Positions 1 through 64,000 of a stretch of DNA of 64,000 nucleotides are shown in pieces (within the stretch, counting starts at the first letter, position 1; each line of letters opens with the position of its first letter). The stretch is from an uncultured Rhodospirillales bacterium (GTDB lineage: Bacteria > Pseudomonadota > Alphaproteobacteria > Rhodospirillales > JAPHRK01). The position numbers and the translations under genes were made by a program. The notes below the pieces were generated by a model that did not search any database, was not told where the DNA came from, and was given only the letters and a program-made list of their open reading frames with translations. The stretch is taken from contig CBDUMN010000003.1 of the NCBI GenBank assembly GCA_965368335.1, positions 1,586 through 65,585 on the forward strand. Reading direction: 5' to 3'.

Positions 1-1
1 T

Positions 2-1426
2 TCGTTCTCCATGTACCCGGGCCTCTCCCACGGCGCTTACAACGCGCTGGAAGCCCACGGTACCGACGAATTGAAGAACCGCTTCCTGCCCAAGCTGACC
101 GAGGGCATCTGGTCGGGCACCATGTGTCTGACCGAGCCGCAGTGCGGCACCGACCTCGGCCTGGTGCGAAGCAAAGCGATCCCTCAGGACGACGGGTCTT
201 ACAAGCTCACCGGCACCAAAATCTTCATCTCGGCTGGCGATCACGACCTGACGGAAAACATTCTCCATCTGGTGCTCGCTCGCTTGCCGGACGCGCCGGA
301 AGGGATCAAGGGGATCAGCCTATTCCTGGTGCCCAAGTACATGCCCAATGACGATGACACGGTCGGCCCGGCAAACGGCGTCACCTGCGGCTCCATCGAG
401 CACAAGATGGGCATCCACGGCAACGCCACCTGCGTCATCAACTTCGACGACGCCACCGGCTGGCTGGTTGGCGAACCCCATAAAGGCATGCGCGCCATGT
501 TCACCTTTATGAACACGGCCCGTCTTGGCGTCGGCCTGCAAGGTCTGGCCCAAGGCGAAGCGGCCTATCAGGGCGCGCTGGAATACGCCCGCGAGCGCAT
601 CCAGGGCCGGTCGCTCACTGGGACCAAAGAGCCGGAGAAAAAGGCCGACAGCATCCTCGTCCACCCGGATGTGCGGCGTATGCTGCTGACCATCAAGGCC
701 TATACCGAAGGGGCGCGCGCCATGACTGCCTGGATCGCCCAGGAGATCGACTACGCGCACAAGAGCCCCGACCCCGAGCGGGCCCAGCAAGCCGACGATC
801 TGGCCAGCCTGATGACCCCGATCATCAAGGCTATCCAGACCGATAATGGCTATGAAGCGGCCAACCTGGGCGTCCAAGTCTTCGGCGGCCACGGCTACAT
901 CCGCGAACACGGCATGGAGCAGATGATCCGCGATGGCCGCATTGCCCAGATCTACGAAGGCACCAACGGCATCCAGGCGCTCGACCTGGTCGGCCGTAAA
1001 CTGCCCACGGGCATGGGCCGTCTGCTGCGGCGGTTCTTCCATCCGGTTCAGGACTTCATCACCGCCGAGATGGAAAACGAAGAGATGGAAGAGTTCGTCA
1101 TGCCGCTGGCTAAAAACTTCGGACGCTTGCAGCAAGTGACCGCATGGCTGGCCGAACAGGGCATGAAGAACCCGGACGAAGCAGGCGCGGCAAGCGTCGA
1201 GTACCTGCGCATGTTCGGTCTCGTCGCCATGGGCTACATGTGGGCCCGGATGGCCAAGATCGGTCTTGCCAAACAAGACGGCGACGAAGCCGTTTTCTAC
1301 AAGTCGAAAGTCAAAACGGCGCGGTTCTACATGGCCCGCCTGCTGCCCCAGTGCGGCGGCCTGATGTCCTCGATCATGGCGGGCTCCAGCTCGATCATGG
1401 ATTTCGAAGACGAACTGTTCGGCTAA
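2..1426 (+). CDS. acyl-CoA dehydrogenase, 5'-truncated by the window edge (C-terminal ~475 aa)
   Basis: Frame is open to the first base. Translation carries acyl-CoA dehydrogenase signatures (CLTEPQCGTDLG; GGHGYIREHGMEQMIRDGRIAQIYEGTNGIQALDL) and the long helical C-terminal extension of the ~600-aa FadE-like class. Confidence 0.85.
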   Translation, partial: SFSMYPGLSHGAYNALEAHGTDELKNRFLPKLTEGIWSGTMCLTEPQCGTDLGLVRSKAIPQDDGSYKLTGTKIFISAGDHDLTENILHLVLARLPDAPEGIKGISLFLVPKYMPNDDDTVGPANGVTCGSIEHKMGIHGNATCVINFDDATGWLVGEPHKGMRAMFTFMNTARLGVGLQGLAQGEAAYQGALEYARERIQGRSLTGTKEPEKKADSILVHPDVRRMLLTIKAYTEGARAMTAWIAQEIDYAHKSPDPERAQQADDLASLMTPIIKAIQTDNGYEAANLGVQVFGGHGYIREHGMEQMIRDGRIAQIYEGTNGIQALDLVGRKLPTGMGRLLRRFFHPVQDFITAEMENEEMEEFVMPLAKNFGRLQQVTAWLAEQGMKNPDEAGAASVEYLRMFGLVAMGYMWARMAKIGLAKQDGDEAVFYKSKVKTARFYMARLLPQCGGLMSSIMAGSSSIMDFEDELFG

Positions 1427-1436
1427 TAGGAAAACT

Positions 1437-1482
1437 GGAGGGGGCGCCCTTTTGCCCCCTCCAACTCCCCCTAAAAGGGGGA
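1437..1482 (+). terminator. tandem GC-rich hairpins after the acyl-CoA dehydrogenase stop
   Basis: GGAGGGGGC-N8-GCCCCCTCC (1437-1462) is followed by TCCCCC-TAAAA-GGGGGA (1466-1482). There is no clean U-tract, so the intrinsic-terminator call is tentative. Confidence 0.45.
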
Positions 1483-1530
1483 AAGCTATTTCATCCCTCC
1501 CCTACTGGGGAAGGCTAGGTGGGGTATCCC

Positions 1531-2076
1531 ATGCACCTGATCTTTCGGATGGCGAAAACGGTTCTGAAGGCGCACTACGGTCGTAAACTGACACCCGCCG
1601 ATGAATCTGTCCTTCAAGTCCGTTGCTGGCCTAACGACCTGGACGCCAATCTGCATATGACCAATGGGCGTTATCTGACGGTCATGGACTTGGGCAAGTT
1701 CGACCTTTGGGTGCGCGCCGGACTGTTTAAGGAACTAATGGTCAAGCGCAAGTGGCGGCCGATCCTCGGAGCGGCCAATATCCATTTCAAAGCACCGGTC
1801 CATCTCTTCGAAGCCTGTACGCTGCGCACCCGCATCGCCGGATGGGACGACAAGTGGTTTTTTCTCGAACATCGCCTGGAAGTGCGGGGCAAACTAGCGG
1901 CCTTGAGCGTACAAAAAGGCCTATTCCGCGAACCGGGCCGTTCAGTGCCGAGCGCCGAGTTGATCGAGGCTCTCAACCTGAATGTCGATAGCGTGGAAAC
2001 ACCGCCCTACGTCTCAGCCTGGCTAGCCGCCGAACCGGCCTTTGAAGAGGCCCTAAAGACCGTGGAAAACCCATAG
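1531..2076 (+). CDS. hotdog-fold acyl-CoA thioesterase-like protein
   Basis: ORF 1519-2076. ATG 1531 is preferred because GGTGGGG lies 6 nt upstream. Size and pattern (WPNDLDANLHMTNGRYLTVMDLG) resemble thioesterase-superfamily proteins. It sits directly downstream of an acyl-CoA dehydrogenase. Confidence 0.6.
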   Translation: MHLIFRMAKTVLKAHYGRKLTPADESVLQVRCWPNDLDANLHMTNGRYLTVMDLGKFDLWVRAGLFKELMVKRKWRPILGAANIHFKAPVHLFEACTLRTRIAGWDDKWFFLEHRLEVRGKLAALSVQKGLFREPGRSVPSAELIEALNLNVDSVETPPYVSAWLAAEPAFEEALKTVENP

Positions 2077-2105
2077 CCCGGCAATTCCATCTATGAAACA
2101 ATAGG

Positions 2106-2597
2106 ATGGAAAAGGGGAAGGCTATGGATTTCAACACCCTCATCACCAAACTGGCGACTGCGGCGGCTAAGGGAGACGGCCAGGGCGTCGCTTCCTGTTT
2201 TTGCCAAGACGGCATTTATCACGACGTTTACTACGGCGCATTCAAAGGGCGCGAAGCCATCGCCGATATGATCGAGAACTGGTTTCACCGCGACGGGGAA
2301 GACTTTGTCTGGGATATTCACGACCCGGTCAGCGACGGCCACACCGGTTACGCCCGCTACGTCTTCAGCTACAAGAGCAAACTGCCCGAGGCCAAGGGAG
2401 CAAGAGCCGGGTTTGAAGGGGTCAGTTTTGTAAAGTTGCGGGACGGCCTCATTGAGCACTATAGCGAAATAGCCAATACCGGCCCCGGGCTCATCGACCT
2501 CGGCTTCCCACCGGAACGGGTCTGCAAAATTCTTAAAAAAATCGGCGACGAAGTTTGGCGACGCCCAGAAGCGGAAAAACACCATAAGCATGAATGA
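2106..2597 (+). CDS. SnoaL-like / NTF2-fold protein
   Basis: 163-aa ORF with the N-terminal pattern typical of SnoaL-like domains (AAAKGDGQGVASCFCQDGIYHD...GREAIADM). An alternative ATG lies at 2124. Confidence 0.5.
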   Translation: MEKGKAMDFNTLITKLATAAAKGDGQGVASCFCQDGIYHDVYYGAFKGREAIADMIENWFHRDGEDFVWDIHDPVSDGHTGYARYVFSYKSKLPEAKGARAGFEGVSFVKLRDGLIEHYSEIANTGPGLIDLGFPPERVCKILKKIGDEVWRRPEAEKHHKHE

Positions 2598-2718
2598 CCG
2601 GCATAGGTTCCACTGTATGGAACATGACCAAAATCATTGATTTTTAAAGGGTTATACGATAATCTGGTTGCTAAAGCGGTATGGGCGCAACCACTGCCAC
2701 GGATGATGTGGCGGAAAG

Positions 2719-4245
2719 GTGGTGGACGTGATGTTTCTCTACCTGCCGAGACCGGAAACTACTTATAAGGCCTTGACCGCCGTCGCCTCTTTCATTCTCT
2801 CCACCGAAGCGATAGCGCAGACACTAGACGTCACGTCCAATCAGAAAGAACTACTGCTCCACCCCCAATGGGTTTGGTGGATTACAGGGGCTTCACTGAC
2901 GGTTCTTTTCTCCTTTCTTGCCTGGACGGCGACCGTCCGTCAGGAGCTGAGGCAACGTAGAAAAACAGACGAAATTCTAGCCGAGCGCACGGCTGAGTTG
3001 CAGCTCAACGAACGACGCCTCAACATGTTGCTCGCCCTTAGCAAGAGCATTCCCAAACTTACCGAAAAAGAGATACTGGAGCGCGCTCTCGATATCGCTG
3101 TGGAGGTTACCAAAAGCAAGGTCGGCTATCTCCATCTGGTTAACAATGACCAGAAAACCCTAGCACTCTCGACCTGGAATCAGACAACCCTTAAAGGCTG
3201 CACGGCAGCTCACAATGATCACTATCCTATTACGGAAGCAGGCATTTGGGCCGACTCCATCCGTCTCATGCGCCCGGTTGTACACAACGACTACCAAAAC
3301 GAACCTCTTAAAAAAGGCTATCCGAGAGGACACTTCCCCGTAATCCGCCACATGAGCACACCCGTCACCGACGGCCAAAAGGTCTCATTGGTGATTGGGG
3401 TGGGCAATAAAGAAACCGATTATACTCCGGCCGATATCATCCAACTTCAGTCTGTGGCTAACGACATTGAAAAGATGGTCATGCGGCGCAGGACTGAAAA
3501 AGCGCTCAAATCGGCCAAAGAGGAGGCCGAAGCAGCCAACGAGGCCAAATCGCGGTTCCTGGCCGAAATGAGTCATGACCTAAGAACTCCGCTCAACGCT
3601 ATCATGGGGTTTAGCGACATGATGCGCAGCCAATCGTTCGGTCCTCTGGGAAGCCCAAAATACGAGGAATACGCCAATGATATCTATGATAGCGGAACGT
3701 TACTGGTCAGCCTGATTAACGACGTTCTCGATGTGGCGAAAATCGAAGCAGGCAAGTACGCGCTGGTCGAGGAAGACCTAAGCATCGCCTCAACCGTTAA
3801 GACAAGCATTCGGCAACTAAAAAAAATGGCTGAAACCTCAGGGCAAACACTTAGCGCCAAGATAGAGCCGGAACACCTCTCTATGCGAGGCGATGGGCGA
3901 GCCTTGATTCAGGTTTTCAACAATCTCCTCTCCAACGCCATAAAATTCTCACCGGCAAACAGCACCATCAATCTGGAGGCCGGATTGAATGGAGACAAGG
4001 AGGTGGTCATCAAGATAGTCGATCAAGGCATCGGGATGTCCGAAGAAGGCATTAAAAAAGCACTCCAACCTTTCGAGCAGGCCGATGGGCTACACTCAAG
4101 GCGTCACGAAGGCACTGGCCTTGGGCTTCATCTTTGCGCAAATTTCATGAAGCTTTTCGGCGGTACGCTGGATATCGAGAGTTGCATCGGAGAGGGGACC
4201 ATCATAAAGCTCACCTTCCCTTCCGAAAGAACCCTTGCCGTTTAA
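2719..4245 (+). CDS. membrane-associated GAF-domain sensor histidine kinase
   Basis: Hydrophobic N-terminal segments and a GAF-like region are present. H-box is EMSHDLRTPLNAIMGF. N/G boxes are NLLSNAIKFSP, DQGIGM and GTGLGLHLC. The GTG start is uncertain. Confidence 0.85.
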   Translation: MVDVMFLYLPRPETTYKALTAVASFILSTEAIAQTLDVTSNQKELLLHPQWVWWITGASLTVLFSFLAWTATVRQELRQRRKTDEILAERTAELQLNERRLNMLLALSKSIPKLTEKEILERALDIAVEVTKSKVGYLHLVNNDQKTLALSTWNQTTLKGCTAAHNDHYPITEAGIWADSIRLMRPVVHNDYQNEPLKKGYPRGHFPVIRHMSTPVTDGQKVSLVIGVGNKETDYTPADIIQLQSVANDIEKMVMRRRTEKALKSAKEEAEAANEAKSRFLAEMSHDLRTPLNAIMGFSDMMRSQSFGPLGSPKYEEYANDIYDSGTLLVSLINDVLDVAKIEAGKYALVEEDLSIASTVKTSIRQLKKMAETSGQTLSAKIEPEHLSMRGDGRALIQVFNNLLSNAIKFSPANSTINLEAGLNGDKEVVIKIVDQGIGMSEEGIKKALQPFEQADGLHSRRHEGTGLGLHLCANFMKLFGGTLDIESCIGEGTIIKLTFPSERTLAV

Positions 4246-4317
4246 GCTGGCTCTGATTCCAATCAAACGACAGAAATACTCTCCATGCTATGCTATCTTA
4301 AATAGACATGACGGCGC

Positions 4318-5121
4318 ATGCAGAAAGGTTCGGAGAGTTTCGCCTTGCCCATTTTGGCACTTATCGTCATCACCGTTTTAACCACCTTTTCCCCTGCCGT
4401 GGCGGAGCCTCTTCAGGTGCCCTTCCACGATACGACAAAAGCTCCGTTGGTGATCAATAACGACGGCAAGCTCAGCGGTATTTACCCGGATATTTTTAGG
4501 GCCGTGATGAAGCAAGCCGGAATTGAAGTCAAGTTGACGCCAACGCCCAAGCTCCGGGTCCGCCGCTATTTCGAAACCGGCCAGGCGGTTCTTTCCTGTT
4601 GTGACAACCCGGCATGGCGACAACGCCCTTTAGAGCATAGTGTTCAGCTTTTCAGCAGGCCCTTCTACATAACGCGAGATATCTTTGTTTTTCGTCCCCA
4701 CAACGCCCGCCCGATTGAGGACTTAAAAGACTTAGCCAACCTGACCGTCGCGGTAATCAGGGGCTACGGGTATCAAGGTGAAGAATGGTTCGGAGAAAGA
4801 ACCGATTTCATCGATGAAACGGCCGTCATGCAGGCCGTCGCTTTCGGGCGCACCGACGTCGGAATCGTCAATCAGGACGTTGCTTTGCACTGGATGGGCC
4901 AAAACCCCGGAAAAATTGAAACCGGCAACCTACACGACAGCGCCTCGCTTCACATTCGGATACACAGAAGCCGGGCGGACCTATTGAAACCGATCAATAA
5001 AGCGATCCTGGATATTATTGAAGACGGCACGCGGGATCGAATTATCGAACGATACATTAAAAACCATCGTGACCGGATAAACAAAAAACGCGAAAACCTA
5101 AGTTTCCGCGCTTTTCTATAA
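4318..5121 (+). CDS. periplasmic solute-binding (family 3 / PBPb-like) protein
   Basis: 267 aa with a signal-like N-terminus (ALPILALIVITVLTTFSPAVA). Length and pattern fit type-2 periplasmic binding proteins. Ligand unknown. Confidence 0.55.
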   Translation: MQKGSESFALPILALIVITVLTTFSPAVAEPLQVPFHDTTKAPLVINNDGKLSGIYPDIFRAVMKQAGIEVKLTPTPKLRVRRYFETGQAVLSCCDNPAWRQRPLEHSVQLFSRPFYITRDIFVFRPHNARPIEDLKDLANLTVAVIRGYGYQGEEWFGERTDFIDETAVMQAVAFGRTDVGIVNQDVALHWMGQNPGKIETGNLHDSASLHIRIHRSRADLLKPINKAILDIIEDGTRDRIIERYIKNHRDRINKKRENLSFRAFL

Positions 5122-5142
5122 ACTCTTCATCAGGCGACCGCT

Positions 5143-5577
5143 TTAGTCCCGATGAGTTTTCTCCATCCGCTCGTGGCGCTCCTGGGCCTCAATAGAAAGG
5201 GTCGCCACGGGGCGAGCTTCCAAGCGACGAATGCTGATCGGTTCAGAGGTTTCCTCACAATAGCCATAGGAACCGTCATCAATCCGCTCGAGCGCTTCGT
5301 CGATCTTATTGATCAGCTTTCGCGCACGGTCACGAGTTCTGAGTTCCAAAGACCGGTCCGTTTCGGTCGAAGCGCGGTCAGCCAAATCGGGTTCAGCGAC
5401 ACTACCTTCCTGAAGGCTTTGCAAGGTTTCGTTCGACTCGTCGAGTAGTTCGGTACGCCAGTGAAGGAGCTTTTGACGAAAGTACTCCTTCATGACGGGA
5501 TTCATAAACGGTTCGTCTTCTGTCGGACGATAGTCGGGAGACAATGTAACCGTCATTCCGCAATTAACCTCTTCCAT
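5143..5577 (-). CDS. dksA: RNA polymerase-binding transcription factor DksA (single-Cys variant)
   Basis: DksA coiled-coil and tip region (DLADRASTETDRSLELRTRDRARKLINKIDEALERIDDGSYGYCEETSEPISIRRLEARPVATLSIEAQE). Only one of the four canonical zinc-finger Cys residues is present. Alternative start at 5556 (MTVTL). Confidence 0.85.
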   Translation of the reverse strand: MEEVNCGMTVTLSPDYRPTEDEPFMNPVMKEYFRQKLLHWRTELLDESNETLQSLQEGSVAEPDLADRASTETDRSLELRTRDRARKLINKIDEALERIDDGSYGYCEETSEPISIRRLEARPVATLSIEAQERHERMEKTHRD

Positions 5578-5758
5578 ATGCCGGGCGGGTTTAACCCAAT
5601 CTCCAGCGGGTCTTCTCGAAAAATATGGCGCGGAATATACGTATGTATACCCTTAGTCGCAATACGGAAATTAACAAAAAATCGGAAAGCCTAATGAATG
5701 GCCGAGAATCCGACATTTTCTCTTTGTTGAGATAATCCGAAAAATAATGGCTCGAAGA

Positions 5759-6190
5759 TCAGAAGCCTCTGGAAAACTTGGCAATTTCAACTTCGGCGCG
5801 CAATTCGATATCTTCGATAATGGCCTTAAGCGCCGGATCGTCTATCCGGCCTTTTCTGGCCCTCAACGTCTGCGCAAGAACGACAAGGCGCTCTTTGGGA
5901 ATACGGCCAAGCAGAATATCGCGGCGAATCTCGTCCAGTTTGTCGAGAATATCCTCACCCCAATCGACCATCGCCCGACGATGGGAATCCTCCGTAGCGT
6001 TGGGCACCTCCTGAACGCTAAGGATGGCATCGACCGAGGAAACGGGGGCAGAATCGGAAACGTTACTGCCTTCGGCAGCCGCTTCCGCTTCTTTCAGATG
6101 AACCGAAAAATCGGACCCCGCAGCACTTTTCTTCTTGGCCTTTTTGGCCGAAGACGGGCCGCGCGTCCCACCGATATCGGAAACCTTCAT
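5759..6190 (-). CDS. fliX: flagellar assembly regulator FliX
   Basis: 143 aa. The N-terminus MKVS..GG..G, a low-complexity Ala/Ser/Lys stretch and the C-terminal half (RRAMVDWGEDILDKLDEIRRDILLGRIP...DPALKAIIEDIELRAEVEIAK) follow the FliX pattern known from Caulobacter. The gene is divergent from flagellar structural genes. Confidence 0.75.
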   Translation of the reverse strand: MKVSDIGGTRGPSSAKKAKKKSAAGSDFSVHLKEAEAAAEGSNVSDSAPVSSVDAILSVQEVPNATEDSHRRAMVDWGEDILDKLDEIRRDILLGRIPKERLVVLAQTLRARKGRIDDPALKAIIEDIELRAEVEIAKFSRGF

Positions 6191-6245
6191 ATCCGGCCTT
6201 TCGATGGATACAAACCTTCGCAGAGCGTACCCTGCACCATTCCCT

Positions 6246-6260
6246 TTAAGAAGCCGTTAA
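6246..6260. promoter_or_regulatory. CtrA-type box TTAA-N7-TTAA in the fliX/flgE divergent region
   Basis: TTAAGAAGCCGTTAA read directly. On the fliX strand it reads TTAACGGCTTCTTAA. It lies 56-70 bp upstream of the fliX ATG. fliX is a CtrA-dependent class II gene in Caulobacter. Confidence 0.35.
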
Positions 6261-6388
6261 ATAACGCAGGAATCAATAGGCAAAATATGCCACCCAGCAC
6301 TGCTTACCGCATCATTTCTGCCGCAACACTATCTTGACATCGATACTTCCAGGAAGCAAACCCATTAAAAAACAAATAGATAGCCGTT

Positions 6389-6404
6389 TGGCATCCATCT
6401 TGCT
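6389..6404 (+). promoter_or_regulatory. sigma54 (RpoN) -24/-12 promoter of flgE
   Basis: TGGCAT-CCATC-TTGCT has correct GG/GC spacing (consensus TGGCAC-N5-TTGCW). It lies 63 bp upstream of ATG 6467. Confidence 0.6.
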
Positions 6405-6466
6405 GAGCAGAACCCAGGTTTAAGGCAGCATTGCGTCTGCCGCAAAAAGACAATTGGAGAACTGCG

Positions 6467-7708
6467 ATGGCGTTACAAACATTCTCCGCCAGTGTGTTGG
6501 GCATGATGTCCCAATCGGCGGCGATGGATAACATATCCAAGAACATCGCCAACATGAACACCGGCGGCTACAAGAAAATCGACACCGATTTCAGGACCGT
6601 CGCCAGCAAAATGTGGGACCACAGCCAGTCTGATATCGGCGGGGTGCTCCCAAAGGCCAGTTGGCGCGTCGATCAGTCGGGCTTCATCCAGTCCAGTTCT
6701 TCCTACATGGACCTTGCGATCAACGGCAGGGGTATGTTTGTGCTGAACAACCAATCAGATGGCAATGGAGACACATACTACGGACGAGACGGCAAATTAC
6801 AATTCGGCGGTGGCGGCGCAACCGGCGGATCGCCCGACTCCAGCGAGGCCTACTTAACCGATAAGAACGGTTACTACCTGATGGGCTGGCCCGTCGATTC
6901 GAACGGCGCCACGACCTCGACCACCCTTTCCGGCATGCGCATCGATCCCGAGGCTTTTACCGGTGAGGGAACGGCAACGAGCGCGGGCACGTTCAGCGCC
7001 AATCTCTCCGCCGGCCTTGACGCAGGGTCCGCCCATTCTTCTTCCATCTCGGCATATGACAGCGCCGGCACGAAACAGACGTTCAACCTCATTTGGACCA
7101 AACAACCAGCCGTCAACACCTGGGAATTGACCGTTCAATCGAACAGCGGCGGTGTCGTCACAGCTCCTGCCGCTGCCGTATCGCTCACCTTTAATGGCGA
7201 CGGCTCCCTCGCTACTCCAGCCAGCGGCGAAGTCGCAATCGCAGGCACCTTTGGAACCGATACCGCATCCTTCACCTTGGATATATCCGAAATGACCCAG
7301 TTCGCCGGGGCCTACCATCAGGTCGGCTACGAATACGATGGGCAATCGACAGCTAGCCTCGAATCTTTTGAATTTACACGCGATGGCTATGTCGTCGGCC
7401 GTTTCACCGACGCCACCACGCGCCCGCTCTACCGGATGCCGCTGGCCACCTTTCCCAACATGAACGGCCTATCCCCCGTCAACGGCAACGTCTGGGAAGA
7501 TTCCGCCAATGCAGGGACGGCAACGATTGAGGCCGCAGGATCAGGCAGTGTCGCTGAATTCGTTCCATTCGCTTACGAACTTTCCAATGTGCGGGTAGAT
7601 GAAGAGTTCACAAAGATGATCATGACCCAGCACGCTTATTCAGCAGCAGCCACCACATTCAAGACGGCTGATGAAATGCTCTCCGTGGCGAAAGATCTAA
7701 AACGATAA
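6467..7708 (+). CDS. flgE: flagellar hook protein FlgE (hook/rod family)
   Basis: The N-terminal rod/hook motif (MMSQSAAMDNISKNIANMNTGGYKK) and the C-terminal flg_bbr_C-like motif (ELSNVRVDEEFTKMIMTQHAYSAAATTFKTADEML) are both present. At 413 aa it is too long for a rod protein. ATG 6467 is preferred over the upstream in-frame TTG at 6431. Confidence 0.7.
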   Translation: MALQTFSASVLGMMSQSAAMDNISKNIANMNTGGYKKIDTDFRTVASKMWDHSQSDIGGVLPKASWRVDQSGFIQSSSSYMDLAINGRGMFVLNNQSDGNGDTYYGRDGKLQFGGGGATGGSPDSSEAYLTDKNGYYLMGWPVDSNGATTSTTLSGMRIDPEAFTGEGTATSAGTFSANLSAGLDAGSAHSSSISAYDSAGTKQTFNLIWTKQPAVNTWELTVQSNSGGVVTAPAAAVSLTFNGDGSLATPASGEVAIAGTFGTDTASFTLDISEMTQFAGAYHQVGYEYDGQSTASLESFEFTRDGYVVGRFTDATTRPLYRMPLATFPNMNGLSPVNGNVWEDSANAGTATIEAAGSGSVAEFVPFAYELSNVRVDEEFTKMIMTQHAYSAAATTFKTADEMLSVAKDLKR

Positions 7709-7733
7709 GATAAAATAACCTCTGACAGGCGAG

Positions 7734-7764
7734 AAGGCGCGCTCCCACCGGTTCGCGCCTTTTG
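7734..7764 (+). terminator. Rho-independent terminator after flgE
   Basis: AAGGCGCG-N12-CGCGCCTT followed by a T-run, embedded in a CCTTTTGA x3 run. Confidence 0.6.
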
Positions 7765-7788
7765 ACCTTTTGACCTTTTGAGAACACC

Positions 7789-7817
7789 GGGAAAAATTGA
7801 ATCGGCAAGTTTTTCCC
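7789..7817. promoter_or_regulatory. candidate enhancer (UAS) for the flgI sigma54 promoter
   Basis: Perfect 8-bp inverted repeat GGGAAAAA-N13-TTTTTCCC lies ~100 bp upstream of the -24 element. That is the usual distance for a bacterial enhancer-binding protein (FlbD/FleQ-type). Confidence 0.3.
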
Positions 7818-7860
7818 TCCCCCTTTCGCCAAAGGACATCAGCTCCACAGAATCAATCGT

Positions 7861-7873
7861 CAAGCCATTGATT
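7861..7873 (-). promoter_or_regulatory. IHF-like site between UAS and the sigma54 promoter
   Basis: The reverse complement reads AATCAATGGCTTG, matching WATCAANNNNTTR. It is part of a 7-bp inverted repeat AATCAAT-N9-ATTGATT (7851-7873). Confidence 0.3.
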
Positions 7874-7891
7874 TACAAAGAAACTGAAAAC

Positions 7892-7907
7892 TGGCACCGG
7901 ACTTGCA
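7892..7907 (+). promoter_or_regulatory. sigma54 (RpoN) -24/-12 promoter of the flgI operon
   Basis: TGGCAC-CGGAC-TTGCA is a perfect match to consensus. It lies 64 bp upstream of the flgI ATG. Confidence 0.7.
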
Positions 7908-7970
7908 AAACTAATTAGGCATAAAACTGTGCGAGCCGCTTAAGGCTCATGCAAGAACGGGAACGAAACA

Positions 7971-9113
7971 ATGAAACGCGCAACGGCACATATTTTTTTA
8001 GCAAAAACGGTCAAGCTACTGACGGCAGTTGCACTGCTGGTCACCTTGATCGCTGCTCCGGCCCAGGCCGCGTCGCGGATCAAAGACATCGCCGATTTTG
8101 AAGGCATCCGCGACAACATGCTGGTTGGATACGGCATCGTCGTCGGCCTCAATGGCACAGGGGATTCCCTTTCCGACGGACATTTTACCAAGCAAAGCCT
8201 GCTCGCCATGCTGGAACGCCTCGGCGTCAAGCCCACTGAAGACGGCCTGTCGTCGGACAACACCGCCGCCGTCATGGTGACGGCCACCCTTCCGGCCTTC
8301 GCCCGCCAGGGAACTCGCCTGGATGTCACCATCAGCGCGCTTGGCGATGCATCAAGCCTACTCGGTGGAACCCTTCTGGTTACGCCGCTTGTCGGCGCTG
8401 ACGGCGAAGTTTATGCGGTCGCTCAGGGCCAGGTGGCAGTTGGCGGTTTCTCGGCCCAAGGCAACGCCGAAACGGTTATCAAAGGCGTACCGACAAGCGG
8501 CCGTATCGCCAACGGCGGCATCGTTGAGCGGGAAATCGACTTTGCATTGACCAACATGGAATCGGTCAAGGTCAGCCTCCGCAACCCAGACCTAACCACA
8601 GCACGCCGCATGGCCCAGGCGATCAACGCCTTCCTCGGTTCTACCGATGCCCGTTCCACTGACCCCGCTACGGTCGTTATCCGGGTTCCCGGTTCTTATG
8701 AAGACAACGTGGTCGGCCTGTTGACCGATATCGAACAACTGCGCATCGCCCCCGACCAGATGGCCCGCGTCGTGATCGACGAACAATCCGGTATCATCGT
8801 TATGGGCGAAAACGTCCGCATCAGCACGGTCGCCATAGCACAAGGCAACCTGACCATCCGGATTACCGAAACGGCACAAGTCTCCCAGCCCGGCCCCTTC
8901 GCCGAAGCGGGCGAGACCACCGTGGTAGACCGCACCGACATCGAAGTTGATGAACAGGCAGAAAACCGCCTGACCATCGTTGATGGCGGCGTGAGTCTGC
9001 AAGAGTTGGTTAACGGCCTCAATGCGCTTGGCATCGGCCCAAGAGATATGATCACCATCCTTCAGGCGATCAAAGCATCCGGCGCTCTGCAAGCGGAAAT
9101 CGAGGTAATGTGA
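7971..9113 (+). CDS. flgI: flagellar P-ring protein FlgI
   Basis: A signal peptide ends AAPAQA. Hallmark motifs RIKDIADFEGIRDNMLVGYGIVVGLNGTGD and C-terminal ILQAIKASGALQAEIEVM are present. Confidence 0.95.
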   Translation: MKRATAHIFLAKTVKLLTAVALLVTLIAAPAQAASRIKDIADFEGIRDNMLVGYGIVVGLNGTGDSLSDGHFTKQSLLAMLERLGVKPTEDGLSSDNTAAVMVTATLPAFARQGTRLDVTISALGDASSLLGGTLLVTPLVGADGEVYAVAQGQVAVGGFSAQGNAETVIKGVPTSGRIANGGIVEREIDFALTNMESVKVSLRNPDLTTARRMAQAINAFLGSTDARSTDPATVVIRVPGSYEDNVVGLLTDIEQLRIAPDQMARVVIDEQSGIIVMGENVRISTVAIAQGNLTIRITETAQVSQPGPFAEAGETTVVDRTDIEVDEQAENRLTIVDGGVSLQELVNGLNALGIGPRDMITILQAIKASGALQAEIEVM

Positions 9114-9445
9114 TGCCTGACACCAGCATGACAGCCCAAACCATGTTATCATTGGGACAGGCCCAGGCGACAAAAGCGGCAGGTAACCCGCTTGCTAAGC
9201 GCCCGGCCACGGAAGCCCAGATGGATAAAACGGCCCAGGATTTTGAGGCCATGGTGCTTTCGCAGATGCTGCAACCCATGTTCGAGGGCACAGAAACCGA
9301 AGCGCCGTTTGGCGGCGGACACGCCGAGAAAATGTGGCGTTCGGTCATGATTGACGAAATGGCTAAGGAAATCTCGCGCGGCGGCGGCATCGGCATCGCC
9401 GACACCGTGAAGCGGGAAATGCTCAAAATGCAGGAGATTCGCTAA
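9110..9445 (+). CDS. flgJ: rod-binding protein (single-domain FlgJ/CheL-like, no muramidase domain)
   Basis: Rod_binding pattern FEAMVLSQMLQPMFEG...FGGGHAEKMWRSVMIDEMAKEI. The start overlaps the flgI stop (TGATG; ATG at 9113). Confidence 0.75.
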   Translation: MMPDTSMTAQTMLSLGQAQATKAAGNPLAKRPATEAQMDKTAQDFEAMVLSQMLQPMFEGTETEAPFGGGHAEKMWRSVMIDEMAKEISRGGGIGIADTVKREMLKMQEIR

Positions 9446-9885
9446 TGGATATCAACGACCGGATCACCGACGCCCTGGCGCTTGCCGAGCGACTGATCAA
9501 GCTGATCGACGAAGAAAACGCCCTACTTCGCGACAACGAAACCCACCGGTTAGCCGAAGTCGTGGAAGACAAGGCCAATCTCTCGATGGCCTTCGAAAAG
9601 GCTTACAAAGCCATCAAGAGCGACGAAGAAAACATGAAAAACGCCGATCAGGCACTGCGCGAAGATATGCGAGATGTCACCGAGCGGCTGGATGAAGCGA
9701 TGAAGGAAAATGGACGTCTGCTTGAAGCCGCTATCAAAGCACGGCAGACCTTCCTCAATCTGGTCCGCGAAGCCGCCCAGGAAAACGCACCGAAAACCGG
9801 AGCCTATTCCGCTACAGGCATCGTGGATACGGGCCGTACGGACAAGAAAACGAGAGCTTCGGTCGCCTACGACCAGTCTCTTTAA
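9445..9885 (+). CDS. FlgN-like flagellar chaperone (tentative)
   Basis: 146-aa helical protein (LIKLIDEENALLRDNETHRLAEVVEDKANL) that is translationally coupled (TAATG) and lies immediately upstream of flgK. This is the usual position of the FlgK/FlgL chaperone. Confidence 0.35.
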   Translation: MDINDRITDALALAERLIKLIDEENALLRDNETHRLAEVVEDKANLSMAFEKAYKAIKSDEENMKNADQALREDMRDVTERLDEAMKENGRLLEAAIKARQTFLNLVREAAQENAPKTGAYSATGIVDTGRTDKKTRASVAYDQSL

Positions 9886-9944
9886 ATACCTGACGAATGC
9901 GAACCGCAGAATGCAGAACGCAATGATGAATTGGAGACGTTAAT

Positions 9945-12200
9945 ATGGCTGGAAACCTTACACTTGCGCTCAGAACCGCCCAAAGCGGTCTGCTTGCCAG
10001 TCAGGGCGCGCTCGAGGCGCTGACCAACAACATCGCCAACGTCAACACGCCGGGCTATTCCAAAAAAGTCGTCAACCTGGAGCAGCGGGTGGTGGCCGGC
10101 ACGGGGGCGGGCGTCCAACTCTCCAATATCACCCGACAGGTAGACGAAGGCCTGCTCAAGACCCTGCGACGCGAAACAGCGACGCTGGAACGTCTAGACA
10201 CCATGCAGAGCTACTACGAGCGGGTCCAGGATCTTTTCGGCTCACCGGGGGACAACTCCTCCATCGCCCATATTATGTCGGAATTCACGGCCGCCGTGGA
10301 AAGCCTTGCGCTTTCGCCGGACCGAACGATTGAACAATCGGAGGTGACCCGTTGGGGCGAAGAGATCGGCGCCGAACTCGACGAAATGAGCGACATGGTC
10401 CAGGATTTGCGCCTTCAAGCCGACCGCGCCATTGGAGACTTGGTTGAACGGGTCAATGAACTGGGCAGCCAGATCGAAGACCTCAACAACAAGATCATTC
10501 GCAACGAAACAATCAGTGGCGACGTCACCGATCTCAAGGACAAGCGCGATATGGCGCTCGACGAACTGTCGGGTTACCTCGATATCGTCTATTTCGAGCG
10601 CAACCAGGGCGACGTGGTGGTCTTCACCGGTGGCGGCACCGTGCTCGTCGATAACACGGCACAGACCGTTTATCACACAGCAAGCACCCAAATGACCGCC
10701 TTGAATACCTTTGAAGAAGGGCATTTTAACGGCATCACTGTTGGTTCGACCAGCGCCAATGATATCACCAACGACCTGCAGAATGGCGCTATCAAAGGCC
10801 TGATAGACCTACGCGACAATATTCTGACCGGTATTCAGGCTCAACTGGATGAATTTTCGACAGAGCTACGCGACCAGTTCAACTTAGTTCATAACCGCGG
10901 CACCCCCTTCCCAGGCCTCCAATCGGCCTCCGGGACCAGAACGTTCATCGATTCCGGCGGCGTCGCCGCTCCTGACGGCGCAACCGACCAGACGATCACC
11001 CTCTCAGGCGGCGACGTCACCCTTGCGGTTTTCAATTCAACCGGCGATCAACAGGCGGTGACGACGCTGGGCACCATCATGGACAGCGCCACCTTCGGCT
11101 ATGACGCGGCCAACACTACCGGCCCCTGGACCATGGCCGCGGTCGCCCAAACCATCGAAGACTGGCTACAGGATAGCGCCAACGGAGGCCCCGGCCTGAC
11201 AGGCGCCTCCGTCTCCATCGATTCGGCTGGAAATTTCGCTGTTGAACTCAATGATTCAACGGCCTATCTCGCCTTCCGCGACGAAACGGCGTCGGCCAAC
11301 GGCAGCACGGCTTCCGACGTCACGATCCAATACGACGCCAATGGCGACGGCACGGTAGACGAACATATTGCGGGGTTCTCCAACTTCCTCGGCCTCAACG
11401 ACTTCTTCGTCGATGGCCTGGAAAAAACCACCTACGATTCGGAGACTAAATCCAGCGGTTACACCTTCACCCCGACCGCGAATATCACACTGACCTTCCG
11501 CGATGCCGGAAACACCGAAACGGTGACGCTCAACAGCGGCACCGCATATTCCCTCTCCGACCTGGCCAATGAAATCAACAACAACACGACTTTCATAACA
11601 GCCACGGTCATTCAGGACGGTTCAGGCTATCGCCTTCGCTTGGCAAACGACAATAATGACGCTTTGGTTGTTACCGATAACCAAGGCGTCGGCACAGCCA
11701 ATTCCTTCATGGAAGGTATGGCTTTGGAAGGCTCGCGCGCACGATCATCCAACTTCCTGAACGTACGTTCCGATATCCGCAGCAATTCCGCCCTCATGTC
11801 CCGCGGCCTCCCTCAATGGGATGCCGACAAAAACGCTTCTGGCGAATATTACGCCGCATCGGGTGATGCCAGCATCGCCCAGGCGCTTGCCGAAATTCTT
11901 ACATCCAACACCTCATTTGAAGCCTCTGGCGGGCTACCGGACCAGACCAAGAATTTCCACGAATACGCCAGCGCCATCATTGCCCAGGCGGCTAGCGATT
12001 CAGCCAACAACAGCGGCGACCTGGATACCCAATTGGCATTGAAGAATTCTCTGGAATTGAAATCGAACAACTTCCGGGGCGTCAACCTTGACGAAGAAAT
12101 GTCAGACCTTATCCTGTATCAAGAAGCTTTTTCGGCCGCTGCACGCATCATTGCCGTTGTGCAAGAAATGTTCGACGCGCTTGAACGAGCCGTCGGCTAA
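9945..12200 (+). CDS. flgK: flagellar hook-associated protein 1 FlgK
   Basis: N-terminus LRTAQSGLLASQGALEALTNNIANVNTPGYS and C-terminus DEEMSDLILYQEAFSAAARIIAVVQEMFDAL. 751 aa with a large variable middle. Confidence 0.9.
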   Translation: MAGNLTLALRTAQSGLLASQGALEALTNNIANVNTPGYSKKVVNLEQRVVAGTGAGVQLSNITRQVDEGLLKTLRRETATLERLDTMQSYYERVQDLFGSPGDNSSIAHIMSEFTAAVESLALSPDRTIEQSEVTRWGEEIGAELDEMSDMVQDLRLQADRAIGDLVERVNELGSQIEDLNNKIIRNETISGDVTDLKDKRDMALDELSGYLDIVYFERNQGDVVVFTGGGTVLVDNTAQTVYHTASTQMTALNTFEEGHFNGITVGSTSANDITNDLQNGAIKGLIDLRDNILTGIQAQLDEFSTELRDQFNLVHNRGTPFPGLQSASGTRTFIDSGGVAAPDGATDQTITLSGGDVTLAVFNSTGDQQAVTTLGTIMDSATFGYDAANTTGPWTMAAVAQTIEDWLQDSANGGPGLTGASVSIDSAGNFAVELNDSTAYLAFRDETASANGSTASDVTIQYDANGDGTVDEHIAGFSNFLGLNDFFVDGLEKTTYDSETKSSGYTFTPTANITLTFRDAGNTETVTLNSGTAYSLSDLANEINNNTTFITATVIQDGSGYRLRLANDNNDALVVTDNQGVGTANSFMEGMALEGSRARSSNFLNVRSDIRSNSALMSRGLPQWDADKNASGEYYAASGDASIAQALAEILTSNTSFEASGGLPDQTKNFHEYASAIIAQAASDSANNSGDLDTQLALKNSLELKSNNFRGVNLDEEMSDLILYQEAFSAAARIIAVVQEMFDALERAVG

Positions 12201-12213
12201 GGAGAAACAAGTC

Positions 12214-13752
12214 ATGCCACGCATCGCTGATCTCTCAAGTACGACCTCACTGGTCAACATTCTGCAAAAGACCCAGAACCGGATCTACGACTACCAAATG
12301 CAGGTTTCGACCGAACAGAAGTCGCAGGATTACGCAGGGATCGCCCTTGAAGCCCAACGCCTGATAGGCCTGGAGCACTCCAAGGCATTGGCCGAACGCT
12401 ACATCCGCAATAACGGGGTTCAGGAAACCCGCCTGGAGTATGCCCAATCTGCCCTGACGGCGATGGAAAAAACCATCGATTCCTTCAAGTCCGCATTGGA
12501 CAACTACGCCCAGAACATCAATAAGGACGAAAACGCCGTCAAAGTCGTCCAGACGGCCGCCTACAATGCCTTGAAAAGCCTTGAAGCCGACCTCAACCAG
12601 AAGACGGACGGGCAGTATCTTTTTTCCGGCTCACGCACCAATGTCACTCCTGTCGATTTTGGTCTCAGTTCAATAGACGATTTCCAGGCTACCTGGGATG
12701 GCGAAACCGTCACCTACCCGACAACTCGGGATGCACATCTACAGAATTTCTCGGCCTCGGCAAATACAAGCGGCGACGCCACTTGGCTCTATTTCGACGG
12801 CACCAATGGCCGCATCTACGCCAACGACGGCAGTTTCGACAACCTGACTGCCGGCGCGACTATTACCGTTTCAGGCACAGGTTCCAATGACGGCACCTAC
12901 ACCATCAGTTCCGTCGATGCCGCCAACGACTACATCGAGGTGAATACCGTATCGGTGGCGACTGATCTTGGTGATGCTGGCGTGTCTCTGACATTGCCAG
13001 ACGGTACGAGCCTTAATGCAGCCGATTTCACCAGCATCAACTTTACCGCACCTGATTCCTTGGTTGCTACCGGCGGGGTTTCCCCATTAAGCGGACTTTC
13101 GGTAGGAGATACTTTTACCATTTCAGGGGCTAATACAGCCAGCAACAACGGCACCTACACGGTTGAGTCTAACGATGGAACCAACCTAACCATTCGGTCC
13201 TTAACTCTCTCCGACGAAGGCACCGGGATTGGCACTGAGGATGCGGCAGGCACCATCACCACCAATCCATACTACGCAGGCGATGAGGTCACGCGGACCC
13301 ATCGCATCGACGAAGACCGCACCTTTGAGATGGAACTCACTGCGGCCTATCCGGGCTTTGAAAAGGCCATCCGCGCCATGTTCATTATCTTACAGGGCGA
13401 CTACGGAACGGCAGGCGGCCTCGATAACAATCCATCCCGCGTCGATGACGCCAACTGGCTCCTGGCTGCAGCCAAGTCAGGCCCTACTGACGGCTCTCCA
13501 CCCTACGGAACGGAAGAAATCGGCAACTTCATCAATGCCGGCATGGACGTGGCGCACAACATCGGCTTGATCAAAGCCGCAAACGAACGCTTTCAATCCT
13601 CTATCGGGTTTATCGACAAACACATTATCGGTATCGAAAATATAGATAAAACCATGGCGGTAACGTTGCTGCTGGATGAAGCCCGGGCGCTTGAGACTTC
13701 TTATCAGGCTTTCGCCAAGGTCCGCCAACTCAGCTTGACGAACTTCCTGTAG
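12214..13752 (+). CDS. flgL: flagellar hook-associated protein 3 FlgL (long form, 512 aa)
   Basis: ATG 12214 has GGAG 9 nt upstream, just after the flgK stop. The upstream part of the 12088 ORF merely overlaps flgK. A flagellin-N-like N-terminus (RIADLSSTTSLVNILQKTQNRIYDYQMQVSTEQKSQDYAG) and a flagellin-C-like end are present. Confidence 0.85.
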   Translation: MPRIADLSSTTSLVNILQKTQNRIYDYQMQVSTEQKSQDYAGIALEAQRLIGLEHSKALAERYIRNNGVQETRLEYAQSALTAMEKTIDSFKSALDNYAQNINKDENAVKVVQTAAYNALKSLEADLNQKTDGQYLFSGSRTNVTPVDFGLSSIDDFQATWDGETVTYPTTRDAHLQNFSASANTSGDATWLYFDGTNGRIYANDGSFDNLTAGATITVSGTGSNDGTYTISSVDAANDYIEVNTVSVATDLGDAGVSLTLPDGTSLNAADFTSINFTAPDSLVATGGVSPLSGLSVGDTFTISGANTASNNGTYTVESNDGTNLTIRSLTLSDEGTGIGTEDAAGTITTNPYYAGDEVTRTHRIDEDRTFEMELTAAYPGFEKAIRAMFIILQGDYGTAGGLDNNPSRVDDANWLLAAAKSGPTDGSPPYGTEEIGNFINAGMDVAHNIGLIKAANERFQSSIGFIDKHIIGIENIDKTMAVTLLLDEARALETSYQAFAKVRQLSLTNFL

Positions 13753-15826
13753 TAGGTGAAATCCGCTCCAGCTCCTGCATCGCCGTTCTGCTTTCAAGCA
13801 TCTTAAGCGTAGCGGCAATGGCTTTTTCATGGCCGCGAACGTATGGTGCGATACTCACGTCATCATGGATAATGTGATTGAACAGCCAACTGCAGAGCAT
13901 TCTGCGCATATCGGAAAGAACGGTTTGCGACGGCTCTGTATTCCAGGCCTTGACGAGCTGTAGCAATTCCTCACGCAATGCGTTATGGGTTTGTTTATGC
14001 TGTTCGATATCGGGAAACTCACAGGCTTCCATAATCGCTTCTTCCCGATCGAAATGATAGCCAGCGTAGGCTATTAGTTTTTCAATAATTTTATCGACGC
14101 CCTTATCGTCGGCCGTCATCTGACTAAACCGGTTGACCAGAGCGGCTAAGTGTTTGTGGTCGGCATCAATTTCCGGCACATCAATCAGCAACGAGTCGGT
14201 CCAGATCAGTGTCTCGAGGTTATCCACCGTTGGTATTTCGACCCAGAATGTGCTGCCGTCGCCAACCTCGCTATCGAAGCCAATTCGGCCCGCCATACGC
14301 TCAACCAGCATTTTGGAAACGGTCAATCCGATCCCCGTCCCCTTACGGGTCAACATGGGGTCGGCGCCCAGGCGATGGAACATATTGAAAACCGTATGCC
14401 TGTCTTTTTCAGCAATGCCGATCCCCGTATCGCAGACCGATATTCTGACAAACCCCTTGCGCCCCGATTCGACACGCACCTCAATGCTTCCATTATCTTT
14501 GTTATAGTTGACGGCATTGGATAGTAAATTGAGAAGAATTTGCTTAAGCCGCACCCGGTCAGTTCGCAGATAGGCGAGGTTATTTTTCGGTCTGTGCCGA
14601 ACGATTTTCAGGTTCCGTTCCTTAACAATCGGCGTAACCAACGCCACACAATCGGCGACCAGATGTTCGACCTCAACCTCATCGAGCGATAGAATAATCT
14701 TGTCCGCCTCGATTTTGGAAAGGTCCAAGACTTCGTTAACCAGGGACAGCAAGAGCTTGCCGCCTTCCATAATGTGATCAACGCTTTCCGCCTGCGATGG
14801 CGTCAAAGCCGTCTTCGGATCGTAAAGCAGCATTTCGGCAAATCCGAGAACGGCATTCAGTGGGGTCCGCAATTCATGACTCATGGAAGCAAGAAACTCA
14901 GACTTCGCCTGATTGGCCTGTTCGGCATCAATCAAAGCTCTCCGAAGATCTTCCTCCATATTTTTCATCGTTGTAACGTCAAGATGAATGCCGTTCATAA
15001 GAGCGGGCTTGCCATTACTATCCCGCTTAATCACCTTGCCACGCGCATTGACCCAAACCCAGCCTCCCGCCGCATGCGACTGTCGGTAGATGGCGTCGTA
15101 ATAATCCTTTTTTCCCTTAAAGTACTGCTTAACCTGGTTTTCAACATTAGGCAGGTCGTCGGGATGAATGAGATTTCGCCAGGTTTCAATGGTCGTCGGC
15201 TCCAACTCGGCTCGTGTTTTCCCGACAATCTCCGCCCAACGCTCATTAACCGCCAATACACCAGTCTGGATATTCCATTCCCAATAACCCGCGTTGGTTC
15301 CTTCTAGAATTTCCTTAGCCTTAGTCGCCAAATGAAGGTTGTCGATTTCCGCCTGCACCCTCGGAGCGAAACCCAGGAGAGTGTTCAGCACCTCGTCCAC
15401 ATCACCGATAACATCGTCATGAAGGACAACAAACGCACCAAGCGAGACGCCCCCTTCACCAAACAGAGGAACGGCGACATAGCCCTCCGCTTCCTGTTCT
15501 TCCAACAAATCGTTGGATGGAAAGCTTTTCTGGATATCCGTCGCCTGAGAAAACGGTTTCTGGCCAAAAACTTGCGCACAGGGGGACTGTGCGACGTTGT
15601 AGCTATAATTTTCGAGAAAATCAGTCCCAGACCAGAAAAAAAGAACCCTAACCCGGCTCGAGTCAGCGGGATCGATTTCGCTGATCAATACGCTTTTGAC
15701 ATTGAGTGCCTGGGCAAGCAATCGGCAAATTTCACGCAAAAAATCACGGCCGACCAGCACAGCGGCTTCGGCTGCGATCATCTTGATCTTGCCCTCCCCG
15801 TCGCTAGATAGCGACCCCTCAAACAT
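13730..15826 (-). CDS. cytoplasmic GAF-PAS sensor histidine kinase with C-terminal hemerythrin domain
   Basis: No TM segment. The PAS region is NAGYWEWNIQTGVLAVNERWAEIVG...IHPDD. H-box is SMSHELRTPLNAVLGF. ATPase boxes are NLLSNAVNYN, DTGIGI and GTGIGLTV. The C-terminal ~125 aa carry the hemerythrin His/Glu/Asp ligand pattern (DADHKHL...YHFDREE...HKQTHNAL...WLFNHIIHDD), spanning about nt 13835-14203. Confidence 0.85.
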   Translation of the reverse strand: MFEGSLSSDGEGKIKMIAAEAAVLVGRDFLREICRLLAQALNVKSVLISEIDPADSSRVRVLFFWSGTDFLENYSYNVAQSPCAQVFGQKPFSQATDIQKSFPSNDLLEEQEAEGYVAVPLFGEGGVSLGAFVVLHDDVIGDVDEVLNTLLGFAPRVQAEIDNLHLATKAKEILEGTNAGYWEWNIQTGVLAVNERWAEIVGKTRAELEPTTIETWRNLIHPDDLPNVENQVKQYFKGKKDYYDAIYRQSHAAGGWVWVNARGKVIKRDSNGKPALMNGIHLDVTTMKNMEEDLRRALIDAEQANQAKSEFLASMSHELRTPLNAVLGFAEMLLYDPKTALTPSQAESVDHIMEGGKLLLSLVNEVLDLSKIEADKIILSLDEVEVEHLVADCVALVTPIVKERNLKIVRHRPKNNLAYLRTDRVRLKQILLNLLSNAVNYNKDNGSIEVRVESGRKGFVRISVCDTGIGIAEKDRHTVFNMFHRLGADPMLTRKGTGIGLTVSKMLVERMAGRIGFDSEVGDGSTFWVEIPTVDNLETLIWTDSLLIDVPEIDADHKHLAALVNRFSQMTADDKGVDKIIEKLIAYAGYHFDREEAIMEACEFPDIEQHKQTHNALREELLQLVKAWNTEPSQTVLSDMRRMLCSWLFNHIIHDDVSIAPYVRGHEKAIAATLKMLESRTAMQELERISPTTGSSSS

Positions 15827-15898
15827 TTTTTACACCACCGTCAGAATTAGGTTGGGCACCATACTCAGGCGTCCAAATAAAATACATGACTTCGGTCA

Positions 15899-15956
15899 GG
15901 CTCGCGAGCCCAAAAGTAACGGCAGCTTTATTTCATAAGGACTCTCTTAAGGACTC
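15899..15956. promoter_or_regulatory. candidate operator elements upstream of the glycan operon
   Basis: A perfect 12-bp palindrome GGCTCGCGAGCC (15899-15910) and the direct repeat TAAGGACTC-TCT-TAAGGACTC (15936-15956) lie 58-115 bp upstream of the GTG at 16014. Confidence 0.2.
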
Positions 15957-16013
15957 GGGATCAATACTGTGCGTTGAAATTGGACCGGTTTATTTGCAGG
16001 GATTTGTTCAACC

Positions 16014-17024
16014 GTGAGCGCGCCTAAAAAAGTCATCGTCACCGGAGGGGCTGGGTTTATCGGCAGCCATCTCACCGAACGCCTAATCAATGACGGGCAC
16101 GCGGTTTCGGTGATCGATAATTTTTATATTGGCCGCGAGGAAAACATCGCACATCTGATGGAAACCGGCCGCCTCAACATTCACAAGGCCGATATCGCCG
16201 ATCTGGCAACCATTAAGCCGCTTTTTGAAGGTGTTGATTGGGTTTTTCACCTTGCCGCTATGGCCGATATCGTGCCCTCGATCCAAATGCCCCTGCCATA
16301 CCATAGGGCTAACGTCGATGGCACCATTGCCATTCTCGAAGCAGCCCGAACGGGGGGCGCTAAGCGCTTCGTCTACGCGGCCTCATCTTCCTGCTACGGC
16401 ATTCCAGATGAGTACCCGACCAAGGAAACGGCCGATATACGCCCCATGTACCCCTACGCATTGACCAAATACGTCGGTGAGGAATACGTGCGCCATTGGA
16501 ATCAAACCTATGGCCTGCCGACAGTTTGCCTAAGGCTGTTCAATGTTTATGGGCCACGCGCTCGGACCACAGGCACTTACGGGGCGGTTTTCGGCGTTTT
16601 TCTCGCTCAGAAACTAGCTGGCGAGCCTTTTACCGTCGTCGGAGACGGCAAGCAGACCCGTGACTTCACCTTTGTTACCGATGTTGCAGACGCCTTTGTC
16701 GCTGCCGCCCGGTCCAACCTCGACGGCGAGGTGATGAACGTCGGATCGGACAACACCTATTCGGTCAATCGCTTGGTTGAGCTGCTTGGCGGCGAAGTGA
16801 CCTATATCCCTAAACGCCCCGGCGAACCTGATTGCACCTACGCCGACACCTCACGGATCAAGGAAATGCTCGGCTGGAAGCCTCGGGTAACCTTCGAACA
16901 AGGGGTTTCCGTTATGCTAGAAAACATCGACCATTGGCGCACCGCGCCAGTTTGGACCGTCGATCAGATCGAAGAAGCAACAGCCGACTGGTTCAAATAC
17001 CTAAGCGATGGCGAGTCGTCCTAG
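16014..17024 (+). CDS. NAD-dependent sugar-nucleotide epimerase/dehydratase (extended SDR)
   Basis: GGAGFIGSH Rossmann motif and YALTK catalytic YxxxK. Length and pattern resemble UDP-hexose 4-epimerase or decarboxylase-type SDRs. Confidence 0.85.
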
Positions 17025-17059
17025 AAAAGGGCGAAACAAATGAGGAGAAGCCTCGCATT

Positions 17060-18616
17060 ATGACTGATAAGGACAATTCTGGCGGCAACCCACTGCTAAA
17101 CAAGCTCAAAACTCTCGAAGAGTTAGGCGTCATTTCCGATAAGGCGCGCAAAGACGGCAAGACCGTGGTGCTCGCACATGGCACATTTGACCTCTTGCAT
17201 ATCGGACATCTTCGGCATTTGCGGCTCGCCAAACGCGAAGGCGATATCCTGATCGTTACCATCACTGCCGACGCTCATGTCAATAAAGGGCCCGGTCGGC
17301 CGGTTTTCGCCGAGCAGATGCGCGCCGAAATGCTAGCCGCCATCGAATGCATCGATTATGTCGGCATCAACGACGGCCCCAAGGCGCTAGAAGTTATTCA
17401 GGCGGTGAAACCCAGCAAATACGTCAAGGGCTCCGACTACAAGAATGCCCAAGACGATGTGACGGGCGGCATCGTCGAAGAACGAGCCGCCGTTGAAGAA
17501 CATGGCGGTGAGTTGGTGTTTACCGACGAAATAACCTTCAGTTCCTCTTCTCTGATCAACCGCCACCTGGCAGTCTTCGATCCGACTCTGGACGAGTATC
17601 TGGAAGCCCAACGTTCAAAAGGTATTCTCGATCAACTCACCGAACTGATCGATAAGGTCAAGAACTACCGTATCCTGATGATTGGCGACGCCATCATTGA
17701 CGATTACGTTTATGTTTCCGCTCTCGGCAAGTCGCCGAAAGAACATATGATCGCCACTCTATTCGAAGACCGGGAGGTTTTTGCAGGCGGCGTTTTCGCA
17801 GCGGCAAACCATGTGGCCGATTTTTGCAAAGAGGTGGAAATCGTCACCACCTTGGGCGAAGGCTGCGAATACGAAAAAATGATCCGAGGCGCGCTACGGC
17901 CCAACGTGACCTTAAATGCTTTTTACCGGGAAAATGCGCCAACCACCCGCAAGACCCGCTTCATCGACCGCTCATATCTGCGCAAGATGTTCGAGGTCTA
18001 CGATATGGATGACACCCCGACAGACGTAACGCTTGAACGTGTCATCGACCGGATGATTTTACAGCGCGCCAGCGATTTCGACATGGTGATCGTTACCGAC
18101 TTCGGCCACGGTCTGATGACGCCCACCATGATCGCTTCACTGGAGCGCACCGCCAAATTCTTAGCCGTCAATACCCAGTCCAACAGCGCCAACCTGGGCT
18201 TCAACCTGATCACCAAGTATCCGCGAACCGACTATATCTGCATTGACGCACCCGAAGCCCGACTGGCTACCGGAGATCGACGCAGCGACATCGAAGACAT
18301 CGCCTCAAGAGCCCTGCCGGAACGTATCAGTTGCCCGAAACTGATCGTTACCCACGGCAAGAACGGCTGCATCGGCTACGAACACAAGTCTCAGGTGGCC
18401 CATGTTCCGGCCTTCACCAAAACAGTGGTCGATACGGTGGGCGCGGGCGACGCCTTTTTCGCCGTCACAGCCCCTCTGGCGGCAGCGGGCGGCAAGGTGG
18501 ATCAATTGGCCTTTATCGGTAATGCCGCCGGAGCAATCAAGGTGGGTATCGTCGGACACCGGAATTCGGTCGAAAAGATATCCGTGCTAAAGTTCCTCAC
18601 CACCCTGCTCAAGTAG
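17060..18616 (+). CDS. bifunctional nucleotidyltransferase (N-terminal) / PfkB-family sugar kinase (C-terminal), a domain-inverted HldE-like enzyme
   Basis: The N-terminal cytidylyltransferase-like HxGH motif (GTFDLLHIGHLRHL) resembles HldE domain II. The C-terminal PfkB/ribokinase signature is DTVGAGDAFFA. ATG 17060 is used because the 16832 ORF start lies inside the previous gene. Confidence 0.8.
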   Translation: MTDKDNSGGNPLLNKLKTLEELGVISDKARKDGKTVVLAHGTFDLLHIGHLRHLRLAKREGDILIVTITADAHVNKGPGRPVFAEQMRAEMLAAIECIDYVGINDGPKALEVIQAVKPSKYVKGSDYKNAQDDVTGGIVEERAAVEEHGGELVFTDEITFSSSSLINRHLAVFDPTLDEYLEAQRSKGILDQLTELIDKVKNYRILMIGDAIIDDYVYVSALGKSPKEHMIATLFEDREVFAGGVFAAANHVADFCKEVEIVTTLGEGCEYEKMIRGALRPNVTLNAFYRENAPTTRKTRFIDRSYLRKMFEVYDMDDTPTDVTLERVIDRMILQRASDFDMVIVTDFGHGLMTPTMIASLERTAKFLAVNTQSNSANLGFNLITKYPRTDYICIDAPEARLATGDRRSDIEDIASRALPERISCPKLIVTHGKNGCIGYEHKSQVAHVPAFTKTVVDTVGAGDAFFAVTAPLAAAGGKVDQLAFIGNAAGAIKVGIVGHRNSVEKISVLKFLTTLLK

Positions 18617-18626
18617 GAGGGGCTGA

Positions 18627-19232
18627 ATGACCAACCAAATCTTCAATCAATATCTCAAAACCCTGGCAGCCTGCCTAAGGGATTCCGAAGCCAGTACGCA
18701 AGATGGCGCACCCATGGAGATGGGAGACGCCATGGATTGGATCACCAACACAGCTAAAGCCGCCCATGAGCGGGGAAACAAGATGATGTTCGTCGGCAAC
18801 GGCGGGTCGTCGTCCATTTCCAGCCATCTTTCAGTGGATTTCGCCAAGAACGGCGGCATGCGGGCGATGACCGTTACCGATGCACCGATGCTCACTTGCC
18901 TGGGAAACGACCTGGGCTACGAGAATGTCTACGCCAAACCGGTCGAAATGTACGGCACGGCGGGCGACATGCTGGTCGCTATTTCCAGTTCCGGCGGCTC
19001 AGCCAATATTTTGAACGCCGTCGCCAAGGCGCGCGATATCGGCGCAAGCGTTCTGACTTTAAGCGGGTTCAAACCGGACAACCCCCTGCGCAGGTCCGGC
19101 GATGTGAACCTTTATGTCCCCTCTTACGAATACGGCTTCGTTGAAACAGCCCATACGGCCCTGCTCCACGCAGCGCTCGATCTAAGCATGGGCTGGACCG
19201 AGGAAGACGGCCTTTGGGAAAGAAAACAATGA
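18627..19232 (+). CDS. gmhA: SIS-domain phosphoheptose isomerase (GmhA-like)
   Basis: FVGNGGSSSISSHLSVDF and LVAISSSGGSANILNAV motifs. The ~200-aa size is typical of sedoheptulose-7-phosphate isomerase. Confidence 0.8.
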   Translation: MTNQIFNQYLKTLAACLRDSEASTQDGAPMEMGDAMDWITNTAKAAHERGNKMMFVGNGGSSSISSHLSVDFAKNGGMRAMTVTDAPMLTCLGNDLGYENVYAKPVEMYGTAGDMLVAISSSGGSANILNAVAKARDIGASVLTLSGFKPDNPLRRSGDVNLYVPSYEYGFVETAHTALLHAALDLSMGWTEEDGLWERKQ

Positions 19233-20233
19233 GCAATAAAAAAATCTGGAACGTCATGGTAACCGGCGGCGCCGGTTATGTTGGCTCCTCCCTGGTCCCC
19301 AAGCTTTTGGAAGAAGGTCACGGGGTCACGGTCCTCGATCTCTATCTCTATGGCGACGATATCTTTGAGGATCACCGCGACAACCCAAGACTACGTGAGG
19401 TTAAGGGCGACCTACGTGACATCGCAACCGTACGCAACGCCTTGAAGGGCTGCGATGCTGTCATTCATCTGGCCTGTATCTCAAACGATCCCTCCTACGA
19501 CCTCAATCCAGACCTTGGCAAATCGATCAACTACGACGCTTTTAGGCCGCTGGTTCGCGCCTCCAAAGAAGCAGGCGTTAAACGTTTTATCTATGCCTCA
19601 TCCTCATCGGTTTATGGCATCAAGGACGAAGCCCAGGTTACCGAAGACCTGCCGCTGGAGCCTTTGACCGACTACTCCAAGTTCAAAGCTCTCTGCGAAG
19701 AAGAGCTGGAGGAAGAACGCGAACCGGGTTTCGCCACGCTGGTTATCCGTCCTTCGACCGTCTGCGGCTACGCTCCCCGCCTGAGGCTCGACCTGACGGT
19801 CAATATCCTGACCAACCACGCCATCAACAAAGGCAAAATCACCGTATTCGGAGGCGCCCAGAAACGCCCCAACATTCATATCGACGATATGGTCGGCCTT
19901 TATCTTTTCGTGTTGCAGCAAGACGACGAGAAGATTGACGGCAAAATCTTCAATGCGGGATATGAAAACTTCACCGTCATGGAAATCGCCGAGATGGTGC
20001 GTGACGCCCTTGGGGGCGACATCGGCATTGATGTGACGCCCACCGACGACAACCGCTCCTATCATGTTTCATCCGACAAGATGAAAAAGGAACTGGGGTT
20101 CATGCCGCAGCATACGATTCTCGATGCGGTCAAGGAGCTGAAAGCAGCCTTTGAGGCAGGCAAGGTGCCGAACTCCATGGATGACCCTATCTATTTCAAC
20201 ATCAAGCTCATGCAGGACGTTGACCTGAAGTAA
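19229..20233 (+). CDS. NAD-dependent epimerase/dehydratase (extended SDR)
   Basis: TGGAGYVGS Rossmann motif and YSKFK YxxxK. ATG 19229 overlaps the gmhA-like stop (ATGA). The TTG at 19214 is less likely. Confidence 0.85.
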   Translation: MSNKKIWNVMVTGGAGYVGSSLVPKLLEEGHGVTVLDLYLYGDDIFEDHRDNPRLREVKGDLRDIATVRNALKGCDAVIHLACISNDPSYDLNPDLGKSINYDAFRPLVRASKEAGVKRFIYASSSSVYGIKDEAQVTEDLPLEPLTDYSKFKALCEEELEEEREPGFATLVIRPSTVCGYAPRLRLDLTVNILTNHAINKGKITVFGGAQKRPNIHIDDMVGLYLFVLQQDDEKIDGKIFNAGYENFTVMEIAEMVRDALGGDIGIDVTPTDDNRSYHVSSDKMKKELGFMPQHTILDAVKELKAAFEAGKVPNSMDDPIYFNIKLMQDVDLK

Positions 20234-20234
20234 C

Positions 20235-20852
20235 ATGCGGATTGGCATCGACTTCGACAACACCATCGCAAGCTACGACGCAGCTTTCCTCGCCGCGGCC
20301 CGAAACCAGGGCTTGATCGAAGAAAGCTTCACCGGAGGAAAGGCCGCGGTGCGCGACGCGATGCGAAGCCTCCAAGACGGTGAACGGAAATGGCAGACCC
20401 TTCAGGGCCGCGTCTATGGCGCTTTCATGGAACAGGCGGCCCTGATCCCCGGCGTGGCCGAGTTTCTGACAAAATGCAATAGGGCCCTGCTGGATGTTTT
20501 TATCGTCAGCCATAAGACCGAGTTCGGTCATTTCGACCCGGAGAAAGTCAACCTGCGCGACGCAGCCATGGCCTGGATGCACAAGCAGGGTTTCTTCGAC
20601 CCAGACAGGTTCAATCTTTCACCGCTCAATATTTACTTCGAGAGCACCCGCGCCGAGAAGTTGGCCCGCATCGGGGCGCTGGAACTCGATCTGTTTATCG
20701 ACGATCTACCGGAAGTGCTATCCGATCCAGACTTCCCAGACGGTCCTCAAAAGGTGCTCTACGATCCCGATGACATTGGCGCTGAACTACCATACGACAG
20801 GATCGCCCATTGGAACGTCTTAACCCAGGGAGTGTTCGATGGCGCCGCGTGA
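20235..20852 (+). CDS. HAD-superfamily hydrolase (putative sugar phosphatase, GmhB-analogous role inferred)
   Basis: N-terminal HAD motif I (IGIDFDNTIA) and a late acidic motif (LFIDDL). The role is inferred only from pathway context. Confidence 0.5.
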   Translation: MRIGIDFDNTIASYDAAFLAAARNQGLIEESFTGGKAAVRDAMRSLQDGERKWQTLQGRVYGAFMEQAALIPGVAEFLTKCNRALLDVFIVSHKTEFGHFDPEKVNLRDAAMAWMHKQGFFDPDRFNLSPLNIYFESTRAEKLARIGALELDLFIDDLPEVLSDPDFPDGPQKVLYDPDDIGAELPYDRIAHWNVLTQGVFDGAA

Positions 20853-21858
20853 GTATTCCCATCATACGGTTCGCGAGATCGGCGAAACATTAAGCGGCGA
20901 AGTCCTGCTCGATGTGGTTCACACGCGTCCCGGCGGCAACAACCGGATTTTTCAGCTCATCGGTGACAATCAGTCGTTTGCCTTAAAATTCTATCCAGCC
21001 CAGGACGAAGACCCTCGCGACCGACTGGGCAACGAATATGTCTTCCTCGATTTCCTTAAAAACTGCGGCATCCAACATGTGCCGGAGCCAATCATCCGCG
21101 ACGACACCAATTCCTGCGCCCTGTATAGCTGGGTTGAAGGCGAGGCTGTCGGCGAAGCGACGGATAAAGACGTTGAAGCGCTGGCTTGGTTTCTCATCGG
21201 TCTACAGCCTTTGAAACGTAAGCCGGAGGCCACACGGATTAACCCAGCATCCGCCGCCTGCCCGGCTCCCGATGACGCCTTCAAGCAACTGCACCAACGG
21301 CTTGAGTGCTTGAAAGAGGCTGGAAGCGAGCACCCTAGTCTCCATGAATTCCTCGAAAATGATTTCAAGCCCAAGGCTGAAGAGGTGACCGAACAAGCCC
21401 GGACGGCACTACAAGCCAGTGGAATCAACCCGGAGCGGTCGATGGCAGCAGAAAAACTCGCCATCAGCCCGTCCGATTTCGGCTTTCATAACGCTCTTCG
21501 CAATGAAAACGGCGGTTTGAGTTTTGTCGACTTCGAGTATGCCGGGTGGGATGATCCGGTAAAAGCCGTTGCGGACGCCATGCTGCATCCCGGCAGTGGA
21601 ATGAGCGAGGCACAGGCCGAACATTTCCGGGCTAAGATGTTTCCGGTTTTTGCAATCGATCCCAAGTTTGAAGAACGATTTAACGCACTCTACCCGGTCT
21701 ATGCCCTGATCTGGTGCCTCATCATTCTCAATGAATTTTTACCCGAACGCTGGACCCGTCGCCGCCTCGCCGGACAAGAGGCCGATCTGGCAACGATCCA
21801 GGACAGACAACTTGAGAAGGCCGCAACTTTGCTGACAAGGATTGCCCATGCCGCTTAA
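20839..21858 (+). CDS. APH/choline-kinase-family phosphotransferase
   Basis: Brenner/APH motif region SPSDFGFHNALRNENGGLSFVDFEYAGWDDPVKAVAD. It overlaps the HAD gene by 14 nt. Confidence 0.65.
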   Translation: MAPREYSHHTVREIGETLSGEVLLDVVHTRPGGNNRIFQLIGDNQSFALKFYPAQDEDPRDRLGNEYVFLDFLKNCGIQHVPEPIIRDDTNSCALYSWVEGEAVGEATDKDVEALAWFLIGLQPLKRKPEATRINPASAACPAPDDAFKQLHQRLECLKEAGSEHPSLHEFLENDFKPKAEEVTEQARTALQASGINPERSMAAEKLAISPSDFGFHNALRNENGGLSFVDFEYAGWDDPVKAVADAMLHPGSGMSEAQAEHFRAKMFPVFAIDPKFEERFNALYPVYALIWCLIILNEFLPERWTRRRLAGQEADLATIQDRQLEKAATLLTRIAHAA

Positions 21859-22693
21859 CCCGCCTTCGGGGGCCGAGCCCTTAGCCATGCCGCTCGACGA
21901 ACGATCCAAACATCTTCGCCGCTTAGCGCTTGGCTCCATGCTCTCGGCTGGACGCGGCCACTTGGGTCCAGCCATGAGTCTGATCGAAATTCTGCGCGTC
22001 CTCTATGACGACATCCTCCGCTATAAACCAGACAATCCTAAATGGGCCGGGCGAGACCGCTGCATTCTTTCCAAAGGCCATGGCTGCTTGGCGCTCTATG
22101 CCATTCTGGCCGACAAAGGTTTCTTCCCGGAAAGCGAATTGGCCAAGTTTTGCGCTTTCGATGGGTTGCTGGGCGGCCATCCGGAAGTGCTCGCCCCCGG
22201 TGTCGAGGCCAGCACAGGCGCACTAGGACACGGACTTTCCATCGGCGTCGGCATGGCGTTGGCCAATCGGATGAAAAAGCGTGACGGCAAGGTGGTCGTC
22301 GTGATGGGCGATGGCGAAATCAACGAAGGGTCCTGCTGGGAAGCAGCCATGGCGGCAGCCAAGCACGGGCTCGGCAATCTGACCGCCATCATCGACCATA
22401 ACAAAATCCAGTCCTACGGTCCGGTCAATGGGGTCCAGCCTCTCGAACCCCTGGCCGATAAATGGAGGGCCTTCGGCTTCGCCGTCGAGGAAGTGAATGG
22501 TCACGATGTGGCGGCCCTGCAAGAAACTTTAAAACGGCTACCCTTCACTTCGGACCGTCCCAGTGCGCTGATTTGTCATACGGTCAAAGGCAAGGGCATT
22601 CCACCCGCCGAAAACAATCCCACCTGGCACCACAAAAACAAGCTAAAGGATGAGGAACTCGCCCCCATCCGCGAAGCGCTTGGAGAGGGCTGA
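21842..22693 (+). CDS. transketolase, N-terminal (ThDP-binding) subunit
   Basis: GHLGPAMSLIEILRVLY, KGHGCLALYAILA and MGDGEINEGSCWEAAMAAAKHGLGNL motifs of split transketolases. A possible later start lies at 21887. Confidence 0.9.
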   Translation: MPMPLNPPSGAEPLAMPLDERSKHLRRLALGSMLSAGRGHLGPAMSLIEILRVLYDDILRYKPDNPKWAGRDRCILSKGHGCLALYAILADKGFFPESELAKFCAFDGLLGGHPEVLAPGVEASTGALGHGLSIGVGMALANRMKKRDGKVVVVMGDGEINEGSCWEAAMAAAKHGLGNLTAIIDHNKIQSYGPVNGVQPLEPLADKWRAFGFAVEEVNGHDVAALQETLKRLPFTSDRPSALICHTVKGKGIPPAENNPTWHHKNKLKDEELAPIREALGEG

Positions 22694-22697
22694 GACA

Positions 22698-23624
22698 ATG
22701 CGGAAAACAGCGCTCAACATGGTTCACGAACTGGCCCGCCAGGACGAGCGGGTGGTCTATATCGGCTCGGACCCCGGCCCCGGAACGCTTGACGAAATGC
22801 GCGAGGAATTCCCCGACCGTTTCTTCATCGAAGGAATTGCCGAAGCCAACGTGATCGGCATGGCTGCCGGGCTGGCCATGGAAGGTTATGTTCCCTACGT
22901 CAATACCATCGCCACCTTCCTGACCCGGCGTTGTTACGAACAACTGGCTATCGACCTTTGCCTGCATAAGCTGCCCGTCCGGCTGATCGGCAACGGCGGT
23001 GGGCTGGTCTATGCTCCCTTGGGCCCGACCCATCAGGCCATTGAAGACATAGCGATCACCCGCGCTCTGCCGAACATGACAGTCATCGCCCCGGCCGATG
23101 CCGACGAAATGCGCCGCATGGTTCCCCAGACTCTCGATGTGGAAGGGCCGGTTTATATCCGCCTCGCCAAAGGACATGACGAGATCGTCACCCAGGAAGA
23201 CCATGGCAACACCCTGGGCAAGGCGATTATGCACAGAGAACCGGGCGACGCGCTGCTCGTTACCACGGGTATTATGCTCCAGCGGGGCTTGAAAGCGGCC
23301 GAACTGCTGGCCGAAGATAGTATCGAGTGTGGCCTGCTCCATTGCCACACCATCAAACCCTTGGATGTCGAAACCCTGGCCCATGCCGCCCGTCGCGCCA
23401 AGGTCGTCATCACGGCCGAGGAACATCTAGTCTCCGGCGGCCTGGGCGGCGCGGTTCTTGAGGCTCTTTCCGACGCCATGCCGGGCGCCATGCCACCGAT
23501 TATCCGCAAGGGCATTCCCGATAAATTCACCCATCACTATGGCTCCCAGGATCTCCTGCTGGAACACTACGGCCTGCAAGCCCCCGGATTGGCCCAAACC
23601 GTCAAAGACGCGCTGTCGAAATAG
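22698..23624 (+). CDS. transketolase, C-terminal (pyrimidine-binding) subunit
   Basis: FIEGIAEANVIGMAAGLAMEGYVPYVNTIATFL and GPTHQAIEDIAITRALPNMTVIAPAD. ATG 22698 lies 2 nt after the upstream stop. Confidence 0.9.
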   Translation: MRKTALNMVHELARQDERVVYIGSDPGPGTLDEMREEFPDRFFIEGIAEANVIGMAAGLAMEGYVPYVNTIATFLTRRCYEQLAIDLCLHKLPVRLIGNGGGLVYAPLGPTHQAIEDIAITRALPNMTVIAPADADEMRRMVPQTLDVEGPVYIRLAKGHDEIVTQEDHGNTLGKAIMHREPGDALLVTTGIMLQRGLKAAELLAEDSIECGLLHCHTIKPLDVETLAHAARRAKVVITAEEHLVSGGLGGAVLEALSDAMPGAMPPIIRKGIPDKFTHHYGSQDLLLEHYGLQAPGLAQTVKDALSK

Positions 23625-23635
23625 GAACCTGCCCA

Positions 23636-24745
23636 ATGGTCGATAACGTTCGATATTCATACCTGCCCCAACAGTTCGCCGAAATCGACGACCTGTGGGA
23701 AGAGTTGAAAGCCTTCGTCCCCACCGGAGATTTCACCTTGGGCAAGCCGCTCACCGAATTCGAACAGCGTTTCGCCAAGCTGATCGGCTCTAAACATGCC
23801 ATTGGGGTCAATTCAGGCACCGACGCCATCAAGTTGGGGCTGAAAGCGCTCGGCGTCGGCTTCGGCGACGAAGTGATCACCACCGCAAATACCTTCATCG
23901 CCACCGTCGGCGCTATCGCCGAAATCGGCGCAACGCCGGTATTCGTCGATTGCGACGACACCTTTTGCATGAATGTCGGTCAGGTGGAAAGCACCGTCAC
24001 CGAGAAAACCAAGGCCATCGTGCCGGTCCATTTCACCGGCTATATGACCGACATGCGCAAACTCATGCCCATTGCCGAAAAGCACGGCCTTCCCATCGTC
24101 GAAGACGCCTGTCAGGGCATCCTCGCCGCCATCGAGGGGAAAAACGCCGGCACCTGGGGCCATACCGGAGCCTTTTCCCTCCATCCGTTGAAGAACCTCA
24201 ACGTCTGGTCTGACGGCGGCATTATCATCACCGACGACGACGAGCTGGACCGCAAACTACGGCTATTGCGCAATCACGGCATGAGAAACCGGGATGAAAT
24301 CGAACTCCTGGGCTATAACTCCAGGCTCGATACCATCCAGGCGGTGGTCGGCAACTGGCTGATCCCCCAAACCGAAGACATCGCCGCCAAGCGTATCGCC
24401 AATGCGGCCTATTATGACGATGCCTTCGGCGCGCTTTCGCAAATCCGTATCCCGCCGCGTCCCACCGATATGCGGCTGGTCTATCACCTCTATATCGTTT
24501 TCGCCGAAGACCGGGACGGCCTGTTGGAGCATTGCCTCAAAAAAGATATCGAAGCCAAAATCCACTATCCCATTCCACTCTATCAGCAGGATGGTCTGAA
24601 GCATCTGGGCTACACCCCGGGAGACTTCCCGGTCACTGATCGCCACACTCAGGAAATCATCACCTTCCCGGTCGATCAGCATATTTCGAAAGAAGAGATG
24701 GACTACGTGATCGCCACGGTTAAAGAGTACTATGGAGGCTCGTGA
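23636..24745 (+). CDS. DegT/DnrJ/EryC1/StrS-family sugar aminotransferase
   Basis: The family pattern GVNSGTDAIKLGLKALGVGFGDEVITTANTFIATVGAI, the SLHPLKNL lysine region, and LRNHG are present. Confidence 0.9.
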   Translation: MVDNVRYSYLPQQFAEIDDLWEELKAFVPTGDFTLGKPLTEFEQRFAKLIGSKHAIGVNSGTDAIKLGLKALGVGFGDEVITTANTFIATVGAIAEIGATPVFVDCDDTFCMNVGQVESTVTEKTKAIVPVHFTGYMTDMRKLMPIAEKHGLPIVEDACQGILAAIEGKNAGTWGHTGAFSLHPLKNLNVWSDGGIIITDDDELDRKLRLLRNHGMRNRDEIELLGYNSRLDTIQAVVGNWLIPQTEDIAAKRIANAAYYDDAFGALSQIRIPPRPTDMRLVYHLYIVFAEDRDGLLEHCLKKDIEAKIHYPIPLYQQDGLKHLGYTPGDFPVTDRHTQEIITFPVDQHISKEEMDYVIATVKEYYGGS

Positions 24746-25853
24746 GGTGAGCAGCTTGAAAATCCCCTACGTCAATTTCAAGGCTCAGTATGAAGCCGAG
24801 AAAGACGATCTCGCCCGGATAACCGACGAGGTTTTCGCTTCCGGCTGGCTGATCGGCGGCGAGCAGGTAGAAAGGCTGGAGGCTGAGCTTGCCACCTATT
24901 GCGGGGTCGAGCATACCGTGGCGCTCAACTCCGGCACCGACGCATTGATCCTCGGCATGAAGGCCCTGGAAATTGGTCCCGGCGACGAGGTCATTACGCC
25001 GCCCAACTCTTTCGTCGCCTCGACCGCCGCCATCATCGCCGTCGGCGCAACGCCGGTTTTTGCCGATGTAGGCGACGGCATCAACATCGACCCAACCAAA
25101 ATTGAAGACGCCATGACGGCCAAAACCAAGGCGATCATGCCGGTCCACCTTTCGGGCCGCATCGCGGACATGGACGCCATCAACGCCATCGCTAAGCAGC
25201 ATGGCCTTTACATCATCGAAGACGCCGCCCAGTCGGTGGGATCAACCTACAAAGGCAAAAAAAGCGGCAGTCTCGGGACCCTCGGATGTTTTTCCGCCCA
25301 TCCCTTAAAAAACCTCAATGCGGCAGGCGACGCCGGTTTCCTGACCACCAACAACGCAGGCATCGCGGAACGTATCAAGCTCCTGCGCAACCATGGCCTT
25401 AAAGACCGCAATACGGTGGTCGAATGGGGCACGGTTTCGCGGCTCGACAGCCTCCAGGCGGCCATCCTGCGCTATCGGCTTGGCAACATTGAGGCCACAA
25501 TTCGAGCCCGCCGAAACAATGCCCAACGCTACCGTGAGAAATTAGGCGGCAAGGGTTTTGAGTTGCCGCTCGGCAAGGAGCATGAGTTCAATACCTTCCA
25601 TACCTTTATCATCCATGCCGAACGGCGCGATGAACTGCAGGCCTACCTGCTGGAGCAAGGCATTGAAACGGCGATCCACTACCCGATCCCCATTCACCTG
25701 CAACCGGCGGCCCGAAGCCTCCGCTATAAAGAGGGCGATTTCCCAGTCTGTGAAGCCCAGGCGAAACGTATCCTCTCCTTGCCCATCCACCAGTATCTCA
25801 GCTACCAAGAAATCGATTTGGTGGCTGAATTAGTAAACCGTTTTTACAAATAG
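24732..25853 (+). CDS. DegT/DnrJ/EryC1/StrS-family sugar aminotransferase (second copy)
   Basis: LNSGTDALILGMKALEIGPGDEVITPPNSFVASTAAI, SAHPLKNL and LRNHG. It overlaps the previous gene by 14 nt. Confidence 0.9.
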   Translation: MEAREVSSLKIPYVNFKAQYEAEKDDLARITDEVFASGWLIGGEQVERLEAELATYCGVEHTVALNSGTDALILGMKALEIGPGDEVITPPNSFVASTAAIIAVGATPVFADVGDGINIDPTKIEDAMTAKTKAIMPVHLSGRIADMDAINAIAKQHGLYIIEDAAQSVGSTYKGKKSGSLGTLGCFSAHPLKNLNAAGDAGFLTTNNAGIAERIKLLRNHGLKDRNTVVEWGTVSRLDSLQAAILRYRLGNIEATIRARRNNAQRYREKLGGKGFELPLGKEHEFNTFHTFIIHAERRDELQAYLLEQGIETAIHYPIPIHLQPAARSLRYKEGDFPVCEAQAKRILSLPIHQYLSYQEIDLVAELVNRFYK

Positions 25854-25861
25854 GCGAAACC

Positions 25862-26704
25862 ATGGCGAAAAGAGTTCTTTTGTTTGGCTACACCGGCAAA
25901 TTGGGCCGAGCGCTGCATAAAGCCCTGGCAGACGACTTCGAGGTTACCGGCAAAAACACTTCAGATTTCGACGCCATGGATTTTGCCAGCGCGGATAAGC
26001 TGATCGACGAGATTCAGCCGGAAATTATCATCAATCCAGTCGCTTATCTGGGTATCGACGCCTGTGAGCAAAACCCATACCCTGCCTCTGTCATCAATAC
26101 GCTGTTTCCGCAACATTTGGCGCGGCGTTGCTTGGAAACGGAAGCATCTCTCGTACAATTCTCCACCGAGTCGGTTTTTTCGGGAAAGTTGAAACGGCCA
26201 ATTAGCGAAGAGGATACGCCCGACCCTGCCAATAACTATGGTTTCACCAAGTACATGTCGGAAGTGACCGTCCGGGACACCCTGGAAACCCATTATATTT
26301 TCCGCCTGCCCGTTCTGTTTGGCGAAAACCCACGTCGCAATCAGTTTGTCGAAAAGATGCTCGACATGGGCAAAGAGCGTGGAAGCTTGCGCATTGCCGA
26401 CGATATTATTACCGCACCCACCTATGCCAAGGATGTTGCCGAACGCATCGCGATCATGCTCAAGGGAAAGCCCCCCTTCGGACTCTACCACCTCGCCAAC
26501 GCAGGTCAGGCCACACTTTACGAGATGATAAACGAAACCGTCGCCAATCTGGGCCTCGACATTGAGATCAAGCGGGCGTCGCTCAATGACTTCCCGAGCA
26601 TTGGCAACAAAAACACCATTACGCCCTTAAAAACCATCAAGACCACCCCTCTGCGTCCTTGGCGGGAAGCCTTGGCTGAGTATTGTGCAGAACACGAAAA
26701 ATGA
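25862..26704 (+). CDS. RmlD-like (dTDP-4-dehydrorhamnose reductase family) sugar-nucleotide reductase
   Basis: 280 aa with FGYTGKLG nucleotide-binding start and YGFTK YxxxK, giving an RmlD substrate-binding-domain-like layout. Confidence 0.7.
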   Translation: MAKRVLLFGYTGKLGRALHKALADDFEVTGKNTSDFDAMDFASADKLIDEIQPEIIINPVAYLGIDACEQNPYPASVINTLFPQHLARRCLETEASLVQFSTESVFSGKLKRPISEEDTPDPANNYGFTKYMSEVTVRDTLETHYIFRLPVLFGENPRRNQFVEKMLDMGKERGSLRIADDIITAPTYAKDVAERIAIMLKGKPPFGLYHLANAGQATLYEMINETVANLGLDIEIKRASLNDFPSIGNKNTITPLKTIKTTPLRPWREALAEYCAEHEK

Positions 26705-26862
26705 ATATGAGAATCATTCACAAAACAATCGCTTTTTAAGCTTTTCTTGAGGGTTTTTGTGCCCATATAGAAGGCTGCGGTTTTTATCGGCACAAGCACA
26801 GCGCCGACAAGGAATAGGGCCTGGACAGAATATCCCGGCCATACGTGACCAGGAGTAACAGA

Positions 26863-28230
26863 ATGTCTCACATCACGACGGAACAGGTCCGCGACGCTCT
26901 CAAATCAATCACCGATCCGGATAGCGGGGCCGATATCGTCAGCCGCGGTATGATTTCGGAAATCGCCATTCACGGTCGCAAAGTCAGCTTTGCAATTATG
27001 GTCAATGGTGAGGGCGGCGAACGGATGGAACCAATCCGCAAGGCTGCCGAAGACATTGTTTCAAAAATTTCAGGTGTCGCTCAGGCCCATGTGGCCCTGA
27101 CCGCCGAACGCGCACCAACCATGCCCAACGCGGACGCGCGTAAACTCGACAAATACAAAATGGACGGCAACAAGATGCTCTGGCATATGGAGCGCGTCCA
27201 AGCCTGGAAAAACGGTGAGCGCATTGCTCCGCTACACATCGACGTCGGACTTTCAAAGGGTTGCAACATCCGCTGCCAATACTGTTATGGCGTGACCCAG
27301 GGCAATTTTTTCCGCAAAGGCTCAGAGCGCGTTTTCCCACGCGACGCACTGCTCCAGTACATGCAGGATTGCGGCGACCTCGGCGTGCGCTCTATCGCAT
27401 TGATCGGCGAAGCGGAACCCACGCTAAACCCGGCCGTTTACGAGGCCATCGCCACCGGCAAGAAAGCTGGGGTCGACATGTCGATGGGCACCAACGGCGT
27501 TTTGTTCGACACAACCAAGGTCGGTGAAGAAGCCCTGGAACATCTTACTTGGCTGCGCTTTAATATTTCCGCCGGGTCCGACTACGCCTACCGGCGCGTC
27601 CATGCTTCCAAAGAATTCAATACGGTGGTCGAAAAAATCCGCTTCACCGTCGAGACCAAGCGGAAACTCAACCTCGACACCACCGTCGGCCTACAGATGG
27701 TCCTCACCCCTCAAAATGTCGATCAGGCCGTTCCACTCGCCCAACTCGGCGCCGAGTTGGAAGTGGACTATCTGGTCATCAAGCAGTGCTCGGACACTCA
27801 GGAAGGTGACATCGGGGTCTATGACCAACTCGAGGTTTATCACGACTTCAGCGAAACCCTGCACCAAGCCGAAACCTTTTCCAATGACCACTACAACGTG
27901 ATCGTCAAATGGGACAAGATCACCAACGAAGGGCATCGAGAATACGACAACTGTCTCGGCACGCCTTTCCTGCTCTATTCCTCCGGCGACGGCAAGCTCT
28001 ACCCCTGCGGTCAGTGGTTTGGTTACCGCGAAGAAGAATTCCGCTTGGCCGACTTAACCCAGACGACCTTTAAGGAAGCCATCGAAAGCGATGCCTACTG
28101 GGACATCATCAAAAAGCAGGCCTGTCATGTGGACGTGCATAAAGAGTGCTACTCCAACTGCCGCACCCACTCGATCAACGATTTCCTGTGGAACTTCAGC
28201 CACCCACCGGCACATGTGAATTTCGTTTAA
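26863..28230 (+). CDS. DUF59/MIP18-like domain fused to a radical SAM enzyme
   Basis: AGGAG lies 7 nt upstream of ATG 26863. The N-terminal ~85 aa resemble the Mrp/ApbC N-terminal DUF59 (VRDALKSITDPDSGADIVSRGMISEIAIHGRKVSFAI). The radical SAM CxxxCxxC motif is GCNIRCQYCYG (Cys codons at 27262, 27274 and 27283). Confidence 0.75.
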   Translation: MSHITTEQVRDALKSITDPDSGADIVSRGMISEIAIHGRKVSFAIMVNGEGGERMEPIRKAAEDIVSKISGVAQAHVALTAERAPTMPNADARKLDKYKMDGNKMLWHMERVQAWKNGERIAPLHIDVGLSKGCNIRCQYCYGVTQGNFFRKGSERVFPRDALLQYMQDCGDLGVRSIALIGEAEPTLNPAVYEAIATGKKAGVDMSMGTNGVLFDTTKVGEEALEHLTWLRFNISAGSDYAYRRVHASKEFNTVVEKIRFTVETKRKLNLDTTVGLQMVLTPQNVDQAVPLAQLGAELEVDYLVIKQCSDTQEGDIGVYDQLEVYHDFSETLHQAETFSNDHYNVIVKWDKITNEGHREYDNCLGTPFLLYSSGDGKLYPCGQWFGYREEEFRLADLTQTTFKEAIESDAYWDIIKKQACHVDVHKECYSNCRTHSINDFLWNFSHPPAHVNFV

Positions 28231-28258
28231 GACGGCAATTTGCAGATCCATTAGAGAA

Positions 28259-30040
28259 ATGGAAATTCAACAAAAACTCCAGAACGGCCTGATGCTCCAC
28301 CGTAGCGGCGACAAGAAAGCTGCTGAAACGGCGTACCTCGATGTGATTTCTCAAGACCCTCTTCAGGTCGATGCGCTCCATCTACTTGCAGTATTGCGTC
28401 TTGAAGAAGGGCGGCAAGAAGATGCCCTAGAAAATATCGACAAGGCCCTACAAGTGGACCCGGAGTATCCTGCCGCACGGCTCAATCGGGCGAACATTCT
28501 CATGGCGCTTCATCGTCCTCACGAGGCCATAAGAGAGCTGCAGGAACTGAGCATCGCCAAACCGGATTTATTGGAAGTTTATATTAATCTGGGGAATGCC
28601 TTACTTTCCGTCAAAAAGTTTAACGCCGCCCTTATTGAGTTTGACAAGGCGCTCAAGGTTAACCCCAATCATCCAAATGCACGTATGGGATATGGGCTCG
28701 CCCAAGAAGGGCTGGAACACTATGCCGAAGCCGCCGAGGCGTTTAGGGGTGTCCTCAAACAAATACCCAATGAACCAACCGTGTTGGCGCGATTGGCAAG
28801 CGTCAACGGAGAAATGAGCAACCTAAACGAGGCCTTGCAGTATGCTCTTTCAGCCCTGGCCTTTAACACTAAATCGGCAGAAAATTATTATAACGTCGTT
28901 ATCTATGCTGGTGCGTTGGCCGAAAAAGGCGACCCAGCCGGACATCAAGCCCTTCAAAGCCTAGAGAACATCACCAAACCCGAAAGCCCCTTAACCAAGG
29001 CGGCTGAAAAACTCATGGTTTTCTATCAAGGACGGAAATCCCCTCAGGTAAAAATAATCAAGGCGTTAGGCGAAACATTTTCTGAGGAACAGCCAACCAC
29101 GCTTACGATTGAACAAGCCGAAGTGGTGAATGATCAATGGTACGTTATTAAGGATGATGTTCTTTACATAGACCCCCACGCTCATATCCGAGAAACGGAG
29201 CAGCAACCAACCGTGACCCTGCATCCTGGGGGAAAAGCGGTTTTATCCGAAGCCCCCCCTAAGCGCAGAAGCATTGATGAGCCGGTATTCCTCATGGGGG
29301 GATGTGGGAATTACTATCACTGGATTATCGATCATCTGCCAAATCTTATGGCGCTCGAGCAAGCGAATTTATCCAAACAACCACTTATTCTTCTTCATCA
29401 CGACCCATCACCAAATCAGCTGGAAGCTCTTACTTTGTTGGGTATCGACAAAGAAAGACTATGCTTCTTCTCCGACGCGGAAATTTTAGAATGCAGCCAA
29501 CTGTTGCTGCCTTATCTACCCGACAGGCGTCCCAACAAATGGGATGAAAAAAACTGGTGGTGGCAAACGACCGCAACACCCAAGGTTAGCGCATGGCTCA
29601 AAGAACGTTTTGCGCCAACACCAAAGACGGATGCCGCTGAAAAAATTTTTATAAGCCGGAGTACGGCAAAAACACGCCGTGTCGTTAACGAAGCGGAAAT
29701 AGCCAACTTAGCAAAAGCCGCGGGCTACAGGATTGTTGAGCCCGGCATGATGAGCTTTAAAGAACAAGTCTCCATTTTTTCCGCCGCTAAGAAAATTGTA
29801 GCCCCGCATGGTGCAGGATTAACAAACATGGTCTTTGCCCCCGATGGCGTTGAAGTAGTTGAGTTCGTCGGTGAGATTGCTCCTCCTGAATTCTTTGAGG
29901 CGTTGGCAAAAACAAAGAATGCCGCTTATCAGAGAGTAACCTGCAGGCTCAGCGATGGCTTTTCGTCATATCGAAAGCGAGACAACCGGTTCAATGACTT
30001 CATCATTGATCCTGAGGAAGCAAGAAGCGTTTTCACGTAG
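28259..30040 (+). CDS. TPR-repeat protein fused to a GT61/DUF563-type glycosyltransferase
   Basis: The N-terminal ~230 aa are TPR-like (AETAYLDVISQDPLQVDALHLLAVL...). The C-terminal half has GT61/DUF563 hallmarks GNYYHWIIDHLPNL and FISRSTAKTRRVVNEAEI...QVSIFSAAKKIVAPHGAGLTNMVF. Confidence 0.7.
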   Translation: MEIQQKLQNGLMLHRSGDKKAAETAYLDVISQDPLQVDALHLLAVLRLEEGRQEDALENIDKALQVDPEYPAARLNRANILMALHRPHEAIRELQELSIAKPDLLEVYINLGNALLSVKKFNAALIEFDKALKVNPNHPNARMGYGLAQEGLEHYAEAAEAFRGVLKQIPNEPTVLARLASVNGEMSNLNEALQYALSALAFNTKSAENYYNVVIYAGALAEKGDPAGHQALQSLENITKPESPLTKAAEKLMVFYQGRKSPQVKIIKALGETFSEEQPTTLTIEQAEVVNDQWYVIKDDVLYIDPHAHIRETEQQPTVTLHPGGKAVLSEAPPKRRSIDEPVFLMGGCGNYYHWIIDHLPNLMALEQANLSKQPLILLHHDPSPNQLEALTLLGIDKERLCFFSDAEILECSQLLLPYLPDRRPNKWDEKNWWWQTTATPKVSAWLKERFAPTPKTDAAEKIFISRSTAKTRRVVNEAEIANLAKAAGYRIVEPGMMSFKEQVSIFSAAKKIVAPHGAGLTNMVFAPDGVEVVEFVGEIAPPEFFEALAKTKNAAYQRVTCRLSDGFSSYRKRDNRFNDFIIDPEEARSVFT

Positions 30041-30087
30041 TCATGCTGGTTGCCCGGCAAGACACTTTATTAAGTAAGGAGAGCTCT

Positions 30088-31467
30088 ATGCCTCATTTGC
30101 TATCGGCCCCAACAACGGTGAATTTAGAACTCACGGAAATCTGCAATGTCAAATGCGATCATTGCTACAACTATTGGCGCGACGAAAGCATGGGCGAAAT
30201 CTCGCTTGATGGCGAAAGACTAGAGCGTGTCATTGACAACTTGGCGAAGGCTGGGGTTTTCCATGTCATCCTGAGCGGCGGGGAGCCAATGGCGAAATTC
30301 CCCTTGTTGCTGCAAGCCGTTGAGCGGTTGAATAGCCACGGGATGTCATTAAGCGTCAATAGCAATGTCATGCTGCTCACGCCGGAAAGAGCTTCCCAGC
30401 TTGTTGAAAGGGGCGTTGACCATATCCTGACCAGTTTGCCGTCACTCGATCCGGCGACCAATGATCGAATTATGAATAAAGTTGGAGCTTTCGAGAAAAT
30501 CGTAACAGGCATTACAAATGCGGTAGACGCAGGCATCCGCATCAGCGTCAACATGGTCATTACGAAGAAGAACTATCAAGACGTCTACAAAACCGCGAAA
30601 TTCGTAGCCAATCTAGGCGCACAACGTATTTTCATCACCCGTTCAGTGCCCCCGATATATACGGAAACAGTGTCCGACGACGAATACGACATGACGCCAG
30701 AGGAAGTTCGCTCGGCGCTCGACAGCGCCATCCAGGCGCGTGACGAGTTCGGCATCATGATCGGAACCCTGGTCAGCTACCCGCTTTGTTTCCTGAGCGA
30801 TTTAGAAAAATACAAAGACTTTGTCGGACGCGGTTGCCCGGCACAGCGCGGCGATCGGATGAGCATTAACGCCAATGGTGCGGTTCACGCCTGCGTCCAT
30901 GAAGAAGATGGTTACGGCAATATTCTGGAAAATGATATACGCGACATTTACCAAAACAGCATGCGCAAATGGCACGGAGGAAACCTCCACTACGATGGCT
31001 GCGAAGGGTGCGAATATATCGATGTTTGCGAATCTGGTTGTCGCATGAATGCACTGGGCCGCGAAGGCGCAATGAATCTTAAAGACCCACTGTATCAAGG
31101 ACCTACTCACTTCAAGCGCCATTTCAAGTTCGACCAAAACGACGACTCCATTACGCTGATCGAAGAGAATCAGGCATTCACGGTCCCTTCCCGGCTCAGA
31201 TTCCGGAAAGAAAACGATTTTTACTTGGTGAATATTCGATGGGGCAATTCGATCACCCTTGATAATGAAACGACCGAATTCCTGATAGCCCATCAGGAAA
31301 GCGGTGAAGCATTTACGCTAAATGACCTCGGAGAAACCAAAGCTAAGATTTTGCGCAATCTGTATTTCAAGGATGTCATTGAAACCAAGGACAGCCAGCC
31401 AACAGATAGCAACAAGGCGTTTCTCGGCCTCAGCCTTAATCCAGATGCACTAAAAACAGGGACCTAG
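30088..31467 (+). CDS. radical SAM / SPASM-domain enzyme
   Basis: AAGGAGAG RBS before ATG 30088. The CxxxCxxC motif is ICNVKCDHCYN. The C-terminal Cys-rich SPASM-like region is GCPAQRGDRMSINANGAVHACVHE...CEGCEYIDVCESGCRMN. Confidence 0.8.
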   Translation: MPHLLSAPTTVNLELTEICNVKCDHCYNYWRDESMGEISLDGERLERVIDNLAKAGVFHVILSGGEPMAKFPLLLQAVERLNSHGMSLSVNSNVMLLTPERASQLVERGVDHILTSLPSLDPATNDRIMNKVGAFEKIVTGITNAVDAGIRISVNMVITKKNYQDVYKTAKFVANLGAQRIFITRSVPPIYTETVSDDEYDMTPEEVRSALDSAIQARDEFGIMIGTLVSYPLCFLSDLEKYKDFVGRGCPAQRGDRMSINANGAVHACVHEEDGYGNILENDIRDIYQNSMRKWHGGNLHYDGCEGCEYIDVCESGCRMNALGREGAMNLKDPLYQGPTHFKRHFKFDQNDDSITLIEENQAFTVPSRLRFRKENDFYLVNIRWGNSITLDNETTEFLIAHQESGEAFTLNDLGETKAKILRNLYFKDVIETKDSQPTDSNKAFLGLSLNPDALKTGT

Positions 31468-31480
31468 CCCTATTAAAAAG

Positions 31481-31498
31481 CTAGGGTCAGAACCCTAG
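31481..31498. terminator. short hairpin between convergent operons
   Basis: CTAGGGT-CAGA-ACCCTAG lies between the radical SAM stop (31467) and the galE-like stop, which it overlaps. No obvious U-tract. Confidence 0.35.
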
Positions 31499-32472
31499 GA
31501 ACGGTTACCTTTTTCCAACCAGTCTGAGGCTGTTCGGATAATCGCTTCAAGGTCTGAGTTCGGGTGTCTAAAATTCAGCACGCGTTTGACCTTGTCTGGC
31601 TCGGCAATGAGACAAGCGGGGTCGCCAGGGCGGCGGGGCTTCACAACCGTTCTGACATTTTTACCCGTCACCTTTTCGACCGCGGCAATGACTTCCTTCA
31701 CGGAATGGCCAATGCCGGTGCCTAGATTGTAAGGAGAAAATTCCGGTGTATCTCGAAAACTTTCTAAAGCCGTGACATGGACGGTCGCCAGATCGCTTAC
31801 ATGCACATAATCGCGCACACAACTACCATCAGGCGTCGGATAATCATCACCATAAATTTCCACAACCGTGCCATTGATGGCCGCTTCGAGGATACGGGGG
31901 ATCAGGTGCGGCTCGGGATCATGAGCCTCCCCGACGTCTAAATCCGGGTCGGCCCCAGCAGCATTGAAATAGCGAAGCACAGCGGCTGAAATTCCCTCCG
32001 CCTTGACCATATCCTCAATGATCCGCTCACATGTCACCTTACTCATGCCATAAGGTGAAATTGGGTTGAGCGGCAGGCCCTCATCAATTGAGGTTGCGTT
32101 TTGGTCGCCAAAAATAGTGCAACTACTGGAAAAAACGATCTTCCGAACCCCAGTTTGCTGCATGGCTCGGGCCAATGAGATCATCCCCCCCACATTATTG
32201 TTATAGTAGAGCAAAGGCTGCTCGTTGGACTCTCCTACATAGGCAAATGAGGCGAAATGCATGACGCCTTCGACGCCATATTCGGTCATCACAGCCGCCA
32301 AACGCCCCTCATCGAGGATATCGCCTTCCTCTAACGGCCCCCAACGAACCGCCCAAGCATTTCCTCGGCACAGATTGTCATAGGTCACGGGCACATAACC
32401 GGCCGATGCAAGCGCTTTACAAGCATGGCTACCTATGTAGCCCGCGCCCCCGGTTACCAGGACCGACTTCAT
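31495..32472 (-). CDS. galE: UDP-glucose/UDP-hexose 4-epimerase (GalE family)
   Basis: VLVTGGAGYIGSHACKAL start, YGMSK YxxxK, and GalE-like motifs throughout (DYPTPDGSCVRDYVHVSDLA). Confidence 0.9.
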   Translation of the reverse strand: MKSVLVTGGAGYIGSHACKALASAGYVPVTYDNLCRGNAWAVRWGPLEEGDILDEGRLAAVMTEYGVEGVMHFASFAYVGESNEQPLLYYNNNVGGMISLARAMQQTGVRKIVFSSSCTIFGDQNATSIDEGLPLNPISPYGMSKVTCERIIEDMVKAEGISAAVLRYFNAAGADPDLDVGEAHDPEPHLIPRILEAAINGTVVEIYGDDYPTPDGSCVRDYVHVSDLATVHVTALESFRDTPEFSPYNLGTGIGHSVKEVIAAVEKVTGKNVRTVVKPRRPGDPACLIAEPDKVKRVLNFRHPNSDLEAIIRTASDWLEKGNRS

Positions 32473-33692
32473 TTTTCCGCCTTCCTTTTATCTGCAATAT
32501 CTTCAATAGCCTTCAAAATCGCCGCCTTTGCATCGCCCGGTCGAATAAAATAGTTTAATGGCTTGCCCCATCGATTCGCCTTGAAAACCCCCGTGTCCCG
32601 ATAGGTGGAGATCACCTCTTCCAATTCATCAAGCTCATCGACAACCCGCAATAAAGGGGATTTGATTTTTGGAAAACGATCAAAAAGCTTCGGCATCCGA
32701 TAAGTTACCACCGGCTTGCCATTGGCTAGAGCATTGAGAAACGTTGATGATGTCAACGTCACCACCATATCGACATTCTGATAGGTCTCATCAGTGATCA
32801 ACCGGGAGGAATCCAGGCGCATATATGCGCCAAAGTGATATTCCACATGGTTCCGTATTTCTTCGCTCTCTGACGGATGAAACTTATAGATGGGCGTGAA
32901 AGACGCCAAAGTCAGGATGAATGGCGGGTAGTGCTTTTGCCAATCCTGCATCCTCATTTTTCTTTGCCTGACAAAATTTTGGTCGGGATAAAAAACACTA
33001 AAGATTTCAGGATTTTCTCTTCTCTTAATTTTTGACGAAAACACCCGCTTATCAATCAGCAAAGAGCCGACGATATGGATGTTCTTCTTCGGCACACCGT
33101 AGAGCAAACGCATGGTTTCCTCCGCCGACTTGCCAAAGAGAAAAACGTAGTCGGGATGTGTTTTGCCAAAAGGCTGGGAGCGGTGAATTTGGTTTGCGAC
33201 AAAAAACTTCAAAGAATCGGGAAAATAGCCGAATAGAAGACAAAACCGACGGACAAGAGGATACCACCAGGGGGAAAACTCGGGCTGCGGCTCAAATCCA
33301 TGGAAACCATCCTGAACGGTCATGGTCTTCAGCCCTAACTCTCGCGCTATTCGTCCTAACGGAGCTGCTTTGAGGGTGCCATCATTAAAAGTCAGGAATA
33401 AATCACCATCCGCCATCAGCAAACGGGCTTTTTCACAAGCTAGGTCGATGCAGGCATCCAGATAGCTTTTTCGTATTCCTTTCGCTTTGAGAGCGGCGAC
33501 TGTTTCATCCAGCTTTTCATCCAACTCGACAAAAGTTACGCCAATCTCCCTCGCTTTATCGATCACCCCGCCAACATCGATCTTGGGGGTGATAAAAAGG
33601 ACAAGCTCATACCCTTTGGCCTGAAACTCAGGAAGCAAAACGCCCAGGTGGGCAACCTGGTTACTTGCCTCGCAGTATGAATATATCTTCAT
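32469..33692 (-). CDS. hypothetical protein, possibly a GT-B-fold glycosyl- or glycerophospho-transferase-like enzyme
   Basis: 407-aa ORF coupled by ATGA to galE. Only weak resemblance was seen by eye (two Rossmann-like halves; KFHPSESEE; LTSSTFLNALANGKPVV). No firm motif. Confidence 0.3.
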   Translation of the reverse strand: MKIYSYCEASNQVAHLGVLLPEFQAKGYELVLFITPKIDVGGVIDKAREIGVTFVELDEKLDETVAALKAKGIRKSYLDACIDLACEKARLLMADGDLFLTFNDGTLKAAPLGRIARELGLKTMTVQDGFHGFEPQPEFSPWWYPLVRRFCLLFGYFPDSLKFFVANQIHRSQPFGKTHPDYVFLFGKSAEETMRLLYGVPKKNIHIVGSLLIDKRVFSSKIKRRENPEIFSVFYPDQNFVRQRKMRMQDWQKHYPPFILTLASFTPIYKFHPSESEEIRNHVEYHFGAYMRLDSSRLITDETYQNVDMVVTLTSSTFLNALANGKPVVTYRMPKLFDRFPKIKSPLLRVVDELDELEEVISTYRDTGVFKANRWGKPLNYFIRPGDAKAAILKAIEDIADKRKAEK

Positions 33693-33710
33693 CGCCCGAA
33701 AAACTTCTTT

Positions 33711-34367
33711 CTATGGTTTGACTAAGTAGGAAATGGCATTGGAATAGGGGAGCTTCTCGACAATGATTTTCGTTTTTTCGAGAAATTCCTCAATCGCCTT
33801 GTTTGCTCCAGGAAAAGCGCCATAGTCATCCAAAATAACGATGCCCCCCCGAACCACATGATCAAATAAATTTTCCAGGCAAGCCTTGGTCGGCTCATAC
33901 AGATCCACATCAATATGCAGGAGAGAAATGCGAAGGGCTGGATTCTCCTCTAAAAAAGCCGGAAGCGTTTCGCGCAAATCTCCCGCAATAAGGTCAATGT
34001 TCGTATTGAGCCCCACCTTATCCAAACAGTTGCGCATATCTTCAATTGAGATACTCAGATCCCCCGCCTCAGAAACAAACCGTTGGCGCACCTCAACATC
34101 GGCCTCAAATTCAGCATCGGGAAATTTCCCAAAAGTATCAAACCCAATGATACGGCGACTTTTCGGATTCTCAAAAAGAGCTCGGAATTTAACCAGGCGA
34201 GAAAACGACGCCCCTTTAAAAACGCCACACTCAACGACTTCGCCCGGCAAATGACTGATCCGACGGTAAAGGTCCATATGGGTAGCAAACTTGCTAAAGC
34301 GTTCGACCGGGGCGGTTAAATAATATCCATTCTCGTAATCAAACTGTTTTTCAAAATCATAATCCAT
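33711..34367 (-). CDS. TylF/MycF-family (macrocin-type) sugar O-methyltransferase
   Basis: GEVVECGVFKGASFSRL SAM-binding motif and GGIVILDDYGAFPGANKAIEEF. The 218-aa size is typical. Confidence 0.75.
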   Translation of the reverse strand: MDYDFEKQFDYENGYYLTAPVERFSKFATHMDLYRRISHLPGEVVECGVFKGASFSRLVKFRALFENPKSRRIIGFDTFGKFPDAEFEADVEVRQRFVSEAGDLSISIEDMRNCLDKVGLNTNIDLIAGDLRETLPAFLEENPALRISLLHIDVDLYEPTKACLENLFDHVVRGGIVILDDYGAFPGANKAIEEFLEKTKIIVEKLPYSNAISYLVKP

Positions 34368-34421
34368 TTTCTGCCACCCGTTGCTTTATCACTTAAAAAC
34401 CAATCTTAACCCCATTCCATT

Positions 34422-35639
34422 TCATGAAGATTTACTTTGATATTTCTCCATGACTGATCGATAGAGCGATGGCGTCAAACTAAGGGGGCGTTTCCCATCT
34501 AACTCCGCCTGAGCAATGTAAACAGCTAGTGAGGCTTCATGGCGCGCATAATACTCTTCATTGTCAGCCTGAACCAACCCGCCATGAGATCTTCCAATTG
34601 TGTCGTGCTCGGCCGCTCTATGCGAAGCCCACATGGCGCTTGCCCCCTTTTCACGGCCATCTAAACCGGCTAGCAGCAACATCCGCCCCAGACTACAGGC
34701 GACAGGGAATGCCACCGATGTTGTGACATTCCAAGCATCGACACAAACAAACTCTCGGGTGAGGTCTAGGTTAACGCGGGCGGGAGGGAACCCCTCAAAC
34801 CGAGTCGGCACCCCAACCATTTTTTGATGTAAATTTTTTGGCGTATCTTGAAGGAAGTACCGCAGGTACTGAATTTGCGTCACAAAAAGGCGATTTTCAC
34901 GACTTAAGAAATCAGCCAAAACTCTTCGATAATTGCCGCCGTATCGGGAAACTCCGCAGAAGTAAGGATCACCGATCACCGCAACAACCGGCCCCACATG
35001 GTTCAAAATATGCTCTTGTCCAATCAGCGTATTGGGCACCACCAAGGTGGTGTTGTGAAATTTACTTAAATCGATTGTTTCGCAGCTATGCCCTGGAGCG
35101 AGAAGTAAGCTGGCCTCAATCCCCTGTTCTTGAAGCTTTTTAATGAAATGGGAAAAATAAACACGCGACACCCCCTCTTCACGCTTTGCCGGAAAGACCT
35201 TGGCAAAAGTTTCGGGCAATTCCGCAGCCTCAAATACATTGGCTTCGGTATCAATAATGACTTTATGGACTTCCTTGCGCTTCACTGCGAGTTCCAACGC
35301 AGGATAACGTTTTAGGACCAATTCGGCGGCACTGTGATCAACACAAATGATCACTGCCGCTTCCTCTAACCGACCATCTTGATCGGCGACAAAATCAAAG
35401 ATTTCCCAATTGGCGTTCAGGGTATCTATGCAACAGGGATGGAAAGGTTCGGGACAATTCGCCAGAACCTTTTCTTTCAATCTCGGGGCCTCCAAGAGAC
35501 TTTGCGTTACCGGCACGGAAACTTTAAGCCCGGCGCCTGAAAACGGCGCGCAATACCAGGCCAAGCGGTGAAGCACTTCGGCCAATTTCTCTAAACTATC
35601 TAGCGCGGGAAGCACGGAAAGACGGATGGCTTTGCTCAT
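34422..35639 (-). CDS. hypothetical protein (405 aa) inside the nonulosonate operon
   Basis: Long ORF in an operon with short intergenic gaps. No recognisable catalytic motif by eye. The stretch LLLAPGHSCETIDLSKFHNTTLVVPN vaguely recalls the GxGPS region of MptE/Maf-like proteins. Confidence 0.5.
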   Translation of the reverse strand: MSKAIRLSVLPALDSLEKLAEVLHRLAWYCAPFSGAGLKVSVPVTQSLLEAPRLKEKVLANCPEPFHPCCIDTLNANWEIFDFVADQDGRLEEAAVIICVDHSAAELVLKRYPALELAVKRKEVHKVIIDTEANVFEAAELPETFAKVFPAKREEGVSRVYFSHFIKKLQEQGIEASLLLAPGHSCETIDLSKFHNTTLVVPNTLIGQEHILNHVGPVVAVIGDPYFCGVSRYGGNYRRVLADFLSRENRLFVTQIQYLRYFLQDTPKNLHQKMVGVPTRFEGFPPARVNLDLTREFVCVDAWNVTTSVAFPVACSLGRMLLLAGLDGREKGASAMWASHRAAEHDTIGRSHGGLVQADNEEYYARHEASLAVYIAQAELDGKRPLSLTPSLYRSVMEKYQSKSS

Positions 35640-35661
35640 TGGACCGCTCTACACCATCATC

Positions 35662-37905
35662 TTAGAACCACTTTTCGAGCCGATTAAGCGCTATGGCGAA
35701 CCCTTCGCCACCGTTTTTATGTCCCTGCCAAATTTCGGGAATAAACGAAGCCGAGGAACAACACTTCTTCACCTGCTTTGCCAAGTGCTCAAAATCAATA
35801 TCTCCATCCCCGATCTGTAGTCCTTCATCATCGACCCCGCGAGCATCGACAAGATGCAAATGTTTTGAGTAAGGCCCTACGGTTTCAATAAATGAAGCAA
35901 ACGACCAGCCAAACTTTGTACAGGCCAATTTAGAATGAGAGGTATCCAAACAAATATTCGTTTCATATGTTTTGCAGAACCACTCGATTTCATCTGGGTC
36001 CATGAATAAGTTGTGGTAACGCTGCCCCCCCATTAACCAAGGAAACGGTGGCATGGTCTGAGGTAAAAGCTCGACCCCTTCGCTATCAACTCGCAAAAAC
36101 CCTTCTGCGACGCGCTCGTACATCTTGCGCCTGTCTGATTCAGGGATAAAACTCTTCTCTGAAAAGCCCCCAACATTGACAATAATGAACGGACGGTCGG
36201 CACGTTTAAAATAGGGCTTCAACGTCCGGGCCACATCGACAACATTTTGCAATTCACGAATGCCTCGCTCCCAAATTGCATTGTCGTCAGAGGCTAGATC
36301 GAGCAAATAATCACGAGCGAAAACCTCCGGGGAATGAACTACTAAATCCATATCCAGAGGCCCGTCCATATAACTTTCGACGGATATATCCATATCCTTG
36401 AAGCTCAGATGGAACTCCAACAAATCTGGTGCGATTTTCTCGAGAAACTGTTTGTAGTCATGGCATCGGACAGGCACGCCCCATGGATGCCTGAACTTAT
36501 AATCATGAAAAACGTTTTGTTCGCCAATGACATCTGCTTCAAAAAAGAAATCTCCAGCCTTGATATCCCGCGTCGCCAAGCTGCCGACCAACTCACTTCG
36601 CCGGTTGGGCTGGATACCGCGCCCCGGGTTCTTGATATCAATAATATCATCGGTGATGACATCACCCTTCGAAACATCACGAGTAGCAACGAGGCTTTTG
36701 GCGAGGATTTCGCGGTTCATCATTTCGCCCTGGCTTAAAACGCGGACAGGCTCACCAATGGAATCTTCAGTCTGCCGAATGGCCTCAACCATCTCCCGAA
36801 ACTCATCAGGCAATAAACTAATTCGATGGTCGTTGCCTTCTAGGGACCGGTCGACCGTAAAATGCTTCTCAACAATTTTTGCCCCTAGCGCAACCGCCGA
36901 AACAGCCACATGAATACCGCGTTCGTGTCCTGAATATCCCACCGGGCATTCACCGATTTCTTTCAAACGTTTTAGGTATGAAAGGTTGATGTCCTTGAAT
37001 GGTGGCGGGTATGCGGAATTGCAATGAAGCAAGGCAAACTGAGCCCCCTGCCTTTGCAGAAGTTTCACGGCATCCTTGATTTCCTGCTCATTCGACATGC
37101 CGGTCGAGACGATCATTGGTTTTTTAGTAGCGGCGACCGCCGCCAAGAGCTCATGGTTTGTCAGATCTGCGGATGCAATTTTATATGCTTGAACCCCCAT
37201 GCCCTCTAAAGCTTGCAAACTTTCCAAATCCCAGGGCGTACAAAGCGGGATAGCCCCACAACGACGGACATAATTCAGCGCCTCAGCCATTTCCTCGTTG
37301 GAAAGCTGGAACCGTGACAACAGGTCAAGCACATATTGCGACCCCAAATCTTCACTTGGGTCATTCGCAGCATCGGCATTGCGATAGAGGCTATCCATAT
37401 GGCGGAGCTGAAATTTAACGCAATCAGCTCCCGCATCGACGGCAAGGTCGATCAGTTCCTTCGCACGTTTCAAGCTGCCATTATGGTTGTTGCCGATTTC
37501 AGCAATAATAAATGCCTTGGAATCATCGGAAATCTCACGCCCTTCAATATTCATGAAGGATGCTTCATCAAAAGCAATCGCGACGAAATGCCCCATTTCA
37601 TTGACCAGGGGGACAAAGTGGATTTTGCTATCTAGTAGATTTCTAATGACCTCGGGGTCCTCATCAACCCCAGCCACAGTGATTTCCTTGGTCATTAAAT
37701 CTGCGACAGAGCGGTTGATATCAACCTGGTCTTCATTCACCACCCAACGCCTAAAATCGCCGTCGGTAAAAACCCCTTCGATGGTCCCTCTCTCCGTTAC
37801 GGCGCAAACAAAACCCTTCTTGTTCTGGCTCATCTTGATGAGAGCTTCCAAAACCGTTGCATGAGCAAGCAACACGAAAGATTCGACATTTGATTGGATA
37901 ATCAT
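35662..37905 (-). CDS. four-module fusion: CBS pair, NeuB-type nonulosonate synthase, SAF domain and xylose-isomerase-like TIM barrel
   Basis: Residues 1-~115 are CBS-like (GFVCAVTERGTIEGVFTDGDFRRWV). From ~130 comes the NeuB signature AFIIAEIGNNHNGSLKRAKELIDLAVDAGADCVKFQ. The SAF domain is LVATRDVSKGDVITDDIIDIKNPGRGI. The last ~280 aa are sugar-phosphate isomerase/epimerase (AP-endonuclease-2 TIM)-like (HLHLVDARGVDDEGLQIGDGDIDFEHLA). Confidence 0.85.
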   Translation of the reverse strand: MIIQSNVESFVLLAHATVLEALIKMSQNKKGFVCAVTERGTIEGVFTDGDFRRWVVNEDQVDINRSVADLMTKEITVAGVDEDPEVIRNLLDSKIHFVPLVNEMGHFVAIAFDEASFMNIEGREISDDSKAFIIAEIGNNHNGSLKRAKELIDLAVDAGADCVKFQLRHMDSLYRNADAANDPSEDLGSQYVLDLLSRFQLSNEEMAEALNYVRRCGAIPLCTPWDLESLQALEGMGVQAYKIASADLTNHELLAAVAATKKPMIVSTGMSNEQEIKDAVKLLQRQGAQFALLHCNSAYPPPFKDINLSYLKRLKEIGECPVGYSGHERGIHVAVSAVALGAKIVEKHFTVDRSLEGNDHRISLLPDEFREMVEAIRQTEDSIGEPVRVLSQGEMMNREILAKSLVATRDVSKGDVITDDIIDIKNPGRGIQPNRRSELVGSLATRDIKAGDFFFEADVIGEQNVFHDYKFRHPWGVPVRCHDYKQFLEKIAPDLLEFHLSFKDMDISVESYMDGPLDMDLVVHSPEVFARDYLLDLASDDNAIWERGIRELQNVVDVARTLKPYFKRADRPFIIVNVGGFSEKSFIPESDRRKMYERVAEGFLRVDSEGVELLPQTMPPFPWLMGGQRYHNLFMDPDEIEWFCKTYETNICLDTSHSKLACTKFGWSFASFIETVGPYSKHLHLVDARGVDDEGLQIGDGDIDFEHLAKQVKKCCSSASFIPEIWQGHKNGGEGFAIALNRLEKWF

Positions 37906-37946
37906 CTGAAATTTCCATTCTAGAGTTCAGAGAAACCGTTCTGATT

Positions 37947-38675
37947 TCATGATCCGCCCAAATTGGCGTTTTTCTGCCAATCAGGCTTACTGCCGAGGAT
38001 CATTTCGGCCATGGCAAAATCTTCTGGCTCGTCGATATCGATTGATTCCAACTTGTCCAACTCGAACAGGACAATCTTACCACCAAGACGACAACCTGTT
38101 TTTCTCAACAGTTCCGTTTTGAAAATGAAGATCGAGCCATTCTCCTGAAATAATTTGAGCGCCTCAGGTAAATTCTGGCGCATTGGACGATCTAAATAGT
38201 CAAACTCAGCCTGTGCGTCATCAGGGCTCCGCCAAAGGAATGGCGGATCCAATGGGGAAACCGAGACCAACGAATCCGCGCCCGTTTTCTCAAAGCGGCT
38301 TAGCGCTTGAACCAGCCGCTCCGGATGGCGGCAGGGAGATGTTGGCTGCAGCAAAACAACGACATCAGGTAGATACCCCTCGTTCGACTCGTACCAGTCA
38401 AGAGCATGTAAGAGGGCGAGCTCTGTCGGAGCATTATCGGTCGCCAACTCAGTTGGGCGAAGAAATGGCGCCTCGGCCCCCATAGCCAAAGCAATGGACT
38501 GAATATCAGGGCTATCCGTCGTCACCACGACCCTGCCGGGCAAATGACTATTGAGAGCAATCCCTATAGACCAAGCAATCAGAGGCTTCCCCAGAAGCAA
38601 CTTGGTATTTTTACCGGGTATGCCCTTTGAGCCTCCTCGCGCAGGAATAATACAGATGCATTCAGTCACAGCCAC
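37947..38675 (-). CDS. acylneuraminate cytidylyltransferase family (CMP-nonulosonate synthetase, NeuA/LegF-like)
   Basis: CIIPARGGSKGIPGKNTKLLLGKPLIAWSI and LLQPTSPCR motifs. Confidence 0.9.
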   Translation of the reverse strand: MAVTECICIIPARGGSKGIPGKNTKLLLGKPLIAWSIGIALNSHLPGRVVVTTDSPDIQSIALAMGAEAPFLRPTELATDNAPTELALLHALDWYESNEGYLPDVVVLLQPTSPCRHPERLVQALSRFEKTGADSLVSVSPLDPPFLWRSPDDAQAEFDYLDRPMRQNLPEALKLFQENGSIFIFKTELLRKTGCRLGGKIVLFELDKLESIDIDEPEDFAMAEMILGSKPDWQKNANLGGS

Positions 38676-38832
38676 AAGCTTCCCGATTTAGACACAAGCT
38701 CTCTATTTTGGCGGTATTTGGTTAATATTTTCGTAGCCTTGATCTCTCCCCCCAAAACCAGACAATCGGGTTGTTCACAGTCCTGATTCTGCGCTAGAAT
38801 CTCTTAGTTTTTTTGATCAGGGATAAGTTGGA

Positions 38833-40116
38833 ATGACCGTCAAGGAACAAGCTCCGCCCTCTTCAAGCGATGTTCAACGGCTGGAAGAGCGCATTGCCGA
38901 GCTTGAGGGAAAACTTGAGAATGTAACCCAATCCGCCCATAACGACATTACTCACTTTAAGCAGCAAGTTATGGCTGGCCACTCCGCCTACGCAAAAAAA
39001 ACTGAAAGCCATACCAAATTTATTGAAGGCTTATCGGGAGCAATAGACTCCCACTTAAAGCAAGATCATCGAGCGCTTCAGCATATTTTCAATTATATCG
39101 GCGACCGTTTCGACTATATGCGAATGGACCCCTTTGACATTTTGATTGTTGGAGAAGGGTTTGAGCATGTCACTGGAGGCTTGGTCTCCATTCGAAACTA
39201 TTACCGCCAATCACTTGAAGAAAAAAATATCAAGGTGCATTTACTGCCCACCAAAGAAATCAATAAGTGGGACGCCTGGATTTTATCACGCAAGGCTAAA
39301 TACCTAATCGTCAACAGCCTTGGCACGCTATATCAACGCAGCACCTTTTCTCTATTAGACAGTTTCAAGGAAACTTGGATTTACCTGCATGAGACCGACT
39401 GGACAATCCGGGCCTTCGAAGAAGTCGACAATATTAAGTACGAGCGGTTTAGAAAGATTGCCCCCAAACACGGTTTTCTCTGTGTTTCGAAGAAACAAGA
39501 GCAATATCTCAAAGATCGCTTTGGCATCACCAAAACTCATGTGATTGGAGAGTGCAGCGCGCCTTTCCGCATTCCCCCTCGGGAAGAGCTAATTAAGAAA
39601 CAGAAAGCCAATCAGCCGGCCAATATCTTGATGATTGGCTCAATCCAGCGACGAAAAGGCGCCTCCTTTTACTCTCTGACTGCAGAAATGGCTTTCAAAC
39701 AACAAAAATCATGGATTTTCTCTTGGATTGGCCCCGGCCCCGTCGATAACGTTTATATGTCACAAGGGGTCAAATGGCTGGGCGTTCAAAAAGACGAACA
39801 GCTCAACCGCTCCCTACGGGAAGCCGATGTGTTTTTTCTATCGTCAATCGATGACCCATTCCCCCTTTGCGTTCTTGAAGCCATTAGAGAGGGAAAGCGG
39901 ATCGTCGTTTATCGGGATGTGGGAAGCACCGAAATCATTGAAGGGCTTCCCGGCTGCGCCATCTACGACGAACACACGCCGGAAGCGGCCCTCGCCGCCA
40001 TCGACAAAGTACTCTCCGAAGAAGTTGACCTCGATGCTTACGAAGAAATCTGCCAAAAATACGTCGACACCAAAGTCTTTTACCACAGGATCAATGAAGT
40101 CCTCGGCCTGGAATAG
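38833..40116 (+). CDS. GT4/GT1-family glycosyltransferase with N-terminal coiled coil
   Basis: N-terminal heptad-like VQRLEERIAELEGKLENV. The C-terminal retaining-GT motif region is ADVFFLSSIDDPFPLCVLEAIREGKRIVV. Confidence 0.7.
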   Translation: MTVKEQAPPSSSDVQRLEERIAELEGKLENVTQSAHNDITHFKQQVMAGHSAYAKKTESHTKFIEGLSGAIDSHLKQDHRALQHIFNYIGDRFDYMRMDPFDILIVGEGFEHVTGGLVSIRNYYRQSLEEKNIKVHLLPTKEINKWDAWILSRKAKYLIVNSLGTLYQRSTFSLLDSFKETWIYLHETDWTIRAFEEVDNIKYERFRKIAPKHGFLCVSKKQEQYLKDRFGITKTHVIGECSAPFRIPPREELIKKQKANQPANILMIGSIQRRKGASFYSLTAEMAFKQQKSWIFSWIGPGPVDNVYMSQGVKWLGVQKDEQLNRSLREADVFFLSSIDDPFPLCVLEAIREGKRIVVYRDVGSTEIIEGLPGCAIYDEHTPEAALAAIDKVLSEEVDLDAYEEICQKYVDTKVFYHRINEVLGLE

Positions 40117-40129
40117 GCCCGCCGAAGGG

Positions 40130-41368
40130 TTAGGCTGGTTGTAAGGACGTTTTTTCTTCTTCTGTTTGAAGGATATGGCTAGCAAAGCTGGTGAAAACGT
40201 AATCTAGTTGGGCATCGAGCATGAGATGCCGATAGACAGGCTCGAAAATATCATCGGCCAAAATAACGAAATTTGGTTTTCTTTCGCGGAGGCAGCGGTC
40301 AATCTCACTCCGACTGAACCCGCCGTCACTCCCACGTTCACGGATAATCGCCATTCCCTCGACAGAGACGTCGTTTCTCTTCAATAGGCGCATAATAGGG
40401 TGGGCCCATTCAGGACTCGAAATAACCAGAGCCCGATCCTTTTCGGTCTTGCCGTTGCGTAAAAAATTTAGATCATTCTCCACGGCTTTCTCAATCTGGT
40501 TTTTCCGGTCCACCTCAAGGTTTGCCAAAATTTGCTTCCGATCCGCCTCACAAGCCTCCTTATACTCGGGCGCAAAACCGCCAATTTCTTCCCGAGTGAA
40601 CAGGAATTTAGCTCTAAGAGTTTGTTTGTTTACATTTATGGAGTGGGCATGGATGAACCCATGGTAGGCCATAATCTCACGCCAACCATCCAGCTGCAGC
40701 CATATTGAATGATCGGCGCCCATGCCTGAGCGCGGATGCCGATATTTCTTATTATCATCGATTTCTTCGATTTTAGCTGGCTCGCGATACCAAAAGGTTT
40801 TTAGATTATGACCGTTGAATGTCACATCCTGTCTCGGCACAACAACGCTGGCGAAATTCGATGAGGCAAGCTCATCTTCGGTGTCAGGAGCAAAGTGGGA
40901 ATCTATATAGATCGCCGTAGAGGTATTCCGTCCAAGCGCATCAAGAAAACCAATCGGGTCTGTAAGGTGATAGAGAATTCCAGCGGCAAAGGCGCCGTCC
41001 GCTTTTGGGATTGCACTAAAATCGAGAATATTTGCGGTCTGAATACTGACCCGATCCATCCCCAGAATTTCAGCAAGAAAGCGGCCTCTACGGGCCGAAT
41101 GATCCCGCCCTTCAAGTCCAATGACTCTATCGCCATCACGTCCCAAATTAAGGCACGTCACACCCTCATTGCAGCCCAGATCCATAAAGGTTATAGCGGC
41201 ATCCGGCCCCATCAATTTTCGAGTGTAGAAACGCAAAATGGTTTCCCGCCGATTGCTATTGAAGTCTTTCTCCAATGCCATATCGGGATAGATTGACCCA
41301 TCCGGCAATTGGATCGCCTCAACTGAGTTTGAGGGACCAAGCCTGTATTTTTCGTCATATTCTACCAA
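40130..41368 (-). CDS. class I SAM-dependent methyltransferase with an uncharacterised C-terminal domain
   Basis: Motif I is FMDLGCNEGVTCLNLG, followed by GILYHLTDPIGFL. A ~180-aa C-terminal extension has unknown function. Confidence 0.65.
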   Translation of the reverse strand: MVEYDEKYRLGPSNSVEAIQLPDGSIYPDMALEKDFNSNRRETILRFYTRKLMGPDAAITFMDLGCNEGVTCLNLGRDGDRVIGLEGRDHSARRGRFLAEILGMDRVSIQTANILDFSAIPKADGAFAAGILYHLTDPIGFLDALGRNTSTAIYIDSHFAPDTEDELASSNFASVVVPRQDVTFNGHNLKTFWYREPAKIEEIDDNKKYRHPRSGMGADHSIWLQLDGWREIMAYHGFIHAHSINVNKQTLRAKFLFTREEIGGFAPEYKEACEADRKQILANLEVDRKNQIEKAVENDLNFLRNGKTEKDRALVISSPEWAHPIMRLLKRNDVSVEGMAIIRERGSDGGFSRSEIDRCLRERKPNFVILADDIFEPVYRHLMLDAQLDYVFTSFASHILQTEEEKTSLQPA

Positions 41369-41438
41369 GACGCCCTACCTCTATAAGCTGGAAAGGAAAA
41401 ACTATTGTAATATCAGGGCATCATCTAGCCTAAATGAT

Positions 41439-42956
41439 TTAGGCGGTTTCTTGATATTTTTCAGCATACTCTTCCTTAAGCTCACCCCAGATTCTGTCCC
41501 CTTCCGGGGTCAGGGCTTCCGCCCGCTCGATATCTTTCCAGCGCTCTTCCGGAAACTTTAGGTAGAGGTTGAAAGTTCGGGCCTTGCCGTGAATTTGCTC
41601 TCGTGTGAACTGAGGCATTTCAAGGATCGAGTCGTCTAAGTTGGGCGGAGCGAGAACATTCGGATCTTTCAGGAAACCGTGCATGATCGAAAGCTTACGC
41701 AGCGGTGTGCCAAAGAAGGGGGTGAAAATCGAGCAACTTGAGGTATGCGCCCCGAGCGCTCTATTCAGGCGCACCGTATCCATATGCAGTTCCGGCGTCT
41801 CTAGCGGAAAGCCAACGATATTGTTGCAGCCGTATTGGACGCCATATTTCTTGAGCATCTGAACGTTATCGATAGCCTTTTGATTGGAATATTTGCGGTT
41901 AATCACCTCGGCACGGAACTGTTCATTGCCGTGCTCCACTCCCATACCCAATCGGTCCAGCCCGACCGAAACCAGCTTCTGAAGCTTATATTCGTTTAGG
42001 GTTGTCGGATAAGACTGGGCAAAGAAGGGGGTGCGGAATTCAGCGTATGCCTCGCAAAACTCATCAATCTCGGCCTTCGAATAAGCAAGGAAATTGTCCG
42101 CCCAGAAAAACAGGTATTCCGCTTTCATCTCCTTAACAAAATACTCCACATCCTCCATGACGCGGGGAATGGATTTTTTACGGAAATAGCGCGCGCCAGT
42201 TTCAGCCTTATAGGTCTCATCCTGCAATGGCGAATTACAGAAGGTGCATTTCAAAGGACAACCGCGATGGGTCTCCACCGGAAACATCCGATAAACCTTG
42301 CCCGCCATGGCTCGATAAAAGCGAGTATCGTCGAAAACAGAGGCATCGAACCGCGGCAGATCATCCATTTCGACGGCGGCCTGGAGCTTACCCCGAATAA
42401 TGTTGCCATCTTTGTCCTTAACCCACATACCCGACAAATCGGATATATCTCTCCCCTGAACCAACCGCTCAACCAAGGGAACGATAACCGGCTCCCCCTC
42501 ACCGACGCATATAGCGTCAACCTCTGGGAAGTTAATGGCGACCTCCGGCGCATAAGTTGGGAACACTCCCCCCAAAATGTGGGGTTTGCCCAAATCACGA
42601 ACGGCGGCTAGAAGATCGCGTGTTAGCTGGGCGGTGCTCTCCAAAGCTGAAGCCAAGATCACGTCTGGGTTATAATCTCGAACCTCCTTGCGGAAAGCCT
42701 CATAGACGTTTCCGTAGGTGGCGAAAGTGATGCCGCGTCTCTTGAGTTCCTTCTCATAAGGCGAGACGATAAGATTTTCCTGCATTTTCCGGTCAAAATT
42801 CGAGAAGTCTTCCGACATATCAAAAAATGTCGTATCGAAAAACCGCATCTCGACGCCATGTTGCTTGAAAATCGAGCTGAACAACGCAACCACTGGCTGG
42901 ACCAGAGACATTTGGCGCGGATTGGGATTGATGAACATCACTTTGATATTGGCCAT
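41439..42956 (-). CDS. B12-binding-domain radical SAM enzyme (class B, methyltransferase-type)
   Basis: ATG 42956 with GAGGAG RBS. The N-terminal Rossmann-like cobalamin-binding region is IKVMFINPNP...DVILASAL. The radical SAM motif is HRGCPLKCTFCNS. Confidence 0.85.
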   Translation of the reverse strand: MANIKVMFINPNPRQMSLVQPVVALFSSIFKQHGVEMRFFDTTFFDMSEDFSNFDRKMQENLIVSPYEKELKRRGITFATYGNVYEAFRKEVRDYNPDVILASALESTAQLTRDLLAAVRDLGKPHILGGVFPTYAPEVAINFPEVDAICVGEGEPVIVPLVERLVQGRDISDLSGMWVKDKDGNIIRGKLQAAVEMDDLPRFDASVFDDTRFYRAMAGKVYRMFPVETHRGCPLKCTFCNSPLQDETYKAETGARYFRKKSIPRVMEDVEYFVKEMKAEYLFFWADNFLAYSKAEIDEFCEAYAEFRTPFFAQSYPTTLNEYKLQKLVSVGLDRLGMGVEHGNEQFRAEVINRKYSNQKAIDNVQMLKKYGVQYGCNNIVGFPLETPELHMDTVRLNRALGAHTSSCSIFTPFFGTPLRKLSIMHGFLKDPNVLAPPNLDDSILEMPQFTREQIHGKARTFNLYLKFPEERWKDIERAEALTPEGDRIWGELKEEYAEKYQETA

Positions 42957-43181
42957 AGGATTCTCCTCATTAGCCAGTTTCAAGGCTATCGACCGACCGT
43001 CAGTCATCCTTCTGGATATGAACCAGCCTTGAATCTTATGTTCCGGTATATGGTAAACCTAAAAATAGATATCAAGGCGGCGACAACGGAGTTGGCCGAT
43101 AGCTAGCGCCTGGCGGCCACCGCCGATCCAGACAAGCACAGAGTAGCTTAGCGACTCATTCTTGAGAGAATCTTAAAAGGC

Positions 43182-44072
43182 CTACTTACCGTTTTTTAGC
43201 CCATCGATCATGTAGACTAAAATATACCTTTCATGCCCCTGTTCCTGATACCACCCCCGGTGGGCTCCGGCCTGATCGGAGAGTATTAAGGCACCCTTTT
43301 TGGCCAACGCATGAACCCTTCTTGCACGGTTAAAAAACTCATAGAAGGCATAGATACAGCCCGTACGATCGCCAATTTTCTTATTGATGGCACGCAGCTT
43401 TTCTTCCTTGTGAGTCCCTAGAGCATAGGAGTAGGGGCCATCGTCGACGGTCTCCACGTCGGTTAGGTAGACGAAGGCTTTTAACCCTCCATAGGCCCGG
43501 TCGTAATGCCACCCGGCGCAATCGCCCATCGAGCGACGCAAATAAAGATTGGGATTATCAAAACACCACTCCCGATCATCATAACCACTAATGATCGCCG
43601 GAATGAAAGAGCCGGGGCCATGCTCTTCTACAATTTCCTTACTTTCTTCGGACAACAACCGATGGACATTAAAAATATCGATAAATCCAACATCAGGCAC
43701 AGCCCGTACGTTAATGCCGGCAACACCTTCCTTGTCCCGCATTTCGGCATACCCCGGCGCAATGTTTTTTGGCGAGATAAACACACGTTCATCGGAAAAT
43801 TCTTTATCGCCGTTAATGGGCTCGTCGTACTCCGCAAGCGCCGTATCGACTTCCTCCCTGAGTTTGGCGACCTTATCCTCTGTCATAAAATTTTCTACGA
43901 CGACAAAGCCATGGTCCAAAAAAGCCTGTTTGATGCCCATGAAGAACCCATTTTCAGCACGCCTCTCCCAATCGTAAACATAAGGCGTATCCTTTAACGG
44001 CTCACAACCCGCCATCTCCTCAAAGGCGATATCCATCACTTCAAAAAGATCGTCGGTTGAAAGGGTTCTCAT
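43182..44072 (-). CDS. Fe(II)/2-oxoglutarate-dependent oxygenase, phytanoyl-CoA dioxygenase (PhyH)-like
   Basis: FLDHGFVVVENF start pattern, HxD in GWHYDRA, and a distal His in GAHRGW. ATGA overlap with the upstream methyltransferase gene. Confidence 0.5.
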   Translation of the reverse strand: MRTLSTDDLFEVMDIAFEEMAGCEPLKDTPYVYDWERRAENGFFMGIKQAFLDHGFVVVENFMTEDKVAKLREEVDTALAEYDEPINGDKEFSDERVFISPKNIAPGYAEMRDKEGVAGINVRAVPDVGFIDIFNVHRLLSEESKEIVEEHGPGSFIPAIISGYDDREWCFDNPNLYLRRSMGDCAGWHYDRAYGGLKAFVYLTDVETVDDGPYSYALGTHKEEKLRAINKKIGDRTGCIYAFYEFFNRARRVHALAKKGALILSDQAGAHRGWYQEQGHERYILVYMIDGLKNGK

Positions 44073-45841
44073 TCCTCTTTCCCTCTTGCTTGATTATTTT
44101 TAACAAGGATTTGGTCACGCCGTTGTTTGAATTTCTCAATATCACCGCCCGTCGGCTTTGGAATCTCGGGAACCGTACCGGGGACCGGAGCCGTTTGCCG
44201 CTTTTTCGAAACCAAAAGGCTGGTAATTCCAACCCCCCCAATACTTTCGCCAGGGATGTTTTTTTGCTGGATAAAATTATGGCGGCGGAAGCCATGGGTA
44301 GTTGCCGCCTCTTCAATAAGCCAGGAAACGAAACCGTCTTCGCCCCCTTTAATCAAAACAATCGAAGCTTCTTCAATGGGGCCTTCCATTAGGTTACGCA
44401 CGATGGCTTCATCCGTGCCTCCCTCACCAAAAACCAGAACACTTGGCTGCTCGACAAGTCGAACTCCAGCCAAGTCCTGCTCCAGACACTCGATTTCAGA
44501 TCTACTTAAGAAATTGGAGAAGTGGCTCCAATAGCCATTTTTACTGGATTTTTTAAGGCCATACTCACCAGCCGGGGCAAGAAAAAGCCTGACCTTCTTG
44601 AGCAAATCCGGCCGCTCCGAAAGATACATCAGCAGCCAAGTGGCAATTTCGGGATTGGAGAGCACCGAATAGCAAAAACCGACATGCTGCGCCCACCAGA
44701 GAGTTTCTCTCCCATCCCCGTAAACCAATAAAGTATCGGTTGGCAAGAGATGCCGCCCTAACCAGTCAAGGGCGGGTAGCGCATGTTCCGGCACATCAAA
44801 GGCAACCCGATGGCGCTCTGAAGCAGAGAACCGATCAACAAGTGATTCCACCGGCTGGTTCAACTCACCCGGCTTGAATTTGCTCTTACCGCCAGTGGCG
44901 GCGTCTTTTTCTATTTTCTCAGCTTCATTGAGCCTCGCGTGAAGTTCAAAAACTTGGCGGCTCAACTTCTCAATCAATGGCTCGGCCATTTCCGGCAGGA
45001 ACGACATTGGCTCAACCAAAGGCACTCCCGGTTTGCGCTGGAAAAGCGAACGGATGTAAACCCCTTTACCAGTCGGGTCGTCAATGGCGGCAAAATCAAG
45101 CGCCACCCCTTTGCCTATCACGTCAGTAGCCGGGTTGCCATCCACCCGCAGCGCTTTCTCTTCCAGCCAATCGAAGTTACCGCAAAGGCTCGAAAGGGTT
45201 TTCGGTGAAAAGAAATTGATATGGCCGTGTCCATAGCGTCGTCCGCCAGGCTTCCGCCCAACCATTTCAACGACCTCTTCCTCATTAGGCACCTCGATAT
45301 AGAGATGCCCCCCCTCTTTAAGCAAAGGAGAAAGACGGGCAATCCAATATGAAGGAGGATAAACATGCTCTAACACATGCGATAACGTTACGAGATCGAA
45401 CGCACCATCCAGATCGCCCGAAAACAGGGTCTCACTTTCCAAACGACTGACACCGTTGATCCCATCAATCATCTTTTGGAGCTTCTTGTCCTCTTCGACA
45501 GCCGTGACTTCAGCCCCCACTTCTTTCAAAAAGAGAGAGAGAGTTCCATATCCGGCGCCGAAATCGAGCACCTTCAAGCCCGTGAGAGGGGCTCCATTCT
45601 TTTGAATGAAATCAGCCTGCTGCCTAGCCCGAAGGAGCATAAACTGCAGGCGTTGCGCCGTTCCTAGCTCATTTTGGGAAGAGCGATAATCGTCACTATA
45701 ATACCGGTTCAGAACAGCCCCGGAGACAAAAGATATTTGGATGAACCCACAATTATTACACTTGAGAAGGTCTGCACCAAAATCAGGATGTGGCCAAAGT
45801 GTCTGATGATTTGTTTCTCCACAAACTTCACATTGGCTCAT
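44069..45841 (-). CDS. zinc-ribbon / class I SAM methyltransferase with a large uncharacterised C-terminal half
   Basis: N-terminal CEVCG...CNNCGF Cys4 ribbon. Motif I is VLDFGAGYGTLSLFL, followed by LVTLSHVLEHV. The ~300-aa C-terminal region has unknown function. Confidence 0.7.
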   Translation of the reverse strand: MSQCEVCGETNHQTLWPHPDFGADLLKCNNCGFIQISFVSGAVLNRYYSDDYRSSQNELGTAQRLQFMLLRARQQADFIQKNGAPLTGLKVLDFGAGYGTLSLFLKEVGAEVTAVEEDKKLQKMIDGINGVSRLESETLFSGDLDGAFDLVTLSHVLEHVYPPSYWIARLSPLLKEGGHLYIEVPNEEEVVEMVGRKPGGRRYGHGHINFFSPKTLSSLCGNFDWLEEKALRVDGNPATDVIGKGVALDFAAIDDPTGKGVYIRSLFQRKPGVPLVEPMSFLPEMAEPLIEKLSRQVFELHARLNEAEKIEKDAATGGKSKFKPGELNQPVESLVDRFSASERHRVAFDVPEHALPALDWLGRHLLPTDTLLVYGDGRETLWWAQHVGFCYSVLSNPEIATWLLMYLSERPDLLKKVRLFLAPAGEYGLKKSSKNGYWSHFSNFLSRSEIECLEQDLAGVRLVEQPSVLVFGEGGTDEAIVRNLMEGPIEEASIVLIKGGEDGFVSWLIEEAATTHGFRRHNFIQQKNIPGESIGGVGITSLLVSKKRQTAPVPGTVPEIPKPTGGDIEKFKQRRDQILVKNNQARGKEE

Positions 45842-46013
45842 CTGATCTTTGCTCCCTGTTGATAGCTCTTTCTACCCTTTAACAGCTTACGATAAGGTTG
45901 AAAGCGACCAAAAAAATTATCCGTAGTAGAAAAATATCTCAGATTTTGGGCAGAGCTATTTCTTACTCCATTCTCAAGAACCCTACCCCCACAAGCCCCG
46001 TTTAGCCCATCAA

Positions 46014-46694
46014 TTATAGATGACGCTGCTTCGCAGGGTTTCCATAAACAACGGCGCCCGACGGCACATCCTCAACCACCACAGCGCCACACCCAACGAC
46101 GGCACGGTCACCAAGCGCCAAACCCTGGCGGATAATTGCCCCAGCACCGACAAAGGCTAAACGGCCGACCGTTACACCACCAAGCAAGCAGGCCCGCGGC
46201 GCAATGTGCACATGGTCCCCAACCCGGCAATCATGTTCAACGACAGCCGCCGTATTGACGATGACGTTATCGCCGAGACAACTGTTGGCATTGATGACCG
46301 CACGCGGAAGCACCACCGTCCCCTCGCCTAACTTTGCAGATGGCGAAACGACCGCGGAATCATGAATGACCGTCAGAGGCGAAAGCCCCGCAGAGATCGC
46401 TTGGGCAAAAAGCTTTTCACGTTGTTGATTATCAATTCCGCCCCCGAGCCCCAACACAAACCAATGAAATCCATTGGCCACAGCGTCGCTTAGCACCTCG
46501 TCACCGCCAATGACAGGCAACCCATGGGCGGCGCCTTGAGCCTGGAGTTTTTTCTTTGAATCGAGAATGGCGGCTGTGCTCAGAAATTCCTTATGGGCAG
46601 AGCTTTGAAAAGCGTCCAGCACCACGCCTGCATGCCCACCACCACCAATGATGACCAGCCGCCCCTTGGAGACCTTGCCGCCGATATCGCCCAT
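46014..46694 (-). CDS. NeuD/PglD-family hexapeptide-repeat sugar N/O-acetyltransferase
   Basis: N-terminal Rossmann-like LVIIGGGGHAGVVLDAF. The C-terminal left-handed beta-helix repeats are VVSPSAKLGEGTVVLPRAVINANSCLGDNVIVNTAAVVEHDCRVGDHVHI. Confidence 0.85.
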   Translation of the reverse strand: MGDIGGKVSKGRLVIIGGGGHAGVVLDAFQSSAHKEFLSTAAILDSKKKLQAQGAAHGLPVIGGDEVLSDAVANGFHWFVLGLGGGIDNQQREKLFAQAISAGLSPLTVIHDSAVVSPSAKLGEGTVVLPRAVINANSCLGDNVIVNTAAVVEHDCRVGDHVHIAPRACLLGGVTVGRLAFVGAGAIIRQGLALGDRAVVGCGAVVVEDVPSGAVVYGNPAKQRHL

Positions 46695-46756
46695 AATTTT
46701 CCTGGGATCGCCAGCCGTTATAATCCACTTAAATAACGGCTGGAAACCGTTCTAAC

Positions 46757-47101
46757 CTAGCTTCCTTCGAGGAAACCTTCGGAAATTTGGAGATTGATAT
46801 TGATGAGGGTGTCCAAGGACTCGGAGGGTAATTCGACACCATGTTTCATAACGGTTTCTGCAACGAATTGGCTCAAACGAACCAAGTTCCCTGTTGTTTC
46901 TTCGGAAAGCCCATTGTCTGCCCGTTGCGCCAAAAGCCGAATGGCAATCCAGGTTTCCATGTTCTTTTCAAGCGCCGCCGCGAGCAGTCCTTGATCTTCC
47001 CGGGCATTATCCATCAGAACCGCGGCTTCAGATAACTGGTAAGCACTTTCTTTCGGTGCGTTTTCTTCCATTCCCGCGAAGGCCATTGATTCGTCTGCCA
47101 T
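46757..47101 (-). CDS. divergent FlaF-family protein (second copy)
   Basis: Aligns by eye with the FlaF at 59498-59938. LLAAALEKNMETWIAIRLL matches VLAAVRINWQLWTILQ, and LDTLININLQISEGF matches LDVLININRELAAGL. ATG 47101 is preferred (GGAAGGGG RBS). Confidence 0.55.
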   Translation of the reverse strand: MADESMAFAGMEENAPKESAYQLSEAAVLMDNAREDQGLLAAALEKNMETWIAIRLLAQRADNGLSEETTGNLVRLSQFVAETVMKHGVELPSESLDTLININLQISEGFLEGS

Positions 47102-47180
47102 ACTGACACCCCTTCCTATTAATGCCGTGTCCGGCCCACCTGTTTCACTGGCCGTCACGATACGCCGCACGATGCGGGAT

Positions 47181-47207
47181 CAATCGACCATTACACGAGG
47201 TAGTTTA
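47181..47207 (-). promoter_or_regulatory. weak sigma28-like promoter upstream of the FlaF paralogue
   Basis: The minus strand reads TAAA-N15-GTCGATTG (consensus TAAA-N15-GCCGATAA), ~70 nt upstream of ATG 47101. Only a 5/8 match in the -10 element. Confidence 0.2.
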
Positions 47208-47248
47208 CCTGATTCCTATGGCAAATCAACGCTCTCGCAAACTATCGA

Positions 47249-48766
47249 CTATTTCAGCAGCTCCGGATAGCGGCGCAGCATCCCAGTTGAAATGCGGGAG
47301 AGCAAGCCGACATGGTAGGGATCGGCAACTTGTCGATATTCAGCCTGCATATCATCTTCTTCCCGACTAGGCTCAACGCCATCTAAACGATCCATCATTT
47401 CAACAACTGCTTCACGCAATTCTTCCGACGTATTATCAACCACCTCAACCCCGTAACGCTCCAAGAACAATGGCTCGGTAGCCCCGAAAAGCGGGGCCTT
47501 GAGGCTCTCTGTCGTGCTCATAAGTTCACCCGTATCCTTTTTCTTTAGGAGTTTGGGCACGAACATATCTCCACTACAGAAAGGCCACCAGCCAAGCGGG
47601 AACCAGTTGGTCCCAAGACTCGGGACGCCAAAATTCGGCGGCAAGGCGCTCGGTCCAGAGGCCATACCTAAGAAAAACCGGCTTTCACCGATGAAAAATA
47701 CATCCATCCACTTTTCCCGGACATCGCCGCAGGCATGATCGATCACCCTATCCATTTTAGGTAAAGGCTCCATGGAAGGATCGCCAATACGGACAACCCA
47801 GCCGCCACGGCGAGTGATTTCCTCGATTGCAGGCAAGTAGCTCTCAACCTTGGCATTGCGGAAAACGTTGTTATTCCAGGGAACGTCTTCATCGAAGAAA
47901 CCGGCTTCACGCACATGCATGCTGACAAACCAAGCATCATCGGGCATGCCGCAATTTTTAAGAAAAGCGTAGCCCTTTTCCTTATGTTCTTCCTTGACCT
48001 TCAGAAGCGGCGGGCGTTTCTGCTTTTCCCATATTTCCTGAACCGCCCGGTGCGCCAGCATCCGATTCATCGTACGCCCGTCGGGCAATTCATAATAATC
48101 GGTATAGACCCAGTTATCGCGATATCTCGCAGATGCCTCGGCAATCTCCTCCTCACTAAAACAGACATCGATATGCTCTTGCCAATATTCAGCGAAGTCC
48201 TTGTTGACCAAGACATCGTTAGGCGCGAGCAAAACCGCCTTTTCCCCATCGATCAGACCAAGCTCCCGGCTTTTCAGATAAAGGTCCATGCGGTGCCCCA
48301 TTTCACCAAAAAAACGGCATATCAGCTTGTGGGGTTCAAGCAAATGGGTCACAGGCTCTTGCGCCTGATCCGACACCTGTCGCGCTTGCTGGTAAATCGC
48401 CGCATTGCCCCGGCGATAGAGGTCATAGGCATCCTCTTCCTGACCAATACGAAAGAGTTCATCGCCCAAATGGTAGATGAAATGTACTGATCCGGGCAAA
48501 GTCCTGATGGCGATCCGATAGATATCCGCAGCCATTTCCGGATATCCCTTAACCGTGCATATGCCTCCCAAACGCTCAAGGATGCTGCGCGTATATTCAT
48601 CCTTCTTGCCAAACGACAAAGCTTTTAAGAGATACGGCTCACCATGAATGAAGGTTTTGCGAATTGCCGAAAGATACAGCCCCATCCTGGCATTGCTCTC
48701 ATAGCCATCTGGGTCTTTTTCATAGAGCTCGAAAAGCTCGGTTGGATTTTCATTAATGAGGGACAT
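47249..48766 (-). CDS. helical-repeat N-terminus plus putative glycosyltransferase-like C-terminal domain (uncharacterised family)
   Basis: 505 aa with a TPR-like helical N-terminal ~130 aa. The C-terminal pattern (WFVSMHVREAGFF...FRNAKVESYLPAIEEITRRGGWVVRIGDP...FFLGMASGP) recalls, from memory, an uncharacterised 'putative glycosyltransferase' family. Not verifiable here. Confidence 0.4.
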   Translation of the reverse strand: MSLINENPTELFELYEKDPDGYESNARMGLYLSAIRKTFIHGEPYLLKALSFGKKDEYTRSILERLGGICTVKGYPEMAADIYRIAIRTLPGSVHFIYHLGDELFRIGQEEDAYDLYRRGNAAIYQQARQVSDQAQEPVTHLLEPHKLICRFFGEMGHRMDLYLKSRELGLIDGEKAVLLAPNDVLVNKDFAEYWQEHIDVCFSEEEIAEASARYRDNWVYTDYYELPDGRTMNRMLAHRAVQEIWEKQKRPPLLKVKEEHKEKGYAFLKNCGMPDDAWFVSMHVREAGFFDEDVPWNNNVFRNAKVESYLPAIEEITRRGGWVVRIGDPSMEPLPKMDRVIDHACGDVREKWMDVFFIGESRFFLGMASGPSALPPNFGVPSLGTNWFPLGWWPFCSGDMFVPKLLKKKDTGELMSTTESLKAPLFGATEPLFLERYGVEVVDNTSEELREAVVEMMDRLDGVEPSREEDDMQAEYRQVADPYHVGLLSRISTGMLRRYPELLK

Positions 48767-49085
48767 AATAATTCAGGTCAAATGAGCCTCTATCTTTTTA
48801 TATCCTGCCGCTTTCCAAAATATTAAAGCTATCTTCCCAGGGGCAAGGCTCATAAACGGAGACCTCATTGTGCAGGCATTTTCCTAAGGTCAGGCCCCAT
48901 TAATTTGATCCATTCCGCGCCCTGTCTCCTTGCCCTCGGCTAAATCGAATGAACAGAATTGCATCAGATTAATTGAGTCCTGACCCTAATATTAAATTTC
49001 CATCTGCAATACTCCGCCTAAGAGTTCGTTAAGAACAAACGGGCAAACTCGACATAATGGTAACTATGGCATTACGCGTCGCCGC

Positions 49086-50276
49086 ATGATCTCTCTTGAC
49101 CCTCTCCATCAAGCTTTGCGCAACAATCCTTCCGACCAATCCAATTGGATAAAACTTGGATTGGCCTTACTGCAGCTTGGTTGGCGTCAAGAGCTATTCA
49201 AACTCTGTCAAGTCCGCCAGGACCAATTCGGCGACGGTCCCCTTCTGTTGTTTACGATGCTCAACCATGCATCGACCCCTCAACTGAAACGCCGGATAGT
49301 CCAAATGGCCAATGATTCTCCGGCAGGGACACCGCTCACCATTATTTTTGATTTTTTCGCCGGTTGCCTCACACTGCTTGAAGGTAATCCTCGCAGTGGA
49401 TTTAGCTTTTTAGATAAAGCCGCCAGGAGTGCGGTCAATTTTGGAAGCCTGTTTCGGGATCACGAAAAGCTATCGAACATTATCATCCAACATTTTTTGA
49501 TCAGGCCGCCTGCTGATGTAGCCGAAACGGACCTTTCGTGGCCCCATACCGAACTCCCCCCTCTTGAGTGGGGAACGTCGGCACAGCAGCATCAAAAAAT
49601 CGAAAAAAATCTGGTCATCATGGCCTGCTGCAACGATACCTACCATCGTCGCTTTGGCGAGGAATTCATCAAAACTCTTTCGCCTTATGGCCACATCCAT
49701 ATCCACGTCGCCAACGCATCTGTAGAGATGCGGGAAGAATTGGAAAAGGATGCGGAAAATAAAGCCTTAAGCTACTCTTATGAAGACTCCGGTTCCCATG
49801 GAATCGGCCATTACTACGCCGTCATGCGGTTCCTCAACGCACGGGCGATTATGGAGTTCTTTAACCAGGATCTCCTTATTTTAGATATCGACTGCGAGAA
49901 AGTGTCGAACTTACCTGAACTCATCGAGGCCTCACAAAAGCACGATGTGAGCTATTTCAGAACCGGCAACTACATGCCCTGGCTCGACCACCACGCAGCT
50001 TATATGTATCTAGCGCAAACGGCCGGAGGACAAGCCTACGCTTCGCGCCTAAGGTCCTATATTGCCTCGAAACTAAACAAAGCCTGTTGGATGCTCGACC
50101 AATCATCCATGTGCTCTCTTTATAATTTTTATCTAAGCACCGATTTTCATGACGGGAAAACACCGGTCGATCTGCATACTTTCAAGCAGTCTGACGGATA
50201 CGATTTCTGGTCCTATTTTCAGCCAAGCGGAACTGCTGAAGAAAAATGGGAATATCGCCTACAAAAAAACGATTGA
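49086..50276 (+). CDS. hypothetical protein, possible GT-A-like nucleotide-sugar transferase
   Basis: 396 aa. The only hints are a central LVIMACCNDTY...LLILDIDCE (DxD-like) arrangement. The N-terminal ~60 aa look TPR-like. Confidence 0.3.
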   Translation: MISLDPLHQALRNNPSDQSNWIKLGLALLQLGWRQELFKLCQVRQDQFGDGPLLLFTMLNHASTPQLKRRIVQMANDSPAGTPLTIIFDFFAGCLTLLEGNPRSGFSFLDKAARSAVNFGSLFRDHEKLSNIIIQHFLIRPPADVAETDLSWPHTELPPLEWGTSAQQHQKIEKNLVIMACCNDTYHRRFGEEFIKTLSPYGHIHIHVANASVEMREELEKDAENKALSYSYEDSGSHGIGHYYAVMRFLNARAIMEFFNQDLLILDIDCEKVSNLPELIEASQKHDVSYFRTGNYMPWLDHHAAYMYLAQTAGGQAYASRLRSYIASKLNKACWMLDQSSMCSLYNFYLSTDFHDGKTPVDLHTFKQSDGYDFWSYFQPSGTAEEKWEYRLQKND

Positions 50277-50357
50277 TCGGAGGAAGAGGATTTCCCATTT
50301 CCGACAGACTCGGTCGCAGCCCATGGAATATATTGCTCGCACAAGCAAGAAACCCGC

Positions 50358-52280
50358 TCATGAGCCCCCCTTGCCAATTGGGCCAGGTCTCAGCCCCTCT
50401 CCATAATGTTTCCACATGGTTAAATACAGGGTTTCGAGGTTCCTGACCTTTGCAGTTGTATCGAACAAGGGGTGGGTTTTTCTGTTTTCAACAACACGAT
50501 ATTTTAGTTTCCGCAGCCGACCGATATCTTCAACGATTTCCAGAACAAGATTTTCATACGCCTCAAGATCAGACGCGATAAGTTCTTCCAAACCATGCGA
50601 ACAAAGAAGGCTCTCGGAAACTCTGGAAGCAAAATGGCTCCCAGCAATGGCGACGACCGGGATACCGGCCCATAAGGCGTCCGTTGTCGTGGTGTGCCCC
50701 GTATAGATCCGCGTATCGAGTGCCAAATCGGCCAAAGCAATACGCGCCAGATGCTCAGGCTTTGAAAGCTTATCGGCGAAAATCAAGCGATTGTCTTCTA
50801 TCCCTGCGGCCCGCGCCTGGGCCTTTAAGTTTTTTTCAGCTTCTCGGTTATGGCCGAACAGCCAAAGTACGCTTCCTTGAATTTGATGGAGCAAAGACAT
50901 CCAGACGGAAAACATCTGCCTGTCGATTTTATATGTCTGACAGAAGCAGCAAAATACCAATGCATTTTCCGGCAAACCCTGTGAAGCTCGACTTAGCAAT
51001 TGAGGGCCCACAGCCTGTTCATTATCGGTTGGCCAGTAGGTCCCCTCAAGATAAGCGGGGGCTTCCGTGAAGAATGGGACATCGCTGGCCGGGCAAACGA
51101 TGTCATCAACAAGTACGTAGTCGAGGAAATCCCCCCCACAGGTACCGGGATAGCTAAGATACCCTACCTGCAACGGGGCTGGCCGTAATGCACAAATTTC
51201 GAGTCGCGAGCCGTCCGTATGCCCCGTCAAGGCGATGAGGATATCAATACCGTCTCGATTGATCCGTTCCGCCGCTTCTCCATCGTTCAAACCAGCAACA
51301 TCGACAAAGCGGTCGCACGATGCGGTTATCGCTTGGCGGTGAGGACTTCCGTCATCGGGACCGAAAGAATAGGCAAACACCTCAAAAACATCCCGGTTAT
51401 GCTTGCCATAAAGGCCTGCCGTATTATGGGCGGTGGGGTGATCGTAAAAATTTCCACTCAAATAGCCGATCCGAAGTTTCCCTCCATGGAAGCCACTCTG
51501 GTTAAAGGAAACCCGCTGGCGAATGGGCGCCAATTTATCGACCATCTCCGTCGACCAAGCTTTGGCGACTTCCAAATTTCGCTCTGGATGTGCACTCCTG
51601 GCGATACTCATAAACGGCGTTTCTCCAGGGCGTTCGCCATCGGCCAGGGCCTTAACAGTTTGCTCTTCCATACGCGCCTCAACCTGTTCCATCTCCTCCC
51701 AGGAGCAGGTTTTCTGCAGAATATGGAAAAGTTGCGCAACGGCATCACGATCATCAGGCACACAGGAGACAACCTGATTCAGCATTTGCTTTGCTTCCCC
51801 AAAACGCCCGAGAAGCTCCAGGGCGCAGCCCCGATTGTAAAGGGCGGCGCAATTATCAGGAGCAAACTCAAGGGCTTTGTCAAACCGGCCAAGCGCCTTT
51901 TCTAGTTCCCCCATTTTGAGATAAACGCCACCCAGATTAAGATTTAATACAGGGTTCTCGGGGGCAAGACTCAAGGCCTCTTTAATAACGGACTCGGCAC
52001 ACGTAAGATCGCCACGGGCAATCAGGGTCAAACCGAGATTAACCGACGCTTCACTGAATGATGGATTAATCTCGAGCGCCCTACGATAATGTGCTTCTGC
52101 TTCGGCATACCTCCCCAAATCTGACAAGGCATTACCTAGATTGCTAGGCACAGCTGCCGATTGCGGCGCAAGCTCCATAATACGCTTTAACAGATGTATG
52201 GCCGCCTCCGCCTCCCCTGCGGCCCTAAGCGCGCTGGCCTTCTCAAAAAGAACCGCAAGATTGTCTTTCGGCATGTCCAT
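50358..52280 (-). CDS. TPR-repeat / GT41 (O-GlcNAc-transferase, SPINDLY-like) glycosyltransferase
   Basis: Roughly five to six TPR units in the N-terminal ~200 aa. The C-terminal GT41 hallmarks are LRIGYLSGNFYDHPTAHN, DGIDILIALTGHTDGSRLEICALRPAPLQVGYLSYPGTCGGDFLDYVLVD, and ALVFCCFCQTYKI. Confidence 0.8.
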   Translation of the reverse strand: MDMPKDNLAVLFEKASALRAAGEAEAAIHLLKRIMELAPQSAAVPSNLGNALSDLGRYAEAEAHYRRALEINPSFSEASVNLGLTLIARGDLTCAESVIKEALSLAPENPVLNLNLGGVYLKMGELEKALGRFDKALEFAPDNCAALYNRGCALELLGRFGEAKQMLNQVVSCVPDDRDAVAQLFHILQKTCSWEEMEQVEARMEEQTVKALADGERPGETPFMSIARSAHPERNLEVAKAWSTEMVDKLAPIRQRVSFNQSGFHGGKLRIGYLSGNFYDHPTAHNTAGLYGKHNRDVFEVFAYSFGPDDGSPHRQAITASCDRFVDVAGLNDGEAAERINRDGIDILIALTGHTDGSRLEICALRPAPLQVGYLSYPGTCGGDFLDYVLVDDIVCPASDVPFFTEAPAYLEGTYWPTDNEQAVGPQLLSRASQGLPENALVFCCFCQTYKIDRQMFSVWMSLLHQIQGSVLWLFGHNREAEKNLKAQARAAGIEDNRLIFADKLSKPEHLARIALADLALDTRIYTGHTTTTDALWAGIPVVAIAGSHFASRVSESLLCSHGLEELIASDLEAYENLVLEIVEDIGRLRKLKYRVVENRKTHPLFDTTAKVRNLETLYLTMWKHYGEGLRPGPIGKGGS

Positions 52281-52478
52281 TTATTGCTGCAGCCATTTTT
52301 CATTGTGTGATGAACAGCACAGCCCCATATTTGGCAAAATCCTATGATAATTAACGCAAAAGCAACCAAGCGCCTGTTAAGAATAAGTGTAATATCTTTA
52401 CCAGTTGCCCTGAAAGAGCTAAAATATCTTTTGGCTCAACGAGTTAATTGAAGGCTGGAAGATAGAGACGGAACCGCC

Positions 52479-53552
52479 ATGGACGTATTGACCGCCAGCA
52501 CCAAACAGACCAGTTTTGCACTTGCCCGCCTATTAACCCAGATGAGCGAGAGCCAAGAGGCGCGCATTAAAACCGAAATGCGCCCCATTGAAGCGAAGCA
52601 TGATAAACGGGTCCATAATGCAGAATTGCAGATGGATCGCTGGAAAAAGGTCAGCAAAGATATTGGCGAAGCTACGTCAACACTCGCAGGGAATATCAGC
52701 AACTTAAAATCAATCCGATCAAAACTCGACGGACTGCTCTCAGCCGTCAACAAAGCCGACCAGCGGGCCTCAGACCCCAGCTTTAACCCTGATGGGTATG
52801 CAGCCTCATTCGACGCTCTTATGAAAAGCATTTCCTCCAGTACGGAAGACTCCGGGCGCGACGTCAATCTGATCGGAAAACGCAAAGTCTCACTTGAATA
52901 TCCAACCGATATTTATGGCCGTAAAGAAGAGGTTGGGAGCGTTTCTCTGGATAGCGACTATTACATCATCGATAACGATGGCGGGCGCTGGGTTCTTGAT
53001 CGGCAAGCCGGAAATCTTAAACGTTATACCGATTATCCAAATGGCGCGACGAGTTCTGTCGGCAGCTTTCCAACGGGCATTCAGTTAGACAGCATCGATT
53101 CAGACGACAACCTCACTTTTACCATTGCTCCAAATACGGCATCCCCAGAAACTTTTTCCGGGACGCTCTATCGTAGCGGACTTAACATTATGGATTCATG
53201 GTACTATGAGGGGCTTTCAACGGCGGATGCGCGAAATGCCGCAATTAGTGACATTCATTCTGCACGCAAAGCTATAAAGCTCGAAATTGCGCGATACGAA
53301 AGCCAGTTCTCTCTGGCTCAGTTCTATGAAGAACGCGCCAACGGCGAGGTCGGAGGCCTACGGGAAGATAAGAACGAAGCCTTGTTAGCCAAAGCAAAAG
53401 AGGTGGGAAAAGCCAAAGAAAAACTCATCCGGGAATTTCAAGCAGCGCAAGACGCCATCCAGATGTCGACGATACTTAAAAGAGAATATGCATCTTTTCT
53501 CAAACCAACGGCCAACACGCTGGGTCGGCAACTGATCAGCATCTTAAGTTAA
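52479..53552 (+). CDS. hypothetical protein with degenerate flagellin-like termini
   Basis: 357 aa. The helical N-terminal ~110 aa, a Ser/Thr/Asp/Gly-rich middle and a helical C-terminus parallel the flagellin at 60394-61311. YAASFDALMKSISSSTEDSGRDVNLIG matches EYSDQLKELAVQIEKLVSDATYQGLNLLN. FSLAQFYEERANGEVGGLREDKNEALLA matches LQVRADFTEEYIGTLETGAGKLTVADLNEEGANLLA. Confidence 0.4.
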   Translation: MDVLTASTKQTSFALARLLTQMSESQEARIKTEMRPIEAKHDKRVHNAELQMDRWKKVSKDIGEATSTLAGNISNLKSIRSKLDGLLSAVNKADQRASDPSFNPDGYAASFDALMKSISSSTEDSGRDVNLIGKRKVSLEYPTDIYGRKEEVGSVSLDSDYYIIDNDGGRWVLDRQAGNLKRYTDYPNGATSSVGSFPTGIQLDSIDSDDNLTFTIAPNTASPETFSGTLYRSGLNIMDSWYYEGLSTADARNAAISDIHSARKAIKLEIARYESQFSLAQFYEERANGEVGGLREDKNEALLAKAKEVGKAKEKLIREFQAAQDAIQMSTILKREYASFLKPTANTLGRQLISILS

Positions 53553-53563
53553 TCATCCAACAA

Positions 53564-55546
53564 TCAAACGTCTGAGCGGGAAGCGGTTTTTTTTATCTGC
53601 CTTAAAAAAGCCTGTGCCTCTTTAAATATTTCTCCCGCCAACACATCGAACCGCCCCAGAAAAAAACAGAAATAAGCTGTTCGATCTTTGTCGCTGGCTA
53701 TTCGGGAACCGCGATAGGTGCCTAAACGTGCCAAAGACAACAGCGACCCATGCACTAATCTCACTACGCCCCGGAATTTATCTCCTCCTTCCCCTAAAAC
53801 AGCCTCAACCTGCCGCTGCAAGGCAATATATTCTTGGGGAGGATTAGTTGAGATGGAATTGTGAAGGGCATCATAAAGCGCATCACATGCCTCAATATGA
53901 CCATCAAAATCGGTATCACGCAAAAATTCAGCTGGCGTAAAATATCTCAAACTCATTTCCAGTTCTGAAATAAGTGTCTTTTGCGATATATCGCATATCT
54001 GAAAATCCAGGGTATTTGAGGCTAATGACTTGGCGCCATCAACCCGCGCCCCCCAACTACAGTTCGTCACATCAAGATTTTTTGTTCTGATAAGTTCCGT
54101 GATGGTCCGTCGGGAGAGATCATAATAAGCAGACGTAGCAATCTCACCGCCAAAATTGCCGGGCACAAGGCGGGTAAATTCGCCTTCAAGATATTCATGC
54201 CCCTCGCCTTCAATAAAATTGTCATAGCCCTTTTCATAATAGACTGCGTCTTTGGAATGATGCAGTCCTCCTTGCACCCGACCACAATCGACGCCAAACA
54301 TGACAAACCTCTTAAATCCAAGGCTCGACATCGCCGCCAATGCCGCATTGGCAACCAGAGGACCGGCGTAGGCAACAGGCTCCCACTTTGATGCAAGAAC
54401 GTGGGCGGGACTGAGCGTTGAACGGAAGTAATACCAAACCCGCTCAAACATTTCACTGGCCTCCCGGTTAACGGTAGCCGAGGCGATAAGAGTGATCCCT
54501 TCAAAGCCGAATTCATCTTGGAAGGTCTTCAAGTTTTGAACGAGAGGATAAGAATTTTCGTTCTCTATATGGAAATCTGGTCTGATCCCATTTTTGAGCA
54601 AAACGCCTAAACTACTGCCACAACTAACAACCAGCGCCCCTTTGCGGAGCTTAGCGATATCCTTAAGATCATTATCCAGAGAAGGCCCCGAACCGACGAT
54701 GAAAACCGTCTCATCCCTAGTTGCAGAATTGCTCCCTTCTAAAAGACGGACGCTTCCGGTCGCCAGATTATCGACCGCATTCTCCATCATCATTTTTTCG
54801 TCGCCAAAATGACCGGGGCGGATTAGGAAATTCCCAATTCTTTCATTCAGTATTTTCCGGCATTCAATCACTTGCCAGGACGGATAATGAATAAAGGCAA
54901 AGGTCCCATCGATAAAACGCGCAGCTCCCGAATGTATAATGAGCGCCTCAGCTTCAAGCATAAACCGCTCCGGCGTCAGTCCAATTTTAAAGTGAAGAGC
55001 CGTTCCCTGGTCTTCTGCCTGTTTAAACACCTTTTCCCAGTCAAGGGCGTACATTGAATGCTTAACGAACTCCGGCACCGGCTCGACCACAACCATCTGT
55101 TCAGCCCTGCATTGCTCGAGAAGCATCGGAATGTGGTAGCCGAGTCCCAGACCAAAAACGAAAGCAATACCGACATCGCTCACAGGAAAGTCTTCGGAAA
55201 TCCCAATCCCATTTTCTTGAGCAAACCGGTCTAACTCTTCAGCGAGCCTAAATGTCAAGGAGGGCTGGCTATCATCCAGCGGGTCGGGGATTTTCAAACG
55301 ATCCGGGCTGGAAAGGTAAGCCGCAACCTGTTTGGTTACATAGGATTTCGCCGCCTCCGGATACAGCTCTACACCGGCAACTTTTAAATTTACCGCCTCA
55401 CCGCCTTGATAAACAACTTGTCCACCTTGGCCACCGTTTCCCGATAAAGATCGCAAAACATGTGGATGTGCCCTGGCAAACGCCTGGAGATTTCTCGAGT
55501 AGAGCGAGGCTGCCTTTATGTCATTCGGGCCCGACACCGGCAACAC
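53564..55546 (-). CDS. maf: motility accessory factor Maf (DUF115/MptE-like putative flagellin glycosyltransferase), copy 1
   Basis: The central Maf signature is VFIVGSGPSLDNDLKDIAKLRKGALVVSCGSSLGVLLKNGIRPDFHIENEN, followed by MFGVDCG. The annotated GTG 55546 may be replaced by GTG 55537 (GAGGG 7 nt upstream). Confidence 0.85.
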   Translation of the reverse strand: MLPVSGPNDIKAASLYSRNLQAFARAHPHVLRSLSGNGGQGGQVVYQGGEAVNLKVAGVELYPEAAKSYVTKQVAAYLSSPDRLKIPDPLDDSQPSLTFRLAEELDRFAQENGIGISEDFPVSDVGIAFVFGLGLGYHIPMLLEQCRAEQMVVVEPVPEFVKHSMYALDWEKVFKQAEDQGTALHFKIGLTPERFMLEAEALIIHSGAARFIDGTFAFIHYPSWQVIECRKILNERIGNFLIRPGHFGDEKMMMENAVDNLATGSVRLLEGSNSATRDETVFIVGSGPSLDNDLKDIAKLRKGALVVSCGSSLGVLLKNGIRPDFHIENENSYPLVQNLKTFQDEFGFEGITLIASATVNREASEMFERVWYYFRSTLSPAHVLASKWEPVAYAGPLVANAALAAMSSLGFKRFVMFGVDCGRVQGGLHHSKDAVYYEKGYDNFIEGEGHEYLEGEFTRLVPGNFGGEIATSAYYDLSRRTITELIRTKNLDVTNCSWGARVDGAKSLASNTLDFQICDISQKTLISELEMSLRYFTPAEFLRDTDFDGHIEACDALYDALHNSISTNPPQEYIALQRQVEAVLGEGGDKFRGVVRLVHGSLLSLARLGTYRGSRIASDKDRTAYFCFFLGRFDVLAGEIFKEAQAFLRQIKKTASRSDV

Positions 55547-57515
55547 CCTCTATCTTATCACGCCCTTCCGCCATTTGCCCGAGTACGTTACGGGTATCAT
55601 CGACCATCAGCTCAACTTTTTCCTTATAGGCCCCCATAAAAAAGCGGAGGAAAGCCAAACGGTCGTCTTGGTTAGCGATCCGCGTTCCGGCAAAAGCCCC
55701 AACCCGGATCATTGATACCAAGCTTGATCTGATAATAGAGAGAATACCCCGGCAGGGGGCTTCCAGGCGATCACGGAGGGTGATAATCCGGTGATGAAAA
55801 TCCCAAAAACTTTCATCCTCCCCGAAAGCCTCATCCATCGCCTTGAGAAATTCGTCCTCAAAAAGATCACATTTGGCGACAAGGTCATCGAGATCAAGAC
55901 CCGACAAATATTCTCCAGCAGGAAATGAGGGTAACGTCTGTGCAATACGGTTGATTAGCTGGGCCTGATACCCTTCAGGTCCATGAAAGGTCAGAGCCGA
56001 CGCGGCTTTAGGGGCAGCTCCATCTATCTTTGCACCATCACTGCAATTGACAACTTTGACATCGGATCGCTGGCATAAAGGGCCAAAACTAGCCCGCGAC
56101 ATGTCCAAATACCATGTCGTTAAGGCCTCACCACCAAAGTTGGCGGGGACAACACGGTCAAACTCATTCTCTAATAGCTCAAAACTTTCGCCTTCAAGAT
56201 AATTGTCATAATCGTCTTCATAATAAATCGCTTCACCTGCATGGTGGCCATGCTCGGTCCGTCGCCCGCAGTCCACTCCAAAGAAATAGAAATTACGGAA
56301 CCCAACGCTCAGCATAGCGGCCATCGCCGAATTGGCGACAAGGGGGTCGGCCCCTAAAAGAGGCGCAAGCCCTCGATTGAGAGAGGCTGTACAGCTCAAC
56401 CCCGTACGATAATAAAACCATCTTTTGTCAAAAAGTTTTCCAGCTTCAGGGTTTACCGATGTTGAGGCCACATAGGTAATGGGTGAAAGATCGTACTTTT
56501 TCGAAAAATTCCTGAGGTTCTCGACCAAAGGCCATGAATTTTCATTTTCTCCATGAAAATCCGGAACAATTCCGTTTTTCAAAAGAATCCCTAGACTGCT
56601 TGTCCCACAAGAAAAAACGATGGCCTTATTGCGCCATTTTTTGACAACGTCCAAATCCTTATCCAACGACGGTCCAGAACCCACAATGAAGACGGGTTGC
56701 TCTCTCTGAACGACCGGTTTTCGCTGGAGAAAGGAAAGCGGAAAACGATGCAGATTGCCGTAGGAGTTTGTCATCATCAGCAATTCATCTTCATAAAAGC
56801 CAGAAGAGATATAACTGACTGCAATCCTTTCATTGAGCAATCTGCGGGCTTCAAGAAGCTCCCAAGAGGGGTAGTGTATATAGGCGTAAGATCCCTCGAT
56901 AAAAGTTTTCCCGTCATCCCAAATATACCGTTCAATACTACGCACGATAACGGCAGGCGGCGCCCCTACGATAAAGCGCACCTCCACTGACTGCGCGTCT
57001 GCCGCTTCAAAAAAATCCGCCCAGTCGAAGACCTCAAATGAAGCACGAAGCAAAGCCGGTTGCGGCTCAATAAGAACCATGACCTTCGCTTTGTTATTTT
57101 CAAGCAGCAGCTTTAGGTGATGCCCAAGGCCAATACCAAAGACAAAGCAAAAACCGATATCAACAAGAGGATGGGAACTGACTTCTTCCCCATAATCGTT
57201 GGCGATGTAATCCCTGACCTTCGAAAGTAGATCTTTTGATATGGGTGATAAATTGCAATAGGCGGGGCTGGCGAAACCAATGCGATCCGGATCGTCAAAA
57301 TAGTTTTCAACCTGTTTCTGACTGCAGCCGACAGCAGGTTCCTGATAAAGCAGAGTACCGCCGATACTTACATCGACGGCCTCCCCTTCTTCATAAACAA
57401 TCGATACATCCGGTGAGCGCCGTTCTTCCCCAAGACGCCAGAGGTCAGGAGATCGCGTTTGAAAAATTTGTCTGTTTTTTTCAAATAAAGTTAGGTCGCC
57501 AGCTTGATTGTTCAT
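55521..57515 (-). CDS. maf: motility accessory factor Maf, copy 2 (tandem paralogue)
   Basis: VFIVGSGPSLDKDLDVVKKWRNKAIVFSCGTSSLGILLKNGIVPDFHGENEN and FFGVDCG. It is collinear with copy 1 along the whole length. Confidence 0.85.
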   Translation of the reverse strand: MNNQAGDLTLFEKNRQIFQTRSPDLWRLGEERRSPDVSIVYEEGEAVDVSIGGTLLYQEPAVGCSQKQVENYFDDPDRIGFASPAYCNLSPISKDLLSKVRDYIANDYGEEVSSHPLVDIGFCFVFGIGLGHHLKLLLENNKAKVMVLIEPQPALLRASFEVFDWADFFEAADAQSVEVRFIVGAPPAVIVRSIERYIWDDGKTFIEGSYAYIHYPSWELLEARRLLNERIAVSYISSGFYEDELLMMTNSYGNLHRFPLSFLQRKPVVQREQPVFIVGSGPSLDKDLDVVKKWRNKAIVFSCGTSSLGILLKNGIVPDFHGENENSWPLVENLRNFSKKYDLSPITYVASTSVNPEAGKLFDKRWFYYRTGLSCTASLNRGLAPLLGADPLVANSAMAAMLSVGFRNFYFFGVDCGRRTEHGHHAGEAIYYEDDYDNYLEGESFELLENEFDRVVPANFGGEALTTWYLDMSRASFGPLCQRSDVKVVNCSDGAKIDGAAPKAASALTFHGPEGYQAQLINRIAQTLPSFPAGEYLSGLDLDDLVAKCDLFEDEFLKAMDEAFGEDESFWDFHHRIITLRDRLEAPCRGILSIIRSSLVSMIRVGAFAGTRIANQDDRLAFLRFFMGAYKEKVELMVDDTRNVLGQMAEGRDKIEGVAGVGPE

Positions 57516-57555
57516 CTCTCAAACTAGCCGTAAACCGGCTTTGCCATTAAGCAGA

Positions 57556-59490
57556 TCAGCAAACGTCTTTCCACAATCGCTCAAGAACCGTCTCCATATC
57601 AATGCAACGGGCCTTGAAATCAAACAACGGTGCTTTAGAGATTTTTTCAGCAGCATCCTGCTTGAAAGCTGCGCGCCCAGCCTCATCTTTAATCCATCGC
57701 TCAACTAAGGCTAAGTAATCTTTCCGGCTGGTCGCCACGCAACTTTCCGACATCCCCATTTGCGTCAGAACTTCCGCACTTACCTTATCCGCCGTGCGGC
57801 TACCTTTCATACAGATAGGAGGAACGCCAAAACCTGCACTTGTCACCACACTGAGATTTTGGTGACCGCTTGTAGGTACTAGCAGCAAGTCAATCTGAGA
57901 ATAAAACTCTGACTGCGTCGCGCTTTGAATAATGTCGATCCGGTGTGAAACACCAAAATTTCCAAATAAATCTAGGACTTTGCCCGCATTCTTCGCATTT
58001 TGGAAATCGTAATCCTGCATCAGCAAGGTTGCGCTAGGGTATTTTCTGAGAAGCTCCGCCCACAGTCCAACAGAATCTGGCGTCAACTCACACAGCTCGG
58101 CATCGACGCCAAACGTCAGAAGGTCACTCGTCCGCTCAAGAACAGAACGATCGTCGGGCTTAGGCACTTCCACCAGCATGTTTCCATGCTCAAGCAACAC
58201 GATCTTTTCTGCTAAAATACTCTTGTTTTCAGGAACCATCTCGCCCCCCAACATGAGAGCATCCATGTTCTTGAGCCCCGTTCCATAAGGCGTTCCATGG
58301 AGTGAAACTTGGAGAGGCGCCATACGGGCGCCGAATGCCCGCAACAACTGAGGATCATTAAACCCAACGGTATTGATAAAAATATCGACCCCTTCCGCCA
58401 AGCAAATGGCCGCCAAAGTCACCGGGTCCATTTCTCGAACATCGTGCCAGATATCAAATGCTTTTTGGTAATGGACATTTGATGCGTCACTTAAAGCCCC
58501 AAAACCGAAGCCAACCGTCCGGAAACGGGCGGCATTTCGGTGAGCGAGAATATTTGCAAGCGCTTTCCCCTCACTGCGACGGGATAGAGAGCCCAGCAGA
58601 TAGCCAGCGGTCAAAATCGGTTTGTCGGTTGCCTGCCCCTCATCAAAGCCTTGGTCTTCTTCGCCGAACCGAGCACCCCATTGAGCAGCCAGCTCACAAA
58701 GGGCTTCTTCCGTTGATTCTGGCGATAAGGCTAAATCTGAAATTGCTTTTGCAAAGTATTCAGAATTCTCGCTATCAAGATGCATCGCCCATTTGTGGAC
58801 GGACTGGCTTTGGCCATACTCACCAATGAGCGCGAGAAGAGATCCTAACATACTGGCGATATCAGGGTCTTCGGCTAGACGGTGCATTGCACCACGTAAA
58901 ATATCGACAGCTTCTTGGTAACGCCCCAATACCGTCAGGCAATTCACTAACCCAAGATAGGATTTCTTATCATCCTGCTTAAAATGAATACATTGCAAAA
59001 ACCAATGTATCGCCATCCCCCAGTCTTTAGACGAAACGGCCGCGACGGCACGAGTGAATAGTGGATTATCCTCAATATCGATAAAGGCGCTCGATAAGCT
59101 TGGAATCGATTGTGGCAAGATTTCCTTTAAGGCCGGAACGGAAGGAACCGAACTTGCTAATTTGGCATAAAACAGTGACTTGGTCAGTTCCCCTGCAAGG
59201 GCGTAAAGCACCGCCAAAAAATCGGCATATTCACTGACATTCGAATCCGCATTTAGCGCGGCTTCGCCAAGCGCCACGGCTTCAGCCCAGTCATCCTCAA
59301 GAAAGCGTCCAATTGCCAAAACATAGTACGCTTCAGCATAGATGGACGTTTCTTTTAAATCGGCTTGTTGCTCAAGAAAAGCAGCGCAGGCATTGCTAAT
59401 ATCAGACCAATTACCGTCCGCAACACCTTCGCCAACAATCGAAAGGAAACCCTCCCGCGTCGTAGCGGCATCAATAACCAAATTACTCAT
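57556..59490 (-). CDS. TPR-repeat / GT41-like glycosyltransferase (FlmG-like architecture)
   Basis: The N-terminal ~280 aa are TPR-like. The C-terminal half follows the GT41 layout (GVDIFINTVGFNDPQLLRAFGARMAPLQVSLHGTPYGTGLKNMDALMLG ... LLTFGVDAELCELT). It lies 7 bp downstream of flaF. Confidence 0.7.
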   Translation of the reverse strand: MSNLVIDAATTREGFLSIVGEGVADGNWSDISNACAAFLEQQADLKETSIYAEAYYVLAIGRFLEDDWAEAVALGEAALNADSNVSEYADFLAVLYALAGELTKSLFYAKLASSVPSVPALKEILPQSIPSLSSAFIDIEDNPLFTRAVAAVSSKDWGMAIHWFLQCIHFKQDDKKSYLGLVNCLTVLGRYQEAVDILRGAMHRLAEDPDIASMLGSLLALIGEYGQSQSVHKWAMHLDSENSEYFAKAISDLALSPESTEEALCELAAQWGARFGEEDQGFDEGQATDKPILTAGYLLGSLSRRSEGKALANILAHRNAARFRTVGFGFGALSDASNVHYQKAFDIWHDVREMDPVTLAAICLAEGVDIFINTVGFNDPQLLRAFGARMAPLQVSLHGTPYGTGLKNMDALMLGGEMVPENKSILAEKIVLLEHGNMLVEVPKPDDRSVLERTSDLLTFGVDAELCELTPDSVGLWAELLRKYPSATLLMQDYDFQNAKNAGKVLDLFGNFGVSHRIDIIQSATQSEFYSQIDLLLVPTSGHQNLSVVTSAGFGVPPICMKGSRTADKVSAEVLTQMGMSESCVATSRKDYLALVERWIKDEAGRAAFKQDAAEKISKAPLFDFKARCIDMETVLERLWKDVC

Positions 59491-59497
59491 CGAAACC

Positions 59498-59938
59498 TCA
59501 CGCGGTTATTTCACCATTGCCTAGCCCCTGGGGGACCTCCGCCTCTTCCTCTTTTTCTTTCTCTTTGGAAGAGCCGGGCAGCGGCGTCCTCAACCCAGCG
59601 GCCAACTCCCGGTTGATATTGATCAACACATCAAGCTTCTTATGATCCGGGTTCGCAATGAGATCCATGGAATATTTATCGATAAAATTCGCAAGAGAAA
59701 TGCCATTATTCCGGATATCATCCGGCAAGGGGCACTCTGGGCTGAGCAATTCCGCTTGCAGAATAGTCCAAAGCTGCCAATTAATGCGAACTGCAGCCAG
59801 AACAACCTCTGTCTCACCGCTTTCTTTCGCCGCTTTAAGCCGCAAGGCTGCTTGGGTTAATCCCCAGGCCTCAACCTCCCTCGGGTTCCCCGGAGCCGGG
59901 GGCGTCTCGTAGTTTTTCAGCAAGTTGTTCGTTGACAT
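59498..59938 (-). CDS. flaF: flagellar biosynthesis regulator FlaF
   Basis: LKNYETPPAPGNPREVEAWGLTQAALRL...NWQLWTILQAELLSPECPLPDDIRNNGISLANFI...LININRELAAGL matches the FlaF family pattern. Confidence 0.85.
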   Translation of the reverse strand: MSTNNLLKNYETPPAPGNPREVEAWGLTQAALRLKAAKESGETEVVLAAVRINWQLWTILQAELLSPECPLPDDIRNNGISLANFIDKYSMDLIANPDHKKLDVLININRELAAGLRTPLPGSSKEKEKEEEAEVPQGLGNGEITA

Positions 59939-60320
59939 GCATAAAAACCTTACTTTCGTGGGAAATAAGTCTCTGCGCTTTCTTCAAAGCCTTATAAAGT
60001 TCCCGTTTTTCAACCAGTCGCCATAACTCATCACCAATCGGCTGGGCGCTTGGTGCAGCCTTTAGGTAATCTGACAGGAATTCATTAAAGCGCCGTAAAT
60101 TGTCGGTGAATTCTGATGGGAAAAGGTAGAGACACTGCAAGGCGTAATAGGCCCGTGCGGCCGGGGTGACGGCGTCTTCCGGCGAAAGAACATCATTATC
60201 ACGCAATAGCGAGGCATCGTTCTTCAGAAGCAAGGATACATTACTGCTTCCGGTATTTTCGATAACCGCCCCGTTGATGATAATCTGCTGACCTTTTTTC
60301 AAATGAATTTTAAGCGGCAT
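59871..60320 (-). CDS. flbT: flagellin translational repressor FlbT
   Basis: MPLKIHLKKGQQIIINGAVIENTGSSNVSLLLKNDASLLRDNDVL...ARAYYALQCLYL is the conserved FlbT N-terminal pattern. Confidence 0.9.
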   Translation of the reverse strand: MPLKIHLKKGQQIIINGAVIENTGSSNVSLLLKNDASLLRDNDVLSPEDAVTPAARAYYALQCLYLFPSEFTDNLRRFNEFLSDYLKAAPSAQPIGDELWRLVEKRELYKALKKAQRLISHESKVFMHVNEQLAEKLRDAPGSGEPEGG

Positions 60321-60331
60321 GAACGACTTCC

Positions 60332-60371
60332 CCTAAAAAAATAACAGCCAGGGTAAAAAATACCCTGGCTG
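60332..60371 (-). terminator. strong Rho-independent terminator after the flagellin gene
   Basis: The minus strand reads CAGCCAGGGTA-TTTTT-TACCCTGGCTG (perfect 11-bp stem) followed by TTATTTTTTTAGG. Confidence 0.8.
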
Positions 60372-60393
60372 CCACTTTAAGAAAAGGAATGTC

Positions 60394-61311
60394 TTACCTG
60401 AACAGACCCAGGATCGACTGCTCGGCCTGACCTGCGAAGGACAGAGCCTGGATACCCAGCTGCTGCCTGGTCTGCAAAGCAAGAAGGTTCGCACCTTCTT
60501 CGTTAAGGTCGGCCACCGTCAGCTTGCCAGCACCGGTTTCGAGAGTGCCAATGTACTCTTCGGTAAAGTCGGCGCGGACCTGAAGAATGGCCACGTTGTT
60601 CGCCATCGTTGCCGCTTCAGCCTGAATGTTACTGATCGTTTCATCAAGACGAGTAACCGCCGTATCGGCCATAACGTTAAACGAAGCGAGAACTTCGGCG
60701 TCATCGAAATCAAATGTCGAAAGCAACGCCCCAAAACCGAGCGTACTCTGAACGATATCCTCCGTAACAGATGCGTTCGGTGCATTGAGCGCCGAACCGG
60801 CGGAATCCAAGAAGAAGGTCGAAGCATTGAAATCAACGCCATCCACATCCAGCTTAGAATCAGCCTTGTCGGAGAAGCGAACCGAAAGCTTCGAAGACGT
60901 GGAGTTCAAGAGGTTCAGACCCTGGTAAGTCGCATCGCTGACCAGCTTTTCGATCTGAACAGCCAGCTCTTTTAGCTGATCCGAGTACTCGGCGCGCTGA
61001 GCCGTGTCACCACTACGGGCACTGTCGATAATACCCTTCATCTGCTTGGCGAGATCTTCCAGCGCATCGGCCGCCTTCAAAGCGGTGTCGAGAGCGCTGA
61101 TACCTTGGTCGATCGCCGACTTACGGTCGGAAAGATCGGCCGCGCGGTCATTCAACGACTTAGCCTGGAAAAACTTCACCGCGTCATCAGACGGCGATGC
61201 AATTTCCAAGCCCGTCGACAGACGACCCTGCGTCCGGTCAATAAGACTTGTCGTATTTTGCAGAGAAAGTAGGTTTGAGCGTACTGCTGAGGATAGAGAT
61301 ACATCAGCCAT
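60394..61311 (-). CDS. flagellin (305 aa, alphaproteobacterial short type)
   Basis: N-terminus LSSAVRSNLLSLQNTTSLIDRTQGRLSTGLEIASPSDDAVKFFQAKSLNDRAADL and C-terminus NLLALQTRQQLGIQALSFAGQAEQSILGLFR. AAGGGAG RBS. Confidence 0.95.
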   Translation of the reverse strand: MADVSLSSAVRSNLLSLQNTTSLIDRTQGRLSTGLEIASPSDDAVKFFQAKSLNDRAADLSDRKSAIDQGISALDTALKAADALEDLAKQMKGIIDSARSGDTAQRAEYSDQLKELAVQIEKLVSDATYQGLNLLNSTSSKLSVRFSDKADSKLDVDGVDFNASTFFLDSAGSALNAPNASVTEDIVQSTLGFGALLSTFDFDDAEVLASFNVMADTAVTRLDETISNIQAEAATMANNVAILQVRADFTEEYIGTLETGAGKLTVADLNEEGANLLALQTRQQLGIQALSFAGQAEQSILGLFR

Positions 61312-61382
61312 TAGGAATTCTCCCTTTCTAGGTGAGACTGTACAGTTTGCGCTTTTCTAGCGCTTGCACACTGTATCATGCT

Positions 61383-61431
61383 GAAAATGAAAAATCCATT
61401 AACCTTATGGGCGTGGGGATATTTTCATTTC
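61383..61431. promoter_or_regulatory. imperfect inverted repeat upstream of flagellin
   Basis: GAAAATGAAAAATCC (61383-61397) and GGATATTTTCATTTC (61417-61431) form a ~15-bp imperfect inverted repeat with a 19-bp spacer, 72-120 bp upstream of the flagellin ATG. Confidence 0.25.
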
Positions 61432-61451
61432 CCGACTACGTTCCAGCGCCT

Positions 61452-62606
61452 CTAATCCAATGATAATATCTTGATAATCTTAGATATTTCACTCGACAAA
61501 AGAGTTGAAGACGAGGGCAGGCAAAGAGCTGATTTCTGAATTTTTTCAGCATTGTCTCCACCTAAAACAACCGAATCTTGATGCGCCGGACTTCTGTGAA
61601 GCGGTTGCCATAGGGGTCTTGTCTCAATCCCCTCTTGCCGCAGTTTTTCTGCAATTTCTATTCGAGAATTATTTTTGATGAGAACCGCAGAAAGCCAGTT
61701 GACGGCCTCTACATTTTTGGGAATCGGCATAAAGTTTAGAAAATCAACGGTTTTGCAGAATTCCGCATACTGCGCGGCAATGTCACGGCGGGCGGCAATA
61801 AATTGATCTATCCGCTCCATCTGGGCACAGCCCACCGCCGCCTGAATATTGGTCAGACGGTAATTGAACCCAATATCATCATGGATAGATTCAATGGGAT
61901 CGGCTTTCGCCTGGGTGGATAGGTGCGCAGCTTTTTCGAACCATTGGGTGTCGGGCGTAACGACCATCCCACCACCACCACTCGTCACGAGCTTATTACC
62001 GTTGAAACTGAAACAACCGATATCACCCAGCGTTCCCAGGAATCGACCTTCATATCGCGCTCCCAAACCTTCCGTCGCGTCCTCGATCAACGGAACGCCC
62101 AAGCTGCGCGTTACATCCAAAAGCGGCGGCAGGTTGACGGCGCTGCCAAGGATATGAACGGGGAGGACGGCGCCAATGCGTCGCCCCGTCTGTTTATTGA
62201 ACACGCCATCGGCACGCTTTTCACACCCGTTTTTTAGAAAATCGACAGCAAGCCCAACGTCCATCTGCCAATCATTCGGGTCGGCATCGACAAAAACCGG
62301 ATAGGCCCCAACATAGCGAATGGCATTGGCGGGCGCGATGAATGAAAGAGTGGAGACCAAAACCTCGTCACCGGGCCTAACGCCGGCCACGATCAATGCC
62401 AAATGCAGAGCCGCCGTGCCGGTCGCCGTAGCGACCGAGTGAGGCGCACCGACAAAATCAGCCACTATTTTTTCAAACCGACCGACAAAAGGTCCGGCGC
62501 TCGAAACCCAATTTGTGGAAATGCACTCAGCCAGATACGCCGCTTCATTACCCGATAGGTCTGGAGCGCTCAGCGGTATGAATGACTCTTTCGCGTCAGA
62601 TGGCAT
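61452..62606 (-). CDS. DegT-family aminotransferase, LegC-like
   Basis: IPLSAPDLSGNEAAYLAECISTNWVSSAGPFVGRFE and TGTAALHLALIVAGVRPGDEVLVSTLSFIAPANAI. Start ATG 62606 overlaps the upstream stop by 11 nt. The ORF also extends to an upstream ATG at 62651. Confidence 0.8.
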   Translation of the reverse strand: MPSDAKESFIPLSAPDLSGNEAAYLAECISTNWVSSAGPFVGRFEKIVADFVGAPHSVATATGTAALHLALIVAGVRPGDEVLVSTLSFIAPANAIRYVGAYPVFVDADPNDWQMDVGLAVDFLKNGCEKRADGVFNKQTGRRIGAVLPVHILGSAVNLPPLLDVTRSLGVPLIEDATEGLGARYEGRFLGTLGDIGCFSFNGNKLVTSGGGGMVVTPDTQWFEKAAHLSTQAKADPIESIHDDIGFNYRLTNIQAAVGCAQMERIDQFIAARRDIAAQYAEFCKTVDFLNFMPIPKNVEAVNWLSAVLIKNNSRIEIAEKLRQEGIETRPLWQPLHRSPAHQDSVVLGGDNAEKIQKSALCLPSSSTLLSSEISKIIKILSLD

Positions 62607-63579
62607 AGGTGTCCCGCCGGAAACGATCCCGGTTGGCCTCAATCCAGGCAATTGTTTTTTTCAACCCCTCCTCCAGAGCAACCTCCGGCTCCCAGCCGAT
62701 CACCTCTTTTGCCAAACGGTTATCAGAGAGCAGACGCTCAACCTCGCTAGCCGACGGGCGAACACGTTGCCGGTCTGTTTCGCTTGTCAGCTCCACCCCC
62801 ATCAACCTGCCAATCAAATCCCGAAGATCGCCAATACTGATCTCACGCCCCGTCCCGAGGTTGACCGTTCGGCCTTCGCACCCAACCGCTTCCCCTGCTT
62901 TTAAAAAGCCTCTGACCGTATCATCGACCAGCGTCAAATCACGGGTCGGTGAAAGACTTCCAAGCTTAACCACATTGCCATCCAGCGCCTGGGATATAAT
63001 CGTCGGAATGACAGCTCGAGCCGACTGGCGGGGGCCGTAGGTATTGAACGGTCGCACCGTAACCACAGGCGTTTCAAAGGCGCAATGGTAGGACTCGGCG
63101 ACCTTATCGGCTGCAATCTTGCTAGCCGAGTAAGGCGATTGCCCCTGTAAAGGATGATCCTCGTCAATCGGCACTCTTTTAGCCGTCCCATAAACTTCGC
63201 TGGTCGAAGTATGAACCACGCGCCGCGTCCCAAAATCACGCGCCGCCTGCAACAGGTTCATCGTTCCTTCTACATTGGTTCGGAGGTAAGAGCGCGGTGC
63301 ATGATAGGAATAAGGGATGGTAATGAGCGCCGCCAAATGGAACGCCGTATCAATCCCCTCCATGGCGCGCCGGACAGATTCCGGGTCGGCAATATCGCCG
63401 GGATAGATCTCCATCTCCTTGGCCAGCTTGCTGTCATCAAGCCAACCCCAGGTTCCTGCGCCATTGTAATGGACCATGGCCCGCACATCCGCGCCTTCTT
63501 CGGTCAACTTCTCGGCCAAATGGCTTCCAATGAATCCCCCCGCCCCGGTCACCAGAACTTTTTTGCCTTGCCATGTCAT
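62596..63579 (-). CDS. NAD-dependent sugar-nucleotide 4,6-dehydratase, LegB-like
   Basis: KKVLVTGAGGFIGSHLAEKL...VHYNGAGTWGWLDD...FHLAALITIPYSYHAPRSYLRTNVEGTMNLL follows the LegB-type pattern rather than PseB-type TGGTGSFG. ATG 63579 overlaps the upstream stop (ATGA). Confidence 0.8.
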   Translation of the reverse strand: MTWQGKKVLVTGAGGFIGSHLAEKLTEEGADVRAMVHYNGAGTWGWLDDSKLAKEMEIYPGDIADPESVRRAMEGIDTAFHLAALITIPYSYHAPRSYLRTNVEGTMNLLQAARDFGTRRVVHTSTSEVYGTAKRVPIDEDHPLQGQSPYSASKIAADKVAESYHCAFETPVVTVRPFNTYGPRQSARAVIPTIISQALDGNVVKLGSLSPTRDLTLVDDTVRGFLKAGEAVGCEGRTVNLGTGREISIGDLRDLIGRLMGVELTSETDRQRVRPSASEVERLLSDNRLAKEVIGWEPEVALEEGLKKTIAWIEANRDRFRRDTYAI

Positions 63580-64000
63580 TTTTTCAACTTCCCCTGCCCC
63601 GCATCGGCCTGAGCCTGAGCGTAATCGCCCAACTGCCCGATATCCATCCAATACTCATGAATGGGAAAGCTGCTCACCATCAAACCGTCAGTCATGATTT
63701 CATCGATGAGATCGGTCATATCGAGCCGCTGCCCTTTAGGTATCCGCTTCAAAACCTCCGGCTCCAGCAAATAGATCCCAGCATTGATAAAGAAAGAAAG
63801 GGACGGTTTTTCCGAAAGCTTTGAGACCCTGACACCATCAGCTTCAACCACCCCAAAGGGCACGGAGATATCATACTGACGAACCCCGACGGTCAGGTGA
63901 GAGGCATGCTCCCGATGAAAATCAAGCATCGCTCCAAAATCGACCGACGTCAGAATATCGCCATTGATAACCAGAACGGGTTCGTCGCGTGGCGGCAAAT
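63576..64000 (-). CDS. sugar-phosphate nucleotidyltransferase, C-terminal part (PtmE-like context), N-terminus beyond the window
   Basis: NTP_transferase pattern VLVINGDILTSVDFGAMLDFHREH...PFGVV...INAGIYLLEPEVL...EYWMDIGQLGDY. The frame is open to the window end. Confidence 0.8.
   Translation of the reverse strand, partial: LPPRDEPVLVINGDILTSVDFGAMLDFHREHASHLTVGVRQYDISVPFGVVEADGVRVSKLSEKPSLSFFINAGIYLLEPEVLKRIPKGQRLDMTDLIDEIMTDGLMVSSFPIHEYWMDIGQLGDYAQAQADAGQGKLKK

Follow-up and report, generated by a model that had tools for sequence, protein, structure and literature searches.

When one bacterial gene joins an array of TPRs to a GT61 catalytic domain, and the next gene on the same strand encodes a radical SAM/SPASM enzyme, an obvious question is whether both products act on the same substrate. 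The first-pass annotation of this locus proposed that they form a functional pair, where the radical SAM/SPASM enzyme would modify either flagellin as a polypeptide or the bond that GT61 makes between protein and glycan. Our analysis of the window, the whole 64-kb stretch of DNA containing both genes, leads to a mainly corrective result: their adjacency is probably a module junction in a hypervariable island, and no functional pair. With moderate confidence, we favour an FlmG-like TPR-GT61 enzyme standing beside a radical SAM enzyme that tailors nonulosonic acids, two sugar modules that meet in the island. The observations behind this reading are domain content, intact motifs, neighbourhood statistics, strain variability and a compositional break.

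The flagellin glycosylation setting recognised in the first pass is well founded. Around both genes, the window encodes flgE, flgI, flgK, flgL, flagellin and FlaF/FlbT-like ORFs, and domain searches find in the same island two Maf genes, a TPR-GT41 gene and LegB/LegC/NeuB-type genes. Among the latter, LegC scores 431.9 bits vs. a cut-off of 420, accompanied by a LegB-like gene, a NeuD-type acetyltransferase, NeuB and a CMP-transferase. Flagellin and nonulosonic-acid biosynthesis genes are encoded together, as in FlmG-class systems, and two GT41-type proteins of the island are candidates for the addition of the first sugar. The GT61 gene lies between flgL and flagellin and, together with the radical SAM/SPASM gene, closes a same-strand run of genes (16014-31467, plus strand), as previously described, with a hairpin site and convergent genes coming next. 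The island, probably alphaproteobacterial, is large and strain-variable. Its landmarks for the present purpose are:

60394-61311: flagellin gene
50358-52280: TPR-GT41 gene
31463-31498, no strand assigned: overlapping hairpins, candidate bidirectional terminator, in the 27 nt that separate the radical SAM/SPASM gene from the convergent galE gene

The hairpins likely form a bidirectional terminator, a call made by consensus scan only, in a region where the count of terminator-like sites equals the shuffle expectation.

The first of the two genes comprises these features:

28259-30040, plus strand: TPR-GT61 glycosyltransferase gene, 593 aa (ORF; Pfam PF04577 and TPR families)
28259-28804, plus strand: TPR superhelix of five TPRs, aa 1-182, high confidence (AF2 model, Foldseek, phmmer)
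29096-30040, plus strand: GT61 catalytic domain, aa ~280-593 (homologue alignment, PDB profile matches, Foldseek)

Pfam places Glyco_transf_61 (PF04577) at aa 352-534 (E 1.6e-26; 93.6 bits vs. a cut-off of 27; full model, 1-137) and several TPR families at aa ~10-210 (TPR_2, E 4.8e-20). The AF2 model is confident for aa 1-170 (pLDDT 89-98; helices H2-H168), and weaker helical repeats go on to about aa 256. By Foldseek and phmmer, this region matches consensus TPRs and the TPR domains of OGT/SPINDLY, those of OGT at E 5e-30. Compared with the TPR-GT41 and GT41-like proteins of the island, the TPR similarity is generic (22-30%) and gives no sign of a recently shared acceptor module. Homologues of the catalytic part were gathered with the GT61 domain alone, as a full-length query was swamped by TPR-only matches. 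Across 28 GT61 sequences, window protein included, H354, R467, R473, N477, E478, H517-G518-A519 and E535 are invariant, and the window protein retains the GT61 motifs NYYHW, R..R...NE, PHGAG and E. The resulting profile finds the solved GT61 enzymes POMGNT2 (9.3e-13) and EOGT (7.8e-12), and Foldseek also matches the domain to POMGNT2 (E ~1e-8). Among 5.8 billion clusters, no homologue of the TPR-GT61 protein exceeds ~36% identity. Neither a signal peptide nor a TM segment is evident in its sequence, and the protein is predicted to be soluble.

The closest functional precedent is FlmG, a flagellin O-glycosyltransferase of Caulobacter crescentus and Brevundimonas subvibrioides (PMC7591256; bioRxiv 10.1101/2022.03.25.485807), reported as confined to Caulobacterales. 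Both FlmG (596 aa) and the TPR-GT61 protein (593 aa) are soluble proteins of ~600 aa with N-terminal TPRs followed by a C-terminal GT domain, and they share an alphaproteobacterial-type flagellar setting, FlaF/FlbT-like genes and a nonulosonic-acid pathway. This likeness is one of described architecture: the GT domain of FlmG has been described as of the GT-B type (PMC7591256), and the FlmG papers never mention GT61 or DUF563. Experiments have identified the TPR domain as the flagellin-binding determinant of FlmG (PMC7591256) and have shown acceptor recognition by TPRs in Maf-1 (bioRxiv 10.1101/2023.12.03.569772). The earlier view of the array as a protein-recognition module has experimental precedent in these enzymes; here the array would bind flagellin.

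Two other families help to place the protein. OGT and SPINDLY also carry an N-terminal TPR superhelix, which picks their protein substrates, fused to a catalytic domain (GT-B), but this domain belongs to GT41, whereas the window protein is a GT61 enzyme and a true TPR-GT41 is encoded separately. EOGT and POMGNT2 share the catalytic family PF04577 and act on proteins, EOGT glycosylating Ser/Thr directly and POMGNT2 acting on O-mannose. They are, however, lumenal or membrane-anchored and devoid of TPRs, whereas the TPR-GT61 enzyme would be cytoplasmic, with acceptor recognition presumably left to the TPR array.

The example of POMGNT2, which works on an existing O-glycan, suggests another role, where GT61 would extend a capsule, LPS or flagellin-linked glycan and the TPRs would be a multi-enzyme scaffold. 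Most bacterial GT61 homologues lack TPRs, carry a capsular polysaccharide biosynthesis label or lie in polysaccharide loci, stand-alone genes on Azospirillum plasmids being one example, and two Maf genes plus two GT41-type candidates are already available for the first sugar. We nevertheless regard this role as unlikely: the enzyme is soluble, its gene sits inside a flagellar island with flgL on one side and flagellin on the other, and the joining of TPRs to a glycosyltransferase is what experiments have established as the hallmark of enzymes that glycosylate flagellin directly (PMC7591256).

For acceptor, donor and reaction chemistry, what we infer under the favoured reading of two separate modules starts with the TPR superhelix. 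It would choose the protein to be glycosylated, flagellin (60394-61311) being the most likely candidate, and the GT61 domain would transfer a nucleotide-activated sugar to that protein in the cytoplasm, ahead of export. FlmG transfers Pse or Leg, a task that the TPR-GT41 and the two Maf proteins of the window could perform, and GT61 may thus use another donor. Two further features are relevant here:

16014-26704, plus strand: upstream sugar-nucleotide operon, candidate GT61 donor pathway (Pfam/NCBIfam)
26863-28230, plus strand: upstream radical SAM gene, DUF59/FeS_assembly_P plus a ~360-aa radical SAM part with four extra invariant Cys

The operon encodes dehydratase/epimerases, an HldE-like kinase/nucleotidyltransferase, a GmhA-like SIS protein, an APH-like kinase, a split transketolase, two DegT aminotransferases and an RmlD-like reductase, and the product of this heptose/transketolase/aminotransferase pathway would be the most likely donor. 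A distant TPR-GT61 gene, P0276 (L179), lies 3.3 kb from an epimerase/HldE-like/SIS/epimerase/transketolase module 48-69% identical to that of the window. The six other TPR-GT61 loci lack both flagellar genes and the heptose/transketolase module, and since GT61 is absent from 79 loci with the upstream module, the assignment rests on two co-occurrences. The GC3 of the GT61 gene, which differs from that of the operon, also counts against the link. Alternatively, the donor could be a UDP-hexose(NAc) from the adjacent GalE, or the enzyme could attach a second sugar to a glycan already present on flagellin.

The upstream radical SAM gene, overlooked in the first pass, ends 28 nt before the GT61 gene. 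A metagenome scan with a profile from 8 sequences found the upstream sugar module conserved around its homologues, and it is part of that operon, not of GT61. The idea that the two radical SAM enzymes flanking GT61 are paralogues was dropped, as they are 23% identical and in the core only.

The second gene of the presumed pair is described by the following features:

30088-31467, plus strand: gene of the radical SAM/SPASM enzyme, 459 aa when started at M16; its family is conserved and has a typical length of ~460 aa
30076-30081, plus strand: ribosome-binding site AAGGAG, 6 nt ahead of ATG 30088
30787-31041, plus strand: SPASM region with Cys C234, C250, C269, C305, C308, C314 and C318 (Pfam SPASM; invariant columns)
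31180-31377, plus strand: family-specific C-terminal domain, aa ~365-430 (AF2 secondary structure; conserved columns)

Both ORFs (28259-30040, 593 aa; 30043-31467, 474 aa; both on the plus strand) exist exactly as first listed, but the 2-nt gap between them is an artefact of taking the longest ORF. M16, i.e., ATG 30088, is the start in all homologues and in the database gene call, and it is probably the true start; with it, the gap to the GT61 gene becomes 47 nt.

Pfam confirms the domain calls of both proteins, here with Radical_SAM (PF04055, E 3.5e-25), Fer4_12 and SPASM (PF13186, 23.4 bits vs. a cut-off of 21.5). The SAM-cluster motif CX3CX2C corresponds to C19/C23/C26 (459-aa numbering), and seven further family-invariant Cys, CX2CX5CX3C among them, are predicted to hold auxiliary Fe-S clusters in the SPASM region. 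The CX3CX2C core and the SPASM Cys motif are shared with PqqE, SuiB, SkfB, anSME, BlsE, DesII, BtrN and viperin, but identity to solved SPASM enzymes is only 15-22%, and unlike them the family has a conserved C-terminal domain of its own. In the AF2 model, this domain shows three strands and then three helices in a winged-helix/RRE-like topology, with the motif RLRFRKE..FYL.NIRWGN. It has no Pfam match at E<=10 and no PDB profile match, and hhalign against a PqqD sequence, a weak test, gave a probability of 1%. The likeness to a PqqD-like RRE is so far one of topology only.

The data do not place the enzyme in the anSME, BtrN or DesII clades. The best curated radical SAM model scores 118 bits vs. 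cut-offs of 400-500, none of the curated maturase, anSME, BtrN or DesII models reaches its cut-off among the best 25 of 77 matching models, and the last three are absent from those 25. As a profile, anSME matches at 3.9e-7, and the fold match to DesII is weak (TM 0.46). No sulfatase, aminoglycoside or desosamine partner genes turn up among the gene clusters conserved beside the family or among the scanned genes of the window. Of the solved structures, PqqE (5.5e-19) and BlsE (5e-15) give the best profile matches, and a fold comparison puts SuiB, SkfB, PqqE and BlsE closest.

Because the SPASM domain is full, the topology RRE-like and the nearest solved relatives (PqqE, SuiB, SkfB) mostly peptide-modifying, the substrate may be a peptide or protein. 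One version of this idea has the enzyme maturing a peptide or protein encoded elsewhere or not recognised, bound through the winged-helix domain, the nonulosonic-acid linkage being indirect. The full seven-Cys SPASM domain, the proximity to PqqE, SuiB, SkfB and anSME, and the three-strand, three-helix C-terminal fold all speak for it. The sugar- or nucleotide-acting BlsE, viperin, DesII and MoaA are, however, structurally as close, and the low curated scores noted above weigh against a known maturase class. Moreover, no conserved precursor-peptide gene was found near the homologues at 53 loci: the only recurrent small upstream ORF, first entertained as a RiPP precursor, is an XRE-type HTH regulator (6/53 loci) that is missing from the window. 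We thus consider a maturase improbable, all the more in view of the genomic partners of the family.

That nonulosonic-acid-locus radical SAM family is defined here and is not a curated one: ~460 aa, at least 38% identity, the C-terminal domain specific to the family and, within 10 kb, NeuB, CMP-sugar synthetase or methyltransferase. The window protein shows all of this, C-terminal motif included, and is 47-59% identical to more than 100 members. Neighbourhoods were scanned at 80 loci, with a core set of 53 at >=35% identity, all but one at >=38%. CMP-sugar (CMP-nonulosonate) synthetase accompanies the gene at 40 of these 53 loci, NeuB at 33 and TylF at 27, followed by B12-radical SAM (19) and class-I methyltransferases (16+15). 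Immediately downstream comes TylF in 14 cases and CMP-transferase in 10, and across phyla methyltransferase and CMP-sugar synthetase genes directly adjoin the gene on the same strand. A further 27 loci of lower identity (30-35%), an internal control, lack all of the neighbours named above. The genes conserved beside the family are those for NeuB, CMP-sugar synthetase and methyltransferases, not peptide, sulfatase or aminoglycoside genes. Members occur in many phyla, including Pelagibacteraceae (SAR11), Prochlorococcus, Nitrospinota and Omnitrophota; SAR11 and Prochlorococcus are non-flagellated.

The window holds a corresponding set of genes in convergent orientation:

33711-38675, minus strand: convergent nonulosonic-acid module (Pfam/NCBIfam)
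33711-34367, minus strand: TylF-type methyltransferase of this module
34422-35639, minus strand: gene of unknown function of this module
35662-37905, minus strand: CBS-NeuB-SAF-AP_endonuc_2 fusion of this module
37947-38675, minus strand: CMP-sugar synthetase of this module

TylF, the NeuB fusion and the CMP-transferase lie 2.2-7.2 kb downstream of the radical SAM/SPASM gene in this legionaminic-acid-type cluster, and in Magnetospirillum sp. 64-120 radical SAM, TylF, NeuB-AP_endonuc_2 fusion and CMP-transferase are collinear. The convergent genes would be its functional partners: the 459-aa enzyme would tailor a legionaminic-acid-type nonulosonic acid, or its CMP-activated form, alongside the products of the TylF-type methyltransferase, NeuB-TIM-barrel fusion and CMP-sugar synthetase genes. 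The reaction type is a guess: hydrogen abstraction at a sugar carbon would lead to dehydrogenation, epimerisation or dehydration.

The same statistics bear on the pair proposed in the first pass. Its genes share a strand, are separated by 47 nt that contain no terminator-like site and have similarly low GC3; four metagenome contigs from the same organism carry the identical arrangement and the identical 593-aa gene call, and SPASM enzymes often act on peptides, with a C-terminal domain here of RRE-like topology. Against this, that domain showed no sequence similarity to PqqD/RRE in the Pfam, PDB and hhalign comparisons, and the two genes do not co-occur: next to the radical SAM/SPASM family (80 loci), GT61, flagellin and the upstream radical SAM were each found 0 times and Maf once, and no radical SAM neighbour appears at the distant TPR-GT61 homologues (7 TPR-GT61 loci). 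The enzyme tracks nonulosonic-acid genes even in non-flagellated SAR11 and Prochlorococcus. In close relatives, with an upstream radical SAM 89-95% identical to this one, different cassettes occupy the GT61 position. GC3 breaks at the same point: the upstream operon has 0.60-0.72, the GT61 gene 0.495 and the radical SAM/SPASM gene 0.578, and the values of these two genes match the 31.5-59.5 kb block (0.47-0.60) and not the operon. A joint action on flagellin or its glycan linkage is therefore very improbable.

What would this organization mean? To our knowledge, Maf (GT-A) and FlmG are the only established classes of flagellin glycosyltransferases, and a literature search for flagellin and GT61 returned plant papers only. 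A more ambitious joint reading, which we hold as doubtful though conceivable, combines a third catalytic class (TPR plus GT61, using a heptose/transketolase-derived, non-nonulosonate amino sugar) with an uncharacterised radical SAM/SPASM family modifying CMP-legionaminic/neuraminic-type sugars. If true, this would show the acceptor module, a TPR domain, coupled to a further kind of catalytic scaffold, and TPR-GT61 could serve glyco-engineering with a different donor sugar. As our search found no paper joining radical SAM enzymes to nonulosonic-acid biosynthesis, NeuB/sialic terms or glycosylation islands, the radical SAM/SPASM family is a tangible starting point for finding a sugar modification that has yet to be described. 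A methylation-coupled radical modification (oxidation, epimerisation or deoxygenation) would be a chemistry undescribed for nonulosonic acids, in a large, cross-phylum family that reaches the surface-glycan islands of SAR11 and Prochlorococcus, the most abundant bacteria of the ocean.

The window is a flagellin glycosylation island of very large size, in which two Maf genes, a TPR-GT41, a GT41-like gene and a GT4 are situated between a hook-associated set of flagellar genes and a flagellin set. The island also carries a TIGR04372-type glycosyltransferase, a B12-radical SAM enzyme, several methyltransferases and a legionaminic-acid-type set, composed of a LegC-family aminotransferase (431.9 bits vs 420), a LegB-like dehydratase, a NeuD-type acetyltransferase, a CBS-NeuB-SAF-AP_endonuc_2 fusion and a CMP-sugar synthetase.

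Landmarks of the island and the gene pair under study
6.4-13.8 kb: flgE, flgI, flgK and a FlgL-like gene
28259-30040, plus strand: ORF of 593 aa, TPR-GT61
30043-31467, plus strand: longest ORF, 474 aa, radical SAM/SPASM
31495-32472, minus strand: GalE equivalog (394 bits vs 262), convergent with the radical SAM/SPASM gene
47249-48766, minus strand: 505-aa protein with a TIGR04372-family glycosyltransferase domain (189 bits vs 45)
59.5-61.3 kb: flagellin with FlbT-like and FlaF-like ORFs
60394-61311: short flagellin, 305 aa

The flagellin/FlaF/FlbT genes have four more candidate protein glycosyltransferases as neighbours (50358-59490, minus strand). One is a TPR-GT41 (E 5e-98), two are Maf proteins encoded in tandem, and the fourth is GT41-like, with helical repeats at its N-terminus. 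There are thus at least five candidate glycosyltransferases, TPR-GT61 included, for one 305-aa flagellin. Together with the best homologues, the FlaF/FlbT pair indicates an alphaproteobacterium as the source. A FlgL/flagellin-like protein (12214-13752, plus strand), with a long central insertion rich in Thr/Ser/Gly/Asp, could be an extra glycosylation target. The hook-associated genes are separated from the sugar operon by an opposite-strand insertion, a PAS-histidine kinase that carries a hemerythrin domain at its C-terminus (13730-15826, minus strand).

Both ORFs of the pair bear the domains that the first-pass annotation had assigned to them. Pfam places Glyco_transf_61 at residues 352-534 of the 593-aa protein (E 1.6e-26, 93.6 bits vs a cut-off of 27), with TPR families in series over its first ~210 residues, and finds Radical_SAM (E 3.5e-25), Fer4_12 and SPASM (23.4 bits vs 21.5) in its partner. 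The 2-nt spacing reported between them arose because the longest ORF was used; since all homologues begin with MKRLFSAPT, the gene is called at 459 aa in the database and an AAGGAG lies six bases 5′ of ATG 30088, the probable start, the true gap is ~47 nt. The two genes are the last of a same-strand run beginning at 16014, and are followed by a 27-nt gap with overlapping hairpins and then by convergent genes. Another radical SAM gene, absent from the earlier description (26863-28230, N-terminal DUF59/FeS_assembly_P plus radical SAM), ends 28 nt before TPR-GT61. The adjacency of TPR-GT61 and radical SAM/SPASM is stable within the organism (four identical contigs from different samples) and is conserved nowhere else, each gene having its own, different, conserved neighbours.

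The neighbours of the radical SAM/SPASM enzyme were obtained from a genome scan with one genome per GTDB species, which yielded 80 loci in Alphaproteobacteria, Pelagibacteraceae, Prochlorococcus, Nitrospinota, Planctomycetota, Omnitrophota, Desulfobacterota, Latescibacterota and others. Genes were counted within 10 kb, with a subset of 53 loci at 35% identity or more (52 of them at 38% or more).

Genes within 10 kb of radical SAM/SPASM homologues
CMP-sugar synthetase (CTP_transf_3): 40/53 loci
NeuB: 33/53 loci
TylF-type methyltransferase, median 55% identity to that of the window: 27/53 loci
B12-radical SAM: 19/53 loci
class-I methyltransferases: 16/53 and 15/53 loci
Maf: 1/80 loci

LegG/NeuC-type 2-epimerases, DegT aminotransferases and HisF/HisH-like genes also occur in the 53 loci. 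TylF follows the homologue directly in 14 loci, and the CMP-transferase does so in 10. As an internal control, none of the listed neighbours occurs in the 27 loci of lowest identity (30-35%), which are mostly from CPR and archaea. Magnetospirillum sp. 64-120 has the radical SAM gene followed by TylF, NeuB-SAF-AP_endonuc_2 fusion and CMP-transferase genes; these four are found in the window too, but divided into two units that converge (30088-31467 and 33711-38675). The fusion of the window (35662-37905, minus strand) is an unusual four-domain protein of 747 aa; it is found in six radical SAM loci, among them those of Magnetospirillum sp. 64-120 and Azospirillum tabaci, and seven others have a separate AP_endonuc_2-like gene. 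The third radical SAM gene of the island (41439-43007, minus strand), of the B12-binding, methyltransferase-like type, is the one with homologues in 19 of the 53 loci.

These neighbourhoods do not support the proposal that GT61 and radical SAM/SPASM act as a pair on the flagellin polypeptide or on its protein-glycan linkage: none of the 80 loci has a GT61 domain or a flagellin within 10 kb, and none of seven distant TPR-GT61 contexts contains a radical SAM gene. The upstream radical SAM type is likewise missing within 10 kb of all 80 homologues. SAR11 and Prochlorococcus are not known to have flagella, and since both carry the family, flagellin is not its substrate. The best-supported role is the tailoring of a nonulosonic acid, or of its CMP-activated form, together with the methyltransferase. 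The radical reaction could be a dehydrogenation, an epimerisation or a dehydration, and the TIM barrel fused to NeuB, which is sugar-isomerase-like, may be coupled to it. Our literature search found no paper that ties radical SAM enzymes to the pathways of nonulosonic acids or to islands for flagellin glycosylation.

The family itself is well conserved (~460 aa, more than 400 clusters, the best 120 at 47-62% identity), with an invariant CX3CX2C and seven more invariant Cys, CX2CX5CX3C among them. Its C-terminal region bears a family-specific motif, RLRFRKE..FYL.NIRWGN, and is modelled by AlphaFold (pLDDT 81.7) with three strands leading into three helices, a predicted winged-helix/RRE-like topology; no sequence similarity to Pfam, PDB or PqqD was found for it (the PqqD comparison being a weak test). 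Among the 25 best of 77 NCBIfam matches, no equivalog comes near its cut-off (GeoRSP and NirJ2 are the top matches, 118 bits vs 400-500), and the solved relatives are generic, either by profile (PqqE, BlsE, SkfB, MoaA, SuiB) or by fold (SuiB, SkfB, PqqE, BlsE, TigE, viperin, anSME, DesII). Upstream of the homologues, the sole recurrent small ORF encodes an XRE-type HTH protein rather than a precursor peptide. This protein (78-119 aa) lies directly 5′ of the homologue in six loci, SAR11 included (L010, L014, L016, L019, L034, L062). It has no counterpart in the window and may regulate the module locally. A 51%-identical homologue in a eukaryotic transcriptome set (P0232, Anaeramoeba flamelloides) may stem from a symbiont, from contamination or from gene transfer.

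TPR-GT61 has no close relatives, its best matches outside the organism's own contigs reaching at most 36% identity. The catalytic domain is intact, keeping all residues invariant among 28 homologues, whose profile matches POMGNT2 and EOGT (~1e-12), both solved GT61 protein glycosyltransferases. AlphaFold gives five very confident TPRs (residues 1-182) and weaker helical repeats to about residue 256; the linker that follows is modelled with low confidence and the catalytic domain confidently. The TPRs are similar to the superhelix of OGT/SPINDLY. The TPR plus GT61 architecture recurs in about nine distant proteins, and six of the seven contexts examined show neither flagellar genes nor a sugar module; in two, other TPR-glycosyltransferase genes adjoin. 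Stand-alone GT61 genes on Azospirillum plasmids are located in polysaccharide loci.

The remaining distant context bears on the sugar donor. There (contig L179), 3.3 kb separate a 505-aa TPR-GT61 from a dehydratase/HldE-like/SIS/epimerase/split-transketolase set whose genes follow the order of the window's upstream operon and share 48-69% identity with it. The upstream radical SAM is part of this sugar operon, since in 80 metagenome loci it travels with split transketolase, RmlD-like reductase, HldE-like, SIS and dehydratase genes. Its family (~360 aa, 215 representatives at E<=1e-30, most without DUF59) is further marked by four additional invariant Cys and by an H.NF motif conserved at the C-terminus. 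The module as a whole (window 16014-28230; L102-L176; L179), seen in dozens of metagenome contigs and unnamed as far as could be found, comprises dehydratase, HldE-like nucleotidyltransferase+kinase (domain order opposite to that of E. coli HldE), GmhA-like SIS, epimerase, split transketolase, RmlD-like reductase and radical SAM genes, a content that hints at a heptose-derived amino sugar, chain-extended or branched, as product. L179 and the position of TPR-GT61 in the operon speak for this heptose/transketolase product as a candidate donor; the absence of GT61 from 79 module loci outside the window's own organism, and a compositional break, speak against it. UDP-sugars are the typical donors of GT61 enzymes, and with the GalE equivalog just 3′ of the pair a UDP-sugar is also a candidate.

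That break falls exactly at the junction between the upstream operon and TPR-GT61: GC3 is 0.60-0.72 in the operon and core flagellar genes, 0.495 in TPR-GT61, 0.578 in radical SAM/SPASM and 0.47-0.60 in the block at 31.5-59.5 kb. Four contigs in which the upstream radical SAM shares 89-95% identity with that of the window carry other genes 3′ of it, such as an epimerase, a CMP-transferase, a different 378-aa radical SAM/SPASM and NeuB (L097, 9504-14137), or a 607-aa radical SAM, a methyltransferase, two unknowns and an AMP-binding enzyme (L098, 6807-12955; L100, 5237-11410). This junction appears to be a cassette-exchange hot spot, and TPR-GT61 and radical SAM/SPASM therefore open a strain-variable, compositionally distinct block.

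We thus read the locus as the meeting point of two modules. What stands of the earlier interpretation is the TPR array as acceptor module and the flagellin context. TPR-mediated flagellin binding has been shown experimentally for FlmG (PMC7591256) and Maf-1 (10.1101/2023.12.03.569772). Most simply, TPR-GT61 would be FlmG-like, its TPR module recruiting a protein acceptor and its GT-B-type domain transferring a sugar in the cytoplasm. If the catalytic domain of FlmG is a GT61, TPR-GT61 would be a divergent FlmG relative and not a new combination. The lead with more promise is the cross-phylum link of the radical SAM/SPASM family to nonulosonic-acid genes.

Follow-up and report, generated by a model that had tools for sequence, protein, structure and literature searches.

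Why does one flagellar locus encode several proteins in which a tetratricopeptide repeat (TPR) head precedes a glycosyltransferase (GT) tail? The window, by which we mean the whole 64,000-nucleotide stretch of DNA analysed here, was read in a first-pass annotation as carrying up to five such proteins, two of them tentative. Together they were proposed to add each sugar of a multi-residue glycan directly on flagellin, one tethered transferase per sugar, rather than by en-bloc transfer. The precedent is FlmG, in which, as claimed there, the TPR domain binds flagellins and the choice of donor lies with the GT-B domain (PMC7591256; bioRxiv 10.1101/2022.03.25.485807).

Domain matches, family profiles and AlphaFold2 (AF2) models bear out the head-and-tail architecture in all five proteins, including the two tentative open reading frames (ORFs). 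All five ORFs are present at the coordinates given below, and independent gene callers reproduced the lengths 505, 396, 640 and 644 aa on identical metagenome contigs. Each head is an N-terminal TPR superhelix of three to seven repeats. The tails belong to four unrelated families: GT61, TIGR04372 (GT-B fold), an uncatalogued GT8/GT6-like GT-A family, and GT41, which occurs twice. No TPR match was found in the remaining scanned ORFs of the window, and a sister contig encodes the same TPR-GT set at 57-76% identity, plus more, with seven TPR-headed proteins in all. This confinement and recurrence indicate more than chance. A TPR head is the normal GT41 architecture, so two of the five fusions are unremarkable by themselves.

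The TPR-GT61 protein (593 aa, 28259..30040, forward strand) is embedded in a sugar-pathway operon on the same strand (16014-31467). Several Pfam TPR families score 50-70 bits in its head (TPR_2 70 bits, TPR_1 63 bits), which spans about aa 10-250 (nt 28286-29008). A Glyco_transf_61 domain (PF04577, 93.6 bits; cutoff 27) occupies aa 352-534 (nt 29312-29860), and phmmer matches to the PDB are restricted to the TPR part. The 640-aa protein (50358..52280, reverse strand) is a canonical TPR-GT41 of the OGT/SPINDLY type by Pfam. Its head at about aa 5-210 (nt 51651-52268; TPR_2, 92 bits) accompanies a Glyco_transf_41 match (PF13844, 329 bits), and the catalytic lysine K451 is kept in the motif CQTYKID.

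Both tentative ORFs have N-terminal helical heads in their AF2 models, and their family profiles match TPR structures there; their C-terminal domains resemble different enzymes. The 505-aa protein (47249..48766, reverse strand) has no Pfam match, but NCBIfam TIGR04372 covers aa 278-480 at 189 bits (cutoff 45). The profile of this protein family retrieves TPR structures at positions 16-138 with E-values down to 3e-75. In the model (pLDDT 95.6), seven helices at aa 7-133 (nt 48368-48748), forming about three TPRs and a cap, lead into a GT-B-like alpha/beta region at aa 139-504 (nt 47255-48352). The best PDB matches in Foldseek are OGT, XcOGT, SPINDLY and a GT9 enzyme; at the profile level, the TIGR04372 catalytic domain has no homology to GT41 outside the TPR. 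Many of the 153 homologues carry TPR Pfam matches.

The 396-aa protein (49086..50276, forward strand) matches nothing in Pfam, NCBIfam or PDB sequences and is not a member of Pfam GT8 or GT6. AF2, Foldseek and a family profile assign it as a TPR-GT-A protein. Profile search finds 651 relatives, and a profile of 73 of the family, 14 of which have Pfam TPR matches, retrieves TPR structures at positions 5-137 (E down to 2e-49). The model (pLDDT 95.3) places TPR-like helices at aa 5-146 (nt 49098-49523) before an alpha/beta GT-A domain at aa 177-392 (nt 49614-50261) that Foldseek matches to the GT-A enzymes LARGE1, GlyE, glycogenin, GT6 and XXYLT1. The DxD motif (D267-I-D269, nt 49884-49892) follows the fourth strand and is invariant or nearly so; Y186, R248, D267, W335, D338 and Q339 are invariant in the family. 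Retaining GT-A enzymes of GT8/GT6 (GlyE of S. pneumoniae, glycogenin, XXYLT1, LARGE1, BoGT6a) share this fold and the DxD motif but have no fused N-terminal TPR head.

The fifth protein (644 aa, 57556..59490, reverse strand) is a divergent TPR-GT41-like protein whose gene lies directly downstream of FlaF-FlbT-flagellin and adjoins two Maf genes. Pfam scores are low (PF13844, 29 bits with the cutoff at 25; TPR_19, 24.6 bits). BLASTP aligns it with the 640-aa protein across aa 141-641 (E=3e-18), phmmer aligns it with SPINDLY (7y4i) across aa 161-644 (E=7e-22), and homologues at 33-57% identity carry TPR and PF13844. Its TPR region lies at about aa 52-250 and its GT41-like region at about aa 290-644.

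From the surrounding genes we lean, if only somewhat, towards predicting that the gene island at 16-64 kb of the window, from an uncultured alphaproteobacterium, serves to O-glycosylate flagellin in the cytoplasm. Its genes are tightly packed and encode soluble proteins. Flagellin, FlbT, two FlaF and two Maf genes share one block, with intergenic gaps mostly below 100 bp, and a NeuB and CMP-transferase pathway is encoded as well, in agreement with the annotation of the locus as a flagellin glycosylation island. FlgE, FlgI, FlgK and a FlgL-like gene lie upstream within the window. Pfam identifies FlaF (59498-59938), FlbT (59871-60320) and a 305-aa flagellin (60394-61311), all on the reverse strand. 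Serine and threonine make up 17.7% of the flagellin and are richest in aa 121-210. A PglD-like acetyltransferase (46014-46694) and a second FlaF paralog (46757-47170), the latter directly downstream of the TPR-TIGR04372 gene, are likewise Pfam assignments on the reverse strand.

Six families account for the eight glycosyltransferase-like proteins encoded in the island, and five of the eight have a TPR head. The other three are a GT4-type (Glycos_transf_1) enzyme (427 aa, 38833..40116, forward strand; Pfam and NCBIfam), on which Pfam finds no TPR head, and two Maf-type flagellin glycosyltransferases of 660 aa (53564-55546) and 664 aa (55521-57515) on the reverse strand. Both Mafs carry Maf_flag10_N and an MptE-like domain by Pfam and match NCBIfam PseD weakly. 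In neither was a TPR detected at the N-terminus or within the C-terminal 240 aa, and the gaps flanking the pair leave no room for a GlfM-sized ORF. Between the TPR-GT41 gene and the Mafs lies a conserved orphan ORF (357 aa, 52479..53552, forward strand) without a family or structure match, whose copy in the sister locus is 73% identical.

Enzyme families point to at least two putative donor-sugar routes, one to a heavily tailored nonulosonic acid and one of heptose/transketolase/amino-sugar type. The nonulosonic-acid operon (31495..38675, reverse strand; Pfam, NCBIfam) encodes an epimerase/dehydratase, a TylF methyltransferase, proteins of 407 and 405 aa of unknown function, a 747-aa CBS-NeuB-SAF-TIM-barrel fusion and a CMP-sugar cytidylyltransferase. 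Sugar-tailoring genes identified in the same way (40130..45841, reverse strand) encode methyltransferases of 412 and 590 aa, a B12-binding radical SAM enzyme and a PhyH-like dioxygenase. A DegT aminotransferase and a 4,6-dehydratase-like enzyme (61452..63651, reverse strand; Pfam) resemble PseC/PseB or LegC/LegB and may catalyze early steps of nonulosonic-acid synthesis; their orthologues in a related locus (L015) are 58-64% identical. Upstream of TPR-GT61, the second pathway (16014..28230, forward strand; Pfam) comprises two epimerases, an HldE-like kinase/cytidylyltransferase, a SIS isomerase, a 205-aa unknown protein, an APH-type kinase, a split transketolase, two DegT aminotransferases, an RmlD-like reductase and a radical SAM enzyme. 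The module of the 205-aa protein, APH, transketolase, radical SAM and RmlD genes also occurs on the Solidesulfovibrio plasmid pDCAR1, where it adjoins pseB/pseC, a TIGR04372 gene and a Maf-like gene.

No polytopic membrane protein was found across the island, nor a flippase, oligosaccharyltransferase, polymerase, export protein or WecA-type initiating transferase, which fits direct cytoplasmic transfer. To this extent the proposal of direct rather than en-bloc addition stands. It is the default view and no discovery, since flagellin glycosylation was already described in the FlmG paper as OTase-independent, with glycosyltransferases acting sequentially on the protein. The further step, one tethered enzyme for each sugar, fares less well and meets counter-indications in the TPR-less GTs and in paralog arrays of related loci.

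The order FlaF, GT41-like, Maf is kept down to 23% identity (L023, L024, L001), and the place of the 644-aa protein between FlaF and Maf is kept in four lineages. PglD-FlaF2-TIGR04372 adjacency recurs in L015, L017 and L018; L015 combines flagellin-FlbT-FlaF and a Leg-like pathway with PglD-FlaF2-TPR-TIGR04372. In the sister locus, some TIGR04372 paralogs have no TPR head and copy numbers differ from those of the window. In locus L019, four TPR-TIGR04372 paralogs stand in tandem, together with a Maf and a TPR-GT41-like protein; by analogy with Maf-1/Maf-2 of Shewanella, this paralog array looks more like donor or site diversification than a chain. Distant relatives of TPR-GT-A (26-29% identity) occur in non-flagellar loci of Hwanghaeella, Aestuariispira and Curvivirga genomes, and one homologue of TIGR04372 lies among housekeeping genes, so neither family in its entirety is specific to flagellin. 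L016 holds TIGR04372 within a pure sugar-biosynthesis cluster.

FlmG of Caulobacter crescentus and Brevundimonas subvibrioides is likewise soluble and places a TPR at its N-terminus and a GT at its C-terminus; its gene adjoins flaF, flbT and flagellin genes, and it works with a nonulosonic-acid pathway, as here. By layout, the 644-aa protein shares its gene position, and the 505-, 640- and 644-aa proteins share its TPR plus GT-B plan, whereas the 396-aa tail is GT-A. FlmG is a single enzyme of Maf-free genomes, reported to be confined to Caulobacterales, whereas the window has five TPR-GTs of four families and two Mafs. The GT41 enzymes human OGT, XcOGT, TtOGT and Arabidopsis SPY, which glycosylate Ser/Thr of cytoplasmic proteins, also place a TPR superhelix before a GT-B domain. 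The 640-aa protein is a clear member, the 644-aa protein aligns with SPY, and the 505-aa model is nearest to OGT/SPY. Flagellin islands of Enterobacteriaceae (PMC4875605) place GT41/SPINDLY-type transferases beside flagellin with sugar-synthesis and methyltransferase genes, as here, but have one to three GTs of a single CAZy family per island. In Shewanella oneidensis, acceptor recognition also relies on a TPR or helical module: Maf-1 binds flagellin through a fused TPR and Maf-2 uses a separate helical adaptor, GlfM (bioRxiv 10.1101/2023.12.03.569772). The TPR of Maf-1 is C-terminal to a Maf GT-A domain, whereas the TPR-GTs of the window carry theirs N-terminally and its Mafs have no detectable TPR.

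We infer that each TPR head would dock its enzyme on new, pre-export flagellin or a flagellin-FlaF complex, and that each tail would then transfer one particular activated sugar. The canonical GT41, the Mafs and perhaps the GT41-like protein are the probable starters on Ser/Thr. The GT8-like GT-A, the GT4 and possibly the GT61 and TIGR04372 proteins are the probable extenders or decorators of protein-bound sugars. With work probably divided between starters and extenders, parallel and serial steps are probably mixed.

In the 644-aa protein, Glu468 (nt 58087-58089) stands where GT41 enzymes have their conserved catalytic lysine, and the TTT loop is missing, so the protein may not be a transferase. 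Glu occupies the lysine column also in P0274-P0278 and the L023 homologue, and Arg or Met in more distant flagellar relatives, whereas the canonical GT41 proteins of the same loci keep Lys. The 644-aa protein could be a catalytically dead flagellin-binding adaptor of the Mafs (cf. GlfM) or a re-tooled enzyme, functionally the counterpart of FlmG, whose donor is not a UDP-sugar but, for instance, a CMP-nonulosonate. The conserved FlaF-Maf position favours such a role, and, going by reference titles, Caulobacter flmG (formerly flaG) is contiguous with flaF and flbT. However, the GT41-like region keeps its full length and can be aligned with SPINDLY from one end to the other, which speaks for preservation of the fold and possibly of activity. 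We regard a non-OGT-type function as a tentative possibility.

It is unlikely that each TPR-GT or Maf puts its own monosaccharide or nonulosonic-acid derivative on its own subset of Ser/Thr and that no chain is built, but the idea has precedents in the multiple Mafs of Campylobacter and in Shewanella, where two Mafs of one island, Maf-1 and Maf-2, target different serines (bioRxiv 10.1101/2023.12.03.569772). The paralog arrays in related loci are consistent with it, the methyltransferases, B12-radical SAM enzyme, PhyH-like dioxygenase and acetyltransferase could yield several derivatives of one sugar, and a TPR head is most sensible if the acceptor is the protein itself. All characterised GT41 enzymes known to us act directly on protein side chains, and the presence of two here argues for parallel initiation. 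Against it, the GT8/GT6-like fold and the GT4 family are typically sugar-to-sugar transferases, and tails from very different families and two folds suggest reactions that differ chemically, not variations on a single step.

A strict assembly line, with the five TPR-GTs serially building one O-linked oligosaccharide, one residue each and each held on flagellin by its TPR, seems doubtful to us. Sequential transfer is the accepted general scheme; the island combines several GT families with two or more donor pathways, lipid-carrier machinery is absent, and the predicted 396-aa fold resembles the chain-extending GlyE, XXYLT1 and LARGE1, of which GlyE and XXYLT1 extend O-glycans already bound to protein. 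Yet no TPR head is present on the GT4, on either Maf or on some TIGR04372 paralogs of the sister locus. The four-paralog array of L019 and the unequal sister copy numbers misfit a fixed chain, two GT41-type proteins and two Mafs would mean four initiators, and the 644-aa protein lacks the catalytic lysine.

Similarly doubtful is that the heads bind not flagellin but each other, FlaF/FlbT, the export gate, or hook-associated or non-flagellar targets. The five heads differ in length (133 to about 260 aa) and share only generic TPR similarity, so a common ligand is not indicated by sequence; FlaF paralogs consistently adjoin TPR-GTs, and two of the families have relatives outside flagellar loci. 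In both studied cases, FlmG and Maf-1, however, the TPR binds flagellin directly, and close linkage with flagellin genes is conserved across loci. That the island, wholly or partly, makes capsule or LPS, with the TPR-GTs as polysaccharide enzymes, is very improbable: the L016 cluster and GT61-only homologues in polysaccharide-type loci of Azospirillum plasmids are in keeping with it, but the TPR-GT genes stand intermixed with those for flagellin, FlbT, FlaF and Maf, and polymerase, flippase and export proteins are absent.

Our favoured reading remains that of soluble enzymes, held on flagellin by their heads, that divide the work of starting and extending its glycans. The conserved linkage of these architectures to flagellin, FlaF, FlbT and Maf genes suggests that the acceptor-tethering plan of one Caulobacter enzyme, FlmG, is apparently used here by several enzyme families at once.

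The glycosylation island, at 16-64 kb of the window, encodes five proteins that join an N-terminal TPR head to a glycosyltransferase (GT) tail. Each coordinate pair holds an ORF, and independent gene callers returned the same 505, 396, 640 and 644 aa products from identical contigs (JGI 3300010430 and 3300005588; ENA ERZ27250939). Pfam alone confirms the architecture of three proteins (28259-30040, 50358-52280 and 57556-59490). The other two ORFs, 47249-48766 and 49086-50276, had been only tentatively included in the first-pass annotation, and profiles, AlphaFold2 (AF2) models and fold matches now establish them as TPR head plus GT tail as well. Their N-terminal regions are predicted to be helical and are TPR by profile. 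An N-terminal TPR is thus supported in all five proteins by Pfam, profile-to-PDB matches and AF2 models.

The heads range from 133 to ~260 aa, and pairwise comparison detects generic TPR similarity only; on this ground, a shared, recently duplicated flagellin-binding module was rejected. The tails fall into four families and two folds. A GT-B fold is assigned to the 505-aa protein from its model and matches to OGT and GT9, and to the 640- and 644-aa proteins from GT41 homology; the 396-aa tail is GT-A instead. The two GT41-type proteins are the only paralogs among the five, at 21% identity. Judged from the sequences, the shared architecture is convergent rather than the result of local duplication. 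The island stands out for how many TPR-headed transferases it brings together and for how diverse they are.

The 593-aa protein (28259-30040, + strand) carries TPRs at ~aa 10-250 and a Glyco_transf_61 domain at aa 352-534, which matches the PF04577 model in full (1-137/137) with 93.6 bits against a cutoff of 27. A literature search on GT61 together with flagellin found nothing relevant. The 640-aa protein (50358-52280, - strand) has TPRs at ~aa 5-210 and a Glyco_transf_41 domain (PF13844, 329 bits), and it keeps the conserved GT41 lysine as K451.

The 505-aa protein (47249-48766, - strand) has no match in a Pfam scan and is assigned to NCBIfam TIGR04372 over aa 278-480 (189.4 bits, cutoff 45). 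It has 153 detectable homologues, mostly of 500-520 aa, many with TPR Pfam matches and several named TIGR04372 in their source records. A profile of 58 sequences matches consensus TPR proteins and the TPR domain of OGT at positions 16-138. In the AF2 model (pLDDT 95.6), an alpha/beta region comes after seven helices (aa 7-133), and among PDB structures the model best matches human OGT, Xanthomonas OGT, SPINDLY and a GT9 enzyme. Profile-profile comparison with the GT41 family (hhalign) aligns the TPR region alone, and TIGR04372 was therefore no longer considered a divergent GT41. One TIGR04372 homologue is located among housekeeping genes, and nothing relevant was found in the literature on this family.

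The 396-aa protein (49086-50276, + strand) matches nothing in Pfam, NCBIfam or the PDB sequences. A word-indexed homology search found just three relatives, and an exhaustive profile search, which was needed before a family model could be built, found 651. The family profile matches TPR structures at positions 5-137, and Pfam TPR matches occur in 14 of 73 relatives. In the AF2 model (pLDDT 95.3), the helical head covers aa 5-146, and aa 177-392 form an alpha/beta domain. This domain folds like GT-A enzymes, with matches to LARGE1 (Foldseek probability 1.0, E=1.5e-4), GlyE, glycogenin, GT6 enzymes and XXYLT1. The Rossmann-like GT-A fold expected of a GT8/GT6-like enzyme is accompanied by a DxD motif, D267-I-D269; across 73 relatives D267 never varies, and conservation of D269 is 90% or more. 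Neither this protein nor the tails of 72 relatives match a Pfam or NCBIfam family, GT8 and GT6 included, so that by these profiles the tail falls in no catalogued family.

The 644-aa protein (57556-59490, - strand) has weak Pfam TPR matches and scores 29.2 bits with PF13844 (cutoff 25). Its alignment to the 640-aa protein spans aa 141-641 (E=3e-18) and that to SPINDLY aa 161-644 (phmmer, E=7e-22), and its homologues at 33-57% identity have both TPR and PF13844. These alignments and homologues make the predicted assignment firm. The nucleotide-phosphate-binding lysine of GT41 (K341 of TtOGT, 'NNLAK' in SPY) is replaced by Glu468 (codon 58087-58089), as read from alignments to SPINDLY and the TtOGT K341M structure. 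Glutamate also occupies this column in the homologues P0274-P0278, in the homologue from a related FlaF/Maf locus (L023) and in every close homologue, to as low as 24% identity; in flagellar relatives further removed the residue is Arg or Met, and canonical GT41 proteins of these same loci retain Lys. The 'G-x-TTT' loop is absent as well. Together, the lysine-to-glutamate change and the loss of the loop indicate a donor site that is conserved yet non-canonical, and the protein may be either re-tooled for another donor or non-catalytic.

The surrounding 16-64 kb block is tightly packed. Its + strand operon encodes, by Pfam, epimerases, an HldE-like protein, a SIS isomerase, an APH-type kinase and a split transketolase, further two DegT aminotransferases, an RmlD-like reductase and a radical SAM enzyme, and finally TPR-GT61 followed by a radical SAM/SPASM protein. 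A nonulosonic-acid operon encodes a CMP-transferase and an unusual 747-aa NeuB fusion (35662-37905, - strand) comprising CBS, NeuB synthase, SAF and a C-terminal xylose-isomerase-like TIM barrel (AP_endonuc_2). The same operon holds two ~405-aa proteins without assignment (32469-33692 and 34422-35639, - strand). The first of these has faint matches, all below threshold, to TIGR04396 (surface carbohydrate biosynthesis) and Capsule_synth and may be another transferase-like protein. A GT4 and tailoring enzymes (methyltransferases, a B12-radical SAM enzyme, a PhyH-like protein and a PglD-like acetyltransferase) are also part of the block. The acetyltransferase and the TPR-TIGR04372 gene adjoin a second FlaF paralog (46757-47170, - strand).

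The flagellin group consists of FlaF, FlbT, a 305-aa flagellin, a DegT aminotransferase and a dehydratase. Two Mafs lie in the same block as the TPR-GTs. A Pfam screen of the last 240 aa of either Maf for a Maf-1-type C-terminal TPR gave no TPR match at E values up to 1. Between TPR-GT41 and the Mafs lies an orphan 357-aa ORF (52479-53552, + strand) that is 73% identical in the sister locus and shows no similarity to flagellin, Pfam, NCBIfam or PDB entries; one idea is that it is a candidate pseudo-flagellin or GlfM-like factor. None of the 43 window proteins scored has more than two hydrophobic segments, all marginal, and the window thus encodes no flippase, oligosaccharyltransferase, WecA-type or other polytopic membrane protein.

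FlgE, FlgI, FlgK and an FlgL-like gene are located upstream of the island. The listed TTG start of the 554-aa FlgL-like hook-associated protein (12088-13752, + strand) falls ~110 nt before the end of FlgK, and translation therefore probably begins at a later codon. The hook/HAP genes are separated from the island by a PAS histidine kinase that ends in a hemerythrin domain (13730-15826, - strand).

Much of this gene set recurs. A sister contig from the same metagenome (L017) encodes TPR-TIGR04372, TPR-GT-A, TPR-GT41, the 357-aa orphan, two Mafs and the GT41-like protein at 57-76% identity, plus a second TPR-GT41 in tandem. It further encodes TPR-headed 573- and 570-aa proteins (12722-16152, - strand), and another FlaF/Maf locus (L024) encodes a TPR-headed protein of 518 aa (15378-16934, + strand). 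The ~280-370-aa tails of these three match no Pfam or NCBIfam family; they could be further, as yet uncharacterised domains for transfer or modification. The sister contig also carries two 360-aa TIGR04372 proteins without a TPR head (6864-7946 and 8791-9873, - strand), with a 279-aa ORF between them. A Hyphomicrobiales MAG locus (L015) encodes a 74% identical flagellin, FlbT, FlaF, a Leg-like pathway and, together, PglD, FlaF2 and TPR-TIGR04372; this trio is kept in L015, L017 and a further related locus, L018. L024 likewise has two FlaF genes. On another contig (L019), a Maf and a TPR-GT41-like gene are directly followed by four tandem TPR-TIGR04372 paralogs (4513-10698, + strand) of 513-516 aa that share 40-42% identity with the window protein. 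L023 and L024 retain the order FlaF, TPR-GT41-like, Maf, at 35% and 23% identity. In L023, an IS (DDE transposase) insertion splits the Maf gene beside the GT41-like homologue (5064-6404 and 11715-13055).

When plasmids were searched with the TIGR04372 and GT61 proteins, most of the contexts were of polysaccharide type. These searches also identified a locus on Solidesulfovibrio carbinolicus plasmid pDCAR1 (NZ_CP026539.1, 96740-121795) that shares a module with the window (20235-28230, + strand): a 205-aa protein, APH-type kinase, split transketolase (53-61% identity), radical SAM enzyme (46%) and RmlD-like reductase. Its plasmid neighbors are pseB/pseC, a TIGR04372 protein and a Maf-like protein, and the module looks like a conserved, undescribed route of sugar modification.

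FlmG is a 596-aa TPR plus GT-B enzyme whose TPR binds all flagellins and whose GT domain sets Pse/Leg specificity (PMC7591256; bioRxiv 10.1101/2022.03.25.485807). It is reported as confined to Caulobacterales (bioRxiv 10.1101/2023.12.03.569772). We compared it with the five proteins by published architecture and by context, to which the island adds NeuB and the CMP-transferase. The 644-aa gene is contiguous with flaF-flbT-flagellin, 7 bp from FlaF, an arrangement kept in L023 and L024 and found for no other of the five. According to reference titles, Caulobacter flmG (formerly flaG) is likewise contiguous with flaF and flbT; this likeness is one of gene position. Among other systems, Maf-1 binds flagellin by a C-terminal TPR and Maf-2 requires the helical adaptor GlfM (bioRxiv 10.1101/2023.12.03.569772), and enterobacterial flagellin islands have 1-3 GTs, all from one family, which in some cases is GT41 (PMC4875605).

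We consider it somewhat probable that the five proteins are cytoplasmic transferases acting on flagellin, to which each is brought by its own TPR head. Some would start glycans on Ser/Thr, and others would build on these; the binding, the donors and the order of action are what we infer. The first-pass annotation had contrasted direct addition of each sugar on the protein with en-bloc transfer. Direct addition agrees with the FlmG paper, in which flagellin glycosylation is OTase-independent and glycosyltransferases act sequentially on the protein, and the contrast is thus already the standard view rather than a novelty.

Purely parallel decoration is rather unlikely. A broader joint reading is about as doubtful: fusion to a TPR acceptor-binding head would be a general, repeatedly evolved rule of cytoplasmic flagellin glycosylation, and the island a protein-templated assembly line of initiators and extenders from unrelated GT families (GT61, TIGR04372, the new GT-A and GT41), each bringing its own tether to flagellin. 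The GT41-like protein without the lysine, conserved between FlaF and Maf, would then be either an OGT-derived, FlmG-type nonulosonate transferase or a catalytically dead adaptor offering flagellin to Maf.

More doubtful still is that the TPR heads bind ligands other than flagellin. A genome scan with a 10-sequence alignment of the TPR-GT-A family found nine loci; in the seven with full-length relatives, tblastn detected no homologues of the window's flagellar or glycosylation genes, and one of them (L011) has unrelated genes by Pfam annotation. Distant relatives of the TPR-GT-A protein in cultured Rhodospirillales sit outside flagellar loci.

A strict five-step line with one tethered enzyme per step, as first proposed, is equally improbable and less likely than flagellin-directed transferases that variously start and elaborate glycans, since three GT-like island proteins and the sister locus TIGR04372 paralogs lack a TPR head, related loci differ in copy number, GT41 and Maf enzymes are initiators, and the 644-aa protein may not be a conventional enzyme.

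Substrate choice by cytoplasmic O-glycosyltransferases is understood for few enzymes, namely FlmG, Maf-1 and Maf-2/GlfM. Here, five TPR-headed transferases of four catalytic families, two of them experimentally uncharacterised, lie beside one flagellin gene and two Mafs. The uncatalogued TPR-GT-A family, with ~650 relatives, and the GT41 subfamily with the conserved lysine-to-glutamate change are specific targets. If the heads bind flagellin, the locus would be a natural set of interchangeable donor modules for one acceptor, useful for glyco-engineering, and a defined system in which to ask whether chain-extending enzymes must recognise the protein beneath the glycan. The tether-plus-catalyst design would then be a general principle and not a Caulobacter peculiarity.

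Follow-up and report, generated by a model that had tools for sequence, protein, structure and literature searches.

The window, by which we mean the whole stretch of 64,000 nucleotides that was analysed, carries a gene that joins a CBS pair, a NeuB (nonulosonate synthase) barrel, an SAF domain and a TIM barrel in a single polypeptide (Table 1). The open reading frame encodes 747 amino acids, starts with ATG, ends with a stop codon at 35662-35664, and the ORF listing gives zero internal stops. All four modules score above the Pfam curated thresholds. The four-module fusion described in an earlier note on this DNA is thus one uninterrupted frame in which each module has HMM support, with domain boundaries that agree with the Pfam matches. 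The gene lies on the minus strand, which that note had not given.

Table 1. Features of the window, with the evidence or remarks belonging to each.
Feature	Position	Strand	Basis or remark
CBS-NeuB-SAF-TIM barrel fusion gene	35662..37905	-	ORF listing, Pfam and NCBIfam scans, collinear homologues
CBS pair (Bateman module), residues ~11-110	37576..37875	-	Pfam CBS, NCBIfam, PDB 4O9K
NeuB (nonulosonate synthase) catalytic barrel, residues ~131-386	36748..37515	-	PF03102, PDB matches
SAF (antifreeze-like) domain, residues 403-459	36529..36699	-	PF08666, alignment to 1XUU and 8H2C
Xylose-isomerase-like TIM barrel, residues ~470-747	35665..36498	-	PF01261, AlphaFold, Foldseek, hhalign
NeuA/PseF-like CMP-nonulosonate synthetase, 242 aa	37947..38675	-	PF02348; 41 bp upstream of the fusion
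Downstream genes, same operon	31495..35639	-	gaps 22, 54, 18, -4 bp
405-aa protein	34422-35639	-	downstream in operon
TylF-type O-methyltransferase	33711-34367	-	downstream in operon
407-aa protein	32469-33692	-	downstream in operon
SDR epimerase/dehydratase	31495-32472	-	downstream in operon
Two tandem Maf-type flagellin glycosyltransferases	53564..57515	-	Maf_flag10_N and MptE-like domains
Flagellin, FlbT, FlaF	59498-61311
flgE/flgI/flgK	6431-12200
LegB-like gene	62596-63651
LegC-like gene	61452-62651
LegH-like gene	46014-46694

The same note had considered that a sequencing or assembly frameshift might have merged separate genes. No break was found, and an artefact of this kind can be ruled out because collinear homologues of full length exist. 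A database search gave more than 7,800 homologues. The top 120 matches are collinear without exception; they are 747-763 aa long, span the query in full (100 %) and, one identical copy aside, share 55-61 % identity with it. Collinear copies of about 747 aa occur in at least 579 species from many phyla, and the match was of full length in the best 80 of the at least 579 species-genome matches. An AlphaFold model of the whole chain had a pTM of 0.46 and a pLDDT below 50 for the CBS region, and neither the domain packing nor the CBS fold can be read from it.

The only conserved neighbour of the fusion gene is the NeuA/PseF-like cytidylyltransferase. A homologue of it is present in 59 of the 80 related loci and in 35 of the 39 that have at least 8 kb of flank on each side, mostly directly upstream and on the same strand. 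Its best NCBIfam match is PseF, at 136 bits and below the cut-off of 205.7, whereas no KdsB model exceeds 47 bits, and a Kdo-type product is therefore disfavoured. Among the downstream genes of the operon, TylF-like methyltransferases recur in 12-13 related loci, and the 405-aa and 407-aa proteins have no family or PDB match and no homologue in the 80 loci. Of the 39 fully flanked loci, 19 lack an aminotransferase, a 4,6-dehydratase, NeuC and a second NeuB in their neighbourhood; a NeuC-like gene was found near the fusion in one of the 39, and no separate phosphatase recurs in the related loci.

The central part of the protein is a clear NeuB-SAF core. PF03102 matches residues 151-386 with 282 bits (cut-off 22.1, E 3.9e-84) and PF08666 residues 403-459 with 33.1 bits (cut-off 21), and the PDB matches include C. 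jejuni PseI (8H2C, E 5e-57) and N. meningitidis NeuB (NmNeuB; 1XUU, E 2e-52). The barrel and SAF domain are common to NeuB, PseI and LegI and to the fusion, which is some 400 residues longer; the earlier note gave about 340 aa as the typical length of these enzymes, and the characterised NeuB/PseI/SpsE chains are indeed 349-385 aa. The metal ligands H215 and H236 of NmNeuB correspond to H327 and H348, its E25, K53, Q55, K129, S132 and S154 to E136, K164, Q166, K242, S245 and S267, and its Y186, S213, E234 and D247 to Y299, S325, E346 and D359. Among 76 diverse proteins of the family, the metal, PEP and catalytic positions are kept either without exception or with a few exceptions at most, and the catalytic set is intact.

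Differences from NmNeuB are seen at E134 (Asp), N184 (Ser) and R314 (Asn or Ser). R314 is the SAF-domain Arg that contacts the 2-acetamido group of ManNAc. Alignment to 1XUU and 8H2C places Asn426 at this position, and among the 76 family members the column holds Ser in most, otherwise Thr, Gly, Pro or Ala, and never Arg, a pattern that speaks against a pocket that recognises the 2-acetamido group as in NeuB/PseI. The equivalogs TIGR03569 (334.4 bits, cut-off 399.65) and TIGR03586 (251.9 bits, cut-off 340.25) are also missed, and by the cut-offs and the SAF Arg the protein is not an N-acetylneuraminate or pseudaminate synthase in the strict sense. The 2,4-diacetamido-hexoses named earlier as candidate substrates are doubtful, both for the loss of the Arg and since amino-sugar pathway genes are missing near about half of the loci. 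A scan of NeuB and SAF for family-specific conserved basic residues that could form a phosphate pocket gave no clear signal; beyond the known PEP-binding lysines it returned only R168 and R/K388, plus K403, where PseI has an Arg at the matching position.

The N-terminal module is recognised by Pfam CBS in two stretches (33.6 bits, cut-off 24), and residues 11-107, including both CBS motifs, align with the CBS pair of 4O9K (E 5.8e-10), a KpsF-type arabinose-5-phosphate isomerase. The best NCBIfam and PDB matches of the region are all CBS pairs of GutQ/KpsF arabinose-5-phosphate isomerases. CBS1 holds the single canonical ribose-phosphate motif, G-h-h-T-x-x-D, here G44-V-F-T-D-G-D50, the one pointer to an adenosyl or nucleotide ligand that was seen. 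The 13 family members compared all share E38, G40, E43, G44, T47-D50 and R52-W54. The nearest relative of the module is the CBS pair of KpsF, GutQ and KdsD. Their catalytic domain is SIS and not NeuB, but the arrangement is alike in that the CBS pair belongs to the enzyme with which a sugar becomes committed to a pathway that makes ulosonic acids by PEP condensation. The CBS pairs of 4O9K and 3K2V were reportedly crystallised with CMP-Kdo; a literature search for CMP-Kdo binding by KpsF CBS pairs gave nothing usable. The suggestion in the earlier note that synthesis may be gated by a ligand of the CBS pair is a reasonable one.

The C-terminal domain matches AP_endonuc_2 (PF01261, 'xylose isomerase-like TIM barrel') over residues 519-742 with 61.1 bits (cut-off 31.1), and AlphaFold, given residues 465-747 separately, models a barrel of eight strands with a pLDDT of 83 and a pTM of 0.87. 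The barrel appears dedicated to NeuB, as 821 representative clusters match it and nearly all are fusions. In Foldseek, ketose 3-epimerases and endonuclease IV ranked equally with a TM of about 0.65; the top match was a D-psicose 3-epimerase, and the endonuclease IV matches had an E of 8.5e-11 and TM values of 0.61-0.67. By hhalign the probability is 93.8 % for UlaE and 91 % for SgbU, and for endonuclease IV (Nfo) 71.7 % in local and 12.6 % in global mode. XylA has no profile similarity to the barrel, and a xylose isomerase proper was rejected. The best PDB sequence match is MJ1311 (3WQO, E 2.7e-9), listed as a predicted endonuclease IV homologue of M. jannaschii (PMC2770678).

Overall, the barrel is about as close to the sugar-phosphate 3-epimerases as to endonuclease IV. 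In 120 diverse barrel domains R480, E497, H499, D504, H524, D654, S656, H657, H684, D687, E694, E724 and H729 are invariant, and this pattern is endonuclease-IV-like. Nfo, MJ1311 and the barrel share the motifs YLxxL, GQxxNL, DxxH, HLxD and D-x-(H/E)-xxx-G-x-G; unlike Nfo, the barrel is joined to a sugar synthase and stands outside any DNA-repair context. When the nine Zn ligands of E. coli Nfo are mapped by motif and predicted strand register, as opposed to 3D superposition, six appear identical (H69 to H524, D179 to D654, H182 to H657, H216 to H684, D229 to D692 and E261 to E724) and three replaced (H109 by N577, E145 by Q616 and H231 by E694), with hhalign setting E145 one residue off Q616. 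Judged by these ligands the barrel would not qualify as an endonuclease IV. The subfamily of the window has N577 and Q616, and with two Zn1 ligands being amides the trinuclear site cannot be intact; in a CBS-less subfamily seven positions, the Zn1 triad included, are identical to Nfo.

It is unlikely, though deserving of serious attention, that the barrel is instead a sugar or sugar-phosphate isomerase, epimerase or dehydratase, which either supplies the aldose to NeuB, for example from a ketose-phosphate to an aldose-phosphate, or remodels the nine-carbon product, for example by C3 deprotonation and 4-OH elimination leading to 4-epimerisation. The Pfam family fits, and so do the best profiles, the L-xylulose/L-ribulose-5-phosphate 3-epimerases UlaE (94 %) and SgbU (91 %), as well as the top Foldseek match, a ketose 3-epimerase (DTE/DPE). 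Between UlaE and the barrel the 'IPEIW'/'LIEMW' strand and the HxxD strand align, and three of the four canonical epimerase ligands, D654, H684 and E724, are invariant, the fourth being kept as E616 only in the CBS-less subfamily. With an isomerase as the supplier, it would also be understandable that no other precursor genes are needed. However, UlaE E155, both metal ligand and catalytic base, aligns with Gln616 in the subfamily of the window, which makes a two-base epimerase mechanism unlikely; the E-D-H-E metal site with its acid/base pair of Glu appears to be broken. H499, H524, H657 and H729 are extra invariants without a counterpart in UlaE, which also has none for position H577. Furthermore, a 3-deoxy-2-ulosonate has no stereocentre at C3, mannose-6-phosphate is already made by most bacteria, and a phosphorylated substrate would still leave the conserved gene set short of a phosphatase.

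The earlier note had proposed an extra step of on-enzyme chemistry, and named as its refutation a C-terminal region without similarity to TIM-barrel isomerases. Such similarity does exist in the UlaE and SgbU profiles. The loss of the catalytic Glu and the endonuclease-IV-like invariants do not favour the kind of reaction suggested. The particular idea of epimerisation, dehydration or aldol extension is a reading of the Pfam name only.

Positions 577 and 616 co-vary perfectly over the 120 domains, as H/E/N in 33 of them, as N,S,T/Q in 85, and never as a mixture. This would be expected if both positions and the invariant H524 belong to one metal site, like the Zn1 triad of endonuclease IV, although the covariation may also stem from one ancestral split. 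Isosteric exchanges such as H577N and E616Q typify metal sites that have been inactivated, and the amides are found in every CBS-containing form, though also in some CBS-less forms. It is conceivable from this that the barrel of the CBS-containing subfamily has given up catalysis and is now a structural, oligomerisation or ligand-sensing module. We consider this very improbable, as 13 other polar residues at or near the C-terminal strand ends are invariant in the 120 domains at 30-50 % identity, which fits a working active site.

The fusion is a further member of a family flagged in 2012, and as such it is an ordinary gene of this window. The architecture was described in Leptospira, as LA_1613, sas/neuB2 (Ricaldi et al. 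2012, PMC3438082; Fouts et al. 2016, PMC4758666); in L. interrogans LA_1613/LIC-encoded YP_002104 a nonulosonate synthase is fused to a putative phosphatase domain, for which a role on 9-phospho-nonulosonate was proposed (PMC3438082, PMC4758666). The Leptospira enzyme falls outside the animal synthase cluster (Ricaldi et al., PMC3438082). The N-terminal 'transferase domain' of Fouts et al. appears to be the CBS-pair region. Our comparison was made through the full-length homologue of L. borgpetersenii, which has 52 % identity over residues 1-746 and a flanking gene order that agrees with LA_1605-LA_1615. The protein has the LA_1613-type layout, with NeuB followed by an endonuclease-IV-like PF01261 domain in one ORF. 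The settings differ, as the Leptospira gene lies in an LPS/surface NulO cluster with a complete Leg-type pathway and NeuC, and the gene of the window in a flagellin-glycosylation island with Maf enzymes. A literature search by the domain names of the fusion gave no match, no biochemical data were found for any family member, and the main text of a Chem Sci survey of nonulosonic acids made no species-level link.

The explanation we tentatively prefer, while giving it somewhat less than an even chance, is that a CBS-regulated synthase/phosphoesterase and the adjacent cytidylyltransferase together make a CMP-nonulosonate. The NeuB-SAF core would condense PEP with a hexose that needs no amino-sugar tailoring, most simply one that is 6-phosphorylated and comes from central metabolism, such as mannose-6-phosphate or ManNAc-6-phosphate, and its product would be a nonulosonate-9-phosphate. 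The barrel would be a metal-dependent phosphoesterase of the endonuclease IV/UlaE branch of the xylose-isomerase-like superfamily and would remove the 9-phosphate, whereupon the NeuA/PseF-like neighbour would turn the free acid into the CMP-activated donor. For the CBS pair a nucleotide is the probable ligand, plausibly the CMP-sugar at the end of the route, and on sensing it the pair would throttle the pathway. The donor may then feed flagellin glycosylation through Maf and TPR-glycosyltransferases, possibly after O-methylation.

Two-enzyme phospho-sugar routes of this kind are those of animal NANS and NANP and of the Kdn-9-P synthase and Kdn-9-P phosphatase of B. thetaiotaomicron. The proposed order, from PEP and hexose-6-phosphate over nonulosonate-9-phosphate and the free acid to the CMP-sugar, follows the NANS/NANP logic. 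The NANP-type and Kdn-9-P phosphatases are separate HAD-fold proteins, whereas the candidate phosphatase here is a TIM barrel within a fusion. Endonuclease IV takes 3'-phosphates off a sugar, but we know of no sugar-phosphate phosphatase with this TIM-barrel fold. Phosphatase activity on nonulosonate-9-phosphate is a hypothesis in the Leptospira papers as well as here.

In favour of a phosphoesterase are the identical proposal for the Leptospira orthologue, the Nfo-like ligands, the coupling of 577 and 616, the lost epimerase base and MJ1311 as the closest solved relative. The fusion and cytidylyltransferase also form a conserved pair, which in 19 of the 39 loci stands without amino-sugar pathway genes nearby, no separate phosphatase recurs, the R314 equivalent is never Arg, and nearly all clusters that match the barrel are fusions. 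Against it, the profile similarity is higher to UlaE/SgbU than to endonuclease IV, Foldseek ranks the two folds equally, two of the Zn1 positions are amides, the Zn ligands are mapped by motif and strand register, and the basic-residue scan showed no clear phosphate pocket. A more specific version is possible but more doubtful: a phosphatase barrel derived from endonuclease IV, a CMP-sugar-sensing CBS pair and the cytidylyltransferase would make up a two-gene route from PEP and mannose-6-P or ManNAc-6-P to a CMP-Kdn/Neu-type sugar in hundreds of species, the coupled change of H to N and E to Q being a remodelled metal centre.

The gene is placed in the flagellin-glycosylation island of the window, and the Maf pair are likely the users of CMP-nonulosonate in this organism. 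This context, with Maf and LegB-, LegC- and LegH-like genes and without LegG or PseG, usually means 9-deoxy Pse/Leg sugars, which counts against the phosphoesterase, as such sugars leave no place for a 9-phosphate. It would rather suit a phosphodiesterase that takes the place of NeuC/LegG/PseG before the condensation and sets the hexose free by splitting a nucleotide sugar, such as GDP/UDP-2,4-diacetamido-6-deoxyhexose or GDP-mannose, into sugar and NDP. Neither NeuC/LegG, PseG nor another NeuB was found in the window, NeuC-like genes are near the fusion in only one of the 39 fully flanked loci, and the invariants follow the endonuclease-IV-like pattern. We nevertheless find this improbable: the activity would be unprecedented for the fold, a Leg-type pathway also requires C2 epimerisation, the N-acetyl-binding Arg is missing, and amino-sugar genes are absent from about half of the loci. 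Moreover, the window ends within the operon at its right edge, and LegG and LegI could follow directly beyond that point.

Flagella, capsules and LPS are decorated with nonulosonic acids, which shape how hosts recognise bacteria. Carriers of the fusion family include pathogenic Leptospira, Rothia from the mouth and many cyanobacteria that form blooms or fix nitrogen. Should the barrel be a phosphatase, an animal-like phospho-sugar route would be contained in one polypeptide and the fold would have a new activity; should it be an isomerase or epimerase, the product of the family may be a sugar isomer not yet described. In either case two genes may suffice for a CMP-activated nine-carbon sugar, which would be useful in glyco-engineering.

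PtmA/PtmF-like oxidoreductases were considered as partners of the fusion and set aside, as they are present in 2 and 12 of 62 four-module loci and not in the window. They adjoin the CBS-less forms of Chloroflexota.

In the ORF listing the fusion is a single reading frame of 747 codons that begins with ATG and is free of internal stops, and a Pfam scan located four modules, each exceeding its curated cut-off (see the table). The architecture described in the earlier note, with its domain boundaries and a C-terminal part resembling TIM-barrel isomerases, thus stands. Gaps of 41 bp and 22 bp separate the gene from its upstream and downstream neighbours, respectively. Among the NCBIfam models the middle part is nearest to NeuB (334 bits) and then PseI (252 bits), both below their equivalog cut-offs, and the N-terminus to the CBS pairs of GutQ/KpsF arabinose-5-phosphate isomerases. 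Among 5.8 billion proteins searched there were more than 7,800 matches, and the best 120 of these, the majority cyanobacterial, were all 747–763 aa long with 100% query coverage and, except for one identical copy, 55–61% identity; such full-length homologues rule out a frameshift or assembly artefact. With one genome per species, relatives were found in at least 579 species. The best 80 of these matches, all about 747 aa and 50–58% identical, include Cyanobacteria, Anaerolineae, Alpha-, Beta- and Gammaproteobacteria, Bacillaceae, Verrucomicrobiota, Leptospira borgpetersenii, Rothia mucilaginosa, cable bacteria and one CPR lineage. The mean column identity in an alignment of 13 members was 79%, with strong conservation in all four modules. 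The fusion is neither an artefact nor rare.

An alignment with N. meningitidis NeuB (NmNeuB, 1XUU) and C. jejuni PseI (8H2C) showed that all metal, PEP and catalytic residues are present in the fusion, and among 76 diverse members exceptions at these positions are few or absent. Consistent differences from NmNeuB are Asp for E134 and Ser for N184, the latter shared with PseI. In the SAF domain, R314 of NmNeuB corresponds to Asn426 in the window protein and to Ser, Thr, Gly, Pro or Ala, never Arg, among the 76 members. In the NmNeuB structure this arginine touches the N-acetyl group of ManNAc, and its replacement therefore implies a sugar recognition unlike that of NeuB and PseI. An annotation as nonulosonate synthase, with the specificity left unstated, is appropriate for the protein, and one as N-acetylneuraminate synthase is not.

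The C-terminal barrel (residues 465–747) had only 821 matches among 1.84 billion cluster representatives (E ≤ 1e-3); most of those listed follow a NeuB domain within a chain of about 600–770 aa, and some, ~270–310 aa long, may be fragments or independent proteins. AlphaFold gave a confident (beta/alpha)8 fold (pLDDT 83, pTM 0.87), for which ketose 3-epimerases and endonuclease IV rank together in Foldseek against the PDB (TM about 0.6–0.67, 12–19% identity). The only clear PDB relative by sequence is the uncharacterised MJ1311 (3WQO, E 2.7e-9), named as a predicted endonuclease IV homologue of M. jannaschii (PMC2770678). In 120 diverse domains R480, E497/H499, D504, H524, D654/S656/H657, H684/D687, E694, E724 and H729 are invariant, located at or just past the C-terminal ends of the predicted strands; that the barrel is non-catalytic seems very improbable to us. 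When the nine Zn ligands of E. coli endonuclease IV (Nfo) were mapped by motif and strand register, H69, D179, H182, H216 and E261 were identical (H524, D654, H657, H684, E724), as was D229 (D692), a position variable in the family, and H109, E145 and H231 were replaced (N577, Q616, E694). Positions 577, 616 and 617 (N577, Q616 and T617 in the window, DNA about 36055–36177) covary perfectly in the 120 representatives without mixed states, being H/E/N in 33 and N,S,T/Q/T,S,N in 85 (Fisher 1.6e-27, kinship of the sequences ignored). The H/E/N state, which with H524 makes up the endonuclease IV Zn1 triad, is confined to forms without the CBS pair, and every CBS-containing form has N/Q at 577/616.

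A control, in which the deep barrel profile was compared with E. coli proteins by hhalign, went against the endonuclease IV reading: the sugar-phosphate 3-epimerases UlaE (local probability 93.8%) and SgbU (91%) scored above Nfo (71.7%) and Hyi (61%), with no match to XylA (0.2%). These scores speak for an isomerase, epimerase or dehydratase, but E155 of UlaE, its metal ligand and catalytic base, aligns with Q616, making the two-Glu epimerase mechanism unlikely in the window protein; we consider this reading doubtful, and the interpretation given in the earlier note is supported in part. H211 and E251 of UlaE align with H684 and E724; H499, H524, H577 and H657 are without an equivalent in UlaE. 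On this mixed evidence the barrel appears roughly equidistant from the epimerase and endonuclease IV branches, and its His-rich invariant set is suggestive of something closer to a multi-metal phosphoesterase.

Ricaldi et al. proposed for Leptospira an animal-like route, where a 9-phospho sugar formed from PEP and a phosphorylated hexose loses its phosphate through the fused domain (PMC3438082), and Fouts et al. (2016) repeated this for LA_1613 (sas/neuB2) (PMC4758666). L. borgpetersenii has a full-length homologue of 753 codons (52% identity with the window protein) with flanking ORFs agreeing in size and order with LA_1605–LA_1615, and the window fusion is thus a member of the Leptospira family. 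No activity assay of any member was found in the literature searched; the fusion is an additional member of a known, widespread but biochemically uncharacterised family. We tentatively favour the published synthase/phosphatase idea. The NeuB-SAF core would condense PEP with a common hexose-6-phosphate into a 9-phospho-nonulosonate, the barrel would strip the phosphate, and the neighbouring cytidylyltransferase would make the CMP-sugar. The CBS pair, with one canonical ribose-phosphate motif and of the same type as on the committing enzyme of the Kdo pathway, probably confers nucleotide-dependent regulation, perhaps end-product feedback. Against this mechanism speak the mixed remote-homology signal and the degenerate Zn1 site of the window subfamily; a further weakness is that the sugars expected in a flagellin context are usually 9-deoxy and cannot carry a 9-phosphate.

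A NeuA/PseF-type cytidylyltransferase occurs in 58–59 of 80 related loci, mostly directly upstream on the same strand, and in 35 of the 39 with at least 8 kb on both sides. In this fully flanked subset DegT aminotransferases (7/39), NeuC (1/39) and a second NeuB (6/39) are few, and 19 loci have none of aminotransferase, 4,6-dehydratase, NeuC or second NeuB. The conserved pair therefore looks self-sufficient, with the hexose drawn from general metabolism. No phosphatase or kinase family recurs in the 80 loci; methyltransferases, GT2 glycosyltransferases and Wzm/Wzt transporters are frequent. The pair lies within polysaccharide clusters in Acaryochloris and Pseudalkalibacillus, and in Rippkaea the fusion gene is alone. 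The window cytidylyltransferase scores 136 bits with PseF and at most 47 bits with KdsB models, a difference in favour of a nine-carbon product over one of the Kdo type.

Variants were also observed. In the five-part variant P0292 (959 aa, 5828–8707 of locus L087, from an uncultured genome) a fused class I methyltransferase precedes NeuB-SAF-barrel, and separate methyltransferases are neighbours of the fusion at many loci, a hint of common O-methylation of the sugar. CBS-less forms in L087 and L086 (a Chloroflexota MAG) neighbour an adh_short SDR, a GFO/IDH/MocA oxidoreductase and a cytidylyltransferase, resembling the Campylobacter PtmA/PtmF/PtmB genes; L086 also has sulfotransferase and ATP-sulfurylase/APS-kinase genes close by.

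Features of the window and modules of the fusion
Feature	Position	Strand	Remark
Fusion gene	35662-37905	-
CBS	N-terminal part of fusion		Pfam, two stretches
NeuB	residues 151-386		Pfam, E 4e-84
SAF	residues 403-459		Pfam
AP_endonuc_2 (xylose-isomerase-like TIM barrel)	residues 519-742		Pfam, E 2e-16
405-aa operon partner	34422-35639	-	no Pfam, NCBIfam or PDB match
407-aa operon partner	32469-33692	-	no Pfam, NCBIfam or PDB match apart from a very weak hint (E 0.009) of a 'surface carbohydrate biosynthesis protein' model
Island (~47 kb)	16000-63700
flgE-like/flgI/flgK	6431-12200
Flagellin/FlbT/FlaF	59498-61311
PAS histidine kinase	13730-15826	-
Plus-strand operon	16014-31467	+
TPR-glycosyltransferase	28259-30040	+
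TPR-glycosyltransferase	50358-52280	-
TPR-glycosyltransferase	57556-59490	-
Maf-type paralogues	53564-55546, 55521-57515	-	tandem
Radical-SAM/PhyH/methyltransferase genes	41439-43007, 43182-44072, 40130-41368, 44069-45841	-
PglD/LegH-like acetyltransferase	46014-46694	-
LegB-like 4,6-dehydratase, LegC-like aminotransferase	61452-63651	-

In the window the minus-strand operon runs cytidylyltransferase, fusion, 405-aa protein, TylF-type O-methyltransferase, 407-aa protein and SDR. The 405-aa and 407-aa proteins, without homologues among the 80 related loci, could be lineage-specific transferases or modifying enzymes. The operon lies in an island with a GC content of 0.47–0.50 versus 0.55–0.60, which holds two Maf-type glycosyltransferases, three TPR-glycosyltransferases, three radical-SAM enzymes, a heptose-type module and several methyltransferases. 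With flagellar genes on both sides and these Maf and TPR-glycosyltransferases, it is a flagellin-glycosylation island. FlbT and FlaF point to an alphaproteobacterium as the probable host. The TPR proteins (GT61, GT41 and GT41-like) recall the FlmG flagellin glycosyltransferases, and the several transferases suggest a complex or heterogeneous glycan. The window contains no NeuB-type gene besides the fusion. NeuC/LegG or PseG was not found there; the right-hand (dehydratase) operon runs past position 64000, and LegG, NeuC or PseG may lie just outside. A barrel acting as nucleotide-sugar hydrolase in place of LegG/PseG is, in our judgement, improbable.

The plus-strand operon encodes an HldE-like kinase/adenylyltransferase, a GmhA-like SIS protein, an APH-family kinase, a split transketolase, two DegT aminotransferases, RmlD, a radical-SAM enzyme with an N-terminal FeS_assembly_P domain and a radical-SAM/SPASM enzyme, and looks like a pathway to a heavily tailored, possibly heptose-derived sugar. 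Adjoining the nonulosonate operon are a B12-binding radical-SAM enzyme, a PhyH-type dioxygenase and two large methyltransferases, for which tailoring by C-methylation or hydroxylation is possible. The histidine kinase between the flagellar genes and the island carries a C-terminal hemerythrin domain.
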